Virus record (IMG/VR): IMGVR_UViG_3300028914_000062
Coordinates: 32,001 to 96,000 of that record
Strand: one strand, 5' to 3'
Length of the DNA: 64,000 bases
Source of the DNA: a virus
Taxonomy: Duplodnaviria > Caudoviricetes
Shown here: piece by piece, positions 1 to 64,000 of the stretch
How positions within the stretch are numbered: the first letter of the stretch is position 1
How the letters are laid out: every line of letters begins with the position of its first letter
The notes under the pieces: generated by a model
What the model was told of the DNA's origin: nothing
The model's input: only the letters and a program-made list of their open reading frames with translations
Database searches by the model: none
Position numbers and translations under genes: made by a program

Positions 1-3000
1 TCGACGCACGCCGGAAATCATTACTTTATTGCCTCGTACAAACCAGCTCTTTTCGATAACCGTTTTCTTGCCTTTATCATTCAACTTACTGATATTCTTG
101 TTATAATGAATAAAGGCGCCCTTGTAAAACTTAACATCAACAACACCATGAGGTGTCAAAATGGTAACTATATGTTTATTATTATCCGTATCAATAACCG
201 TACCGACTATGTTTTCGATTTTATATACGTCAAATTCTTTGCCTTGCTTATTCACACGCTTGCCAACAGGCTGTAAATCCTCCGGCAAACTATTAAAGTT
301 GACCAAGTTGTAAGCAGAACTTGACATTTTTGCCAATTCGTGATCATGATAATAGTAATGCAAAGAATTCATTTCCCAGGTGCTTACAGTGCCTTCGCAG
401 TACTTCTCCCAAATATCGTCAATGAAGGTGGCAATTTCGCCCTCGTAATACTTGGTTCGACCCTCATCAGAGTTTAACCATTCCATTAATTGGCTCAATT
501 TGGCAGTAATTACTTTGTTAAATATAGACTGTTTTATCTGAATTACACCATCGGGCATAACATTATAATCTTTGGTCTTCATATCATCCTGTAGATAATT
601 CTGGAAGAAAGTAATGCCATCTTCATCAGAAAGTTCCATCATTTTCGTCTCAACTTTTAGCTGATTGGCTTCGCACCATTTTTTGAAAGCGAAAGTTCGA
701 ATCGCTAACTCATATTCTTGAGGAATGATTTTAAAACTAATGGCTTTTTCCAGGTTGGCAGTTGTTATCTTATCCTTCTTGGTATACTTCTGTTCAGCAA
801 GAAAACGTAAAAACGTTCTCATTGCAACATGACGAGAAGCATAAAGCTTGTCGAAACAACCCGCTTTAATCAGCGAAATCATTTGCACATTGGTCGGCTG
901 GATCTTCGTCCAAAAATCTTGAACCGAAGTGTATGGTCTATTTTGTACAATTTTCTGCGCCAATTCAGTATTGACATTGGTAATTGCTAACAAACCATAT
1001 ACAATTGAGTGATTCTCTATATCGGGGAAGAACTCTAAATGAGCGCGATTAATATCCGGTAAATCAACTTGATATCCATAGCCCTTAAGATCTCCAATAG
1101 CCTTGGCTATCTTTCCATAGTTAGTAGTTGCTACCGCTCGCTTACCAGAATTCTCAGACTCAACCTCTTCATCAGAAACCGTCTCTTCCTCTTCGTCTCC
1201 AAAGGCTTCTTGCATATCTACGTCAGTATCGCCGCCTGCGGTAACAGTTAAAACCGCACAGGCCCAATACATCGGATCGTAGAAACAAGCCAGGTTGGCT
1301 TCCTGTAAAGCTATTAAAGAATAAGCGTGAGAATGTATTGAACAGAAAGAATATGCCAATTGAACTTTAATGCAACTCTCCCAAACAAAGTCTGCAAAAG
1401 GTTTAGACACCTTGTTGTCTGCACACTTCTTAAAGTAGAGCTCTTCTAAGCCGGCAACTTCTTTCATTATCTTCTTTGCAAGTATCTTCCTTGCATGATT
1501 TGCTTCAGCCAAAGTAAAGCAAGATATGTGAGGATCCATCAGAACCAACATCAGGGTCTCTTGCTGAGTGCACATATAGTGTGTTTTCTTCAACAGGGGC
1601 CGCAGAATTTCGATTTCCTCATCAGTAACGCCTGCATTTTTGGCATCTTTTTCCCATTCAGAGGGGTCGTTTTTATATCTAAACAGAGTATCAATCGGTT
1701 GCTCCGTATTGGGACTCTGCAGTCTCATTGTATCGTTAACCAGACCAAGTTCAGATATAGAGGTAGGACGGATTTTTTTAATGCACTCACGGCCCACTTT
1801 GGAGTCGCCAAACTGGAAAAGCGAAATGACTTCGCCATTTGCCATTTTCTCCCACATGGTTTTATCTGTCTGGTTGAGAACATCAGGATGCAAGTATTTG
1901 TTATAGGTTGCTCTCAACGAACCTTGCCACTCCATCGCTCCGCCCTCAAGCATCAGTTGAACGCACTTTTGGATTTTGCTCATAGCATCAGTTACGAGCA
2001 AGTCTTCTTTAAGTGCTCCAAGTTTATCACTTGCTTTCATATTGAACATGGTCATAGGCGTTCCATTAGGAGCTCTTAATAGGCTATTGTGCTCCAAGTA
2101 GCCCTCTTCACCAGAGAAGACATATACAGACGAAGCGTGCTGACCTCTACCACACCACAATCCTTCGAGTTGTTGCACAGTCTCAAAGAGTCTAGGATAA
2201 CTTTTAAGAGCAACTTCAAAGTTGGGGACGGCAGGGAGCTCTCGTTCTTCGTCACCGTTTAAGCATTGTTCAAAGGTGTATTGTATCCCTCGAACCGCTG
2301 GAACCAGCGCTGCCAATGCCTGTGCCTCATCATTAGAAATGTTTCCAAGACCTCTGCAACTATTGATTATAGCCGACTTTAAGGTCATTGTCTTAATGGT
2401 AAGTGTCTTAAGAACCTTATTAGCTCCATAATGTTGGCGCATTAATTCAATGATCTCATCGATTTTGACATTATTAAAGTCAGAGTCTATATCGGGAAGC
2501 TCGCCGCCACCTTTGACGTGACCTTGTTCATCCTTCTGAATACGAGAAAGATTTAAGAAGCGCCACTCAACCAATCCATACTGAAGAGGATTAAATTGAG
2601 TAATACCAAGTAGATAGTTTATTAAAAATCCTCCGGAGCTACCTCTACCAGGTCCGACAAAAGAAACGTTCCAAGCGAGGTCGAGAATATCTCTTGTAAG
2701 CAGTTCATAAGAACTCAGTCGTTGTCCAAGAGCATCACTTATTCCCCAAAGTATCTCAAACTCAGTATTTAATCTACTCAAAACCTCGAAAGTCGTACCG
2801 ATAAGCTTCAACTGAGGACTTGTCTCAATTAAATAATACAAATATCTATCGGCTTCAAACTCCGAATGAGCAAACTTTTCAATAAAGGGATATTGAGCAA
2901 AATACGGCGCCAGAGCATAAGTCGGAGTAAACTCCGGAATTACAATCTGGGGCACTTCCGTATTTGCTTTAATATCATAGTCTTCCACCTGAGCGGTAAT

Positions 3001-3840
3001 CTCAAGTGTATTCGTGAGACCAAGAGATGTCTGCTCTCTGGTAACTCCCGATTTCTCCATGAGATCATAAATCTCTTCCTCGGTCATCAAATAAGTGTAA
3101 GCGTAGAAGTCGCCCACTTCTCGATCTGATTCATCACGACTGGAGATAAATGCCTCATGTACTGAACGATCTTCTTTATTCAGATAATGAACGTCAGTAG
3201 TAATAATATATTTAATTCCAAAGTGCTTGGAAAGAGCTATCAAAATTGGATTGACAATTTTTGCTGCGTCTGTATCGGCCGGCTGCAACTCAATATAACA
3301 ATTGTTTGCGCCGAAAGTTCTCTTTAGCCAAGGCAGATACCAGTTAATAAAATCGGAATCTCTGGCAAGAATGGCTCGATCCAGAGCAGAGCCGAGACAG
3401 GCGGAGCTGGCAATTAAATGTCCCTTATTGGGGGCCACGATTTCTTCTAAATCGGAGTAAAAGGTAGGTACTCTCCACTGCCCTTTACTAAAATACGCTC
3501 GGTCCCACGCACGAGAACTGATGTGACGAATTTGGTCGTGACCAATCTTATCCTTTGCAATCATCAAGAAATGCGGAAAGACAGAAGTCACCTTATAGTC
3601 TTCCGGTTTAATCAAGTACGATTCGATACCCAACGCAATTTTGAAATTGGGATTATCCTTGCGGATTTTATCTCTCAGCTCAAGTACATCTACGTGGTTT
3701 GCTATTATTTCATGGTCTGTGATTGCAACGCCGCCAAGACCCATCTCAATCGCCTTATTTATAAGATCTTTAGGTCTGACAATGCAATCTAGTAATTTGA
3801 GGTTTGATGCCTCGGTGTGACAGTGTAATGAAGAATACAT
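1..3840 (-). CDS. dnaE: DNA polymerase III alpha subunit (DnaE-type), runs off the left edge
   Basis: Starts MYSSLHCHTEASN..GVAITDHE (PHP domain); GPGRGSSGG and LPDIDSDF polymerase motifs; frame open to position 1 and no minus-strand ORF breaks in the track, so TAG-free over 1280 codons. Confidence 0.93.
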   Translation of the reverse strand, partial: MYSSLHCHTEASNLKLLDCIVRPKDLINKAIEMGLGGVAITDHEIIANHVDVLELRDKIRKDNPNFKIALGIESYLIKPEDYKVTSVFPHFLMIAKDKIGHDQIRHISSRAWDRAYFSKGQWRVPTFYSDLEEIVAPNKGHLIASSACLGSALDRAILARDSDFINWYLPWLKRTFGANNCYIELQPADTDAAKIVNPILIALSKHFGIKYIITTDVHYLNKEDRSVHEAFISSRDESDREVGDFYAYTYLMTEEEIYDLMEKSGVTREQTSLGLTNTLEITAQVEDYDIKANTEVPQIVIPEFTPTYALAPYFAQYPFIEKFAHSEFEADRYLYYLIETSPQLKLIGTTFEVLSRLNTEFEILWGISDALGQRLSSYELLTRDILDLAWNVSFVGPGRGSSGGFLINYLLGITQFNPLQYGLVEWRFLNLSRIQKDEQGHVKGGGELPDIDSDFNNVKIDEIIELMRQHYGANKVLKTLTIKTMTLKSAIINSCRGLGNISNDEAQALAALVPAVRGIQYTFEQCLNGDEERELPAVPNFEVALKSYPRLFETVQQLEGLWCGRGQHASSVYVFSGEEGYLEHNSLLRAPNGTPMTMFNMKASDKLGALKEDLLVTDAMSKIQKCVQLMLEGGAMEWQGSLRATYNKYLHPDVLNQTDKTMWEKMANGEVISLFQFGDSKVGRECIKKIRPTSISELGLVNDTMRLQSPNTEQPIDTLFRYKNDPSEWEKDAKNAGVTDEEIEILRPLLKKTHYMCTQQETLMLVLMDPHISCFTLAEANHARKILAKKIMKEVAGLEELYFKKCADNKVSKPFADFVWESCIKVQLAYSFCSIHSHAYSLIALQEANLACFYDPMYWACAVLTVTAGGDTDVDMQEAFGDEEEETVSDEEVESENSGKRAVATTNYGKIAKAIGDLKGYGYQVDLPDINRAHLEFFPDIENHSIVYGLLAITNVNTELAQKIVQNRPYTSVQDFWTKIQPTNVQMISLIKAGCFDKLYASRHVAMRTFLRFLAEQKYTKKDKITTANLEKAISFKIIPQEYELAIRTFAFKKWCEANQLKVETKMMELSDEDGITFFQNYLQDDMKTKDYNVMPDGVIQIKQSIFNKVITAKLSQLMEWLNSDEGRTKYYEGEIATFIDDIWEKYCEGTVSTWEMNSLHYYYHDHELAKMSSSAYNLVNFNSLPEDLQPVGKRVNKQGKEFDVYKIENIVGTVIDTDNNKHIVTILTPHGVVDVKFYKGAFIHYNKNISKLNDKGKKTVIEKSWFVRGNKVMISGVRR

Positions 3841-3868
3841 CCTATGTCTCCTTTCTTAATCTTTAATA

Positions 3869-3897
3869 ATTATAACACGGCATCGAATATTTGTCAA
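3869..3897 (-). promoter_or_regulatory. sigmaA/sigma70-type promoter upstream of dnaE
   Basis: TTGACA-17bp-TATAAT perfect consensus with TG extension; preceded by GTGAAATAACGC motif. Confidence 0.8.
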
Positions 3898-3944
3898 GCG
3901 TTATTTCACGTTTTTTCAAAAAATTCGATGCCGTCCAATAATGA

Positions 3945-4937
3945 TTAAAAATCGAACTTGAATTTCTTCGGAGCATAGCTCGTAGTTGCCTGCGTGCTTA
4001 AGTAATGCTCCATAACCTTTTCATGATTTTCAATTCCTTCCCACTTATTCAAACACTCATAAGTGGAATTTTGCCTTGTCCATAAAGAGTGATATGGACA
4101 AAGTCTTTTACCTTCTTCGGGCTGATTGGGGTTGGTTGCACTAAACGGACACCAATAGCAAAGCGGAGAGGGGCTCGGAGTCCAGTCTTGCTTATCAATA
4201 TTAGCAAGATTTTTCTCAATTTTAGTCATTCCACGCTTTAACCAGCCTTTTGTGCCTGCACTTTGGCGCATATCACAGAATGGAAGGTCGTAATTAAATA
4301 AAATCATTGTTTCATCCGGATCGACCTACTATATATTGTATATAGACAAAGCGTAGACCACAAGCTGTAGTGGTGTCTTGGTATCCTTTTCATCGAATGG
4401 ACGGTCTCTCGTCTTAATATCCTCGATAAGATATTTATTTTCGTCTTTATACTTCCAAAGTCTATCAATGAAGCCTTTGAAGACGGTATTGGCGAAAGTA
4501 AACTCGAAATATTTTTCGACTGCGACCAGTTCAAGTTCAGGATGCTCCTTAGCAAAGTTCTCCAATCTATAAATGCCTTCGTTAAGGTAATTTGCACATT
4601 TGACTGCGTAGCAAGATCCGCGAGCGTCTCGCTCAAAATAGGGGGTGGGATATTTCTGCTTGAGTATGTCCAAACCGTAAATACCACCACTCTGATCAAA
4701 GGGGCTGGTCTTGGGAATATTAATATGCTGGAACTGATCTTTTAAGTTCTCATAATCAATCGGCTCTCCATTAATAATACACTGACCAATCTGCTCTTCG
4801 ATATGGTGAACGAGAGTACCCAGATCTATTGCAATCGACGGCTGATCGATAAAATGTTTATCCTCGTATTTAAGTTTGTAAGCCCAGGGACAGTTGACGT
4901 ACTGATTAAGACGAGAATAAGAAAACTTAGGTTTCAT
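3945..4937 (-). CDS. PD-(D/E)XK (RecB/AddB/Cas4-like) nuclease, 330 aa in code 15
   Basis: SYSRL..C.W, GTLVH, FKGFIDRL, IEDIKT, QLVVYA motifs and C-terminal CxxCP..C; two adjacent TAGs join ORFs 4329-4937 and 3945-4307 in frame. Confidence 0.88.
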
Positions 4938-4951
4938 AGGCCTCCATTCCC

Positions 4952-5308
4952 TTACTCTAATGTATACTTCCGATCAGAAAAACTATTATATATCCTTTTA
5001 ACTAACGCCTGCTCTTCGGGAAGAATTACCGGCACATATTTTAACAGTCCTGTCTTTTCGTCAGTTACCTTACGAACAATATGAAATACAAGATGATAAT
5101 CCGGAGGGTCGGGCTCTTCATCCTCGTCATATTCATAAGGGTCATTATCCTCAATAGGTTCATAGCTCGTAAGTATCAAGTAAGTCTAAAAATTAATATT
5201 CAGCGTCTCTTCGACGAAGAATTCCTGGGTGGTCCCATCCTCTAAGACAAACTCTAAATATTTGTCTTCGTCCGGACGATCCTCATAAACGTAATCATCT
5301 GGTCTCAA
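4952..5308 (-). CDS. DUF1292-like acidic small protein (one TAG)
   Basis: TTG start after AAAGGAAG; ORFs 5186-5476 and 4952-5179 join in frame via TAG; LEDGTTQEFFVEETL..TYLIL pattern. Confidence 0.6.
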
Positions 5309-6431
5309 AGAGAACACTTCCTTTCTTAACCCTCGCTGAAACGGTAACTGGATTGATACGGATCTTTTGTGCCAACAGTCTTTCCAGAGTTTCTTTTCCT
5401 CTATCGGCCGGACTATCTTTATACCCAACCAAACCATTGTAATCAAAGACCACATTCGTATCCATATACTTTGCAAAGGGCTGTATAATCTTTAATAATT
5501 TTGTTTCATAACTTTTAGTAAGTATCGAATTTCTATCCAAATCATTTTCTCTATCGAACGCAAGGGTAATCTTTTCCACTCCCAGACTTAATAGCAAATC
5601 AATTTGCTCGGTTGAGAGTGAAGAACCGCAACAAGCCACTGCGTAATTATTGCCGGGATAATATCCTTCACAAAGAAGAACACTTTTCTCCGCTTCAAAA
5701 ACAACGGCTTTCTTGAGGCGCCTAATTGTATCCTTGTTTTCATACAGTCCATAAAGATTGCGTCCAAGAGGGTGCTTATAGACGTTGCCTTCGACACAAA
5801 TCGGCATATACTTTCTGCCATTTTCGAGGTCATTTTCGTCAAAACTGCGTCCTCTTATTCCCACTAATCGACCGTTTATATCTCGATGAGGAATAATAAT
5901 CTTCCAATTCCCTGTGTCCACTCGAATACCAAACTTGAGCATCGCTTTGGCGGTTATACCTTCTTTAAGCCATTCATAAGGAACGGCTGGGCTACCAAAT
6001 AAGTCAAGTATGTTTTCTTGTATTGCCGGGAGTTGCTCAACGTTGGTTCGGGTTTTATCATTATCGAGTCTTTGAAGAATGTCCCAATCAGGTGTTAAAG
6101 TAACAACCTTTTCCTCAAAGCCGCTAAAAATATCAAGCCCAAAGTAGCGCTGAAGAGTCAGATATGATTGATAAAAATCACAATTACATACTTTAGAAAT
6201 GAGCCCATATATATCAAATGAGGCACTGCATTCAGTATAACAGTGAAACATCATTGACTCGGGGTAATAATATAACTTATAACTTCCTTCTCCAGGAGCA
6301 TTATGACATCTGGTCCTGAAGATCAGGTTGCCTTCGCCATCGGTTTTATAATCTCCGGCTTCAAGGCCCACAGATACAAATTGAGCAATTTGTTCAGTTG
6401 TAAGTTTCTGCTTCAATTCTGCCGGTGTCAT
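5295..6431 (-). CDS. dnaG: DNA primase (Zn-binding plus TOPRIM domains)
   Basis: CH..CYTEC zinc site, IIIPHRDINGRLVGIRGR, VVFEAEKS, ITLAFDRE, KDSPAD; TAG-free. Confidence 0.9.
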   Translation of the reverse strand: MTPAELKQKLTTEQIAQFVSVGLEAGDYKTDGEGNLIFRTRCHNAPGEGSYKLYYYPESMMFHCYTECSASFDIYGLISKVCNCDFYQSYLTLQRYFGLDIFSGFEEKVVTLTPDWDILQRLDNDKTRTNVEQLPAIQENILDLFGSPAVPYEWLKEGITAKAMLKFGIRVDTGNWKIIIPHRDINGRLVGIRGRSFDENDLENGRKYMPICVEGNVYKHPLGRNLYGLYENKDTIRRLKKAVVFEAEKSVLLCEGYYPGNNYAVACCGSSLSTEQIDLLLSLGVEKITLAFDRENDLDRNSILTKSYETKLLKIIQPFAKYMDTNVVFDYNGLVGYKDSPADRGKETLERLLAQKIRINPVTVSARVKKGSVLFETR

Positions 6432-6453
6432 AATTTACTCCTTTCTGATTAAT

Positions 6454-8010
6454 TTAGAATTCAAATCCGAAATTGTCAGCTTGATCGTAGATGACTTCTA
6501 CGTCAACACCTTTAATATCGGTTAAAATATTTCCTTCATTGTCGGTTACAAAGCAATCTGTAATACGACAAGTTGATCTATCAAAATATACATACAGACG
6601 AACGTTGGTGTGTTGACCTCGCCTGACTTTATATATGTGCAATACGTGAGTAGGTCTCAAAGTAAAACCCTTGCTCAAATAACTGTCGATAACATCCTTA
6701 TCTGCTTCTCGAACAGGCAACATAATTGTACCTATATCAACTTTATCGGAGATAGATTTTGCACCACGAAGCAACTGTTGGTCGGCCTCTTTAACCGTTT
6801 TCCAATCGCCACTTAACTGCGTCGCCGTCGAGATAAAAATCCCCAGCTGATTGCACAAATCTTTTAATCTGGTAGTAAACATAAGTAAGATCTGATCTTC
6901 ACGAAGGTTGCTAATGCGAGATTTCATCGCGCCTTCAGACATAATCTTGATCGTGGTCGCGAGGTAATCGTAATATACATAGTTCACACCATAGTTCTGC
7001 CAGTACTCTTTAATCAAATTCTCTATATCGTCCATATCATAATTGCTAATTTGCACAAAATATAGGGGAGAATTCTCAATGAGTTTGGCAGCTTTATCTA
7101 CTCGCTGCTCTTCATCATCATAATATTTACCATCCAAGATATGATGCTCTGGCACGCCGGAAACGGTTGCAAGATACATTGTCTGCACTTCATCGAGTTC
7201 GAGCTCAGTGGAAATATACAAAACAGGGTTGCACATATTGGTTGTAACCCATTTTCTCTTAATGGTATCATAATATTTTGGGACCGCAATACGAGCTGAC
7301 TCGCCAATCATTCTACGAGTTTTACCAACACCCTGTGCAGAAGATTCAAGATAAAGTTTCTTTAATCTCTGACCGCTATATAAAGAGGTTAAGATCGGTG
7401 AAGTTAAGGGCAAGCCAATACTTGGCTACTGTTTTAGTTTCTCTTTCAGCTCGCGTATATTATCACCAGCCATGGCGTTAACCACAGTATCAGTGCACTG
7501 AAAAGCGTGTTTGATTGTAGCAAGCTTCGTATCAAACTTATTTGCGATATCGTCGATTGTCATTTCGTCAAATCGGCGCTGCATTTCAGCTTCCTAATTC
7601 GGGTCCAGAAGAGTATCGTCATAGATGCTAGAAGTGTCAAAACCTTCTTTTTGCAAAGCATTTAGCATACTATGTTTCTTCATCAGATTATAATAATAAT
7701 CAAGCTTGGTCTCATCTGCCAGTTCAATCGCCTTAACAACATAATCGTCTCCGCGATTATCGGTATAAACTTTATACTGAACAGGATATTGTGTTAAAAA
7801 CTCGCGAACATCAGCGACTGTAATGGTCTGGAGACCCTTCATAGCCAGATATTCAACGGCTCCATACACAATTCTGTGAAACTGACCAACAAAATCATCT
7901 ATATTGAATTTATATTTATCACTACGCAAAAGTAGTGGATTTTTTAGTAAGCAAGCGATGACCTGCAACATGGCCATCGGGTTTTGCTTAGGTTGTATTG
8001 TATTGGCCAT
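6454..8010 (-). CDS. dnaB: Replicative DnaB-like helicase, 518 aa in code 15
   Basis: Walker A SAQGVGKTR, LYISTE, YDYL, TATQL, LRGAKSISDK, KVRRG; N-terminal ORF (from ATG 8010) and ATPase ORF 6454-7413 are in the same frame, linked by 2 TAGs. Confidence 0.9.
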
Positions 8011-8011
8011 T

Positions 8012-8476
8012 TCACAGATCCTCCATGTTGAATTTGGGTTTTCGCATTTCATTGACCGGATTTTTTATGGTAACGTGCGTAACATCGGTATTTATGGGTT
8101 TTTGCATATTGCGTTCCATCAGTGCCATACGTTCCATATAATATTGTCTTGCTTCGTCATACTTATATTTAATGACATACAGTCCGTACTCGGGAGTGGG
8201 CTTCATGCCCTCAATCTCGTAACAATAATAGAGCGTATACATCATTCCTGAATATTGTTTGCCTTCCTTGGCATACTTATCAATCATGATTTTCCACTCA
8301 GCGGGTACATCATTGAGTCCGAAAACCTTTTTGATGTACCCGCATAATTGACTGTAATCTTGCTCCTGAGCTCGGATCTGATCGGTCATAGCCTGGTAGC
8401 AATTGGGACAATATTTTTTTCCAGCAAGTGTTAATGGAGTTTCTGTGCGTTGCCCACACTTACTACAGGTTGCCAT
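8012..8476 (-). CDS. Zinc-finger protein (CxxC..CxxC), possible replication accessory factor
   Basis: MATCSKCG..YCPNCY; lies between the AAA ATPase and helicase genes; TAG-free. Confidence 0.6.
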   Translation of the reverse strand: MATCSKCGQRTETPLTLAGKKYCPNCYQAMTDQIRAQEQDYSQLCGYIKKVFGLNDVPAEWKIMIDKYAKEGKQYSGMMYTLYYCYEIEGMKPTPEYGLYVIKYKYDEARQYYMERMALMERNMQKPINTDVTHVTIKNPVNEMRKPKFNMEDL

Positions 8477-8483
8477 GGGTTAA

Positions 8484-9518
8484 TTACAGACCGGCTTCTT
8501 CGAGACCGGCAAGAAGTACTTCGAGCTGCTCTCTCTGAGCTTCAGTGGCATCCATGGCACGGAATTCCTTCGTACCAAGAACGCTGCCCATTACATCATA
8601 ATACTTATCGATGTTGCCACCGTTGGCTTCACCTATAGCGGTGACTTTGTTGCCAATGGCTTCGATAATCTCACTGATGGGGCGCTTAGCCTGGGCCTCT
8701 TTTGCAGCTTTGGTCTGCTCTTTCTTAACCGCCTGATCGACGGTAATGGTCTTCTGACCAGATTCTTTGGCCTTCATATCAATGGCATTGATTAAAGCCT
8801 GCTCAAGCTTTTCGAGGCTCCAATCCTCTATATAAGGAGGCATATAATCAAAGTTGGTACCAGCATGGAACGCAGGCGAACCATCGAGGAAGAGAGTGGA
8901 CTTCATCGGCTGGCCAGCAGGAGCCGGAGCAACCTTCGCGTAACCTATGATATTGCACAGGTTGCAGATGGGATCGATAACTCTCTTATCGCCAGCAGGG
9001 TATATCTTAGTATATTTCTGACCAGTCTCATCGAGGAACTCGCGCTCGGTCTCGTGAGTAATATAGATTACAAGATAGCCAGCGGCATTGAGAGTGGTAT
9101 TGATGGCTCTGAGGTGTCTCTCGATTTCAGTCGAGAACTCTTTCCAAAGGCCATAACCTCTGTTACCATCGTTAACTCTTGCGACGCCATAGGTGGCGCA
9201 AATGAAGTCGGCACAGAGCATACCCATCGAGTCAGCACCGTCAATTATAACGGTAGAGTAAAGCTCCTTGGCTTTCTCAAAGGTAGCCGGACCAGTGAGC
9301 TGCTTAACGAAGCTCTGCCAATCGGCCCACTTCTGGATCTTAACATTCGGAATACCGCCAATGGCGGCAAGACCATTTTCAAAGCAAGCAACTATAGGCT
9401 TTTTGGCCTTTATAGCGTTTGCAGTTTTGCCAGTTCTATTGGTGCCATAGAGAAGAATACTCTTACCCTGCAGACCACGAACGACTTCCGAAACTTCGGG
9501 ATTAAAAATATCTACCAT
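8484..9518 (-). CDS. AAA_24/Sak4-like ATPase (single-strand annealing/recombination)
   Basis: LLYGTNRGKT-type Walker A (LLYGTNRTGKT), VIIDG Walker B, ITHE; adjacent to SSB; TAG-free. Confidence 0.8.
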   Translation of the reverse strand: MVDIFNPEVSEVVRGLQGKSILLYGTNRTGKTANAIKAKKPIVACFENGLAAIGGIPNVKIQKWADWQSFVKQLTGPATFEKAKELYSTVIIDGADSMGMLCADFICATYGVARVNDGNRGYGLWKEFSTEIERHLRAINTTLNAAGYLVIYITHETEREFLDETGQKYTKIYPAGDKRVIDPICNLCNIIGYAKVAPAPAGQPMKSTLFLDGSPAFHAGTNFDYMPPYIEDWSLEKLEQALINAIDMKAKESGQKTITVDQAVKKEQTKAAKEAQAKRPISEIIEAIGNKVTAIGEANGGNIDKYYDVMGSVLGTKEFRAMDATEAQREQLEVLLAGLEEAGL

Positions 9519-9553
9519 AAAGTATCATCCTTTCTCAAAATTCTTATATATAA

Positions 9554-10654
9554 TTACCAAGAAACGGTAGGCTTGGAATTAGAGACGGAGGGAGCGGTGG
9601 TAGTGTTTTCAAAACCCCACGGCGGAATATTGTCTTCCTCTTCCTCGACCACAGGAGTGGCCATAACAGGAGGCTGGGCAGGGGCAGCAGGAGCAACAGG
9701 CTTCGCAGGAGCGGTAGCCGTAGGCATACTGAATGCCCAATTCTTATTCTGACCCTGCGGCATCGCAGGAGCAGAGGGCTTAGCAGAGTTTTTCTGAGCC
9801 TCTGCGACTCTTTCAGCAACGGCAACTTCTCTCTTGGCAAGAAGATCTCTCATCTCGTCAATCTGGAAAGCGGTCGGATTGTCGGAGTCGACAGGATAGG
9901 CGCCACCAGTAACAATAAGCTCGTGAGTGAATACGGTTTCAGTCGTACCTTCAATGCCGGTACCGAAAGCCATAGGAGCCGCTTCTTTCTTGACAACAGA
10001 ATAAGAATTGACAAGATAACCAGCTATACGAGCAGTCATCTGAGGGGCATAGAGGTTCGCGGCCTGATCGACAAGAGTCGGCTCATTCACTACGAACTTA
10101 AGGATCGAAGCGCCCTGCGACGAATAAGGCTCGGGTACAACACCTATTATTTTAACATTATTGCCTTCGGGATCAACCTGAACGGCTTTAACCATGCACT
10201 CAACATCAAAAGTGGAGTGAGGATTAAACGGATGCGCCGCATCAATAGTCTTGAAGCCAAAGCTAAAAGCACGGATGCTATAGTCATAAGCTTCGGGAGC
10301 GTTGCCGCGAATATATTCCTGAAGGGTACCGATTACGTAAACCTTGCTGGCCACTTCTGCGGCGGCATTAAACGTAAGGTCTTTGTTGGAATTAAGCGCG
10401 GTCGCTATAGTGCTGGTGTACTGCGGGAGCATCTTTACAAGTTTCGCGTACTGAGCGTTCTCGCCCACGACATTACCCTGAGCATCGCGCTTCTGCTTGC
10501 GAACATAAATCTGCGTACGGATGGAATTGTGCTCATCAAGAGCAACGATAACGCTACCGGAGACGACGTCGTCGCCAGATTCGGTGCGTTTCGCTTCGAG
10601 ATTGTTTTCTCTAAGATAACCTTCAATAACTACTTTGTTTACAAATTCTCTCAT
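9554..10654 (-). CDS. Single-stranded DNA-binding protein (tandem OB folds, acidic/Pro-rich tail)
   Basis: NKVVIEGYLRE start, second OB-like segment, C-terminal EEEEDNIPPW; TAG-free. Confidence 0.7.
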   Translation of the reverse strand: MREFVNKVVIEGYLRENNLEAKRTESGDDVVSGSVIVALDEHNSIRTQIYVRKQKRDAQGNVVGENAQYAKLVKMLPQYTSTIATALNSNKDLTFNAAAEVASKVYVIGTLQEYIRGNAPEAYDYSIRAFSFGFKTIDAAHPFNPHSTFDVECMVKAVQVDPEGNNVKIIGVVPEPYSSQGASILKFVVNEPTLVDQAANLYAPQMTARIAGYLVNSYSVVKKEAAPMAFGTGIEGTTETVFTHELIVTGGAYPVDSDNPTAFQIDEMRDLLAKREVAVAERVAEAQKNSAKPSAPAMPQGQNKNWAFSMPTATAPAKPVAPAAPAQPPVMATPVVEEEEDNIPPWGFENTTTAPSVSNSKPTVSW

Positions 10655-10656
10655 AA

Positions 10657-11346
10657 TTATTTCCTTTCTTCATTAACCTTTTCATTCGCTTCGTCTGATT
10701 CTTTTGCTTCATCTTGTGCTTCAGCTGGAACATAATTCGTCTCCATCTCCAAAGCGGTCTTTATATCCTTTCTTTCCTGTCTCGTGAGTTTCTCTTCCTG
10801 AGCTTTTCTCTCCTCAATCTGAGCAAGAGGCTTAAACTCGAAGTCATCATCACGGACCAAAAGATCCGTATAAAGATCGAAGAGCCAGCGCTGTCTGGGT
10901 TTCTCGTCTTCGCCAAGAAACGACTCATCGTGTAACGGATCGTCTTCGGTGAGAGCAACCAGTGAACGCTCGGTGTCTTCTCTGGTAATGGTGAACACTT
11001 TGTTACGGTAGAAGCGGACCCAATCGAGAAAACGCGGGTTCCACTTGCCGTTACGACTAAGTATCGCATCAGCATTCAACATAACCTTGGTCCCATCGGG
11101 AGCCAGATCCTGATTATCCAGATGCATCATTTCTGCCGGAATATCAAGATCGCTAAGATCGGTAATACCATGCTTAAGCCTCTCAACCGCAACAAACAGA
11201 TCAAAATCCTGTCTCTTATAATGAGTACGGAACCTACGATTAGCCTGTCTACGCTGAGCACGATTAAGCTTCGGAATTACCGTGATACCACTTTCAGTTT
11301 TTATGGTATCGGTATTTTCCACTGCGGGGGTGTCTTTTGCTTCCAT
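10657..11346 (-). CDS. Hypothetical phage protein
   Basis: 229-aa ORF with AAGGAG RBS directly after a promoter; LNRAQRR motif; TAG-free. Confidence 0.75.
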   Translation of the reverse strand: MEAKDTPAVENTDTIKTESGITVIPKLNRAQRRQANRRFRTHYKRQDFDLFVAVERLKHGITDLSDLDIPAEMMHLDNQDLAPDGTKVMLNADAILSRNGKWNPRFLDWVRFYRNKVFTITREDTERSLVALTEDDPLHDESFLGEDEKPRQRWLFDLYTDLLVRDDDFEFKPLAQIEERKAQEEKLTRQERKDIKTALEMETNYVPAEAQDEAKESDEANEKVNEERK

Positions 11347-11376
11347 AAAATACTCCTTTCATATCATGGTGCGTAT

Positions 11377-11405
11377 ATTGTACCATATATTTTTTTATTT
11401 GTCAA
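11377..11405 (-). promoter_or_regulatory. sigmaA-type promoter for the replication operon
   Basis: TTGACA-17bp-TACAAT with TG; palindrome AAGTGA-AATA-TCACTT abuts the -35 box. Confidence 0.75.
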
Positions 11406-11434
11406 GTGAAATATCACTTAAAACCAAAAAATTT

Positions 11435-11635
11435 TTAACGATCCCAAGGATCTTTTATCTTAACAAGAAGGCCGCACCCACATACGCCTTCTTCGATGTT
11501 ATCAAAGTAATCACAGGGACATTGAAAAGGAGCGGATAGGGTCTCTGCCCCAGAAACGGGGCAGTGACCCTCCTCCTTTATATAATGTAATATATTGTCC
11601 CTGATTTGTTTATTATCAGTAAACTTTATAATCAT
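11435..11635 (-). CDS. Ferredoxin-thioredoxin reductase catalytic-subunit-like small protein (degenerate)
   Basis: GHCP..CPC..EGVCGCGL resembles the FTR CPC/CPC/CHC pattern; follows nrdD. Confidence 0.6.
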   Translation of the reverse strand: MIIKFTDNKQIRDNILHYIKEEGHCPVSGAETLSAPFQCPCDYFDNIEEGVCGCGLLVKIKDPWDR

Positions 11636-11636
11636 A

Positions 11637-14006
11637 TTAACCTTCGAGATACTTACGTATTTCTGAAACTCCTTTATATTTTTTGAAACTGTCTCCGGTT
11701 TTTACTATCAAAGTAGGGGCTTGCATAACCTCATATTGTTTGGCAATTTCCGGATGCTCAGTAGCATAAATCTTTGTATATTGTTTATTTGCCTTGTCCA
11801 ACATAGCACCAGCAACTTTACAGTTGGGACAAGTTGGGGTTGCAATTAGAATTAATTCAGTCTCTTCAATTTTACATAAATCACAAGACTCTTCTTTTAC
11901 ATTCGCTTCCTCAAAATGATGTTTTGCAAATGAAGAGCCAATATCATAAACTTTACGATCTTTAAATTCTTGTGACTTGCCGTCGTTCCAGTTCTGAACG
12001 GGACGGTAATAACCGGTTATGCGGCTGTAGACCTCGGTCTTTTCGCCGCACTCGGGACAGGTCTCCTGCTCGCCCGCGAGATATCCATGTGTTTTACACA
12101 CGGAGTAAGTGGGAGAAAGTGTATAATAAGGAAGTTTATAATTTTCTGCTATTTTACGAACAAGCGTCGCGGCAGCCTTCCAGTCGGGAAGTTTCTCGCC
12201 GAGGAAGGCGTGGAAGACGGTGCCCGAGGTGTAGAGGGTCTGAAGCTCGTCCTGGATATCGAGCGCCGAGAAAATGTCCTCGGTGTAGCCGACGGGCAGG
12301 TGAGACGAGTTGGTGTAGTAGGGGGTGTCGTCGCACGACCTAGCAGCAGTAATAATACCAGGGTAGGTTTCTACATCATGCTTGGCTAAACGATAGGCAG
12401 TGGATTCAGCCGGCGCCGCTTCGAGGTTGTAGAGGTCACCATACTATTCTTGATAGTCGGAAAGGCGCTCTCTCATATGATTAAGCACCTTAATCATAAA
12501 CTGCTACGCCTCTTTGGTTGTTAAATCTTTACGGATCCACTTAGCATTCAAGCAACATTCGTTACCACCAACAGTAGCGATTGTAGAGAAGTGATTATGA
12601 AAGTCACCCAAATATCTTTTTGTGTATGGGTATAAACCATTTTCCAAAAGCTGGGTAATAGTTTTGCGTTTAATATCAAGAGATCTCGCGGCAATGTCCA
12701 TCAAATGATCAAGACGCTTAAAGAAGTCCTCCTCATTTTCGGCTAGATATCCTATACGAGGAAGATTTATAGTTACTACGCCAACGGAACCAGTACTTTC
12801 ACCAGAACCGAAGTAACCACCGGACTTTTTACGAAGTTCTCTTAAATCCAGACGGAGCCTGCAGCACATGGAACGAACGTCGGATGGCTCCATATCCGAG
12901 TTGATATAATTACTAAAATATGGGGTGCCATATTTAGCCGTCATCTCAAAGAGAAGACGATTATTTTCAGTATCGGACCAGTCAAAATTTTTGGTAATAG
13001 AGTAAGTGGGTATGGGGTATTGAAAGCCGCGCCCATTAGCATCGCCCTCAATCATAATTTCAATGAAGGCTTTGTTGACCATATCCATTTCCTTTTGACA
13101 ATCCTTATATCTGAAATCCATCTCCTTACCGCCAACAATACAGTTAAGTTCGGCAAGGTCCGGAGGAACGACCCAGTCCAATGTAACATTAGTAAAAGGT
13201 GCTTGAGTACCCCAACGGCTCGGTGTATTCACACCATAAATAAACGACTGGATACATTGCTTAACTTGCTTATATGTTAAATTATCTGCCTTTACAAACG
13301 GAGCTAAATAAGTATCAAAGCTAGAAAAGGCCTGTGCTCCAGCCCACTCATTTTGCATGATACCAAGAAAGTTAACCATCTGATTGCAAAGGGTAGAAAG
13401 GTGGCTTGCAGGAGAGGAGGTAATTTTCCCAGGTACTCCACCAAGACCTTCCTAAATTAATTGTTTCAATGACCATCCGGCACAATAGCCAGAAAGCATA
13501 CTTAAGTCGTGAATATGCATCTCGGCATTTTTGTGAGCATCGGCGATCTCTTTATCGTAAACTTGATTAAGCCAATAATTAGCAGTAACTGCCCCAGAAT
13601 TAGAAAGGATCAATCCGCCAATGGAATAAGTAACGGTAGAGTTTTCTTTAACTCTCCAGTCGTTTACTTTTAAATAGTTATCCACTAATTTTTTATAATC
13701 AAGCATTGAATTATGTGCGTTTCTGAGTTTTTCTTGTTGTTCTCTATATAATATATATGCTTTGGCAACGTCTTCATAACCCGATTTAATCAAGACGGAT
13801 TCGACGCTGTCCTATATTTGCTCTACTGAAAGTTTACCATCCTAAATCTTGTTCTCAGCATCCGCCACGGCTTTAAGGGCCAAGAAATCGATAATATCTG
13901 CGTTGAAATCTCGATTACAGCCCTTAAAAGCCTTAGTGATAGCATTAATAATCTTAGTCAGGTCAAACTCCACGAGGCGTCCGTTGCGTTTGACTATTTT
14001 ATACAT
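11637..14006 (-). CDS. nrdD: Anaerobic (class III) ribonucleoside-triphosphate reductase with N-terminal ATP cone and C-terminal glutaredoxin-like domain, 789 aa in code 15
   Basis: IVKRNG ATP cone, HIHDL, QNEWAGAQA, RSMCCRL, YSRITGYYRP glycyl-radical loop, terminal CPNC; 5 TAGs, several at expected Gln sites (VEQI*DSVE, LKQLI*EGLGG, DYQE*YGD). Confidence 0.95.
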
Positions 14007-14010
14007 ACTT

Positions 14011-15222
14011 TCACTCTTTTTCTTCAATATTTTCTTCTGTGGTTTCAGGCGCATATTTAGTCAGAATTCTATTCATATACTGATCAAATGTTTCTGTCTC
14101 TATACCAAGGTTCTGACCCACCATGCGCTGGCGTTCTCTATGATAAATAATTTGTCTTTCAACTTCACTTGCGTTCATATAAAAACCAATATACTTGGTA
14201 TAGAATTTCGCTGTTGATTCAGCAAGCATATCAAGCCATTTCTGATCAATGCCTCTCCAATGATTGCACTGTGTCAGAAAATACAGGTAGAAAACAACCT
14301 GACATACAGTGCCAATAGACGAGTCAGCCACACGGCCGCCCTCTCTGACAAAAATTTCTTCGAGCATCAAGTCTATGGCTTTAACAAAAGCAGCCATACC
14401 ACTATACTGGTATTCTGCATCGTTCGATCTTGTAATCGAGGTTGGTGTCCATTTCCATACATACGTCAAACTATCTATATAAGTCTTCTTTTCCGTAAAG
14501 TGAAAAGCGAGACCATTAAAGAAAGAGTCTTCTTGAATTCTAAGCTCCGGATGAAATGAAATGCGGTTTTCATTTATATAAGACCTTTTATAGACCTTGC
14601 CGTGCATCCAAGTATTATCATTCTGATGAGTAATATAAGTATATCTCCCATCAGGAAGTAATTTTTCCTCCAACCAACTCGTGTTTACCAAATCAAACTT
14701 ATCTTCTTTGATGGCATCATAAAACAGAGAGAATACGCCAACCGAATGAATTACATCATCCGAGTCTGCAAACATAAGATAATCTCCCCTTGCATTATGA
14801 ATGCCAATCTGTCTTGCTACGCCGGGACCGCCATTGCTGAGCGCTCTAATAACCTTCGGTTTAATATGAGCGAACTTATTAAGATTCTCAGCAGTAAGTT
14901 CTGATTTTGTTGAAGCATCATCAACAATTATAACTTCTACCGTGCTCATGTCAACGCCAATCTGTCCGTCAATACTTGTAAGCAGGGGCTCCATCATGGC
15001 AAAGGGGGTGTTATAATAAGGAATTATAACGCTCAATCTGATATGGGGTTCCTGGGGCTTTGGAGCAGTCGCAAGATTAGCACAGGCTTCTACAGCTGTC
15101 TGAACATCAGCGCATGCATCTTGTGCGATTTCGGCAAATTTGTCGGCGGCTTTTTCCATTTCAACAGAGCTAACAAACTCACTCTGAGTCTCTTCAATTG
15201 TTTTTACCTTTTCTTCTTCCAC
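14011..15222 (-). CDS. Family 2 glycosyltransferase
   Basis: LSVIIPYYN, VIIVDDAS, NGGPGVARQIG, LMFADSDD, QEDSFFN; TAG-free. Confidence 0.88.
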   Translation of the reverse strand: MEEEKVKTIEETQSEFVSSVEMEKAADKFAEIAQDACADVQTAVEACANLATAPKPQEPHIRLSVIIPYYNTPFAMMEPLLTSIDGQIGVDMSTVEVIIVDDASTKSELTAENLNKFAHIKPKVIRALSNGGPGVARQIGIHNARGDYLMFADSDDVIHSVGVFSLFYDAIKEDKFDLVNTSWLEEKLLPDGRYTYITHQNDNTWMHGKVYKRSYINENRISFHPELRIQEDSFFNGLAFHFTEKKTYIDSLTYVWKWTPTSITRSNDAEYQYSGMAAFVKAIDLMLEEIFVREGGRVADSSIGTVCQVVFYLYFLTQCNHWRGIDQKWLDMLAESTAKFYTKYIGFYMNASEVERQIIYHRERQRMVGQNLGIETETFDQYMNRILTKYAPETTEENIEEKE

Positions 15223-15256
15223 TATCCTTTTACTCCTTTCTTAATTTTGGGAAAAT

Positions 15257-15283
15257 ATAGGGGCATATTTGCAATGCCCCTAT
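15257..15283. terminator. Stem-loop, possibly a bidirectional terminator
   Basis: ATAGGGGCAT-7nt-ATGCCCCTAT with T-rich flanks on both strands. Confidence 0.55.
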
Positions 15284-15297
15284 TCTTTTTCGCCAAT

Positions 15298-15326
15298 ATT
15301 ATACAACACTTTTTCTTATTTGTCAA
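15298..15326 (-). promoter_or_regulatory. sigmaA-type promoter for the GT2-nrdD-FTR operon
   Basis: TTGACA-17bp-TATAAT; preceded by GTGATATAACGC. Confidence 0.8.
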
Positions 15327-15355
15327 GCGTTATATCACATTTTTTAAAATTTTTT

Positions 15356-16846
15356 TTATTTGATAATTGCGCCCTGCATAATTGCACGGGCTTCATCAAT
15401 TTTCGCCAGCGCTTCGGTCGTTGCGGCTTTCGCCTCATTCGTTTTCGCCAGCGCATTATTGAGTCCTTCCTTAAGGACGCCAATATTATCTTCAAGATTA
15501 TCATTCTTCTCCTGAAGTTCTTTGACCTTGGCATTAGCCTCATCAAGATGAGACTGAACCAACATCATCTACTTCTGAAGCAGAATGTTCGCTTGCTGAA
15601 GAGCCATTGCTCTATCAGTTTCAGCTTTCAGATCGGCCTGAGTCTCAGCAAGCTGGGCCTGGGTCTCTTCAAGCTCTGCTTTGGTATCATTATAAAGCTT
15701 CTCCCAATCCGGAGGATCAATGGGAAGAATGTCCTTCTCATCAAACCAATAAGCCAAAGTAATAGTATCACTATATTTAATTTCCACCTGATATGGATGA
15801 GGATAATTCATCGGGACCCTGGAAATAATAGTACCGGTTCCAGGAACATTCGGAGCCGTTTTAGCTGTAGCATCAAAATAAGTATAATACTTATCAGCAA
15901 TAACCTTAACCTGCTCACCAATCTCATACTCATTCTCAGGGAGTTCGGTATAAGGACCAACGAATTCTGCGTCGACCCAACCATCAACAGTGCCAAGAGG
16001 ATTGTCCTCAGTATGTTTTATATTGTAGGGATGCTTTTTACCTTTAGCAACCTATTTCACATAGGCTTTGCCGCCGATACAATCTTTCTGAGTGCCAGCA
16101 GTTGCATTAGTATAATGATAAATACCATCATAGCTGACAATATCGCCAACCTGGTAATAAGGATCAACGGGTTTGCTTGCGTCGATTATTTTCTGAACTT
16201 CGGATCTGAACCAATCCATATCCTTACCAAAACGCGCCAACCAGTGCGAAGGATCTTTGTGACTCGAAGCATAACCGGCAAGGTTGGCCTCATAGTGCGA
16301 AGTAACTTTAGATGAATCCCAACCAAAGAGCATACAAAGATAAGCAGTATAAGCAATGGCTTGTCCAAAAGCTTCGTCAAAATATTTCTGGCACTCAGGA
16401 TTCGAGGCGTCAAGAGAATCTTCGCAAATTTCGTACTACAAATAAGGGGTAGGATTATAATTATAAGACCCCTTTTCGCCAGCCCCACAACCCCAGCAAC
16501 AATAATTATATGGAAGTAAATGATAAACTTCCACGACACCGGCAGCATTTTTGCCAACCATAGCGTGAACGCATTTACTGCAAGTGGGTTTATTCCAGTG
16601 GTTATTATTTTTATTTTTCCCAAGATCCGCAATTATCGCATCATAGTTCGGATCACTTTTAGAAGGCTACACAAATCTCGCTAATTTAGTCTGATTGCAG
16701 CCAGTGGAGTGAACAAGAACACCAATCGGCTCCATCTAACTTTTAGAAGAGCGGTCGCCTTTATAATAGATTGTTTTGTTATTAATACCATAATCATAAC
16801 AATACGAATCATAGAAAATACAATCTTTTAAGATTAATTCTGCCAT
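15356..16846 (-). CDS. Endolysin: N-acetylmuramoyl-L-alanine amidase, two SH3-like repeats and a C-terminal coiled coil, 496 aa in code 15
   Basis: VLVHSTG, RFV*P, CVHAMVG, WGCG, YL*YEICED, TSHYEA, SHKDP amidase motifs; 5 TAGs; fragments at 16333, 15811 and 15568 share one frame. Confidence 0.88.
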
Positions 16847-16867
16847 ATCATTTCACTCCTTTTGTAT

Positions 16868-17788
16868 TTAGCTTATTGATGTTAACTAATTAAAACTAAA
16901 AGTTACCGCTTGCCACGTTACTCCGGCCGTATTAGTTACTATCCAATAAAACGTATCCGCAGATTCACTAGGTGCAATAGTAATGCTTACGGTTATTTTG
17001 CGAAGGTTGCTAGTGTCTAACGTAGTTACTCCTAAGGGACAATCTATATTTATAGAAGTAGAAGCTCCACTATTATAATAAATTGTTCCAGATGTATTCA
17101 TATATTGAGCGGTGCCCCCTACAGGAGCATAAACCAAACCCGCTCTAACCAATAAAAGTCCTGTTGTTAAATCATGTCCGCTTAAAGTGAAAGAGCCAGA
17201 TGTGCCACTAACCGTTTTAGTATAAATGGTTGTATCTTTTAATTTTCCAGCTATAACCGACCCCTAAGCACACACATTGGGTTTGCCCGCTTTCCACCAA
17301 ATGGGCTAAGAATCACTACCAATATTACCCGATCCAATTTTAGTAGCCGATCCTGCATTATCAGCATATCCTGCATTATCAGCATAAACTGCATTAGCCA
17401 CCTTCTCAAGAGCCACTGGTACGCCGCCACTAAAATATACCGCATTACCGACGCCACTTCCAGAAGCAGAGCCTCCGACCGAATATGCCGATGATACATT
17501 ACCCAGCGCTTCGGCACGACCAACTACTATATTAGCAGCAGCAGCGAATGCCATACCGGTGGTGCCGGTTCCGGTGTATATGGGTAATTTTATTGTGTTT
17601 GACTACAGTCCCGAAACAATATTATTAATTGGATTAATTGTTTCTACAATATATGCGTTACTACAGTTGGTGCTAGAGTTTCCAGTCCCAACAAAAATAC
17701 TTCCTTTAGCATCGGCCATAAAATTGTCCACAACACGATTTCTAAACTCAATCGCTTGTACACCATTAGGGATAACTGTTTGTGCCAT
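16868..17788 (-). CDS. Tail fibre-like protein, 306 aa in code 15
   Basis: Three in-frame fragments joined by TAG; PVY/AVYF-GG-P fibre motifs; ends in TAA at 16868. Confidence 0.65.
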
Positions 17789-17856
17789 AAAATCATTCCT
17801 TTCTTTATAAAAATTTTTTGTATATAGTATACAAATTATTACTTAAACCATTTAAG

Positions 17857-17892
17857 TTCATTGGGTAAAATCACGAAATTTTACCCAATGAA
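17857..17892. repeat. Perfect 15-bp inverted repeat with 6-bp spacer
   Basis: TTCATTGGGTAAAAT-CACGAA-ATTTTACCCAATGAA in an AT-rich intergenic region. Confidence 0.85.
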
Positions 17893-17957
17893 ACATCTCT
17901 TTTATTAATTTTTCTCTTTCTTTATGAAAGATCGCGTTTATTTTTATTGCACTTAAT

Positions 17958-20900
17958 TTATACGGGATTACGGGCAATATAACAGGACCCACCCTTTAAA
18001 ACTTTTGAATTATTGTCTAATGTTACTACATATATCGTAGCTCCTATCCCAGAGAAGCTAAGAGATACCTGTACTTCATTAGCCGCAATTAAACCAGAGG
18101 TTAGCCAAGTACTATCTAGACTACTTCCGATATCGGGCATTGTCGTGTTATATTTATATCTAACTTGAGTTGCTGTACCATAACCTGATAAACCTATTCT
18201 TGTTGAAGTGGTACTAGTAGAGCCCGCAACTTGCCACACCCCTAAACCAGAAGCCGGAACTGCAATAGTTCCAGACCCGCCTTTATAAGCCTTACCGTCT
18301 TGAAGTGTTACCACATAAAGAGTACCTCGACCATCTGGAGGATATGTCACGGAAAGTTCTCCGTTGCTTGTAATATGAACGCCGCTCCCTAGTGTCCACC
18401 CATCGTCTGTTAAAGTTGACGTTGTGGTTCCAACGAGAGGCATACTGTTAGCATTATATTTATAAGCAGCATCACAATTTGAAGCACCGGTAATTGCCAC
18501 CGTAACCGACAATGCGCTTACTGAGTCACGCAAAATAGCTAATCCTTGTGCCTAAGGAATAGTAATAGTACAAGACCCGCCTTTGGTTGCTTCCTAAGAA
18601 ATATTACGGGCCACGATCTATATCGTATTTCTAGACGAAGAAGGGAAATCAACTATAGCAATCACATTTGTATCAATAATTTGAGTCGAACATTGAGACC
18701 AGTCAGTGTCCGTAGTAATTGCGTCTCCTATATATGGGGGCAAATTCTAATATTTATACCATAAACTATCTGTTGTGGAAGCGTTCAAAACTTGTACTTC
18801 AGTTGTACTACTGCTTGCTGCAGAGCCCTATATGAGCTGTAATCCTGTTACATATTTTTTAATAGCCGATCCTCCGCCCCCAACAATAATTTTATCACTA
18901 TCGTTGTTTACTATAACCACATATACCATATCACCACTCTATGGCGGAAGGTCTATTTGAGCAGTAGCCAATCCCATAGATTTAATAAGCTCCGTATTAG
19001 ACCATGTACTATCAACATTGGTCCCTATATAAGGTGTAGAATTCGTATATTTATAATAAATTTTATTCACCACTTCAACCGAAGCATAGGGGGATAATTC
19101 TATTCTGACGTCACCATTTATCTGCCTAATATTTATATCGGTTGCCGGTATCGGATCAATTACTGTCGAAGTGTGTCCTCCTAGTTCCACTTGAGTTTTT
19201 GTACTATTCAATGTTACAACATATAAATATCGAGAGGAAGGAGGGGGAGATATACTAATTATAGATTCTCCGCTCGGCAGTAAAGAAGATGACTATGTTT
19301 GTTCCAGTGTCCAGCCACTAGGTGGCGCATCTCCAATATAAGGCATGACAGCATCACTGATATTAGCAGAATAATAATATGCAACCCAAACACTAGGCTC
19401 ACACGTTAAATGTACTTGAACCTTATTATTTTGAGTTCCGCTCTTAGTGACGGTCAAATCATTAGCTTTTAACTTAATAGTCGGAGGATTATTAGTGCCT
19501 AACTATACTACCATATTAGCGTTTACAGTAACAACCTAAACAGTCTAAATGCTTCCGGTGGGAAGATTAATTGTAATTTCTCCACCACTAACCGTAGCAG
19601 ATTGCCATCCACCACTTGTACTAATCGTTGCACCTTCACGAGGTCTGATACCTAGATAATTGTAATATACAAGGGGCCAAGAGTCACTTGTTGAGCTTGT
19701 TTTAGAAATAGTAAGATAAGCATGATTGTAATCCGAAGATACCCACGTTACCGTCAAGCCAGAAGCGTAAGGCGCCAGTGGAACAACTTGTGTAGAACCA
19801 CCATACTCTACCTTGTTTTCATCGTCCAGTGTTACTACATATAAATATTTAGTAGCATCTGGAGGGGATATAGAAATATACGTACCAGCAACACTTGAGG
19901 CAGTTTGTGTGAAATTCCAATCCGCAGATTGTAAATCACTTTTAGAGGTACCAGCATAAGGCATCACACCACTTGATAAAGTAGAATAATAATATCCTAC
20001 CATCGTACCAGGCTAACAGCCTAATAAAATAGTTACGGTTGTATCTGTGGTAACGCTCTGTTGTATTGTCATAACGGTCGGTAACAATTTAACTGTGCGC
20101 TAATTTATATTATTATCTGCTCCACTTGTAACTTCCAAATTAGCATTTGCTGTAACTAGCTAAATAAGATGAACTTCTCCTTCAGGAAGATCAATTACCG
20201 CCTCCCCATTACTTACTGTGGTAGATTTCCATCCACTAACATTCATTCCCACATATGGCTATGTACTTAAGTAATTATAATAGACAGTGGACAGAGATCC
20301 GCTCCCAGAATTTCTGGAAACCGTAAGATAAGCGTGAAGATAATCCGAAGAAATCCAAGTAACTGTTAAACCCGAAGCATATTGCGCAGGAATAATCTGA
20401 GCAAACCCACCCGTTTCTACATTATTTGACCTATCAAGAGTAACAACATATAAATATTTAGTAACAGTTGGCAGGTTATTGGTGATGTTAATTATGCTAC
20501 CATCTGGCACCGCCCCCGAAGATTGAGTCTGTGTGGATGTCCACCCAAGTAAATCAGCAGATGCTGTGCCAATATAGGGCATGTTTGTTATTGATTCTGT
20601 ATCAAACCATTGATATTTCACATTTACTGTTGAACCACAGTCAAATACTATTGTAATAGAAGTTGGCGTAGTAGCGCTTTGTGTTACGGTCAAATCATTA
20701 GCTTTTAACTTAATAGTCGGAGGATTATTAGTGCCTAACTATACTACCATATTAGCGTTTACAGTAACAACCTAAACAGTCTAAATGCTTCCGGTGGGAA
20801 GATTAATTGTAATTTCTCCACCACTAACCGTAGCAGATTGCCATCCACCACTTGTACTAATCGTTGCACCTTCACGAGGTCTGATACCTAGATAATTGTA

Positions 20901-22553
20901 ATATACAAGGGGCCAAGAGTCACTTGTTGAGCTTGTTTTAGAAATAGTAAGATAAGCATGATTGTAATCCGAAGATACCCACGTTACCGTCAAGCCAGAA
21001 GCGTAAGGCGCCAGTGGAACAACTTGTGTAGAACCACCATACTCTACCTTGTTTTCATCGTCCAGTGTTACTACATATAAATATTTAGTAGCATCTGGAG
21101 GGGATATAGAAATATACGTACCAGCAACACTTGAGGCAGTTTGTGTGAAATTCCAATCCGCAGATTGTAAATCACTTTTAGAGGTACCAGCATAAGGCAT
21201 CACACCACTTGATAAAGTAGAATAATAATATCCTACCATCGTACCAGGCTAACAGCCTAATAAAATAGTTACGGTTGTATCTGTGGTAACGCTCTGTTGT
21301 ATTGTCATAACGGTCGGTAACAATTTAACTGTGCGCTAATTTATATTATTATCTGCTCCACTTGTAACTTCCAAATTAGCATTTGCTGTAACTAGCTAAA
21401 TAAGATGAACTTCTCCTTCAGGAAGATCAATTACCGCCTCCCCATTACTTACTGTGGTAGATTTCCATCCACTAACATTCATTCCCACATATGGCTATGT
21501 ACTTAAGTAATTATAATAGACAGTGGACAGAGATCCGCTCCCAGAATTTCTGGAAACCGTAAGATAAGCGTGAAGATAATCCGAAGAAATCCAAGTAACT
21601 GTTAAACCCGAAGCATATTGCGCAGGAATAATCTGAGCAAACCCACCCGTTTCTACATTATTTGACCTATCAAGAGTAACAACATATAAATATTTAGTAA
21701 CAGTTGGCAGGTTATTGGTGATGTTAATTATGCTACCATCTGGCACCGCCCCCGAAGATTGAGTCTGTGTGGATGTCCACCCAAGTAAATCAGCAGATGC
21801 TGTGCCAATATAGGGCATGTTTGTTATTGATTCTGTATCAAACCATTGATATTTCACATTTACTGTTGAACCACAGTCAAATACTATTGTAATAGAAGTT
21901 GGCGTAGTAGCGCTTTGTGTTACAGTCAAATCTTTAGCTTTTAATTTAACGGTCGGAGGATTATCTGCGCCCTTTTGTACTTGCATACTTGCATTTACAG
22001 TTACCACTTGAACTGTATGAACCAAACCTGGAGGTAGCCCTATAATAGCCTATCCATCATTATCCACTGACGCATAAACCCACCCATCTGAAGTACTAAT
22101 CGTATCTCCTTCAAGAGGCGTTGTAACCGAATACTTATAATATACGAAAGTCACAACACCTCCACCAACTGGATTAACCGTTAAATACGCATAATTATAA
22201 TCCGAAGAGTTCCAAATGACTCGCAGTCCAGAAGCATAGGGTGAGGGGATCTACAGAACTTTTTGAGCATACTATTCTATTTTTAAAGTGTCTTCAACCT
22301 AAACACCTTTACTTATAATTGCAGCTCGTAAATTACTTTTCGCCAAAATTAATCGCGCAATATTATCTTCTGTTAAACTATTTTGGTCTAAAACTATTTC
22401 TGTAGTCGATGTATAACTTGAAGGAATCTCCAAAACTTTTTGAGCATATCCGTCTAATGTTATATCTCCGACTGAGACACCTTTAAATTCAATAGCAGTT
22501 TTTAAACTAGATTTCGCTGATATTATTCTTGTAATATTCTCTTCAATTGACAC
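17958..22553 (-). CDS. Large repetitive fibre/adhesin protein (1531 aa) with about 14 tandem ~100-aa beta-rich domains
   Basis: Seven ORF fragments in one frame linked by TAG; duplicated N-terminal I.R+I.AK..L+.AI..KGV fibre-attachment module; repeated YYxY..PYxG..GW..LYVVTLD..NKV..GG units. Confidence 0.8.
19450..21923. repeat. Perfect in-frame tandem duplication, 1236-bp period
   Basis: 19450-20687 matches 20686-21923; translated ORFs 19545/20781 and 20259/21495 are identical. Confidence 0.93.
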
Positions 22554-22568
22554 ACATATCACCTCTGC

Positions 22569-23033
22569 TTATATAGCGGATAATTGAGTATCAATTACAC
22601 CCAATATATTGTCAACATATTGTTTTACAGCCTTGGCAGTAGGATATTGAGCATCGGTAGGCTAAGACCCAATACTGGTTACTTTATTGACAAGCAGCTC
22701 TACTCCGGCATAGGATATTGAGCTATTAACAGCAATCGTACCGTCCGCATCCTCTTCTCCTCCAATTTTAAACACAAGAAAGCTCATAGTGATTTGATTT
22801 TTATATTTAAACAAAACACCCTAGTCGCCCTCTTTGAAGGAATACTTGGACCCGTTCCTAACATTAGGAATAATGGAGCCGTTCTCTCCCTCATCGGACA
22901 GCATGCGAATATTATAGGTTCCGTCGTTATTTTTGGTAACAATCTCACATAAAGCTGTTTGATCCCATTTTTTAAGAGTCTACTAATTTAGTGTTTTAAT
23001 TGCACTAACCAGTTCAAGATATCCTGTTTCCAT
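22569..23033 (-). CDS. Baseplate/spike-like small tail protein (154 aa; not in the ORF track)
   Basis: ATG overlaps the upstream TGA; CEIVTKNNDGTYNI OB-like segment and QYPTAKAVKQYVD fibre motif; several TAGs. Confidence 0.65.
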
Positions 23034-24310
23034 CACATGCTGCCCCCTTTTCTAGCAAAATTAAAATTATTAACATTACTTACTTCAAGTGACATTACAC
23101 CATCATAATTCAAATTGAAGTTCAATCCTTGGATCAAAAACTTCTCTTGGTTCAAATCAAAAAACTCATCGGTAATTGTCACCAAATTATTAACTGACAA
23201 CAGAGGATTAAACGGCACATTACCCAAATTAACCGTCGACTTCAGAATTAATATCTTTCTCAGTTCATACTGAGCTCTTTCGTCAACCAAATATTGTGCC
23301 GTTAAATTTCCATCTGATATTGGTGGTGCAGTTCTATAACCAATTCTCTAATAACAAAGCGGAGACTCCGCATTATCATTCACCGCAATCGCTTTATATG
23401 CAGCGCTTTCACTTGAACCACCAAGTACAACTACTCGGTTAGCCACATCAGTAAACTTAAAATCAAGACTTAGATTGTCGAAATCTCCGTGATCTGATCT
23501 TAAATTATAAAGCACCGGTTTCGAAGAGTCACCAGAAACTTCGTCAAGAGGAATAACAACCAAATGCCCCTCAACATCATAAAAACATTCAGCGCCCAAT
23601 TGCATAACCAGGTCATTAACGATATCTCCTATTGTATCGCCGGCTTCGTGACTAATCTTCGCACCGGTCTTTCTTCCCTTAAAAGAAGAATGATAAATCA
23701 TTGGAAGCGGGTCCAAAGGTCTACCATTTCCCTTGGGGAAAAGTAAACAATCCCGAAGCGCCGCTTCAATATCGGAGTTTTCTGGAATGGTATAACTTGT
23801 CTCAAGTGTACCAAGCTTTCCTTCGAGGATCGCGAATTTATCGGAACAATCCAACTGCGTATCAAACTTTGAAGCCGACTCTGTTGGATTGGCCGAGTTT
23901 ATAATATAGGTTCCTTTGGGGAACCAAATGGTGGACCCCGATAATAAGTCGAGGCCCACTTTTAAACCTACTTTGGTTTCCGCCCAAATCGAATTGATAT
24001 TGGGGGTATAACGCCCATCGACGTTATTTAAACCGAAAGAAAGAGATCGACGTTGGCCCGTTTGATAATTTTCAGAATAACTACCATTATCATAAATCAA
24101 TTCTTCTGGAATAATTTCATCCTCGGTCTCATCTTCATTTAACCAAACATAACGATATCGAGGGGTCAAAACAGAGTTTTGAATCGTCCTACGGATCATA
24201 TCAAAATCTGTTTCGGCATTAACATAAGTGTCACCAACCATCATCTATGCTACAAGCTTATCACCACTGGATAACTTGTAATAAGATGATCTTGAATTTA
24301 TAGTACCCAA
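23033..24310 (-). CDS. Baseplate hub/tail protein (YomG-like), 425 aa
   Basis: TTG start after AGGAGG; GQRRSLSF, WFPKGTY, FYDVEGHL, ANRVVVLG, RAQYEL motifs; 2 TAGs. Confidence 0.7.
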
Positions 24311-24332
24311 GGCGATCCTCCTTTCTTTTTAA

Positions 24333-27300
24333 TTAATAATGCGTGCGATGAGTAGAAAAACGAGTGCCCATATGATTTGATGTAAAACGAGTGAAGTTCC
24401 AACATCCCGTCTAGCTAGGTACTGAGGTATTATATGCGGCACCTACACTTACGGCTACCGGAGTAGCAAGAGCACCGATACCAAATGCTAAACTTCCCGT
24501 AGGAGAGTTGGTGGCCCCTCCATTGGCACCTGGCATAGTTGTGTTGAAAATGGGTATTTGTCCAATCTAATTATTGCCAAAATTATAAAAACTAGGCATA
24601 GTAATATATCCCACAGCTGGCACTGGCACCCCCGTATTAATAGACGTGGCCTCAATTGTAATATTACTTGTGTAATTCAGATTGGCATCTTTTGAATAAT
24701 AATAATAGCCATTAAGTACGGTAAAATCACAACACAATTTGTCTACATTACCAAAAGGATTTTCAATACCACGATATTTACTAGGGAAAAAGAAATTTCG
24801 AGCCTAATATGGATTAACAGAGCACAAACTTCCTGTTGCCCCCAAAAGTATATCCGTACATCCTGCCACATAATATACTGGTGTAATTGAAGTGTAATCT
24901 GTAATGGTGGGACTATCAGTCAAATAAGCATCGAGATAATTATTATTTGGCACCATAGCCGCTATGGTAGAAACAAACCTATTCTATGGATTTGCAGTCG
25001 TATTAGCTGAAGAATTATTAAACGCAATATATGTGCCAGGCATTAACATTAGTTTATAATACTTACCACCGCCCGGTGACGCATTACTGCTGTTGGTAAT
25101 ATTTGGTTCGGTAATCACAATTTTTGGGTTCGAAGCTGTAGGCGTATCAATAGCCAAGGTTCTAACTCCAATCAAATAACCAGACAACGCCTCCTATATT
25201 CGAGTAATCCCATATTCGCCCATCATTAACAAATATAACATATAATGATCTGAATATTTATAGCCCACAAGCCCAGAGTGAGCATGTTCTATATCCATTA
25301 ATTTGTTAAAAGACTAATATTGAACAGGACGTTTTCCACTAATTGAGCGTAAATTACCATTATCATCACTTAATTCATACGCAGAAATAAATCCCATTGC
25401 AAAAGTTAGCTCTGAGCTATAATTATAATGCATATTAGAAACATTACAAATAGCATCTGCTATTGAGTCGTGACCGCCATAATGGTATGGGTAAATACAT
25501 ATTAAACTTATTTGTGCTGGCTATATTTTAGTAGCGGCTGTATTGTAAAATTGGAAATCTTGACTTAAATCTGAGGGGTTAAAATCTGCATAATAAAACA
25601 AAGGAATCTCAACAAACACATCTCCCTAATCGCCAACTACGCTAAAATATTTCTCCCCTTCATAAGCTACACGATTGTAGTATCCATTATTCCATGAGCC
25701 GCAACTTCTTTTAATCTCTGACCACGGATAGTATTTATCGCATTGGGTTAAAGAATGATGCTAAGCAGAAGAAATTCCGCCATAACTCCAAAGCGTTGCC
25801 CTTCTATTCGTATATACGTTTCCAGAAGGGGCGGCCAATAATGTACCTGTAATTGTCTTAAGCGATTTATTAATCTCTTGTATCTATATAGTCAAAGTTG
25901 GTTCATTAGAATAAAGAGATCTCGTAGTTCGCGACGAAGCAAAACGATACCCAAGAGAGTAAGTGTTTCCATCTGATAATCCACCACCAACACTATAAAA
26001 TACTATATCACCAATCTAAAATGGAATATCTTCGATGGATACAAAATCTGAAACAGTAAATGTTATTGGATTTCCCAATCCAATACTAGTAAGTGGATTA
26101 AAAGTGGTCGATGATCCATACTATTCAATAGATACAGTATTTAACTAAAATAGATTTCCTAGTCTCCAAGCGCCCGAGGTTCCACTTTGTGCATTAGCCC
26201 AAGCCTCTTGACTTTGAATTGCTAAGCCCGAAAATCCCCATTTAGTATTTAAAAATTGTAAATTTCTACTAAAGGTTAATCCCTATTCTTGTTCATATAA
26301 TTGTTGATGTTTATTAGGCCCCCAAAGCCATTGACATTCAATAATCTATGTATAATAATTAGAAGGCTCAATCGAACTATTATTCGATTTACCCCTAACT
26401 CTTAGCATATACTATTTACCTTCTGTAAACTATCCACTAAAACTACCTGTACCATCCTATTCGGGTAAGATAACCGGTGCTATTGCCGATTTAAGAGTCT
26501 TGGTAGGCGTCTCATAGCCAGTAATCTCTACATTATTAACGGCTGTTAGTGTCCACTCGTAGTAATCAGTTAAAGCATCGTTTTCAATAGAAAAGATAAA
26601 GTGATAAGAGTCTTCATAGGCTGGAGTTTCTAATTCGGTATTCCAGATGGTATCACCAATAAAAGCTGCGCCGTGAATAATCGGAGTGGGCAATTTAATG
26701 GTCTACATAACAGCCTGTCCCTGAGCGGTATCAATTGTATCATTCATATCCTGGCCCGTAATTAAAACATTATCACAACTTTCGATTTCTTGCCAACTAA
26801 AATTAACAAAAGAAGGCTGACATGGAACATTATCGTCTACTCTATCAGACATAGAAGTAAGCTATACAATATACTTATTACCCTTACGATCTTTCAACAG
26901 CTTCGGATTTTTTGAAGATACGAACCTGCGCCACGCTTTCAACATAGCAATAGATTTATTGCTTGTGGTTAATGGAGTGAAACGAGGCTCTTCATTATAT
27001 TCACCAGTGCAACGAACTAGTTCACTCCCAAGATAGCACGAAACAGTACCACTCATATAATTGCGCTTGCCCTGTGCCATCTTGTTATATTGAGATAAGT
27101 TTGTAACCTAATCTCGACCAACGTTCTAAGTATTTTCACCAGTCGAAACATTAAATCTAAATATCCACACACCAGATTTGTTTACCGTATATTCTTTCTT
27201 TACAGAAGGGATATCGGTAGTTGTTTCAGAAGGCAAAAGCTCAGAAAGCGACCAATTAATCATAGGAGTTTGAATAAGGGAAGTGTCTGAGGTCGTAGCA

Positions 27301-27782
27301 CTAGGATTAACTGCAGTTGTCGCAAAAACGGTGTCTTCCATATCTGTTGGATATGCAATATATTTATAAGTATGATTCGACGCTATGTTATAGTCTATAA
27401 TTTGAGGTGACTATACGTTAATGGCAACAGGATCTCTGTGTGTAACCACACCTGTCGCATTGTTTGCGGCAACTTCTTCACGATAAAACGAATAATGACC
27501 AGAAGTCTTAGAGACCCCAGAGAAAATACCAATGTTTGGAGTGGTGCGATAATTACCCGTTACAAAATTTAGTAAAGAAGACTTTTTGCTTTGTTCAATT
27601 AATTGCGAATATTGCCATTTATTTGGAAATGGTAAATGCGCACTATCATATAAATTGGAAGCAAATACATTTGTGCCAGAAGGCCATCCCTAAGCGTACA
27701 TATAATCAACATCCTATTTGGTATCATGCATATCTAAATTGTTATCGTGCCCAGACACTTTCCATGTTATATTTCTTGCCAA
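24333..27782 (-). CDS. Distal tail/receptor-binding protein with C-terminal CLec/FGE-like domain, 1149 aa
   Basis: Frame checked free of TAA/TGA; KNPKLLKDRKG distal-tail-like segment; DKYYPWSEIKR, GDVFVEIP, ISAYE, YRGIENPFGN motifs. Confidence 0.72.
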
Positions 27783-27818
27783 GAAAAACACTCCTTTCTT
27801 TTAAAATTTTAATATATA

Positions 27819-30800
27819 TTATTGTATCGAACCCGTAATTTGACGCACTTCAATTTGTATTCTAGGTGTACCGGAATAACTAAATGTAGTAATTACAGGA
27901 TTGGAACTAATATCAGGATTAGAGCTTGATAAAGTAGATAAACTATCAATATCATTAATACGAATATCAAACCCATAACGAACCATTCCCCCACCAGCAG
28001 TAAACGCAATTGGAGGATGGCGTTTAACTACCGTAAAAGGTTTTTGACCTTCTGCATAGTCGGTCCAACGCTAATTACATACGACATTAATCTAGTTCTA
28101 AATAGAAGGATCGGTAAAATCCACGTCATTATTCTAACTGCTTATGAACCGGAAACGAATAAATTTAACCGCAACACCGTCAATAGTAGAGGGAATATCA
28201 AACGTATCTGCAGATCGCACTGAACGCGAAGAGGGGCTCCAGGTATTGTCTGATTTATTTACACCAAGATACGTATAATTCGCTCCATAAGCATAACATT
28301 GGCATTTATAATTAGAATAATATTGACTAATCATATTTACAGAAATATAATCACTCACAACATCTTGACTATAGGAAGCTGCGGATATAAGGGCTCCTGT
28401 GGTATATGATAGTGCCTTGCCATTACCCTCGTTATCAGTATTAGCAAACCTATTTAAACTATTATCTTCCCAAATATGAGGAATTGGATTGCCCCCGTTT
28501 AATTTCTTCACTCTTCCATATTCTTGTCTTTGAATTGGATAGGTAGTTGGAATCAAATCCACTTCATTATCTTCCCAAATCGAATCACCATTATTTTGAA
28601 TATCAGTAGGATCTAAAACCAAACAACACGGGTTAATAGGTCTCATACTATTATATGGAGTATCCATTGGTTGATAATAAACATTACCAATTTTGATTTT
28701 ATTAGCGTTAATATATTCATCGGTCGCTTTTGGCCACCCATCGCCCTCGGCGCTCAACTATACATTAAATTGACGATAATAATGGACATTCGGATTCTAA
28801 ATATTATAATCTCCGCCACTATCTCTCCAACAAGTGTACAGAACCGGAGCACCGCTTAAATCAGAAACGATTGCGTCATCTATGGTGCCAACATAACCAA
28901 TATTACATTTTAGAGTGTTACGAGCATTTTCTAATGTACCACTACCAAGAGCATCATAATTGAGAAATCGATCGGTTGAACTGGTAAAATCGTCAGGAGT
29001 AAATATATCTATTGCCAAATATGGGTTTGACGGGTCTGAGGTTTCTACCATAAACCTTAAAATTCGACCGCGATAATTCGCGTCTAGTCTAGTAACCATT
29101 CTAAAGGTTGTTGCACCACTATCATCAGTATATAATTGATTAGTTACAGGTGTTATATTTTCATTATATCCAAAATAATATTTATATTTAACTCCGTGTT
29201 CATTGGCATCGCCGTTAACATTTGCAAACATTGATCCGTTTGAGCCAGAAACGCGCATTTTATCACCGTTATAACCTAAAGACCCATCCTAAGGTGTATA
29301 AGCTATTGCAACAGTACCCGTCTCAGTATCATAAGGAAGAATATATCCCATATCCTAAAGTGACAAAATAACGCCGTGAACATTACAATCATATTTGGCA
29401 GTAAAATCAATTTCCAAATTTTCTGGAGTAAACATTGCATCAATCTATGCGCAACTCATAAGAGAATTTCCCAACTGATCTTCTACAACTAAAATCGCAT
29501 AATACCGTTGATTTTCCATGAGCCCATAAAATACAACATTCATTAAGCCAGAAAACTTCTTACCAGTGTCCTGAATAACGTCTCCGTTCTAATCGACCAG
29601 CATCCAGCGGTACGACATCCAAGAAGCTGCCTACGGCTGCGAATATGCGCCAACTAGAGAGATAAAACGAGTATGAATAATACCTGTATATAAAACAGGA
29701 ACAGTAAACTGTCCATCTTTGGTAGAAACAGTAATTTCTTGAATGTTGTCTTCACTAACTGTTGTAAGTCCATCCTGTATATATTTTCGTCCATTTTGAT
29801 CACCAATGGTCACCGTCCGTCCGCCAAACATTTGCCCCTGTTTAACGAAGAACGCTGCGGCAGGATCAAACGACTCTATTTTCATCCAAGCGATAGCAAA
29901 CGAAACGTTCGTATCCTGACTTGCTAAACTAATTGTTTTGCCACTAATAGTAACAATTTTATTAGCATAGGATAGGCCATATCTAATAGAAGTAGAGGTC
30001 AAATTTGCACTAACTGTTCCCTATGCTGTAAAAGGAGTTAATGCAACACTATCATAAGCTTTGATATATTTTTGAATACCGGCCCCATTACCCGAATAAT
30101 CACCAGGATAGTAAGCATAGAAAGTAGAATTAGGCGCCATAGAATCAAAATTAACACCATCTAAAACCATCGATATCTTCGAACGATTAACCGTTGCGCC
30201 TGTTTTTTTAAAATACCAAATTTCTCCACCTCTAGTATTTCCGTGTTTAATATATACAGAAATACCAGACGTACTTTCAAGATTCACAACGGGAGTGGGA
30301 TCAACTTTATAAGTAACAAGATCTTGAGTTATTTCGGTTACCTCGTAAATACCCCATCCGGCACCATAAGGATTATTAAATCGCCCAACAATATAGGTTC
30401 CTACTCCAATTGTATATCCATCAATAACAATACCACCAGAGGAGGGGCAGGTAGCGCCATCCCAAACATCTGCTGTATATGGCATTGTCTATAACTAATT
30501 CCCAGAAGAATATAAATAATCCACAGAAGGAATAGGAGTATTAGAATTGTCATCAAGAGCAGAAAGTGAGGCTGTATAAGTACCCAGTCCCTCATCGCCT
30601 ATACCCAATGCAACAGTGTTATTATTAACCTGTGTGCCATCGATTAATTGGCTCGAATAATTCGGAAGTTCAGCCAGATAATTAATACCGCCCTCAACAC
30701 TAGTGGCCACTAAATCGGTAGAAGCTGTAGATTCAATATTCAAATCAAGCGAAGGGGCATCATATGCGTAAAACGCTGTCTCGTCACTCGTATTAAAATA

Positions 30801-32507
30801 TGTTTGAATATTATAAGTATAAGGATCAACCGAAGGTAACGCTGCCGCTAAAGTCTCGTGAGTAATATACCACATATCTTTATCAATAGTATTAATTGTG
30901 ATATATGACTGTGTCTATCCATTTGCGAGTAAAACACCATCGACATTTGTAAAGAAGAGGCGTTGTCCAACTTCGAGATTTACATTTTGGCCAATATAAG
31001 TTTGCGAAGGAGTATTATAACTTAAAGGACTATAACAAAGATCATAAGTAACTGTAGAATAACCTTTATAGGTTTTGCAACCTCCCAACTCTCCTTGCGC
31101 TACATAATAATACTTATCCGACTCAAGATCTGCAATTTTAGTCCATGAAGAAGAGTTTCGTTGATAAATACCAGTAGAAGCTAAAATAATATCTCCTGTT
31201 TCAACACTATATCCATCTATCGTAGTATCACCACTACTGGGAGCTCCTGTAGTGGTTTTTCTATATTGAACAGTCTCTTGTAATTTACTAGGATACAAAA
31301 TAATAGGCTATTCTTCTGTAAAATACAAAGATGAGCTTGCCGAAAAATTTTGCATCAATGGAGTATATAATGTCCCACCGTAAGAAGCTTGAGACATATA
31401 ATTGTGACCAGCTGTTGCGGCAGTAGATCCACCAAGAGCTGCACTACTTGCGTAAATAATTCTCCCAAGATAAGAAGCCCAATCCTTAAAATTACCAGAG
31501 CGGCCCCAAGTAGTTGAGTCTGCTACCCATACACCATTATATTTAGCGCTAGAGCCCTGACCCATAAGCAATACTAAATCGCCCTTTTCAAAAGTGACAC
31601 TTGTATAGGTGGTTGTTCCATTATGAACCCATGTTTCGGTGGTAGTTAATCCACTAGGGGCACCGCCAGTAAATAAGGAACCGAGAAAAGCATATTTAAC
31701 AATATCGGTGGTCGGGATATCATCTTCGCTATTACTATGTTTATACACACAGCAATAGGTGGCTCGATTAGAATTTAAAATTTTTGCATCCATCCAATCG
31801 GATACGGGATAAATATGACCAAGGGTTGCATCATAACTTTTGATATTACCACGGGCACCCACAGCCTCATATCCGCTACCCGAAGAATAGGCTAACTAAA
31901 CCCATTTTTGAACCAGTACTTCATCAGTCGGCTCAATCTATAATCTCGAGGGTGTTGTGCCGCAAACTGTACCACTAGAAATAACCAGATCATATTCTGA
32001 CGCGTCGATATTTGAATAATCAGACCATCTGGGCTCGGTAGAGTCGTACACCATGACGCCATTAGTGCCCTAATACAGCATGATTTTCCATTTATAGGTC
32101 ATACCATTATTCTTAATATCGATTGTGTCATTATTACAATCGACCCAAGTATCGGTCGCCGAACGGTAGTAAATACAGTTGTACGATAAAAGGCACATTT
32201 CATCGAATGCCTGGATCAGGGGAACCTGAATATAAGTATCGTTGACGCCGGTGTTTACGTTTGCGTCAATCGTAATGTCCAATAATTCAGACAGTGGACT
32301 AATCTTATGAGGCGCTGGATTCGGATCGTCTTCATTTAATTTGGGGAAGATCTGATTATTATTCCCATCCAGTAATATAACCTGATAGCCCGTAATATTT
32401 TTATTCGAAGTATTCACTTTACAAGTGAAATACACCGGATCGGCGCCGACCCTCATATCAACCGCAGTCAAATAGGGGTAACACTGCGTCGGCTTATAAA
32501 CTGCCAT
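27819..32507 (-). CDS. Large tail/baseplate protein, 1562 aa
   Basis: Eight ORF fragments in one frame joined by TAG; starts MAVYKPTQCYP right after the TMP; repeated IDG..GD.VL..Q..NG.Y domains. Confidence 0.75.
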
Positions 32508-32540
32508 CTATTTTCACCCTTTCTTTTAAATTTTATTAGT

Positions 32541-32564
32541 GGGGCCAGGGATTAACCTGGCCCC
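32541..32564 (-). terminator. GC-rich stem-loop after the tape measure gene (no U-tract)
   Basis: GGGGCCAGG-6nt-CCTGGCCCC. Confidence 0.5.
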
Positions 32565-32570
32565 GATCAA

Positions 32571-35500
32571 TTAACAGTGACGTGACAAATCAGCAGCTGT
32601 TTTAAGTTCTTTAACAAATTTATCAATGTTAAAGTCTTTATCAGCGTTCATCTTAATCATTAAGCTGTTAATAATAAGAGAATCCTCGGTATTCGAGGTA
32701 GAATTGTTATTAATAATGCCTTTTGCCTCAAGCGATGCGAGCGAACGTAACAGGTTTGGAGCGACTTCACCGAGAGCCCATACGTTTTTGGTAATGTCTG
32801 CGGGAACAATACCTGTGCTACTGGGTAGGGCGGTAAATGTACCCTGAGGAGTGATAATGCCTTCGGTACCATTTTCGTTTATAAAGGCAGAACCTCCTCC
32901 AAACGACAATGATCCGCTAGCAATATAAGAAGGGCCCACACCATAACCGATGCCAACGTCACCGCCCGGAGACGATGAATGACCAGAGGTCGCTACTGTT
33001 AAGGGCATAAAGTGATTATCTACTAATGTATATAATTTACCTTTTACATTAATAACATCGCCCTAGGTTTTTGCCCACTGAAGAGCATTTTCGAAAGTTG
33101 TGTCTCCTGTTAATGGGTTGCTGTCCCCCATAGATTCCAAATCTTTTAATACGGTATTATCACGATTCTAAGCGGTCATTTCACCGGCATTCCACCCAGA
33201 AATCTTATAAGTTTGGCCCCCATACGTGAATGTGGGGTTATAAAGGGGGGCCTGAACATTTGTACCCAAATAATAGGCCTGGTCCGCATAGTCTTTCTCT
33301 GATCCAGTTCCTTTAACCAACGTAATAAGCTTCTATTGAGCGGCCTGATAGGTGTCATAAGCCGCCTTCTTTTTTCGCTGTCCTTCAACGGTATTGGCAA
33401 AGTCCCCATTTATATAAGCATTATAAGCGACTTGTGCATCAGTAGCGGCAAACCCCACCTCAAGAGCGTTAAGATTTTCAACCCATTTAAAAATATCACC
33501 AAGAGACATTTTGCCTTCCCATGTCTTTTGAAGTGTTAATAAAGCGCTATTAGCCGTTTCTGTGGCACCAATAAACGTATTATATTCATTTCTCAAATCA
33601 GCGATCTCTTTAGCGCTAGCAACTTTAGAAATCATATCTTTACTATATTGAAGTTCTTTAATCTATGCTTCAATTTCAGAAAGAGTTTTGCGATTTTCAA
33701 TGTCTTCCAGTTCTTTTTGGGCGTTGGCAATGGCTTCTTGATTTGCCTCGTAAACCCAACCTACACCCTCACGCCAAACTCTTTGCTTTTGATTTCTTGC
33801 GTCTTCAAGTTTTTGCTTTGCCTTAATTAAAGTGAGTTCATATTCTCGCTGATTATTAATATCTTCAAGAGCAGCTTTCTATGCTGTAAGGTTGTCAATT
33901 TCCAACCCCAAATCATATTCGAGCACTTTTCTTGCTGACTGCACACGTTTTGCTACAGATTCTATTTCTATTGCCATAGAATTTAAATACTTTTGTAAAT
34001 AACGATACCAATCTGTCTAAGTATAATCACTTATACCTAAAGTCGCCAATTCAGATGCTCCATATCCAGCTTTTTCCAATTGAGAAAAATCAGTAATACC
34101 TAATTTTTGCCATACGTTAGCCACTTCTGTAAATCCGCTAAATTTTTTAGTCATTGTATTTATTAAAGCCTAGAAAACATAGGGACTTGTTAATTGATCT
34201 TGAGCATATTTACCTATGTATAGCTAAGTATAAGTCTCACGCAATTTCATTAAACTATTAATAGTGCTATTTCGATTGGATAAATCACCCGTAATTCCAG
34301 CCTAAGCAAATTTCGTTGATAAAGAAGTAATATCTTCTGCAGAAAGTCCTTGTCGACTATATAACTTATCAAGCATATCATCCACTTCGCTTAAACGAGC
34401 AGCCGTATCAGCAGTACTTCTAAAAACATCTTCTGAAGTAATCAAACGCATATATTCGGGCATTTGCTCCATTTTTTCTATAGCCTCTGCAGCACTATTA
34501 GTGTAAATGCCCCAAGCATTAGCTGCGGATATAACCGTCTAACTTAACGACTCTAAATCTTCTTTTAAATCGGGTGGGGTCTCGACTTGTTCGTTTAATA
34601 ATTTCCACTTAGAAACTTGTTCGTTTAATAATTTCCACTTAGAAGCTAAGGTGGTAAAAGAACCAGAAGTATCATTAAAACGCGAATTTAACGCTTCAAT
34701 TGTTTTTAAATAATTATTAATCTCTGTTTTAACAGAGGCTTTAATAGCTCCATTCTCATAAATTTCGCCTTCTCCTTCAATACCAGCTAAGGCAGCAGCA
34801 ATTTGACCCGTGATCTAATTTAACGTTAATGAATGAAGTGTCTCATCTTCCAATGTAAAAGCCATATTTTGATATGCTAACTAAATGTTGGAACCACGAA
34901 TCTCTTTTACAAGTTCATTGTATGATGTCCAATCTTGTAGCCCCTCTGATGCACCAGACATAAGATCAGAAACAACAGATTTTACTAATTTTTCCCCCTC
35001 TGTTGAAAAAGGATCTATTTCAAACGAATCTTTAAAAACCTACTACACAATCGATTCGATTTCATACTAAGGCGCTCCTCGTTGTAAAAACTCTGCGGTA
35101 AAATTGCCAGTAGGATTATATATATCTTGTCCAGCAACATTTGCCTATACAATCGAGTTCATTATCCCTTGCTTAACTAGTTCCGTAACAATGAGGTTTG
35201 CCTCACCGATACGTGCGGTTGGACTCTGGTCACTACCACGCGCAAATTCGCTCCATGCGGCCAGTGTTATAGGATTTTTCATATACAAATCAAAAATATT
35301 AATTCCCGTGGTGTCTACATATTTCTGTAAAGCCTTTGCCACACTAGACTAAAACGCTGGCTGAATCATTAATTTATCCGACCCAAATATTGTATAATTA
35401 CTCCAATCACCAGGACCAGATTTATATTCTAACTATTCTCTGGTTAATTCAGCTTTTTCTGTCTATTCAGCAATGGTATTTTCCGTATTAATAATCTACA

Positions 35501-38500
35501 AGGCCATTACAGCTTTCCATTTTTCAAGAAAACTACCAGATACTAAAGTATTATTTAAGTCAGTTATAGCATCAGAGTGCTCATCAAGAGTGTGTCCAGT
35601 TAATTCCATCCACCTTTGCTATCCTTCGTAAGAAGCTAATAGTGTCGAACCAACATCGGTCACTTCACGACTTAATTCTGCATAATCTTCAGCAGATAAA
35701 ACGGCACCAGAAGTTAACTCAGAAATACGTTCAATAGAACTATTGGTATCAATCGCTTGTACGATAGCGTCGGAAGCCTTTTGAATGGCTTCATCTCGCT
35801 TTTTAGCATCTTTATCAAGCTCACTAATCCATAGATCAGAAAACCACTCACCTAAAATAGAGCCCGCTTGCGCTCCTATCATTGTTCCTGTAGAGGACTT
35901 GCTAACCACTGCGCCAAGTGCGCCAAAAATCGCCGTAGACGCTCCAATAGTTAAACCTTTTATTCCTTTGTCTCGATTAGAGCCAGATCCCAATAGTCCT
36001 GCTGATAATCCAGCAATTAAACCCAATCCAGCAGCTACGGCAGCTCCTTGGCTTCTAGTAAACATAGCACCGCTGCTTTTGGCCGCCGCAGAAGATTGCA
36101 TTGGACGTCCATCTGGTCCAAGTATCGGCGACGCCTAAGAGCCCGTACTCGACTAAGGCGATTGTGACGTAGAAGATTGCATTGGACGTCCATCCGATCC
36201 AAGTATAGGCGATACCGACGCATTCGCATCACTACTTCCACTTACCGATCCTCCTCCGGAAGGTGCTACACTTAGTGTAAAACTGCCTTCTCCATTGGGT
36301 GTAAGTCTTATGCGAGATATTATATTTCCTAAAGGATTGACAGCTGGAATTACACCCATTTGAGTAAACATACGGTCTCCAACAAATTTCATAGTTAATG
36401 CTCTAATTATTAAAGGAGCATAATCAATTATTGTGCTTGCTAAATTATATAAAATTTTCAAAAGACCACTAGAATCAAGTTTCTAAATGAAGCCTTCCCA
36501 ACTAGATACCAATCGTTTCTAAGCTGCTTCTACACTGTTAAGATAAGCTTCGTATTTGGTTTCAGCTGTACCAGAAGAAGTTCTCGACATTTCACTAATT
36601 TCTTCCGCTGTACTATAATTCTCAAGTAATATATTGACAAATTCTCTTTGTCTGGTACCACCAAGAGCTGTCGCAACGGCATTCTTGCTAACAGAATTGA
36701 GTGTGTGCCATTTTTCTGCAACATCTGCGATAACCTCTTCAAACGGTCTCATTTCAAGAGCGCTCGAACGGATGGATATACCAAGTTTACGAAGAACTTT
36801 TTCAATATCGTTTATATTTTCAGTAGAAGAAGTATCTCCTTCATCCCCCTCGAGCAGCGACATTTTACTAAAGACTCCCGCTTTAACATTGCCGTAACGA
36901 GAGAACATTGTTTTAAGAGCGTTACCAACACGAGATGGAGAGGCCTGCGAGGTCTCAATAATCTCAGTTGCATAACCAACAATATTGTCAATATTAACGC
37001 CAGCCAGACGTGCTGATACAGCAGTTTGCGATAATGCTTCGGCAATACCACCGGCGCTCGCAGCATAATGCATATCGACTTTCGTTAACTTGGAAACAAT
37101 ATCCATAGAATCAGAAGCTTCCAGGTTAAAGCCCTTAAGCATCGAGGTAAGATACTTTGTTGCTTCACCAGCTTCAATCATACCAAGTTTAGAAAGGGCC
37201 ATAGACGATTGCACCAGTTTATTAGTTTCAGTAACATCATAGCCCTGTCTCATCCACAAGTTAGCCGCTTTTGCCACTTCTTGAGTAGTAGCACCAAGCT
37301 ACTTGGCCAAATCAGAGTACGAAAGCATTAATTGATCAACTTCTTCGCGACTCTTTCCGGTAACGATCTGGAGGTCGACAGCTGCGGCGTCAAGTTGTTT
37401 AGTAAGTTGAAGTAATTCCTTTATCTTGTTGACAACACCGGAAACCATCATCATTGGTAAAGACCATTGCATATAATGCTATATAGCGCCACCAATAGCC
37501 AATTTGGCCCGACCCAGTACAGAACGCTACATTGAATTAGTTTGAACTTCATATTGAGCACGAGCTCTGTATAAATTAGCCAGCTCTGGATTACTCTCTG
37601 CTAGTTTATCCATCTAAGCATTAAATAATTCGCTCTGCTGTGTAGTATAAGCATCAGTTGCTGCTGCCCATTGTCTAGCCGCTCCCTTTGCGCTTACTGG
37701 GGTGAACCAAGAGTGAGATTTTTGCCAGGCAGTATTCTACTACCCTAAAGCACTAATATACTTATCATAGGCCTAATATCCCGCCGTTTCTCTCGTCGTC
37801 TTGACATCTATATCCGCACCCAACATCTATCTTTCCATAGCTGCATATGCGGGGGAATTTTTATCTAAAGTGTTCATAAGCTTAGTATTATGCTATTTCG
37901 CATTTTCTGCTTTTTTTGCATAAGTTTGCGCTAATTTAGACATCTATTCTGCCTTGGTACCGGAAGATGCTTTCATAGCAGCGGCCTATACTGATAAAGT
38001 GTCAGCTAATCGAGTAAAATTTAAATAATCTTGTAAATTATCATTAAAAACGTTAACTGTATCGTCTGTTGCTCCATAATCTGGGGCTATCTATTCGGGA
38101 CTTAAAGCAACCGGGGCCCCAGGTAAACTAGTTAAGTCTCCCAAGGCATCGGTCATATCTCTTTTAATTTCATCGGCTTTACCTTCATAGCTCTTTAACC
38201 CACCAGCGGCTAGTGTCAATTCTGCACGACCGCTTTCGTCAATTTGAGATCGTAGCGACGCCGCTTTAGCAGTTTCGGTTTCAATATCTTTAGTGAGCTA
38301 ACGATATCTTGGACTAGATTTATCTACAAACTATAGTAAATTTTTTAAAGACTCGACCCTACCAATAGAAGAAGTTAACCCAGATTTAACTGATTTTGCC
38401 TGATCCCAAAATGCAGCTCTAGTCATACCAAAAGCTGCAGGAGCGCCCTTTTCCCCGGGCCGTGTTATCGACCAGGTATTTGTCGGCAAACTGTTTTCTT

Positions 38501-41500
38501 TTTGATAATCACTCCAATTAAGAGAGTGTGTACCGGTTGCCCATAATCGAGTACCATCCGCAAATTCAAAAACAGTATAAGATAAACCCGATGTAGCATC
38601 AGAAGCCGCATAAGAAGCTATTGGTGTTTGACCCTGAATTAATTTACTATTTTCATATCCCATAATAAGCTTTATCACTCCTTTCTCTATAGTTAAAAAC
38701 GGTAAGATACTCTTACCATACATTTTCTATAACTCCAATGCTTGTTCTGGAGTTAAAACATATTCACTATCTAGTTTAATATAATCTTTCTTTAAAATAT
38801 TGGCGGCAGCTTGGGCAAGCTTCTCATATTCTTTTGCAGCAATGGCTTCCATTCTCTTTTGCTACTCTGCAATATCATCGTTATAAATTTTATCAAAACG
38901 AGACTATACGACATCATTAGAAAAGAAATCGCCCTCTTTGCGCCAATATAAAGCACCCGCTTTATCTACTGCGCTTTCGGTCATGTTCAAAAATTGACCC
39001 AAAGTAGTTAAAATTCTTACTTTGTCGGCATTGTCACCGTTGGCCAGGTCCATAATAATAGTACCTAATCTCCAAGCGGCCAGTGCGTCCGCATCGGCTG
39101 TGTGTGCAGTACCGGCGAATAGTCCTAAACGATGACCTATTGTTTCCAACTTTAAGTTTTCAAAAACCTTGCCTCCGAAAACATTATTAGTAAATGACCG
39201 TAACAAAGTGGACAAATTACCGTTTAAAGTGGTTCCATTACCTAATGTTACAGATAGCTGAACATTTTGCGCCCAAACGTAAGTATCCTATAATACAGAT
39301 TTACTAATATCTTCAGCAGTATTATAATTATGAAGATAATATCCGCCTTTGCTATCCTTGCCAAAAATTTTAAGTTTAGCAAAACGGTCCATTAAGGAAT
39401 CTACTTGCTACGCTGTCCATCCCTAATCGGTAATGGTCCTCATACGCACCAATGTTTTAAGTAAAAACGGCGCGTCAAATCCTGTTGGGCCAGCATTATG
39501 TCCAATTAGCATGTCAGTATCTGGATTAAATTTTGCCTTTTCAAGCGCAGAAACAAATTGATCCAACGCATTAAAAACGGTGGTCAAGTTTTTAACCGGC
39601 TTACCCTTATAAAATAACTCTCCATTTGATTTCCATTCAAAGCCTGTGGCCTAAGCAGCGCCAGCCTAATTAGCTCTTGCACGATTCAAATAATTAGGAT
39701 CAACATTAATTTTAATACGTTTACCATCTGGAAGCACAATACCCATCTAAAATAAAGCCGGAATAGATTTACCTTTTTGTCCTAAAAGACCAGATGTCTC
39801 AAAGTCAAAAGCGAATAACCTACGTTTACCAGCAATAGTATTACCAATATTCTTTCCTTTAATAGCGTATACACTATTAATCATATTGTCTATTTGCTCG
39901 TCAGATGCTGTTGTAAAATGCCTCTTTAATATACGTCGCACCGATGAAGAAGACAATTCTCCCGTTTTAAAACTTGCAAGAAAGTCATCTAATGACATTA
40001 CTTCTAATTCATCAATAACCTCTGTAATAGTGTCTGGAGGAGGAGCTAATGAATATTCATCAGCAATTTTCTAAATACTTTCTCTGCTTGTTAAATCAAA
40101 ATCATCAGGATCTTCTCCCATAACCTCTAAAGACATGCTTACATAGTTTGCAAGGTCAGATAAATCATAAGAAGGGTCTAGCCAACGATCTGAATCGTAA
40201 TCATCTGGATTATAATTTGCATCATCTCTATCGGGTTCAGAAGTTGGTTTTTTCCTAGCTATTCCATAAGCTGCCGCAGACACTCTGGCAGCGTGCTACT
40301 CATCCATAGCAACCTCTTTAAACACTGTAAATATGTCTATTAGCTTATTATGAAACTCTTGAGAAAATGCGGACTCGCGTAGCAATTCTTGGCGTAACAT
40401 AGTTAAATTTATTCCAACGTTTGCAAATTTAGCTTTACGAGTGGTGAATAAATTTTCTAAGGTAAGCCCTTTAAACTTATTATTGGTTAATTTGATAACT
40501 CTATTCAGAACATCTACAAAAATCTTTTTATCATTATTGGGAATATTAGTATCAGATAATTTTTCTGCTAACTATTCAGCATCAAACAATCTTTCTTCGT
40601 TATCCCATAATGCTTTTTCTGCCGCTTTGTGCATTGCCACTTCACGCTCAAGATCGGTTAACTCATCTTCATTAGCTAATGTTATATTAAATGATTTATC
40701 TTTTATCATTTGATTATAATACTCATTCAATGAATCGGACACATTTTGTTTCTTAAAATCTGTAACAGAAGACGTTTCAAACTCATTGACAACAGACAGC
40801 GTTAATTGAGCATCTACCAATGTGATAGGTATCTGATTTAATATTTGCTATGCCGCCTCCACATCAGCCAATTTCAAAGTCGATAATCCTAAAGCTGCAG
40901 AAATTAAATTTTCTACATTATAATTAGAGTTAGATTTGGGTAAATTTCCTAAAATATTTTCGAATTTTTGTTTAACAACTGCAAAATTATTTACATTATT
41001 AATTTTCCACGCCAATACCTTAGTCAACGCAGGCTTTAAAAGTTCGGTATTAAAAACTTCTCCCCGCGCCAGTAACTAAACTCTTTTTAGTAAATCTTGT
41101 TCTGCGCCCATATAAGAATTACGATTGGCCGATATTATAGCGGGATGCAATTGGGTTTCGGTCAGTGCTTCCCCAAGTCGAGATATTCTTGAGGCTGCCT
41201 ATCCAGATCCGCTGTCAGATAATAAACGCTTTGAAACGGTTTTTACTGCATCTTTTAATGCGGCAATTTCTGTTCCACTTAGTTTAGGTAACTGCATTGC
41301 CAAAATAGAGTCAACGTCTTTGAGTCCCTTTAGTATCTAGGGGAGAGCATCATTATATACCTTACTATATAACTAATAATTATTTGCAATATTTAATAAT
41401 AATTCATACGCCGTATCAGATATATAATCCTTGGCTAATGAATCAAACCCGCGAAAACCCGGTCCTGACCATCCCATATCATCCATAAATTGATTAATGA

Positions 41501-44500
41501 GTGTGTTTCGTGCTTCAAAATCACGCAAATTAATCTACGAATAACCAATAACAAAAGTTTTAATTTTTTTCATTATCTCTAAAGACTAATGTGCACTTAT
41601 TTGATTTTTAGTTTCCGCTGGACGTTGATGATATAAAGTTCTGTGCTAATCATAAATTATACTGGAAAACGCATTAGAAACGGGTTCGGTTAAGGGTTTT
41701 CCATCTACCGTGGTCGGTTTAATATTTTTTAAAGCTTCAGTATAACCACGAATTCTTTCAAAAAGATACTTTAAATCTGCTAAAACTTTAGAATTATGAA
41801 CATAGTCGGGCGTTGTTGCCACGATTTTCTTTAATTTTCGTAGAGCTTCGTCTCTTTTTTTTATTAATCGAATTTCCGCAGCTGTAAAAACCCTTTTCTG
41901 CTCTAATACTTCTTCTTCTACTTGTGATTTCCTTGGCTTTTCCCAATTCCTACGTTGGGCACTCTAACGATATTTTGGAGGCAAATGATTGCCATAGTAA
42001 GTTTCAAAAGCGGACTCCATTTCGGCCACAAATATTTTACCCATACCATTAATTTTTCCTTCAGGTAACAATTCATCTATATCTTTAGTAGCGGTTTTTA
42101 AAAGTTTATCTCCAGACTAATGTCTAGTAATAGCAAGACCTATCCAACCATCATCTGTTGTTTCTCTGCCATCGAAATTAGTAGTCGTAGAATATAATTT
42201 ACTAAATCCGCGCTCAGTCAAAACAGCCATAATCGCTGTATAAATACTAGGATAATCTTCACAAATTGCAAACAAACGTTCCATAGCAAATTCCTGATCT
42301 GCTGCACTAATATTTACAGTAGATCCATTTTTTAAAGTTGTTTGTCCAGTTAATGCCTATTGTAACCAAGATGCAGTACTTACATATCCCCAAGGGTTAA
42401 TCTTATAATCTACTCCTTGTTTTTTGCCAGCATCATATAACCATTGCGATTTAATTTTATCCGCATTAACGTTTTTTATATTAGAAATTTTAGTAAACAC
42501 AATTTCATCAACGGCATCATGAAATCGAGTACCTATAGAACCATAAGCGCCGCCAATCCTCAAAACCCTTTGAGCCCACCTGGTTATAGCGCCACTATTT
42601 CTTATATCAGATAAATCCATAGAATTAAACAATGACTGTGCATACGCATCGGCTTTATCAGGCCCCTAAGTTTTATAAATAGATTTATAAACCGTAAAAA
42701 TTTCATTAACTGAATTATTTCCGGTTAATAGTTCGGCCTAATCAACACGCATCCATTTGTCGCCCTATTTATAATAGGTCGCTGATCCATCTTCTGTATA
42801 TCGATCTTCAGCTCTACCATAAAAAGTAAAATATTTTTGACCAGGATATTTCTTACGCATTAATTCCAATCTGGCTATTGTATAAAAAGTTTTACGATCT
42901 CCTGTTGGATCGAACCCCTAAGATTTTACAACTTGTTCACGTTCGCCTCGAATTGATACTTCAGACCCAAACGGATTAATATCTGTCTGTTTATTTTCCG
43001 CAGCGTCTTTAATCAACTAAACGGCTTCGCGATCTGAAATATTTCGCACACTAATAGGGTGGAAAAAAGTGTCTTGTCGTCCAAATGGTACAACTTCTGC
43101 TCTAATATCGGCTCCACTAAAATGAGGGTCGTGGCGTAATATCGCGGCCTGCATTGCGACCTCAAGACCACCATACAAACCACCATTTTTATATTCTTTA
43201 CCAGATTTAAAATCTCGAATTTCATAAAACACCTTACCGGTTTTTATATCTCTAATTTTATACAATCCATCAATCGTAGCAGATCCCCAAATTGGGTTTT
43301 TATGCGTACCAAAATTGGCATAAATCTCTTTTTCACTAAAAATTTTTTCTACCTTAAATCTATTAGACGGATATTTGGCATTATAATATTGCTACGCATT
43401 TATAATTTTTTGAGTACCAACAAAATTGCCAAATTGATTAAAAAAATGAGTTCCATATTTCTACAATACTAAATTATTAGAAGTATATAATCCCATTTCA
43501 GACAGTTCTTCATCAGTAATTTTATGTGCCTTCCAAGCGGTCTCAATATCTTTTATAGATAAATTAGAGATTTTATTGGCTTCATAAAGTTCCAAAAGTT
43601 TATGGAAGGCCGTACCATATGCGACAGCTCCATTATTGCCCGTTCCAGAATAAGTAGAACCAGATGTAATTTTACCAACATAAGAAGCCGATATCACATG
43701 CGATTTGGGACTTAAATCAACCTTCCACTACTAAGTTTTGTTATCAAAAACTGCAGTAAAAGATTCGTGCTATGTTTTTAAAAATTTTACCATAGCGATC
43801 TTTTGCTATGCTTTATTTTTAATGGATAAAATATCTTCGGGAATATAGCCTTTAGCATTAACAAAAGTAATGTTTCCTGCCTAATAATTGTTTAAAAAAT
43901 CAGAACCATTTAAACGAAAAACTCGTTCTTTGTTTCTATGCGCCAACTCTTGTCTACGGCGATTTTTTACTTCATTGGGGTTCCATTTCTCCCATTGTAA
44001 AAAACCGCGATTTGATTTAGAGCGCCAATTTGGGTTATTTTTATTATCAGAAGTCCACTAGAAAAATTCGCTAACTGGTCTACCAGGAAATTTCTTTATC
44101 CACGCAAGCAATAATTTACCCTCTGGTCTATTTAAATATCCTGACTCTTTTAGTTTATGATAATCAGTATCATTTAACCAATCATTAAAACCGCGTTTTG
44201 TTTGGTTTTTCCAATATGACTCTGTGGTAATATCTCTTCTCCATGCAATAAACTCACTCACAGGATGGCCGGGAAATTTTTTCATCCACGCCTTAAGAAG
44301 TTGACCCTTTGGGCCACCCAACTTACGACTTTCTGGAGAAGGCTTATATTGAATATTACCAATCGAAGTCTCTCCAGCAACATAAGGCTTAGACGGAGAA
44401 GGAACACCGCGAGCGCCAAACTGAGAGGCTTGTGCCTGGCGACGATTTTCTTGTGTACGTTTAATATTCGCCAATATTGGTCTTCCCTCTTCGTATTCTA

Positions 44501-45308
44501 TGTCCATTAATCTGAAATTAGCGTCTTCCTCGTCAAACTTGCCGTCAATAATAGAACGTGTAAAATAATTAATTACCTATTCTTTCGTAAAATGACATGT
44601 TTTAAATAAATAATCTGAGTCCTAAGAGGGTATTTTTTTAATATATTTTTCAATATCTCCTCGTCTAGCTTGGATATCTTCACATGCCATACGAGCCGAC
44701 TTATTGAAATCTTTTAACCATATTTCATAATTTTTAAGCGTCAAAGCTCCACTATGCCAATTTTTAGCCCATGTAGGCTAAGGTGCGCCCAACTATGGGG
44801 TAGTTGCACTATAAGTCGAATAAACAGGAGAATCTATATTAGTCCATTCATGCTCGGTCCAAACTCCCCATTGAGAAATAGAATTAAATACCTCCACCCA
44901 CTACTTTAATTCTTGAATATTCTTTGTACAAAACTTATTAATTTCGTTAATATCTATAGAGCCATAAGATAATATAGCAGATTGATATTGATCAATAGTC
45001 TAATTTAACTTAGGAATAATAGAGCTAATAATGCCCGGTCCTTCTTCTAATAGTATTTTTGCCTTATAACGCCCCGCAGCATTCCATTTCGTCATAGCTA
45101 AATCAACACGTTCTTCATATTTGGCGATTAAAGCATCTTTTTGTTCTTTGGTTAATTTAGAATATGCGCGAGTCTACTGATTTAACTACTGAGCCTCATC
45201 CTCCAAATCAAACGGTACAGATGAATCGATTTTTTGTGCAAGTTGAGCCTACATTTGCACGCGTTCTCGACGACGTTTTCTTGCCCATCTACTTGACGAT
45301 TTGCTCAT
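32571..45308 (-). CDS. Giant tape measure protein (4245 aa) with N-terminal PD-(D/E)XK nuclease and DEDDh exonuclease domains
   Basis: 15 ORF-track fragments all in one frame; manual scan found about 84 TAG and no TAA/TGA; GGAGGAG RBS; TP901-type TMP core (LGATTQEVAKAANLWMRQG..GNALKTMFSR) at ~36520-37420; hydrophobic segments ~35860-36050; C-terminal AFINENGTEGII motif. Confidence 0.9.
34585..34644. repeat. 30-bp in-frame tandem duplication inside the TMP (SKWKLLNEQV x2)
   Basis: ACTTGTTCGTTTAATAATTTCCACTTAGAA twice in tandem. Confidence 0.9.
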
Positions 45309-45345
45309 AGGTCTCCTCCTCTCCCATTTATTTTAATATCAAAAA

Positions 45346-45954
45346 TTATTTCTCTTCTTTTTCTTCTTTCTTCTCAAACATCTTCTCTGTTGCCTTCGCA
45401 AGCGGATCGATGCCATTAAGAAGCATACCAAGTCTCTCAAGATCCTCAGTCTTCATTTTCTCCTGGAATTCCTGAAGGCTCTTAGTCATCTCATCGATCT
45501 TCGCCGGATCAATCTTGTCAAGTTGATCGCGGTTACTTAAAATAACATTCCAGTTAATCGCATTCGCATAAATTTCTTTAAGTTTCGCATAGTCCTTCGC
45601 ACAAACCTTCTCAATATCATCAAGAAGGCCTGTGGGCTCCAGGAAATCTATAATATCAACCGTATTAAACATTTCAACAAGATCATTCTCAATATTGGTG
45701 TATAATTCAATCAAGCCAAATACCTCAATATTGGCGAGTTGTTCGAGGCCTAAAATTATAATATCATTATCAGTACTAAATCTCATAATCGCTTTCACAA
45801 GCGCCACGTTCTTATCCTTAACAGGAGCATACTCTCTGACAATCAGACGTCTTTTAATATTCGCCAGAGCATCGGCGTGCTCACCATTCTAGTCATCATC
45901 AAGCTGCATTGCATGCAGCATAATTTCGCTAAGTTGTATATTCTTTTCTAACAT
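45346..45954 (-). CDS. Hypothetical protein preceding the TMP (tail assembly chaperone candidate), 202 aa
   Basis: AAAGGAG RBS, ATG at 45954, one TAG; position directly upstream of the TMP. Confidence 0.6.
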
Positions 45955-45977
45955 AATAAAAGTCTCCTTTCATATCC

Positions 45978-46961
45978 TTAAAAATCAAACTTATCTTTTT
46001 GCTACTGAAGCATCTTCGGATCAACCTTAATATAATGCTTCTGCGTAACATCCAAACCTTTGTGATTCAAAAGTTTAGATATATCTTCCAATTCCATACC
46101 CAAATTCTTAAGCAGTGTAGCACCACTATGTCTAAAATCATGCGGGTGGAGTGTGGACACACCAATCAAATTGCCAATAATACGCGCCCACAGGAACATA
46201 ACGGAGGCGTCAGTAATGCCGCCGCTTTTTGTTACAAATAATAGTCCATTGTCCTCAATCTGCATTTCGGATCGAAACGCCTTGAGTTTTTCTAGAAGCT
46301 CTTTAACCTCGTTGGAAAAATACAATGAAACAATATATCCTTCTTTCTCAACAACGTCATTAATAACGCGCCCCTCCAAATCGATCTGGTCCCATTTAAT
46401 AGAACTAACTGCACTGGCGCGGGCCATCGTTGATAAAGATAACATACCATAAACCCAGACTTCAAGAGCCAAATGTCTTGCAGTCACACCAACAGCCGTC
46501 TCAAAATTCTCTGCAAGCTTCTCTCTCATCAAAGTCACTTGTTCCGGCGTCAGGTAGGTCTGCACTACAATATCGGTATCCTTCTGCGGACGACTCACAT
46601 CCTCCATCGGATTTACAGTAATAATTTTCTTCTTTCGTAAAAACTTATAGAAAGCTGCGAGAGAGCTAATGCGTCTCTTAAGGCGACGGGAATTATTCCC
46701 TTGCTCTTTACAGAAATAAAGAAAATCAGTAATGTCGTCCTCATCCAGGTCCGTAACACAGCGATTCTACTGCTCGTCCAAAATATAAATCCACCACTAC
46801 CGTAGATCGCTATAATACTGGTAGATCGTATCTTCTGACAGTTCACGTAGCTTCATATCTTTTTCATATTTCTTCCATAGCTACAAAGTTTCTGCGTTTA
46901 CTTTTGCGAGCTTTTCTGCATCAAACAGTTCAATCCGCTCGCTTCGAGTTCCGATCGGCAT
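45978..46961 (-). CDS. Tyrosine recombinase (XerC/D-like), 327 aa in code 15
   Basis: Catalytic set R (TMARASA), K (VEKEG), HDFRH, LNH, TQKHY; N-terminal SAM-like region; several TAGs. Confidence 0.9.
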
Positions 46962-47652
46962 AAGTCTCTCCCCTTTCTTTCATGTTTTGTAATAGTTTAA
47001 TTTGATTTTGGACCCTCTACTTGGCAGCCGCTGCCTTCAGGGTCTTATCCTTTTTGGTAAGCGCCTTGATTTCTTCCTCAAGGTCTTGCTGCTCCTTTCT
47101 CATAAACAGGGTGATCCACAAAGCGGCAGCATCCGAAATATCCAACGTCATATTCTTCGGGATCACGTGATGACCATAATGCGAAGAAACCCAAGACTGT
47201 ATATCTAGTTTCTCTGGGTGCTCCACTCCGGTCAATTTTTTAAACAGGGCTTTTACACTCACTGAGTGTATTCCGTATCCATAATAATCCAGTCCCAATT
47301 GATCTACAACGAGATCGAGGACTGCATGAGCTTTTGCCAATCCTTGTAGAGTCGCTATAGTAGAGAATTTACTCTACTGCGGCATCATTTCCCTTAATAC
47401 AAAAACATCCTTTTGAAGATCAGTGATCTTAGTTGAGCCTTCATTTTTCTGAATTATATCAAATAAAAGGTTGATTTTATTGTATAAATCCAAAACCGGA
47501 GTCTCACTCTTTGGGGATACGGAAATTTGGTAGTAAGATACAAGTCTATCTTGGTGCACATCGATTACGGCTACGCCTGTTTCATATTTAGCCAAATCGA
47601 ACGCAACGCAATATTTGTAATCATAAATGCTTTTCTTCAACTGAAAGTTCAA
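46930..47652 (-). CDS. RuvC-like Holliday junction resolvase
   Basis: VAFDLAKYETGVAVID, VLRE, LAKAHAVL, LDISDAAAL; two fragments joined by TAG; a second TAG extends it to TGA at 46930. Confidence 0.78.
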
Positions 47653-47696
47653 CTAAAAGCACACTCCTTTCTTCCATTTTAACCTTTAATAAAACA

Positions 47697-47724
47697 ATTG
47701 GGAGAGACTTTCGTCTCTCCCAAT
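47697..47724 (-). terminator. Intrinsic terminator-like hairpin (GAAA loop)
   Basis: 12-bp stem followed by TGTTTT on the minus strand. Confidence 0.65.
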
Positions 47725-47727
47725 CCG

Positions 47728-48009
47728 TCACTCGGAAATCTCTTTCTTAAGCTCGTCTTCATCGGCGACCATATAAGCCCTCTGTTCGGGGACCGAAGCT
47801 TTTTCGGTATCCTCAACGGTGGCCGTAGTGGTCTTCTTTTTCCTTTTTGTACGAGCTTTAGTCGCAACTTCCTTGTCTTGAGAGATAGTCTCAATTTCTT
47901 GTTTGTCCTCCACGGGAAGGACGAATTCCTCTTGCTTGTGCGCTATTTGCCATTTCTTTTTGCGCTCTAATAAATCTTTTAGAGTAACTCTTTTATTGAC
48001 CAGAGCCAT
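47728..48009 (-). CDS. Hypothetical charged protein
   Basis: 93-aa ORF with GAGG RBS, overlapping the holin end. Confidence 0.6.
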   Translation of the reverse strand: MALVNKRVTLKDLLERKKKWQIAHKQEEFVLPVEDKQEIETISQDKEVATKARTKRKKKTTTATVEDTEKASVPEQRAYMVADEDELKKEISE

Positions 48010-48379
48010 CTAAATCCTCGGTCTCTACATGCTCGGCCAAAGGCTCTGCAAGTAATTTTTGTTCCTGCATATTATTCGAGAAACTAATTATCTCGTCAAT
48101 ATATGCGCTGACTTGAGTAAGGTCAACATTGCTAATTCCAATACTTTTACAGAATTGGGTTACCATGTCTATAACCATTTGTTTCTTATCTGCTCCCGAA
48201 AGGCCGGTCGCTTCAGCAACCTGAGCGGCATCTCTAATGGCATCAAGAATTTTAAGCCAGTTTTTGTCTTCTTTAATAGTTTTAAAAGATTTATAAAGAT
48301 TAATTGCAAGAGTTAAAATAGTGGCCAATGCAGTACAGCCACTAACGATTAGGCCTATTATGGCCTCAACAGTATCCAT
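47993..48379 (-). CDS. Holin (LL-H-like family)
   Basis: N-terminal TM helix, then AAQVAEATGLSGADKK..IDEII pattern; TAG-free. Confidence 0.7.
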   Translation of the reverse strand: MDTVEAIIGLIVSGCTALATILTLAINLYKSFKTIKEDKNWLKILDAIRDAAQVAEATGLSGADKKQMVIDMVTQFCKSIGISNVDLTQVSAYIDEIISFSNNMQEQKLLAEPLAEHVETEDLDGSGQ

Positions 48380-48411
48380 ATTATTGGCCCCTTTCTTATA
48401 TTAAGATATAA

Positions 48412-48438
48412 TCAGGAGAGAAAACAATTCTCTCCTGA
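48412..48438 (-). terminator. Stem-loop after tail tube paralog 2
   Basis: TCAGGAGAGAA-5nt-TTCTCTCCTGA. Confidence 0.5.
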
Positions 48439-48445
48439 ATATAAA

Positions 48446-49828
48446 TTATGCCAATACCAAAGTGGTTATACCACAATGTTCTACTTTATTATTCTCGTCA
48501 AGTGTTACAACTACACAAGCATATCCCGGAGCTCCACCTGTAGCCGGCAGTAAAAAGCCACCCCCAGCAAGTGTTGCGCTATTCCAATTACCAGAAAGAG
48601 TGTCTCCTATAGCGGGAATTGCAACACTGACTCCTGTTTTATAATAAACAGTACCTTGAAGAACGGGCGAAATTGTAACTATCCAATCTTGTCCGTTTTT
48701 CCGATTAGTTACGGCTAAGTCACCTATAGACTCTCCAAATGTAGTTGTTAAATTACTATATCCGGTACTATAAGTTAAAGTATAAGCGGCAGCATTGCCA
48801 AAATGCACTATACCATTTATGCAATAAGTGGTAGTATAACCATATGGAGAATCCGAGGTAATTTGTGTATTAATTGCTGTCATTCCAGGCGGAGTGGGGT
48901 CTCCTCCGTTAGCATGAACTAATACTGCTACGGTTCCATTATCATAAATACCATATAAAGGAGCATTCGTGCCCTTCACATATCCTGTAGCAGCATCTAC
49001 GATAATTCCCACAAGCCCTTCATTAAGAGTTCGTCCCTTAACAGTTTCAATAACGCGGACTAATTGTCCATTAATCATATCGCATCCACTGAAGTCTGCA
49101 AGAGCAGTGCCCGACAATTCCATTGTTGTATTGGAACTCATATTAAACGTAAAATTTTGCGCTCCATTAAGCTTAAACCTAGGAATTTCAAACGTCAACG
49201 TACCGGCAAATTTCCCATTTGCAGTAGCACAAGCGTCCCCAGAAAAAATAGGAGCGGTAATAATCAAATACAACTCTTCTGGAATAATATTAGAAGTAAT
49301 AATAGCATCCCTAGCTTGCTCATCGGTAGCAAGATAACGAATGCAATATTCGTCATCATTGGTAGAACCAGGAATCGTTACTTCGGCCGATTCAACTACC
49401 AAGGTGTTCCACACCTCGGAACCGGATCTGGAATACCAAATGATCTTATCATTATCAGTATCGCAAGCAACTTGCAAAGCAAGGGGATTTTTACTCAGAA
49501 CAATTTTCCCAGTGATTTTATCGCCCACTTTAAGAGTTTCGCTCTGATATGCTGTTATATCCGCACCTGTCTAAAACATAGCCCCAAGTTGCGCCTCCAG
49601 ATAAGACTCTTTCCAGAAGATATCTGTTAATGTAATTTCTACATTAGGATCATGATAAAAATTCGTAACAATGGGAGCACCTGTGCCTCCACGAAGATCG
49701 TCTTTAGTTGTAGAAATATTAATAGAAGAATCTGTTAATGTTTTACACACAAAAGCAAGTTGACGACCAACGGCCGTATTACGAAAAGCTTCTGCGCTAC
49801 CTACTGATCCAAGAAAATATTTGGACAT
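48446..49828 (-). CDS. Major tail tube protein paralog 2 with extra C-terminal beta domain, 460 aa
   Basis: MSKYFLGSVGSAEAF..KTLTDSSINIST..LRGGTG, FEIPRFKLNG; one TAG at 49571. Confidence 0.8.
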
Positions 49829-49843
49829 ATGTTACCCCCTCCT

Positions 49844-50011
49844 TTACTTGTTATTATTTTGATACTGCGGGCATTTCTGCCCGCAGTTATGTTCTTTGAA
49901 ACACCGATCTTTAAAGCAGTATTTTTGACAAATACACACTTCTTGAGATAATGTGCATGTATAGCCTTGGCCTGGAATATAATGGCTATATACACAATTG
50001 TGATTACTCAT
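49844..50011 (-). CDS. Small Cys-rich protein (55 aa, 8 Cys; below the ORF-track cutoff)
   Basis: MSNHNCVYSHYIPGQGYTCTLSQEVCICQKYCFKDRCFKEHNCGQKCPQYQNNNK fills the gap between the tube genes. Confidence 0.6.
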   Translation of the reverse strand: MSNHNCVYSHYIPGQGYTCTLSQEVCICQKYCFKDRCFKEHNCGQKCPQYQNNNK

Positions 50012-50014
50012 AAA

Positions 50015-51142
50015 TTATGATGCGCTAACAGTTGTTACAGAGCAGGCGAAAGAGGGCGAGCCCTGATCGCCGTTCGGATAAAAAGTAAAGGCCTGAGCGC
50101 CCGCGGTGGAGCTAAAGGTAACGGTACCATTAGATTTATCATAACTTGCTCCAGAGGGAATACTTATGTAATTTGGATTGGCGTTAGCACTAGCTGTGCT
50201 ATTTGCCCACTTTAAGAGAGCTCTTTCACCATTTTCATATATGGTATAAATGTTTGCCGTAGCAGCAGGTGCATAACCATTACCCTTATCGATCATAATT
50301 TTCAAAATACCGACGTTTGGAGTTCTACCATCAATACTTTCGATAATACGAACAAGCTGACCATTAATCATATCACAGCCACTAAAGTCGGCAAGAGCAG
50401 TACCAGAAAGTTCCATAGTAGTATTAGAACTCATGTTAAACGAGAAGTTCTGGGCACCATTGAGCTTAAATCTCGGGATCTCAAAAGTAAGAGAGCCGGC
50501 GAGTTTACCATTAGAGGTAGAACAAGAATCGCCAAAGAATATAGGAGTTGTGATAATCAGGAAAAGTTCAGCAGGAATTATATTAGAAGTAATAGTTGCC
50601 TCTCTCGCTTGCTCATCGGTAGCAAGATAACGAACGCAATAGGTACCAGATTCGGGAACTGTTACGGTTTGCGACAATTCGGTAACCTAAGCAGTATGCC
50701 ATGCGTCGGAACCCTCTTTTGAAAACCAAACCGTGGCTTTTTCTTCTGTATCACAAGCAACAGGCAATACAAGGGGCTGTTTAGTTAAGGTAATCTGATA
50801 ATGACTGTCAACCTGCGAAGCCGTTAAAGCATGAGGCTCGGTAAAATAATTCGCAATTTCAGCACCGGCCTGGAACATAGCACCAAGCTGAGATTCAAGA
50901 TAAGACTCTTTCCAGAATATATCGGTAAGAGTTATTTCAACGTTAGGATCGTGATAGAAATTGGTTACTATAGGAGCACCAGTGCCGCCACGAAGATCGT
51001 CTTTGGTCGTCGAGATGTTAATCGAAGAGTCGGTCAGGGTTTTGCAAACAAAAGCTAACTCCTTACGAGTTGTGCCATCGCCATTGTCTATGGTTCTGAA
51101 AGCTTCGGCACTACCGACCGAACCAAGAAAATATTTGGACAT
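50015..51142 (-). CDS. Major tail tube protein paralog 1, 375 aa
   Basis: Highly similar to 48446-49828 over the tube core; one TAG at 50687. Confidence 0.8.
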
Positions 51143-51174
51143 AGTATTCTTCCTTTCATAAAATTAGTATTTTA

Positions 51175-52107
51175 TTAAATATGGGAGAGTTGTTGTTTCA
51201 TGTCGTCAAGCGACATCGATGAACCATACATATCCTCTTCCTTTTTATAAATCCAATGTGGGAGCGGCTCTTTCGAAGAAACAAAGCCACTCATTCGTCC
51301 TTGTAGGGCAGCTTCATACACAAGTTTATCATCTATTGCACCGAATAACATCAAATACTTCCGCATCGGCATTTTAAAGATTTCATCAATCTTATAATTG
51401 GTTGCCAATGATGTACACACAATCTTTCTTTCCAAAGATGCTTCGCCATTTTTACGCGATTTTAGTCGAGCTTTTTCCTCTTGGTCCTTTTTCAGGGCTG
51501 GGTCTACCCAAGAATCATCACGATAATCGGGCAGATTTTGAAAAAGTAAACTCTATCGCATAAAGCGATAATCTTTAAAGGTAATTGCGTGCTAATCAAC
51601 GATAATATTTTTATTAGATGTTTTTTCATCAGTGACGTAATGAATCATTTCGTGCAATTCTTTTCCTTTACAATCAGGACAGCGGACAATATCGTCCTCA
51701 TCTCTTGGCTGTGAGAAGATCTCCTCATAAGAGAACACCTTATTACAAGCGCGACATTTCACACCATTGGTAATGTGAAACACCAATTCCAAAAGACGAG
51801 AGAACTTCAATGTCCAATATAAGCCCTCCTGCGGATCGGTCAACTTCGTGATTAAAAAATCAAGATCGGTCATACCGATACCTTCAATCGTTGTGCGTCG
51901 ATCAAGAGTTAAAAGCGGGACGGCCCCCATAAAATCATTATAATCCTTTGTTAACACAGGGTACATTAAGAGCCCTGTTTCTCTAAGTGGAATCGGAAGG
52001 TCGAAAGTATTATATACTTCATCATTATACATCAATTCCGACGCAAACTCTTCCGGTTCTCCTTTAAATCGTAAAGGGAGCGACTTATCAGTAGCCAAAA
52101 GCAGCAC
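51175..52107 (-). CDS. Tail morphogenesis protein with CxxC..CxxC insert
   Basis: Two in-frame fragments joined by TAG; located between the neck and tube genes. Confidence 0.6.
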
Positions 52108-52768
52108 TTCCCGATGAAGAGCACATCTTCATACCAAAAGTATGTGTGTGCCCAATCAACGCTCGGTTGTTATATACATTTTGTTTTGTACCTAATAGAC
52201 TATAAAGCTCTCGATTATACTGGAGATATCCAGAACCATCAAGATATAATCCATTAAACAAAGCCAAAACGCATTTGCTTAAAACTTCCTCACGATTTTT
52301 ATAATTAACCAAAGACTACAAATGATCGGGAGTTAAATCATTGGGATTAATATTTGTATTTTCTCCAGTTGCGTCTCCCAATATAACGGCAATTTTGGAG
52401 TGAGTTACAGTTTCTGCCGCAACTTCAACTATACTCTCGTTAGTACCTCTAGGAATAATATCCTTAATAAACAAATGAAGGTGTGCACATTCCACCGTCC
52501 ACCCATCGTTCATGAATGGTGCCAAGAACACTCTCTTAGAATCTTCCTTACCATCTACAATATCCAACAGGCTAACTTTCTGTTCATAGGTTAACGAGGG
52601 TTTTAAAAGACAGTCTACACTATTATAGTATAAGACTTTCCATAACAAATCTGCGTATTTCGAGTCGCTGTGTAATAACACATAAACAAGCTTCCAAGTT
52701 ATGGAGTCAAGGTTCGCAAAACGGTTCATATCGTTATACGAACTATATTGAAATATATCTTGTGCCAT
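52088..52768 (-). CDS. Tail terminator/completion-like protein
   Basis: Fragments joined by one TAG; neck-module position; LWKVLYY..D.L motif. Confidence 0.55.
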
Positions 52769-52769
52769 A

Positions 52770-53903
52770 TCACAGCCCCCTCATATTCAAATCAAACTCA
52801 AGAATAATATCCTCTCCAGTGGGGCTATCCTGCGCCGCCACATACGACTTTACATGCAACGGGCCACCACCGTAAAATTGTACTTTCTTAATACAGAATT
52901 GAGCTTCTGTATCTCCAAAGTTATAAGTTACATATTTACTAATACTGGTCGTTCCTTCCAAAGTAATCTCTGTATGCACCGGCAAAGATACTATTGTATC
53001 ACCATGATATACGGCTACTTCAAAATTGATCTCAGTATTAGTGGGCAGCGGATTTGGGATAAATTCAGGAGATATTATTTTTAATGAATAACCATCATCA
53101 GCATTATCGGTTACTTGTACTGTTTCTTTATTGTTAAAAGCAATGCGGTGCTCGAAATCATCTTCAGCCGCAACATTAACAACCTCAAAATATAGTAAAA
53201 TCGTACCGATGTTTCTGCTATTAAGAGTTGTACGACTCTGCGTTTTGTTCATAGCAGTTATCCTATAAACCTAATCATAACCCACAACAAAACGTTGATT
53301 CACATAATATTGATCAGTATATTTATTAAACTGAACAATACCATAAATCTCACTTTGTGGCAAGACACCATATTTCGAATAAAACAGATCAACCGTTTTG
53401 TTTTCTCGGGTAAATATAATAGGCTCATAATGATACGAGGAAATACCCTGCGAATCGGTAATAATACTGCCCAGTGTATTATTACAACGCACACAAGTCA
53501 AACTAGAAGTCATGTCGCCAGAATTGCGATTAGACGCAATCCAAACATCTCTTTCCAATTCGGCTGGGGCATTCCCAACATCATCATCGAAGCGCCAATG
53601 GCTTCCAATAGGATAATGACTGGTAATATTTCTAAATACCAGTTTACGCCAGTCATCACTTATAACAGTATTATTAGTGTCTGGCTTTACAGTTTGCGCA
53701 ATAACTTCCATTGGAATATATTGCTGTTCGCCCCATACATTTTCGTATTCAACGTCAATGCGATTAGGGGCTCTGCACCAGTCTCTGTCTACCTTCTGTT
53801 GCAACTCTTTAATCCAATAGTTATTCGGATCATAATTCTTCGGAGTCTAAGTAAGGAGGACATAGTCCGGGGGTAAGTTCGCAGAATTATATACTCTTCC
53901 CAT
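52770..53903 (-). CDS. Head closure/neck protein, 377 aa
   Basis: ATG at 53903 in frame with fragments 53271-53804 and 52770-53252 via TAG; CVRCNNTL motif. Confidence 0.6.
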
Positions 53904-53915
53904 AATCGTGCCCCC

Positions 53916-54281
53916 TTATTCTAAGGATTTACGAATGTGGTCGATAATTCCACGAGCCTCGAAAATTTGTTTCTTTATTATATTAAAAGGTGTATCCAAA
54001 TAACTGGAATACACACCATTTAACTTTATGACAACTTTAATAAGTTGATGATCAAAAAGGGCGTCGGAATTATTGAGCTCAAATAACAAGCCGGCAATGT
54101 ATGATTTAGCGTCTCCAGGGGTCTTCTCTTGCTCAATAAGATATAAGATCTTTATCAATTCATTATATACCTTGTCAAGATAGACTTTTTTACCTTCTTT
54201 GGACAAAACCAATCTACATGCACCAGACTCTTGTAACTGAGACACTGCCGATACATTTTCGTTATCAAACATTTCCGCCAA
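53916..54281 (-). CDS. Hypothetical neck-region protein
   Basis: 121-aa TAG-free ORF, translationally coupled to its neighbours. Confidence 0.6.
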   Translation of the reverse strand: MAEMFDNENVSAVSQLQESGACRLVLSKEGKKVYLDKVYNELIKILYLIEQEKTPGDAKSYIAGLLFELNNSDALFDHQLIKVVIKLNGVYSSYLDTPFNIIKKQIFEARGIIDHIRKSLE

Positions 54282-54972
54282 AGCGATACCCCCTTTGATA
54301 GTTTGTGCTTACGTCCCACGATAAACTACAGGTGAGTTCATCAACTTCCCATTTCAGGTTATTGTACCATTCAACCTTAGAAGTGGTTGTGCTACCAGGG
54401 GAGTGCAAATTAAAATCAGTATCATTTAACAGATTACGAATTTCAAGAATAAAATTCTTATTGCGCTCGGCCCAAGCAAGCAAAGTACAATGTGCCAAAA
54501 TATCTACAACTCGTTCCTGAATCGCACTAAGATTCAAATTACGAGAAGCCTTACCAGTTACATCCTGCGTAAATGCACCAGGATAGTACCATTCAAAGGA
54601 ACATTCAGTGCCAGCGGGAACAGGCTGGGAAAAAGTAACAGTATGCGTATCAGGATCGTACTATGCAGTAGGATCGGGCACGCCTGCTATTTTAAAAGAC
54701 ATAAGACTATTATCATCTGGTACGGTGGTTACAGCATATTCCGAAACACCAGTACCATCTATAACCTCTGTCTCTCCAGTTGCCGCAGAATAAACGCTTA
54801 ACTGGTCAGACAAAATTGTGGGGTTCGAAAAACGGCCCTTACCATTGATAAGGTAGGGGCGCATAATTTTCGCAAATTTAGCGGGATCATTAAAATACGC
54901 TAAAGATATATCGGGATCGTCAAATAATCCTATAGCCCTTGAAAATATATCAGAGAAAGCTATAGTTCCCAT
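54265..54972 (-). CDS. Head-tail adaptor-like protein, 235 aa
   Basis: MGTIAFSDIF..D..DFNLHSP pattern; two fragments joined by TAG. Confidence 0.6.
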
Positions 54973-54991
54973 TTATAGATCTTCCTTTCGT

Positions 54992-55684
54992 TTATCTACG
55001 CGCAAGAGTCTGAAGTTCAGCGGCAAACCCACCGTTAGTGAGTCTGTTCATAACTTCAATTTTGCGAATATCTTTGAACGCGGGATCGTTAGCAACAATA
55101 CGCTGCTTAAAATATTCTGCTATGGATTGTTTAAGAGACAATTCAACTTGATTATAAATTTCTTCAAGCTCTGTCATCGATATATGACCAAGCTCAGCAA
55201 ACAAATTGTAATTAAGATGATAGTCACGAGCACACTTCAGCTTCTTTCTACGAGCATAATACTCGCAATTGTCGCCTACTGCAAGAACACCTTCTTCAAA
55301 TAACGAACGATATTTACCAGCAAGTTCATCAAATTGCTGGGGAGTAAGAGTAAACTCTTCTCCAAAAGCGGTCATAACCAGATCCAGGTTCGAAAGGTGA
55401 ATGTAAGTCGACAGTCCAGCTGCTCTCTTCACAAGATGCACAACAGTAACATCTGCGGGAACATCTTTTTCTTTTGAAGTAGTGGGAGCCGGTTCTGTTT
55501 TACCCGTCTTCAGCATCGCCATAATCTGAGCAATTTGCTCACTCTACTCCTGAAGCTGGTCTTTGAGCATTTTATTTTCTTTCTTGAGATTTTTTACCTC
55601 AGTATCATTTTCTATAGGTGTGGTTTCTTCTCGGGCTATCTCTTCCTCACTAGAAACCGCAGAATTTTTCTTTACATTAGCCAT
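54992..55684 (-). CDS. Hypothetical protein downstream of the capsid gene (YonA-like position), 230 aa
   Basis: AAAGGA RBS, ATG at 55684 in frame with 54992-55522 via TAG. Confidence 0.65.
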
Positions 55685-55714
55685 TTTATCCTTTTCCTTT
55701 CCTTTCATTCAATC

Positions 55715-55741
55715 GAGAGGGGTCCATAAAGGACCCCTCTC
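55715..55741 (-). terminator. GC-rich stem-loop after the major capsid gene (no U-tract)
   Basis: GAGAGGGGTCC-5nt-GGACCCCTCTC. Confidence 0.55.
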
Positions 55742-55760
55742 ATTAATTAAAATTTATCGA

Positions 55761-56858
55761 TTAGCCACCGATAGTGAGGGTACCGAATTTCGAACCAACT
55801 ATGGCCGAAATACCGACCTTCATCTTGATGGAGATGCCGTAGGTACGGTCATTGGTCTCTTCGGGGATGTTCTCGATGGTTACCGAGTCGCCTTCGAAGA
55901 CAACCTTGACAGGACGATACGAATCAGCAGCTATGAAGTAAATCTTGTTGTCAGCTATCGAGAGGGTAGCCGAGGTGTTGGTGGTACCAGGAACAAGTAC
56001 GTTATCAACAGGGATAAGAGGAGTGTTGAGGTACTTATCGAGGAAGCCTTCCTTAGCTATCTCGGAGCCAAGACCATACTGGAGACCCTGGACAGTCGGG
56101 TAGACGTTGCCAAGAGCACCAAGGGTGCCTATCGCATAGACAGCGGCGCCGCCATTGGCAGCACGAACTCTCTCACGAAGAGCGGTCCAGTTGGCGTTGC
56201 TGAGACCAGAAGCAGAATAACCAGCGCCGACTTCAGAGACAGCAGAGGTCATCGCGGCAATTATCTTAAGGAAGATGTAGCCTTCGAACGAACGGCCAGC
56301 TCTAAGAGCGAAATCGCCCCAGTCAAACACGCCAGCAGCAACAGGATACCAGTCGACAGAAGTGGCTATCTCGATGGTACCGCAGTTGACGGTATACTCA
56401 TCATCGTAAATGGGCTGGAGGACACCACGATTGATACCTTCGGCAACCTCATTAACTTTGAAGAGCTCATTGGACTTTACTATGAAACGAGCAGTGTCGC
56501 CCCAGCCAACCTGGACGACTTCAGCAAGGAACTCCGCATATCTCGCCGAGGTGACCTCGGGAGCAACGGCGTTGATTATCTGAGCTATAACAGCGTTGAA
56601 GTTCTCACGGACAGCCTGAGATCTGACTACCATGGGATTCTTGAAGAGTGCGGCGCCCTGGGTCTCAAACATAGACTCATAACGGGTGTCGGCGACCGAG
56701 AATTTAACGACAGCTTCGTTTATTTCTCTCATCTTGTCGGCATAATCGGGAACGACGATGCCCTTTCTCTTATCGCGAGCGGCGATAATGACGGAATCAA
56801 CGATGGCGTTGAAGCCTTCATCGTTGGATCTTTTATATTCAAACGATTCCATAATCAT
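55761..56858 (-). CDS. Major capsid protein
   Basis: 365 aa, follows the scaffold and decoration genes, strongly optimised codons; AEVVQVGWGDT..F, YAIGTLGAL, VKVVFEGD motifs; TAG-free. Confidence 0.85.
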   Translation of the reverse strand: MIMESFEYKRSNDEGFNAIVDSVIIAARDKRKGIVVPDYADKMREINEAVVKFSVADTRYESMFETQGAALFKNPMVVRSQAVRENFNAVIAQIINAVAPEVTSARYAEFLAEVVQVGWGDTARFIVKSNELFKVNEVAEGINRGVLQPIYDDEYTVNCGTIEIATSVDWYPVAAGVFDWGDFALRAGRSFEGYIFLKIIAAMTSAVSEVGAGYSASGLSNANWTALRERVRAANGGAAVYAIGTLGALGNVYPTVQGLQYGLGSEIAKEGFLDKYLNTPLIPVDNVLVPGTTNTSATLSIADNKIYFIAADSYRPVKVVFEGDSVTIENIPEETNDRTYGISIKMKVGISAIVGSKFGTLTIGG

Positions 56859-56883
56859 GTTCTCCTTTCTATATGTTTACCTA

Positions 56884-57438
56884 TTAAAGGCTTATAACTT
56901 CGCAGAGATAGATGTTGCCATTGCCCTTCTGGCCAGTGGTAAGACCTTTCTCAAGCTGAATTTTAACACCAAAGCCACCCGACGGAGCGGCGGCATTGGG
57001 AGTAAGAATGACATCACCAGCAGTGACGCCAGCATACTGACCAGCAACAGGAGTGCTAGCAAAGTTGTCTTCACCAAGCCAGAATTTATCGTGAACCTGA
57101 GGAATACGAACTCTGGTAACAGTACCAGCAGGAACAGTCAGGTTAAAGAGCTTGTTGCCCATTTTGTAAACGTTACCAGCTATAGCGCCTTCAGAAATAC
57201 CAGCATAGTCGACTATCGCGACAGGAGAGTTGGCGCCTTCGGGAGCTTCAGCATAATAAACGTTGTATTCCACATCACCATTGGCGGTATAAGTGGTATC
57301 GGTAACGAGGTTACCAAGAGTGACAAAACCACCGTCAATAACGGGGGCGTTGGCATTATTGGCCTGGAAGAGCGCACCAACAAGGAGCGGGCGGACGGTT
57401 TCAGAAGCCATTATGCCTTTAGAAAAAAGATGTGCCAT
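56884..57438 (-). CDS. Head decoration/cement protein
   Basis: 184 aa, beta-rich, IDGGFVTLG..AGTVTRVR; directly upstream of the capsid gene; TAG-free. Confidence 0.7.
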   Translation of the reverse strand: MAHLFSKGIMASETVRPLLVGALFQANNANAPVIDGGFVTLGNLVTDTTYTANGDVEYNVYYAEAPEGANSPVAIVDYAGISEGAIAGNVYKMGNKLFNLTVPAGTVTRVRIPQVHDKFWLGEDNFASTPVAGQYAGVTAGDVILTPNAAAPSGGFGVKIQLEKGLTTGQKGNGNIYLCEVISL

Positions 57439-57459
57439 ATTAATTACTCCTTTTCAAAT

Positions 57460-59430
57460 TTAATTGTTTTTACCAAGATATTCTCTTAAAGACTCTTGGC
57501 TAGACTTTTTAGTTTTTGTAGATTTCTTTTCAGTGTTAAAGCTCTCAAACTGAGGCAGAGCAGAAAAAACCTCTTTCGAGGGTTCATCTTTGTGATTGTA
57601 CATAAAGATCTGTAGAGCAACCTCTTTACGGAGATCCTCAAAGGAGGCAAATTTGCCTTCTATACAATCTTTATAAATTTTGTCTTTTCCTTCGATAGAG
57701 AAATTCTCTCCATTGAGAAGGCGTTTGGCTTCCTGAAGTCTCTTTTCGCATTCCACTTTGAACATTGCCATCTTCAGTTCATCACATCTAGCAGCAAGAG
57801 CATCGTAGTCTGCGCATTTCGCAGCCAATTCTTCTTTTTCTTTTGCCATTTGAGCAAGTTCTTCCTTGAGCTTGCCATTTTCCTCCATCAGCGCATTATG
57901 AGCGTTAAGGAGTTCCGTATAAGCGTCTTCGGGCTTCGACTCATCGTCTTCGTCCTCGTCTTTGTCGTCCTCGTCTGCTTTTTCATCATCGCCAGCATCT
58001 TTCTTGTCATCGTCATAAGCTTCTTCAGATTTCTCCGCCGTTTCAGCTTCGCACTCGGAGCATTCGCAACCATCGCCGTGCTCATCATCATCATCGGAAC
58101 TCATCTGTTTCTTGGCCATGCACTCTTCACAAGTACAATCCTCACCATGCTCATAAGCAGCTTCGGGCTCTTCTTTGCCTTCTTCGGGGCACTCATTCAT
58201 AACAGTGTCAGCTTCCTGCTCAGTAGCAAAAGTCTCTTCCTGCTGCTCTGCAGCATAGGCTTCTTCGGGCTTTTCCTCTTCGCATTTTTCCTCGCACTCT
58301 TTGCCGAGTTCCTCGCAGGGGCATCCGTACATATCGGCGCAATCTTCGCATTCCGTAAATCCACATTCATGTTCAACATCAATGTCAAGATCTTTGTAAA
58401 TGGTCATGATCTTACCGATAATTTCGGATTCCTCGTTCTTCTTGGCATAGCCTAAAGCCGTCGACAGTGCTTCTCTATTATAAACAGCAGTATTTTCTTT
58501 TAACTGCATGACAGGATACTTAAGTGCGGTAACTTCTTTGTCTTTCCACCCATCTCTGAGATCAAGAAAGATATCTCCGGCTACCTCCTCATAGTTAGAA
58601 GCTTCTACGACTTTGCGTCGTAACTCTGTCTTATCAACGTCACCCCAGGGGGTGTCGGATAATGCGTCTTTAGACTTGTCAACAAGAATCTTAAAGTCGA
58701 AAGTTTCTTGATTGTCCAAATCTGCACTTTCCTTTCTATTTATATTAACACGGTCCGCAGTCTGCTCGTCAAGCTTCTGATAAGCAAAACAGAGTGCTTC
58801 TCGTTGTTTGTTATAAATTGGGTCATCGTCTTTAATCTGCGCAAGTACGGAAAGATGCGCATTATTAATGCCCTCTTTTACCGGTTGCCCATTACGGCTA
58901 CCCAGTATGGTTATACCAATGAGGTTGAATTTATCTATATGTTTAATACCGTGATCATCCATATGATATTCAAGGACATCTACCTCAACGGAAACCTTTT
59001 TATGTTTATCTTTAAGTAAGCGTTTAATCTGACGGAATCCATACTGGGTCCAAAGCACACAGCTTAAATGAATCCAATGTTTTCCATCCTTCTCAACCAC
59101 TTCAAGAGTATCGCTTTCGCGAATAACACCAAGGGGGCGTTCACCACCCTCAGTATCCCAAAACTCTACTCCGGTCTCTCTATCTTTTACCCATTTACCC
59201 TTATGAGATTCAAAATCGTTCTAAGAAGTAAAGAATCCGACAACAGGCTTAGAAATAAAAGAGGACAGACTGTTATGAAGAGACTCGATAGTAAAATGAC
59301 TACCATTATTATTGGGATTTTCATCGCTAATTGGATACATATCAATGGCCAAGAAATCTTTTTTAATCACATCTTTAAAGGAAAGCTACTCGGCATTCAC
59401 TTCAAAGACTAAGCGTTCATTCTCAATCAC
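57460..59430 (-). CDS. Prohead protease fused to an acidic/Cys-rich scaffold, 656 aa
   Basis: GTG start at 59430; NNNGSHFT..KPVVG..DFESH, VSVEV, GITILG protease-family motifs; 2 TAGs (59386, 59221); coiled-coil C-terminus. Confidence 0.8.
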
Positions 59431-60125
59431 TTCTGTTCCTCTCCTTTCTTGACTTTGTTATCACCAGAAATAGCTAATGCTGCGCCGATTCTTTCGGCAG
59501 TAACAGCGGCTTGAATTTTTACACCGTCTCTATTCTCAATATTTTCATGAGCAAACTCGACACATAAGAATCCAAGACAAAACCCATCTACTTGATCGTA
59601 GATACCGCGAACATAAATCGCCCTGGTCCCCCGCTGATTAAACATATAATACGAAACAGGATCTTCGGCTTTGATGGATTCTATATCATCAATCTCATAA
59701 TTTTTATGCTGAGATAGTTTATCCTAAAGTAATGGATATGATTGACGGGGCATGTTTTGCTCAAACTGCATTACCGGCGCCACTGTCATATCAATAGACT
59801 CGTGTGTCGCACTCATCTTTTGAAAGCTTTTACCATTAACAGTATAATAACCATTGTGATATAAAAACACAAGTACTCTGTTTGCATGAGAAAATTCCCT
59901 CAATGTATTGATCTGAATGTTTATAAAAGTATTCGCTTCGCTACCCTTTTTTTCGTTTTCTTGAATTTCCTTTTTAAATTCAGGAGAACGGGGTTGTTTG
60001 GTTTCTGGAAGACGTTTGACTAATTTGCTTAATTGTTTAAACTATGTTAAAACGATGACAATTAGCGCCGCCATTAAAACCGGATAAACGCCGTGCTCGA
60101 TAATTAATGTCAAAATCTCTTCCAT
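59427..60125 (-). CDS. Single-TM membrane protein with GAF-like domain (T4 holin T-like architecture), 232 aa
   Basis: N-terminal TM, then ANRVLVFLYHNG..FQKMSATHE..LGFLCVEF; fragments joined by TAG. Confidence 0.5.
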
Positions 60126-60139
60126 ACCAGTCACGCTCC

Positions 60140-60637
60140 TTATACCACAGGAATAAAGTGCGTATACTGACGAATATGAAAGTTCATCTGATCCGCTGCA
60201 ACTTTTTTCGAGGCTTCCAGCCACTCATAAGCCTGTTTAACATAAAGTCTTACGGTATTAGTTACAAAATCCTCCAAGAAGATTTTGGCTTCGACATCTC
60301 CATTAATATCAGCAATATCAATAGCCTCGTAACAGAGTTTCTGGAAACTTTCAATCATATGCAAATTATCTGCGAATATTCCCTCAAGAGAATCATAATT
60401 TTCTGCAAAGCCATCAAGAGGCAGTCTTATTGGACGATCGTTCTTAGACAGCAAGAAGTCAGAAAGTAGATCTGCCCACGCCGGGAATATATGGGCATAA
60501 CTGTGATGATATAAATCTTCAATCTCATTAAAATAATGATATCCAAGATTGTATGCCAAATTATCTGCCTCTGCATTCATATTAAAGCATTCACGCAGAA
60601 GTTGACACATTTTATTATAAGTTACTTCTGTTAACAC
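60140..60637 (-). CDS. Ferritin-like (Dps/bacterioferritin superfamily) protein
   Basis: 165 aa, four-helix pattern; YHHSYAH..WADLL and EAIDIADINGD..IFLED; TAG-free. Confidence 0.6.
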   Translation of the reverse strand: MLTEVTYNKMCQLLRECFNMNAEADNLAYNLGYHYFNEIEDLYHHSYAHIFPAWADLLSDFLLSKNDRPIRLPLDGFAENYDSLEGIFADNLHMIESFQKLCYEAIDIADINGDVEAKIFLEDFVTNTVRLYVKQAYEWLEASKKVAADQMNFHIRQYTHFIPVV

Positions 60638-60657
60638 AAAACTTCCCTCCTTCTCAA

Positions 60658-62436
60658 TTAAATCATTTTATTTTCAGAGACGTTGTTTCCGGCATCTATA
60701 CTAGCTGCCGTAGCATCATTCTCCACATCGTTCTCATCCATCTTAGGACGACCAACGGGATTTTTCTCTTCGTCATTTGCGTCAACCAGGGCCACTTTTT
60801 CCAATTTATCATATATATCCATAGAATTAATATAAGCATCTATGGCTTCTGCGTCTCTCACAGTGAGATCTTCCGAAGAAAGCAGTTTTGGCATGAGGAA
60901 TTTATCTCCGCTCATAACCGCCTCTTTCAAGAATTTCTTCTCATTTTCCATTGTATAAATTCCGCCCCAAATGCGGATTTTCCAATGGTATTTAAGACCC
61001 AGAAGTTTATTGATAATTGTATTTAAAGCGTCTTCAAATTGACGCGTGACAAAGTCGTATTGAGATTCGGCCAAGAGTTGTGCACCCTTGACCTGTGCAA
61101 TGGAGGGTTTGTCGGACGCAATTATAATACCACCTTCACCAGATGTGGTGATAAAGTTTTTAATTGCGCTCGAAACCATATCGTTACTATTTACCGTATT
61201 CGGCAAAGACAATAATTGAATATTCTTTAACGGAGCGAAGAACGCTTCGGTGTTTGTAGAAGTCATCGCATTAAATGCGTCCTGTAAGCCCTTAAGGATC
61301 TCAGGATTAATCTTTGTTTGAGTTTTACCAGGCATTGCATTATCAACATATTCCGCCTCACCAGTAAGAATGGCGGTAAGCGGAGTGCTTGCAATAAGAC
61401 CTGCCAATGCTGAATAATCTGTAAGTTCTTGCAAATTCAAGAATAAAGATGCTGTATCCGGCACAACCCACACATGAGAGTTATCACTGCAGAAAGTATA
61501 ACAGATCTCTTGCGGCAGCTGTACCCAGAACATATAGGTACGATCCTTGGATTCCCAATTCGTTGCCATTTCTTTACCTTTATATGTAGATTTAAATTTC
61601 GTAGCAGCACTTGGAATAAACTTCATCGCCCCTTCAGAAGTCCTCGATATAACACCGGTTTCCAACATCTATTCCCAAACATTCTAGATATATTCAGAAT
61701 ATTGTTTGGGACTAAAGGCCGGGTTCATGAAGATCATCATATTAAAAGAAGCAATATATCCATGTTGACCAATACCGGTAAGTTTTACATATTGAGTAGG
61801 AAGCTTTTCAAGAGTTACATAATGCACTTCATCATCGTTCATTGCATAACGTACAATATAAGTACTTTTGCCATCTCTTTTAACTTCCAGAGCTTTCTGT
61901 TTCAAAGTTCTAGCAACGCCCAAAACTTCAAGCCATTTATCAACAAGTGCGTCTTCTCTCTTAAATTCTTTGCTCTTATATTCCTCAGGCTCCAACAGTT
62001 CTGGTACTTTATAATATTTATACGCCGGAATGTCACAAGCCTCGCGCAAAATCTTATAATAAAGATATTGAGTTGCAGAAAGCGCCCACGAAGAGCTCCT
62101 TAATGTTAACTCAGAAGATTGAGGGGCCTGAAGCGCCTTAACAATCTCTTCTTTGGATCGAGTCGCCGGCAAAGTATTAATCATCTTAAGTCGTTCATTT
62201 TGTAAGAATGGATTAAGACTATTTAACGTACCAAGCACAGGCAGCGCCACTTTCGAAGTGCCATCTGCATATTGACTCATCTACTGATAAATCTTTTCGT
62301 ATCCTTCTTTTAAATCCGCAAGAGTTACTTTTTGATTCTCATTACTCATCTAAAGAGTATCGGAAGATTCATTCGCTATCGGTTCCTTCTTCTTCGGTCT
62401 CCCCCTCGACTTCTTCGTCTCCTTTTCCTTCTCCAT
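60658..62436 (-). CDS. Portal protein, 592 aa in code 15
   Basis: Follows the terminase; KRDGK, KLPTQYVKLTG..FNM, C-terminal VGRPK; fragments 62280 and 61668 in frame via TAG. Confidence 0.8.
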
Positions 62437-62827
62437 CGGCTTCGGCTCCCCCTTTCTTTATAATGTTAGATGCGTTTTGGAGAATTGCAAGAACAGTATC
62501 GATTTTAGCTTTCATTTCTTGCAATTTATCCTATTGTTCTTTTTCTATTTTTATGGTATCAATAGCGTTGTAGTAATCGTGTACCCATTGCCACTCGGAA
62601 TCATAATCTTTGGGCTCCGGTCTCTCGATCTCCTGAATATAAAAATCTTTAATACCATATTTATTTAACTCTCGCGAAAGGCGAGATTTATTCACTTTTG
62701 GAAATAACGACTTAAAGAAAATAACGTCGGCGCCACAATATAAATCACCGATTTCATTTAAGCCATCTACAACTTCATCTAGATTCTTAACTTTATTTAT
62801 GTTAAAATGCACTTTACAGCAAATCAC
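62369..62827 (-). CDS. Hypothetical protein between terminase and portal
   Basis: ORF 62531-62827 extended through TAG to TGA at 62369. Confidence 0.55.
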
Positions 62828-62839
62828 TGAGCACCAACC

Positions 62840-64000
62840 TCACTTTCTTGAAAACGGATTTGTTCTATCTGCAAAAGGATTAACAATCTGCTTATGTTTG
62901 GGAGTTATGTTAAAAATATAATCATAATCTGTATCGACAGTTGTGTCGCCATAGATTTCCTCATTACGAAGAGTCATAATGTGCCACGCAAACAGTGCTA
63001 AACAATAAGCGCGGTCATCGTGCATTTTACGAATCACTGTATTAGGCAAGTGATACAATACCTAACCGGTATTCGCACTCTTTTCCTTTACGAAGTTAAC
63101 AACCTCTTCTTTCATAAGGTCCATTTCGACATAGGCAAATATTTCTTCTTGAGTTAATGTCGTAAGTTTTTCCTCAAGCTATAACTCGTGATTCTTTGGT
63201 AGGCAACAGGGGAAAATAATTAAATCCTATTGCACCAATTCACATAACCAAGCAAACATTTGTTGACGCCACTTTTTCGGCTCAACCATATGGCAACAGT
63301 CCACAGCGTGAGGATATTTTTCCAATTGCCTCCCCGCATCCGGATCGGTTGAATCAATAACTCCTCTATGCAACTATCCATTATGATCAACCCAGTCTTC
63401 CCAGAGACGTTCACAATATGTGCGTCCACCTCCACCAGCACCAATATCAACCATAAGCTAACAATTCTAATATTCGGGATTATTACCATTATAGTTAACA
63501 ATCATATCTCGAATGATCTATAATTGCTCATTGGTCCTCAAGGGCTTTTTGGTCCCATCTGGTAAACGATCAATTAAGTTTTGGCCATTTACTATGCGGC
63601 CCATCCATCCCTTTTGTGGATCTCTATATACCTCTCCTACCAGTGCAAACGAATTATCCATCTGCGCCGCAGGGTCGAAACAAATAGCATAGTGTCTGGG
63701 AATAGAACGATCGGCGATCGGTCGATATTCAAATTCTGGCAGATAATCACGCTCATTACGAGTAATCTCATAACGCTTGATCATGGCATCAGTTCCGCCA
63801 GTTTTGTCGAAAATGTTGTAATACTCCCTCATCGCTTTTGCCTCATTTTCTCTCATCGCCTGATCAATTTTATCCTACGTAAGCAACGGAGGATAAGCCT
63901 AACCATTAAGTGTCGGATGAAGAGGAATTTCACAGTTTATGTCTACACAGAAATAACCAGGAATTCCTTGTATCATCTTAATAGCACACTCTTTATAGCG
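62840..64000 (-). CDS. Terminase large subunit, C-terminal nuclease half (partial)
   Basis: AMREYYNIF, AICFDPAAQMDNS, IGAGGGG, HDDRAYCLAL RNase H-like motifs; fragments in frame via TAG. Confidence 0.88.

Follow-up and report, generated by a model that had tools for sequence, protein, structure and literature searches.

The DNA analysed here, referred to below as the window, is a 64,000-nucleotide stretch comprising bases 32001-96000 of a 134,923-bp IMG/VR contig, which is linear and about 81% complete. Coordinates are given in window numbering unless marked as genome positions, and the genes are listed in Table 1 together with the motifs discussed below. Two TAG-recoded relatives, here called G001 (96% complete) and G002 (complete, with terminal repeats), were used for comparison.

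The motifs RFV*P and YL*YEICED lie in the endolysin/amidase ORF. The ORF at 3945-4937 is not the amidase; it encodes a PD-(D/E)XK nuclease in which the PF12705 match (aa 5-267) spans two adjacent in-frame TAGs at aa 203-204. The two TAGs of the DnaB-like helicase are found in its N-terminal part, and this ORF is joined only if TAG is a sense codon. Pfam and PHROG searches with the 1152-aa and 1562-aa tail-module proteins yielded no matches; both proteins match the syntenic relative G001 (tblastn). From its position, the 365-aa head-module protein is a putative capsid protein. The phage also harbors a gene for a YonO-type RNA polymerase with nine TAGs (Pfam RdRP PF05183, E 2.8e-10; PHROG 8308, E 2.7e-90).

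Table 1. Genes and motifs of the window (window coordinates; an asterisk in a motif denotes TAG)
Feature	Length (aa)	Position	Strand	In-frame TAGs	Basis or remark
DNA polymerase III alpha subunit	1318 (genome-wide)	1-3840	-	0	Pfam DNA_pol3_alpha, PHP, HHH_6, finger domains
PD-(D/E)XK nuclease	330	3945-4937	-	2	Pfam PF12705, E 5.3e-19
DnaB-like helicase	532	6454-8052	-	2	Pfam DnaB_C, E 7e-13
NrdD fused to a thioredoxin-like domain	805	11637-14054	-	5	Pfam NRDD, E 2.1e-190
Motif LI*EGLGG (NrdD)		13437-13460			
Motif VEQI*D (NrdD)		13809-13826			
Endolysin/amidase	496	15356-16846	-	5	PHROG 15001 endolysin, E 4.7e-29; PHROG 1794 amidase, E 1.4e-14
Motif YL*YEICED (endolysin/amidase)		16418-16444			
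Motif RFV*P (endolysin/amidase)		16664-16678			
Tail-fibre-like repeat protein (~412-aa repeats)	1534	17958-22562	-	25	Open only if TAG is sense
Motif TV-TAG-VVTVNA		19518-19544 and 20754-20780			
Motif TV-CAA-VVTVNA		21990-22016			
Tail protein	425	23033-24310	-	2	PHROG 1887, E 5.5e-31
Two large tail-module proteins	1152; 1562	24333-32507	-	25; 19	Open only if TAG is sense
Tape-measure protein	4245	32571-45308	-	84	Pfam PhageMin_Tail, E 7.9e-27 (aa 2666-2884)
Tyrosine recombinase/integrase-family protein	327	45978-46961	-	4	Pfam Phage_integrase, E 5.9e-17; SAM-like N-terminal domains
Two paralogous virion structural proteins	460; 375	48446-51142	-	1; 1	PHROG 2729
Motif GAMF-TAG-TG		49565-49585			TAG at 49571-49573
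Motif GAMF-CAG-AG		50864-50884			
Head-module protein	365	55761-56858	-	0	PHROG 4088, E 3.6e-41 (function-unknown family)
Portal protein	592	60658-62436	-	4	PHROG 2739, E 9.9e-19
Large terminase subunit	624	62840-64000, on to 64714	-	14 (9 in window)	PHROG 2, E 1.4e-15

Distribution of TAG in coding frames

When TAG is read as a sense codon, the greedy ORF cover of the whole genome increases from 0.770 to 0.912 and the mean ORF length from 180 to 314 aa, i.e., the gain in coding density expected from the original prediction of code 15. In the window, minus-strand fragments then join into long ORFs with about 211 in-frame TAGs in 25 genes. The late block (genome 43.6-108.4 kb) holds 239 of the 272 in-frame TAGs; its coding frame, comprising 20,637 codons, harbors no TAA or TGA (the tape-measure gene likewise has neither internally), and in the two off-frames each stop is present by the hundreds. 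The TAG frequency per 1000 codons is 11.6 in this block vs 2.4 and 0.4 in the flanks.

TAG is found in nearly every late gene as well as in the lysis, NrdD and YonO-type RNA-polymerase genes, and also, outside the late set, in the genes of the nuclease, the DnaB-like helicase and a PhoH-like protein. The gene of the DNA polymerase III alpha subunit, with no TAG vs 49 CAA/CAG codons, exemplifies replication genes that conform to the standard code. The recognisable genes all have TAA (92) or TGA (39) as their stop, and for these the claim that TAG interrupts ORFs and never terminates them is borne out; it is unprovable for all genes because about six small early ORFs carry a TAG near the end, which could still act as a stop. 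The joined proteins have the lengths of their homologs: 805 aa for NrdD (homologs 787-808 aa), 932 aa for the RNA polymerase (883-1096, mostly 920-1000) and 624 aa for the large terminase subunit, TerL (623-658 for the best full-length matches). With the standard code, about a quarter of the genome is mis-called as fragments, while code 15 yields a whole tape measure, fibres, terminase, portal, endolysin, NrdD and phage RNA polymerase.

A candidate amber suppressor

Neither an intact tRNA-CUA nor a release-factor gene was found in the ~81% complete contig: ARAGORN (default and relaxed), the Rfam tRNA model and a hand-written CUA-loop scan detected no intact or canonical tRNA-CUA, and no match to PF00472 was obtained. 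What was seen instead is a split candidate tRNA(CUA) gene at genome 21564-21850 (minus strand), which places it 10 kb upstream of the window. A group-I-like insert of 209 nt separates U35 from A36 (Rfam Intron_gpI, E 4.5e-4, with 26.7 bits, which is below the gathering score of 50). Removal of the insert in silico gives the anticodon loop CUCUAAC and a cloverleaf of -24.8 kcal/mol vs a minimum free energy of -25.2 kcal/mol. The T-loop is a non-canonical one of 8 nt, and ARAGORN misses the tRNA even after in-silico splicing; an exact-pattern scan of IMG/VR for the odd T-arm returned a single chance match in unrelated high-GC DNA. A second odd tRNA-like gene, of 91 nt (genome 18292-18382), was rejected as a suppressor, as it has no CUA anticodon.

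Both G001 and G002 harbor an intact tRNA-CUA beside a tRNA-Gln(UUG), with an unpaired 1:72 position and G73. The split gene is homologous to the G002 suppressor, to which its last 15 nt are identical, and the candidate and the relatives' suppressors have in common the unpaired 1:72 position, G2-C71, G3-C70 and G73. These Gln acceptor features correspond to the identity elements of E. coli GlnRS. The split gene is a candidate for a phage-encoded amber suppressor, predicted to be charged with Gln.

If no suppressor were encoded by the phage, TAG could still be a stop codon of the host that is partly read through by a near-cognate or suppressor host tRNA, such that the long ORFs are produced at low yield. 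This scenario would fit the failure of ARAGORN and Rfam to detect a canonical tRNA-CUA in the contig and the need of the sole candidate, with its odd T-loop, for splicing, as well as the finding of Borges et al. (bioRxiv 10.1101/2021.08.26.457843) that just 40% of the genomes with TAG recoding yielded suppressor tRNAs. However, inefficient readthrough could not pass the 84 TAGs of the essential tape measure or the 14-25 TAGs of other essential virion genes. No special readthrough context is present, as the base 3' of TAG has the same distribution as that 3' of CAA or CAG, and the recoded relatives do have the tRNA-CUA to which the split gene is homologous. Partial readthrough is therefore very unlikely to account for the data.

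The amino acid assigned to TAG

All six motifs quoted in the original prediction as evidence for Gln are present at or beside the places where it had put them, but the internal paralogs from which it had mainly drawn this assignment are insufficient as a test. The two virion structural paralogs (67% identity over 317 aa) place TAG opposite Q (CAG) once and opposite V once; in the fibre repeat copies, TAG is found opposite TAG, Q, T, P, H, G, E and R; and BLAST with 200-aa chunks yielded as partners X 23, T 12, Q 10, G 7, E 6, P 6 and H 6 times, besides others. Because the residues aligned to TAG are mixed (T, Q, G, E, P, H, R, V), the paralog argument is weak by itself. Solved NrdD structures were also set aside, being too distant, with Q or E/N/A/K at the TAG sites.

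External homologs support Gln far more strongly. A Codetta-like likelihood, calculated over 28 TAG sites taken from three proteins (NrdD, the large terminase and the YonO-like RNA polymerase), gave +30.1 nats for Q, +2.1 for E and -3.9 for K, i.e., Q leads by 28 nats over the next residue and by 34 over K; in a control, 60/60 sense codons were decoded correctly. The support per site, 1.07 nats, is lower than that for CAA (1.36) or CAG (2.04). In NrdD, Q is found in 120/120, 107/120 and 120/120 homologs at three TAG columns, where viral homologs have CAA or CAG, and the two other columns are variable; the 98% identical homolog P0001 has Q at all five sites. In the RNA polymerase, Q is in the majority at five of the nine TAG columns (Q counts among 120 homologs include 107, 83, 120 and 70). 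Over 51 TAG sites with 2005 aligned residues, Q is the most frequent partner, and the residue profile is nearest to that of CAA (Jensen-Shannon divergence, JSD, 0.048). The commonest codon aligned to TAG is CAA (302), followed by CAG (110); because CAA is two changes from TAG, a mere mutational-neighbour effect is ruled out.

The alternative that TAG encodes pyrrolysine or a polar residue other than Gln (e.g., Glu or Lys) would find some support in the variable columns. Those of the terminase, for which 482 homologs were found, are polar (Q, E, K, P, S), Q being less frequent opposite TAG than the other four, and at several sites in the RNA polymerase and NrdD homologs most often have E, K, P, H or S; in the profile comparison, a coarse test, GAA comes second (JSD 0.062). 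Mixed residues had been named in advance as an observation that would speak against Gln, and they occur at variable columns: where homologs are invariant under a TAG, the residue is always Gln (two columns in NrdD and one in the RNA polymerase, each 120/120). Together with the likelihoods and the Gln-type acceptor of the relatives' suppressors and the candidate, these columns make any other residue very unlikely. The heavy fragmentation of the late genes under code 11 could also suggest damage, i.e., pseudogenes in a prophage undergoing decay, or errors of sequencing or assembly, a reading that is in practice refuted by the exclusivity of TAG, as the joined genes are interrupted by TAG only, never by TAA, TGA or frameshifts, the read-through ORFs are full-length with end-to-end homolog matches, and the pattern is common to the TAG-recoded relatives, with which 31 sites align TAG to TAG.

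The assignment of TAG to Gln in this ~135-kb gut phage, a distant relative of SPbeta, is thus solid as a deduction from sequence comparison. Furthermore, because NrdD shares about 78% identity with bacterial proteins and has TAG at invariant-Gln positions, the data point to a conversion of Gln codons into TAG inside the phage.

Late gene expression, lineage and known recoded phages

The host presumably reads the standard code. Replication genes would be translatable at once because most carry no TAG, and the phage-encoded tRNA(CUA), with its Gln-type acceptor, would then switch TAG from stop to Gln and allow synthesis of the RNA polymerase, the virion proteins and the endolysin. As the TAG-free replication genes would go first and the TAG-rich genes would need the suppressor, recoding would act as a translational gate on the late program, as in the model for other recoded gut phages. 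The gate would be graded rather than clean because the nuclease, helicase and PhoH-like protein genes also have TAGs. To the joint reading, i.e., TAG as a Gln sense codon (code 15) and its use as such a gate, we assign a probability of about 0.9. A two-step cascade, in which splicing of the suppressor permits translation of the YonO-type polymerase and the polymerase in turn transcribes the TAG-rich virion and lysis genes, is a more speculative extension that we regard as rather doubtful. In that scheme the polymerase gene would be a selected control point rather than a product of drift, because its recoding recurs in TAG-recoded and TGA-recoded relatives.

The proposed likeness to SPbeta is supported, at a considerable distance, by the YonO-type polymerase (Pfam RdRP); genes for a DNA polymerase III alpha subunit and a very long tape measure are present in the window as well. 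SPbeta yonO is 27% identical to the phage polymerase over 53% of the query (tblastn, E 8e-25). Among cultivated phages, the polymerases of Bacillus phage BUCT082 (29% over 98%) and of Enterocloster phages (28-29%) are nearer, and a TerL search retrieves other Bacillus phages, not SPbeta. A megablast search of 19 kb against GenBank phages gave no matches, and a scan of IMG/VR with the single 365-aa head-module protein revealed no close relatives. Proteins named from metagenome-assembled genomes of Clostridia, Ruminococcaceae and Eubacteriales share 77-79% identity with NrdD, which makes the predicted host in Clostridia plausible. The relatives include standard-code, TAG-recoded and TGA-recoded members, so that a single lineage lends itself to studies of code change, and the recoded gut phages gain a YonO-polymerase lineage that probably infects Clostridia. 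Because recoding of this type has ample precedent among gut phages (Borges et al.; Babkin et al. 2023), the present phage is one more example of an established principle.

SPbeta itself resembles the present phage in its ~130-kb genome, its long tape measure and its single-subunit RNA polymerase of the YonO family, but it uses the standard code, and the similarity, as judged from the polymerase, is distant. The crAss-like and Lak code-15 phages display the same TAG-to-Gln reassignment in late genes and infect standard-code hosts; they belong to another lineage with Bacteroidota hosts, in contrast to the probable Clostridia host here. In crAss-like phages the reassignment was proven by mass spectrometry (Peters et al. 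2022, PMC9523058), while here it is derived from sequence alone. The human-gut phage phAss-1 (proposed genus Phassvirus; OQ749652) resembles the present phage in its siphovirus-type genome of ~136 kb, its very long tape measure and the TAG-to-Gln reassignment, which affects 41 ORFs (TerL, portal, tape measure and fibre among them), without a dedicated aminoacyl-tRNA synthetase (Babkin et al. 2023, PMC10607447). It has 36 tRNAs with three intact tRNA-CUA, whereas our contig has five or six tRNA genes, none of them an intact tRNA-CUA, and kinship was rejected for the markers tested, as neither TerL nor the RNA polymerase has a match in OQ749652.

The closest parallel in TAG pattern and gating model is that of Borges et al. 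(bioRxiv 10.1101/2021.08.26.457843; later Nat Microbiol 2022), where hosts were likewise inferred to use the standard code and a suppressor tRNA could not always be detected. A TAG-bearing YonO-type RNA polymerase and an intron-split suppressor were not found in that work (bioRxiv version); the present phage differs in having its own RNA-polymerase gene with nine TAGs and an intron-split candidate suppressor. In the recoded phages of Borges et al., the large "Agate"-type clade in particular, as here, in-frame TAGs are concentrated in structural and lysis genes and variable in replication genes. Genomes there span ~127-154 kb, a range that includes the present contig, which is likened to them by its size and by the mixture of codes among its close relatives, i.e., code 11, TAG-recoded or TGA-recoded in both cases.

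Reading frames and distribution of TAG

The phage contig, a single IMG/VR virus of 134,923 bp with a G+C content of 40.5%, is linear and without terminal repeats, and its completeness is estimated at 81% (CheckV). The window corresponds to contig positions 32001-96000. Almost all genes in the window are found on the minus strand. When read with table 11, the window breaks up into a string of short ORFs from ~3.9 kb onward; with TAG as a residue these merge into long ORFs, and ~211 in-frame TAGs are distributed across 25 window genes. For the whole contig, the cover by greedily selected, non-overlapping ORFs increases from 0.770 (code 11) to 0.912 (TAG sense), i.e., the coding-density gain by which the original prediction of code 15 was to be checked, and the mean ORF length increases from 180 to 314 aa. 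Smaller gains are obtained with TGA (0.807) or TAA (0.852) as sense codons, as expected from spurious ORFs.

The late block (genome 43.6-108.4 kb, window 11.6-76 kb) harbors 239 of the 272 in-frame TAGs of the contig, at a density of 11.6 per 1000 codons, equivalent to 28% of all Gln-type codons; the densities in the two flanks are 2.4 and 0.4 per 1000 codons. The coding frame of this block (20,637 codons) contains no internal TAA or TGA, while the two other frames contain 301 and 287 TAG, 483 and 1003 TAA, and 323 and 921 TGA. The earlier claim that only TAG interrupts genes thus holds for the late block, but the accompanying claim that genes end on TAA or TGA may be less general: in a few small early ORFs, a TAG located close to the end is a possible stop.

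TAG-rich genes encode the tape measure, fibres, tail proteins, terminase, portal, endolysin, NrdD, a tyrosine recombinase and an RNA polymerase. Genes free of TAG encode DNA polymerase III alpha, a RecD-like helicase, an NAD-dependent ligase, an AAA_24 ATPase, a glycosyltransferase and a 365-aa head-module protein. The separation is incomplete because two TAGs each are also found in a PD-(D/E)XK nuclease (at aa 203-204), a DnaB-like helicase and a PhoH-like protein; those of the nuclease and of the PhoH-like protein lie within the respective Pfam domain matches. The tape-measure ORF is exceptionally long, and its Pfam tape-measure match is confined to aa 2666-2884. Directly downstream of it, inside the tail module, lies the tyrosine recombinase gene.

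Features of the phage contig. Genome coordinates refer to the whole contig; L001, L002 and L003 are stretches of it.
Feature	Location	Strand	Size	In-frame TAGs
PD-(D/E)XK nuclease	window 3945-4937	-		2, adjacent
NrdD	window 11637-14054	-	805 aa	5
Tape measure	window 32571-45308	-	4245 aa	84
Tyrosine recombinase	window 45978-46961	-		4
Tail protein			1534 aa	25
Tail protein			1152 aa	25
Tail protein			1562 aa	19
Endolysin			496 aa	5
YonO-type RNA polymerase	L003:9925-12723 (window coordinates 69925-72723, just past window end)	+		9
Candidate amber-suppressor tRNA, two halves	genome 21564-21850 (L002:3564-3850), 10.15-10.44 kb upstream of window start	-		
tRNA-like gene	genome 18292-18382 (L001)	-	91 nt	
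c-di-GMP-I-GGC aptamer, sub-threshold	genome 17198-17275 (L001)	-		

Identity of the residue encoded by TAG

The assignment to glutamine was originally argued from internal paralogs. Every motif quoted in its favor is present where it had been placed, but as proof these paralogs are weak, as the aligned partners are mixed: two structural paralogs (67% identical) place one TAG opposite Q and the other opposite V, and in the fibre repeats the partners of TAG are TAG, T, Q, G, E, P, H and R. On the alignments, it is external homologs that settle the question, in favor of the predicted residue; we place the probability that TAG means Gln at about 0.9.

The NrdD gene (Pfam match, E 2.1e-190) has thousands of homologs, of which 120 at 76-98% identity were aligned. 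Three of its TAG columns are occupied by Q in 120, 107 and 120 of these 120 proteins, and the remaining two are variable (E/K/Q and E/Q/K/M); Q occupies all five sites in a homolog of 98% identity, and the three conserved ones are CAA or CAG in viral NrdD loci. In the RNA polymerase, five TAGs fall on Q-majority columns (107, 83, 120 and 70 of 120 among these), while the 14 TAGs of the large terminase fall on variable polar columns. A Codetta-like log-likelihood over 28 TAG sites from these three genes yielded +30.1 nats for Q, +2.1 for E and -3.9 for K; as a control, all 60 testable sense codons were assigned correctly.

A second test, in which the contig's proteins were compared by tblastn with 75 related IMG/VR loci (51 TAG sites, 2005 aligned residues), gave Q as the commonest partner of TAG (21%). 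The commonest partner codon was CAA (302), followed by GAA (240) and CAG (110), and the substitution profile of TAG was closest to that of CAA (JSD 0.048). Conversely, in-frame TAGs of the relatives are most often opposite our TAG (31) or CAA (27). Site-specific readthrough would be an alternative to general decoding, but TAG has no special neighboring base and is evenly spread along genes, which favors general decoding.

A candidate suppressor tRNA and other RNA elements

The original prediction had pointed to the rest of the genome for a tRNA-CUA or a release factor. Neither an intact CUA anticodon loop (hand scan) nor a release-factor gene was found on the contig, outside which ~19% of the genome lies; the contig does carry a split candidate tRNA. 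ARAGORN detects only tRNA-Pro, Met, Asn and Thr, and Rfam adds an odd tRNA-like gene and one weak match. Two TAG-recoded relatives, G001 (133 kb, 96% complete, syntenic with the phage contig) and G002 (149.6 kb, with terminal repeats), each harbor a tRNA-CUA beside tRNA-Gln(UUG), with position 1:72 unpaired and G73.

The final 15 nt of the candidate are identical to those of the G002 suppressor, and a 209-nt insert, preceded by U and ending with G, separates U35 from A36. Upon removal of the insert, the candidate has a 6-bp acceptor stem, A1.C72, G73, an anticodon stem GUUGG/CCAAC and the loop CUCUAAC; its cloverleaf is at -24.8 kcal/mol, compared to an MFE of -25.2. A suppressor with a group-I-like intron is plausible, and only that, because the insert matches Rfam Intron_gpI below the gathering score (26.7 bits, E 4.5e-4; gathering score 50), the 8-nt T-loop is atypical, and ARAGORN misses the candidate even when spliced in silico. 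Such a phage suppressor tRNA, turning TAG to Gln, would gate the late genes.

The odd tRNA-like gene (Rfam tRNA, 45.8 bits) has perfect acceptor, D and T arms, but ~39 nt replace the anticodon arm, and no anticodon is evident; G001 has a comparable match of 91 nt (111705-111795). Just downstream of the tRNA cluster, the match to a c-di-GMP-I-GGC riboswitch aptamer reaches 45.9 bits (E 6e-9), short of the gathering score of 59.

Family, host and comparison with known recoded phages

Besides Pfam RdRP, the RNA polymerase matches SPbeta yonO (27% identity, E 8e-25), Bacillus phage BUCT082 and Enterocloster, Thomasclavelia and Clostridium c-st phages, which supports the proposed label 'SPbeta-like' if this is taken broadly. 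Most of the 743 database homologs of the polymerase are on contigs of up to ~150 kb. MAGs of Clostridia, Ruminococcaceae and Eubacteriales supply the closest named homologs of NrdD, which suggests, in line with the earlier proposal, a Clostridia host. NrdD carries a C-terminal thioredoxin/glutaredoxin-like domain; as bacterial proteins (Clostridia MAGs) that share this fusion are 77-79% identical to it, it looks host-derived, with its TAGs gained afterwards.

Most of the 75 relatives look standard-code, and TAG-recoded lineages among them are L020/L050/L058, L041 and L065-L086. In L019 and L033, in-frame TGA is most often opposite our TGG (21 cases), which indicates that TGA is read as Trp. 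Judged by these comparisons, the same phage family holds TGA=Trp, standard-code and TAG-recoded members. The RNA polymerase gene of every recoded relative contains recoded stops (1-10 TAG or 6-7 TGA).

Recoding of TAG to Gln in late genes of gut phages is already established. Several recoded clades have been described (Borges et al., bioRxiv 10.1101/2021.08.26.457843), including 'Agate', with standard, TGA-recoded and TAG-recoded members and genome sizes of ~127 kb for a TGA-recoded lineage and possibly 154 +/- 27 kb as the clade mean (the preprint list being ambiguous on the latter); the same study detected suppressor tRNAs in only 40% of TAG-recoded genomes. Code 15 in crAss-like phages was proved by proteomics (Peters et al., PMC9523058), and NCBI taxonomy has an entry 'Caudoviricetes code 15 clade'. 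Kinship with the 136-kb phAss-1 group (Babkin et al., PMC10607447) was rejected on TerL and RNA polymerase. Unlike the integrases of the Garnet and Topaz prophages, which are reported to be TAG-free, the tyrosine recombinase of the present phage contains TAGs. Given the recoding established by Borges et al., Babkin et al. and Peters et al., the phage is a well-supported further case rather than a new principle.

Follow-up and report, generated by a model that had tools for sequence, protein, structure and literature searches.

The window, by which we mean the whole 64,000-nucleotide stretch of viral DNA that was analysed, carries on its minus strand a giant gene located in the tail module, between upstream tail-assembly genes and genes for the distal tail. 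A tail protein (phrog_1887) is encoded downstream of this gene. The phage is probably a long-tailed virus of gut Bacillota with a genome of ~135 kb, in which TAG has been recoded to glutamine. The features of the locus are as follows.

45346..45954, minus strand: conserved 202-aa gene directly upstream, found ahead of the giant gene in 25 related loci irrespective of extension length
32571..45308, minus strand: whole tape measure gene, 4,245 codons in code 15 (TAG = Gln), with an AGGAGG ribosome binding site 6 nt before the ATG
37689..45308, minus strand: N-terminal extension, aa 1 to ~2540, lineage-specific, dN/dS 0.14 versus a relative of 90% identity
43119..43691, minus strand: PD-(D/E)XK (RecB/Cas4-like) nuclease-type domain, aa ~540-730, proposed from phrog_69 and a motif alignment, dN/dS 0.086
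39940..40240, minus strand: acidic Asp/Pro-rich linker, aa ~1690-1790, ahead of the exonuclease-type domain, read from the translation
39039..39836, minus strand: DnaQ-like DEDDh 3'-5' exonuclease-type domain, aa ~1825-2090, proposed from P0003 and PHROG/NCBIfam matches, dN/dS 0.087
32571..37688, minus strand: conserved tape measure part, aa ~2540-4245, with homology to the C-terminal part of every relative
36657..37313, minus strand: PF10145 (PhageMin_Tail) core, aa 2666-2884, E 7.9e-27, 94.9 bits against a cut-off of 33.2
35859..36056, minus strand: Gly/Ala-rich hydrophobic (glycine-zipper-like) segment, aa ~3085-3150, kept in a standard-code relative

The reading frame and the tape measure core

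Translation of the minus-strand frame from 45308 to 32571 with table 15 yields 4,245 amino acids, with 84 in-frame TAG codons, no internal TAA or TGA and a closing TAA. This recomputation agrees with the initial annotation, which had described a single open reading frame with about 84 TAG codons and neither of the other two stops. From base composition, the probability that 4,245 codons lack both TAA and TGA is ~5e-101, and the other two frames of the same stretch contain 184 and 437 of these codons. The ATG is preceded by a strong ribosome binding site (AGGAGG), and no internal ribosome binding site and start codon comparable to the gene's own were found near the tape measure part or its junction with the extension.

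An independently assembled relative with 90% identity (P0002/L003) maintains a 4,167-aa frame in which TAG codons are exchanged with CAA or CAG. Synonymous divergence between the two genes is 0.15-0.5, and dN/dS is 0.09-0.17 in each segment of the extension. Moreover, relatives that use the standard code carry uninterrupted open reading frames of 2,700-4,500 aa with the same layout and without TAG in the gene. No natural split at the extension/core junction was seen among relatives, and in the one apparently split form that was examined (L041) the interruption is a group I intron. As judged by this frame and its conservation, the 4,245-aa tape measure protein is the product of one intact gene. 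The competing idea, that the frame is an artefact of TAG read-through and really comprises at least two adjacent genes, coding for a polyprotein of nucleases and for an ordinary tape measure protein, draws only on the general point that a frame is not proved by being open in the code selected for it. It is exceedingly improbable: TAG codons align with CAA or CAG in the close relative, no second start is evident near the junction, and, because standard-code relatives have the uninterrupted giant architecture, the idea is refuted as far as sequence can show.

The recognizable tape measure core was originally placed from aa ~2630 onward, and this start is right given the positions of the family matches, with PF10145 at aa 2666-2884 and nine PHROG tape measure families together spanning aa ~2330-3930. 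Glycine-zipper-like hydrophobic segments such as the one found downstream of PF10145 are typical of tape measure proteins. On the basis of these matches, we conclude that the protein is a genuine tape measure protein, extended at its N-terminus by ~2,500 aa. The C-terminal ~1,600-1,700 residues, comprising the PF10145 core, the glycine zipper and the conserved C-terminus, would serve as the conventional ruler and channel-forming part, and the first ~2,500 residues would represent an accessory module that has been added head-proximally.

Two nuclease-type regions in the extension

The initial annotation had proposed that the extension hides two nuclease domains, and the motifs quoted in its favor do lie where they were reported. 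Those of the PD-(D/E)XK type are YGTAFHKLLE at aa 564, IFSEKEI at 656, TIDGL at 678 and IRDFKSG at 697, and those of the exonuclease type are FAFDFETSG at 1832, LIGHN at 1934, GFDAPFL at 1943 and AHTADADA at 2068. The domain assignments themselves are weakly supported, in that family-level similarities and intact candidate residues speak for them, whereas Pfam and PDB matches are absent and structural models were unusable.

All candidate catalytic positions (D-x-E, D and H-x4-D in one region; D and D-x-K in the other) are present and identical in the 90% relative. The candidate catalytic residues of both regions are intact and subject to strong purifying selection. Ordered consensus patterns written for the two motif sets are confined to this protein and the 90% relative, and shuffling 170,624 aa of related giant open reading frames produces them 0.005 and 0 times per shuffle; these statistics are supportive only, because the patterns were written after the sequence was seen.

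Searches with Pfam, using the whole protein and eight pieces, returned PF10145 alone, with no model even at E 5 on either nuclease region. A PDB sequence search with both nuclease pieces produced no match other than spurious sialidase and LolA rows, and tblastn with the same pieces against 50,697 phage records yielded nothing. Scans of IMG/VR, metagenomes and species genomes with the PD-(D/E)XK, exonuclease and middle pieces recovered no relatives. One pattern-selected match from these scans (L001/L002) proved to consist of open reading frames resembling tail-tip protein L that share only one 9-mer, and it was rejected as spurious. AlphaFold2 was also applied to the corresponding domains in L003, the 90% relative. 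Both models, of the PD-(D/E)XK and DEDDh equivalents, have pLDDT values of ~40 (42.6 and 39.8, respectively) and are unusable, so that the two nuclease folds are putative; a Foldseek search with one low-confidence model gave a meaningless result.

The candidate residues of the PD-(D/E)XK region are H569, E573, E654 or E659, D680, D699-x-K701 and Q720, with a second motif, D687-x-K689, in between. Its sole family match is phrog_69 (‘exonuclease’; aa 560-705, E 3.3e-4), and in a six-frame search of the genome this family matched just two places, the canonical PF12705 nuclease of the phage and the present stretch (E 1.1e-4). The family phrog_69 is also that of the phage's own separate Cas4-like nuclease (window 3945-4937), which has a four-cysteine cluster. 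No cysteine cluster is present in aa 515-800 of the tape measure protein, and therefore the region is not Cas4 proper, which would carry a four-cysteine iron-sulfur cluster. Its motifs can be aligned with those of the canonical nuclease, where MAFFT picks the first of the two D-x-K motifs, which are 12 residues apart. D680 and both D-x-K motifs (D687-x-K689 and D699-x-K701) are conserved, and the catalytic register is ambiguous. Direct comparison of this piece with the canonical nuclease was not significant with hhalign (P 0.08) and returned nothing with BLASTP. Likewise, six-frame genome searches with PF12705, PF10926, PF01930 and PF22123 gave no match in the tape measure gene, and a search of 5.8 billion proteins with the PD-(D/E)XK piece found nothing. 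In sum, the region shares with RecB/AddAB/Cas4-type nucleases (PF12705, phrog_69) the order G-x3-H-x3-E, V-E-K-h-F, h-h-D, D-x-K-S/T-G and Q, but it differs from them in having no four-cysteine cluster, no tyrosine in QxxxY, no PF12705 match and an ambiguous register.

In the exonuclease-type region, the candidate residues are D1835 and E1837 (ExoI), H1937 and D1945 (ExoII) and H2069-x4-D2074 (ExoIII). An exhaustive search of 1.84 billion proteins produced a single match, P0003 (E 4e-4), which aligns over ExoI and ExoII and is a bona fide RNase_T-family protein (PF00929, E 4e-10); the ExoI D-x-E and the ExoII acidic residue are in register with it. The cut-out piece also matches phrog_192 (E 1e-3) and phrog_17 (E 1.8e-3), as well as NF006602 at ExoI (E 0.01) and NF005927, a Pol III epsilon model, at aa 2054-2083 (E 0.12). 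This last match covers model positions 145-174 and is the sole model support for the ExoIII site, which is itself conserved. Every PHROG and NCBIfam match at E <0.2 is to a 3'-5' exonuclease or polymerase family, and the only other match listed is to a holin family (E 0.27). PF00929 does not match the region, either with Pfam on pieces or in a six-frame genome search, and phrog_192, unlike with the cut-out piece, has no match in the gene in a six-frame search. The spacing between ExoII and ExoIII is ~60 residues longer than usual, and because of this insertion MAFFT leaves ExoIII unaligned with P0003-P0005. The low-confidence model is compatible with an RNase H-like alpha/beta fold only in the order of its secondary-structure elements. 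Relative to DnaQ-like DEDDh exonucleases (PF00929: Pol III epsilon, PolC exonuclease, RNase T and TREX), the region has ExoI D-x-E, ExoII H-N...F-D and ExoIII H-x4-D-A in the canonical order; it differs in falling below every curated family threshold, in its extra residues between ExoII and ExoIII and in being embedded in a 4,245-aa structural protein.

Related phages and known precedents

Approximately 35 related phages exhibit the same giant layout, and several of them use the standard code, such that two genetic codes are represented overall. The gene is flanked in 18-25 related loci by the same neighbors, namely the upstream 202-aa gene and downstream genes of 1,562 and 1,152 aa. The distance from the core to the C-terminus is 1,473-1,831 aa in 20 intact open reading frames, a constancy that speaks only indirectly for a role in setting tail length and for ejection at infection. 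The part ahead of the core measures 1,158-2,682 aa in relatives and at least 3,348 aa in L027, and it is dissimilar between lineages. When six pieces of the present extension were compared by phmmer with all open reading frames of 37 related loci, nothing was recovered below E 0.1. The extension and the tape measure match are both absent from G001, a genome related at 46%; this absence is uninformative because G001 is a fragment.

The N-terminal part of 17 related loci carries a DFDGD-type site of RNA polymerases, corresponding to the metal-binding DbDGD motif in the DPBB domain of gp96-type two-barrel enzymes. No DbDGD motif is present in the tape measure protein described here, and a profile of the relatives' polymerase-like modules identified nothing in its gene; this phage encodes its RNA-polymerase-like protein in a free-standing gene. 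One further candidate site, DDYDSD at aa 1703, was rejected as a D-x-D-x-D polymerase site: it lies in the acidic linker, has no R-x-P context and reads DDWDSD in the relative. The suggestion that relatives might bear swapped N-terminal enzymes is thus borne out to the extent that their extensions are unrelated and many include an RNA-polymerase active-site motif. In related phages the slot is taken up by other, unrelated modules, often a two-barrel RNA polymerase.

The closest precedent is gp96 of Thermus phage P23-45 (also P74-26, G20c and TSP4), a tape measure protein of 5,002 aa whose N-terminus bears a virion RNA polymerase (Nat Commun 2024; PMC10770324), and the protein described here would be a nuclease version of that polymerase fusion. 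The N-terminal enzyme of gp96 is present in virions within the full-length protein (PMC10770324). The novelty originally claimed is overstated: that a virion can contain an enzyme joined to the N-terminal end of its tape measure protein was shown for gp96 in 2024 (PMC10770324), and the view of cell-wall hydrolases as the best-known tape measure cargo is therefore no longer complete. Both are giant tape measure proteins with an N-terminal nucleic-acid enzyme module (predicted in the present case) and a conventional C-terminal part, and relatives of this phage carry the DFDGD-type site in the same slot. They differ in that the protein described here has two nuclease-type domains, no DbDGD motif and no similarity to RNA-polymerase-type modules, and in that its phage uses code 15, has a free-standing polymerase-like gene and infects a different host lineage, probably gut Bacillota.

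Other systems are less similar. The tape measure proteins of T5 (Pb2), mycobacteriophage TM4 and SPbeta (YomI/CwlP) likewise bear enzymatic cargo used at entry, but that cargo acts on peptidoglycan and is distal (C-terminal or internal), whereas here it is N-terminal and its candidate substrates are nucleic acids. N4 vRNAP and crAss-like gp66 are pre-made nucleic-acid enzymes delivered with the genome in giant proteins; however, they are podovirus proteins that are packaged in the head and lack a fusion to a tape measure protein.

Possible functions of the extension

The explanation we favor, with moderate confidence, is that this tape measure protein carries an injected N-terminal module composed of RecB/Cas4-like PD-(D/E)XK and DnaQ-like DEDDh domains with intact candidate catalytic residues. 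By analogy with P23-45 gp96, the whole chain would be built into the virion and would exit the tail either before the leading end of the DNA or along with it, thereby placing pre-made nucleic-acid enzymes at the entry pore. Their most likely jobs would be to process or hold the incoming genome end, such as by resection for end-joining or circularization, or to attack the nucleic acid of the host in advance of all phage gene expression. We infer catalysis, virion location, injection and target of the module. A folded domain of ~30 kDa would have little room inside a siphophage tail tube, which counts against this explanation.

Nuclease folds might instead act as non-catalytic grips for nucleic acid, or be purely structural, which we consider unlikely. 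In characterized siphophages, the N-terminus of the tape measure protein is head-proximal and next to the DNA end. An extension at this terminus could hold the leading genome end, and exit of the tape would then draw DNA into the cell. Such a role would also fit the weak family-model scores, the unusual ExoII-ExoIII spacing, the QxxxY motif without its tyrosine and the canonical Cas4-like nuclease that the phage already encodes separately. However, inactivated domains usually lose their catalytic residues, whereas all canonical metal-binding and catalytic positions here are identical in the 90% relative despite the synonymous divergence between the two. It is less probable still that one or both motif sets are a chance resemblance in an extension without any nuclease-related fold. 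The missing Pfam and PDB matches, unusable models, non-significant hhalign result and spurious L001/L002 match would be expected in that case, but independent libraries return exonuclease and polymerase families in the right places and order in all matches at E <0.2, the P0003 link reaches E 4e-4 against 1.84 billion proteins, and the ordered patterns are essentially absent from shuffles.

Many tape measure proteins undergo processing. The extension might accordingly be co-translated and then removed by proteolysis during tail assembly, or remain intracellular, so that the nucleases act late and uninjected, for example on host DNA or in recombination in the infected cell. A ruler part of constant length (~1,500-1,800 aa) beside an extension that varies 2-3-fold is what one would expect were the tube filled by the C-terminal part alone. 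We nevertheless regard this possibility as improbable, given that the fusion is retained in ~35 related genomes and two genetic codes, a sign that being physically joined to the tape measure is important, and that neither an internal start site nor a natural split is seen at the junction. Furthermore, P23-45 gp96 is the one case to have been tested, and there the virion contains the N-terminal enzyme within the full-length protein (PMC10770324).

If the extension is indeed in the virion, ready-made nucleases would be delivered at DNA entry for host takeover, genome-end processing or counter-defence, and no description of nucleases delivered by a tape measure protein for these purposes was found in the literature searched. 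The comparative result may matter more, as ~35 uncultured relatives carry unrelated modules in one slot, and the active-site motif of RNA polymerases is present in nearly half of them. The principle known from P23-45 would then no longer be confined to a few Thermus phages but would also apply to a broad lineage of mesophilic gut phages, and the result points to a general modular route for enzyme injection in long-tailed phages. A broader and more tentative proposal, which we consider possible but doubtful, is that the N-terminus of the tape measure protein is a swappable ‘first-in’ cargo bay across 85-170-kb gut Bacillota phages, filled with lineage-specific nucleic-acid enzymes (RNA polymerase in many; two active nucleases and no polymerase here) that are injected at the DNA entry pore. 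Were this so, infection by this phage would begin not with transcription but with cutting or resection of host DNA or RNA, or of its own genome ends.

The locus also holds a lesson for annotation, as gene calling with the standard code shreds such genes and their extensions escape Pfam. Fragmentation into about 15 pieces had been predicted for this gene, which is close to the approximately one dozen open reading frames of at least 80 aa that table 11 yields.

One gene for a tape measure protein with a modular extension

Translated with NCBI table 15, the giant gene reads from 45308 to 32571 on the minus strand as 4,245 codons, of which 84 are in-frame TAG and none is TAA or TGA before the TAA terminator, as the initial annotation had proposed. 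The two other frames over this stretch contain 184 and 437 TAA/TGA codons, and the probability of encountering 4,245 codons without either, as estimated from composition, is ~5e-101. Under table 11 the frame breaks into about a dozen ORFs of at least 80 amino acids, bearing out the fragmentation claimed for standard-code annotation. The sequence AGGAGG resides 6 nucleotides upstream of the start, similar to other genes in the window, and none of the in-frame starts close to where the tape-measure part begins has a ribosome-binding site.

An alignment-based scan using the core (the PF10145 region) recovered 35 IMG/VR loci and 2 loci from metagenome-assembled genomes. The giant ORF is open in the standard code in many of these relatives (e.g. 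L008, L011-L016, L025 and L026), including an ORF of 3,796 amino acids in L008 that lacks TAG, and is open only under code 15 in L017-L024. Because standard-code relatives carry the giant ORF open, the fusion was not created by TAG read-through, and we regard these relatives, on the basis of their sequences, as the decisive evidence for one gene. At least one of the forms that look split, the one examined (L041), has a group I intron (RF00028, 83 bits; L041:7955-8239) with a 538-amino-acid ORF (8332-9948) inside its tape measure gene. The corresponding genes of L040, L042, L043 and L046 look similarly interrupted.

When residues 1-2600 were searched against 5.8 billion proteins, one long relative emerged, P0002 (4,167 amino acids, 90% identity), which derives from an independent Logan assembly and was called there with TAG as glutamine. 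Codon-level comparison with this protein gives dN/dS values of 0.16, 0.086, 0.17, 0.087 and 0.14 for five segments of the extension (residues 1 to ~2540) and 0.079 for the core. Identity per 100 residues is mostly 81-100% in the extension, with one stretch at 53%, and is lower in the C-terminal half (34-91%). These data show that the giant tape measure protein with its modular N-terminal extension is one gene under selection. Nineteen of the 35 differing TAG codons are CAA or CAG in P0002, and the reverse exchange also occurs; TAG is glutamine in this gene. Four tRNAs (Pro, Met, Asn, Thr) were detected in the whole genome by ARAGORN, which misses intron-split tRNAs and reported no CUA suppressor.

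The protein is a tape measure protein, as evident by a PF10145 match at residues 2666-2884 (E 8e-27) and by nine PHROG tape-measure families that span residues ~2330-3930. A tblastn search with the core returned 140 phage records, mostly siphophage tape measure proteins of Bacillus, Lactococcus and Enterococcus at ~25% identity, in which the core sits close to the N-terminus; L005, for instance, is 2,939 residues long and has its core from about residue 137. The standard-code relative shares a conserved Gly/Ala-rich hydrophobic segment (residues ~3085-3150) and a conserved C-terminal stretch of ~100 residues. Around the giant gene, the same three genes upstream and two giant tail genes downstream recur in 18-25 loci. 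Two other features of this region were observed:

45978-46961 (-), gene resembling tyrosine integrases (phrog_1, E 2e-47), placed two genes ahead of the tape measure gene on its upstream side; an odd position for an integrase, within a structural module, kept in 23 related loci
34590-34652 (-), perfect 10-residue tandem duplication (SKWKLLNEQV twice), residues ~3553-3572 of the tape-measure part

Nuclease-type regions of the extension

Every nuclease motif quoted in the initial annotation was found at its given position. For the PD-(D/E)XK region (residues ~540-730), phrog_69 ('exonuclease', E 3.3e-4, residues 560-705) is the sole family match at E up to 10, and none was found in Pfam, PDB or protein databases. 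Searched in six frames, the 135-kb genome has two phrog_69 matches: this stretch (E 1.1e-4) and a canonical nuclease.

3945-4937 (-), canonical Cas4-like PD-(D/E)XK nuclease (PF12705, E 1.7e-19; phrog_69, E 1.6e-23), with a C-terminal Cys cluster and 2 TAG codons

An alignment with this nuclease and its 46% homologue superposes SASY/KFSY, YGTAFHKLLE/LGTLVHHIEE and FKVEKIF/VAVEKYF. Pairing D680 (TIDGLY) with D699-F-K701 would form a normal 19-residue hairpin. The catalytic register is ambiguous because the D-x-K motif is duplicated locally, IRDIKTGK (D687-x-K689) preceding IRDFKSGK (window 43200-43250, minus strand; residues 685-703), and both MAFFT and hhalign pick the D687-x-K689 copy. The Cys cluster is absent from the region, which is therefore RecB/AddA-like rather than Cas4 proper. 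The lack of Pfam, PDB and protein-database matches, a non-significant hhalign comparison with the canonical nuclease (P 0.08) and an unusable predicted model (pLDDT 42.6) count against this assignment. We nevertheless consider that the region probably adopts a PD-(D/E)XK fold, and the balance tilts slightly towards its being catalytically active.

For the DEDDh region (residues ~1825-2090), an exhaustive phmmer search of 1.84 billion representatives with residues 1730-2180 returned only P0003 (E 4e-4), a protein that belongs in its own right to PF00929 RNase_T (E 4e-10, exceeding the cut-off). The alignment covers 156 residues at 30% identity and includes FDFETSG/FDLEGTG and LIGHN...FDAPFL/LVGHN..FDAPLL. 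Among PHROG and NCBIfam models, four families match at E <0.2, the one further listed match being a holin family (E 0.27); none was found in Pfam or among PDB sequences.

Family matches to the DEDDh region
PHROG phrog_192, DNA polymerase exonuclease subunit, E 1e-3, ExoI-ExoII
PHROG phrog_17, DNA polymerase, E 1.8e-3, ExoI-ExoII
NCBIfam NF006602, 3'-5' exonuclease, E 0.01, ExoI
NCBIfam NF005927, Pol III epsilon (model positions 145-174), E 0.12, residues 2054-2083, proposed ExoIII

The pair H2069-x4-D2074, within ...LGLFAGTAHTADADALAAW..., fits the usual ExoIII context, and the motif residues are all conserved in the close relative. The lack of Pfam and PDB sequence matches, an ExoII-ExoIII interval that is ~60 residues longer than usual and an unusable predicted model (pLDDT 39.8) count against a DEDDh reading. 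We judge the fold to be very likely and favour catalytic activity with modest confidence. Together, the comparisons support a pair of nuclease-type domains whose catalytic motifs are intact.

Precedent and proposed role

The 5,002-amino-acid tape measure protein gp96 of Thermus phage P23-45 has an enzyme at its N-terminus, an active RNA polymerase (DFDGD, 779-783) that occurs in virions within the full-length protein and that its authors propose to act at the entry pore, transcribing pre-early genes; nucleases go unmentioned in that paper (PMC10770324). The protein described here differs in having two nuclease-type domains and no polymerase. Of the nuclease-carrying tape measure protein claimed initially, the single gene and the genuine tape measure identity hold and the two nuclease-type domains are supported, but the principle of an N-terminal enzyme was already published in 2024. 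Our literature search for tape measure proteins with nuclease domains found none described, and recoded tape measure genes for 3,149-3,209 amino acids are mentioned, unanalysed, for recoded 136-kb gut phages (phAss-1; PMC10607447).

By analogy with gp96, virions would carry the extension next to the leading DNA end, where the head-proximal part of the tape measure protein lies. It would enter the cell as infection begins, and its target inside might be the genome end or host nucleic acid. Less probably, the nuclease-type regions could be non-catalytic DNA grips, a reading favoured by the unusually long ExoII-ExoIII interval and opposed by the intact motifs. Removal of the extension by proteolysis before assembly would keep it out of the virion; the gp96 polymerase part stays within the full-length protein. 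Chance occurrence of the motifs, which is unlikely, would accord with the unusable models and is set against the family matches.

The extension as a variable module

Among 20 intact ORFs, the part from the core to the C-terminus spans 1,473-1,831 residues (1,605 here) and the pre-core part 1,158 to 2,682 (2,641 here); that of L027 is at least 3,348 residues. Since the C-terminal part is constant in length, the tail may be measured by that part alone. Between lineages, homology starts just ~60-100 residues upstream of the core, and six pieces of the extension gave no match among the relatives, which makes the extension cargo specific to its lineage at a fixed position. Two tandem ~55-residue repeats in it (window 43968-44324, minus strand; residues ~329-447; …KLL.AW.KKFPG.PVSEF…W…RGF..W…) are matched by no known family.

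Relatives with swapped N-terminal modules, as anticipated initially, do exist: 17 related loci carry a DbDGD motif (NADFDGD, GDFDGDK, NADYDGD, GDMDGD) in the same slot. Loci with R-x-P ... DbDGD are L008:3458-14848, L013-L015, L025, L026, L027/L028, L033, L035-L037, L039-L041, L044 and L046. In ten aligned regions D-x-D-G-D is invariant, as are an R-x-P ~40 residues before it and a Q..I..K after it. With E values up to 10 allowed, their profile matches 17 PDB sequences, all but one being RNA polymerase beta' or largest subunits aligned at the R-x-P...NADFDGD active site, with phiKZ gp55 at the top (E 0.0024); L026 also has a sub-threshold PF00623 match. P23-45-type fused polymerases thus probably extend, judging from these motifs, to gut Bacillota phages. 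The window's own protein lacks DbDGD and is unmatched by the profile. A nuclease-only variant within a large family with swapped modules places the finding well above the ordinary.

Outside the window, a free-standing 939-amino-acid ORF with ADFDGD (G000:C1:101904-104720, plus strand) is a candidate single-subunit RNA polymerase. In L027:2-21049 and L028, a frame of more than 7,016 amino acids stays open through the whole 21-kb locus and is cut off at either end. Within it lie a DFDGD site and the PF10145 core, and its C-terminal domain is VgrG3-like (PF21277, E 2e-33).
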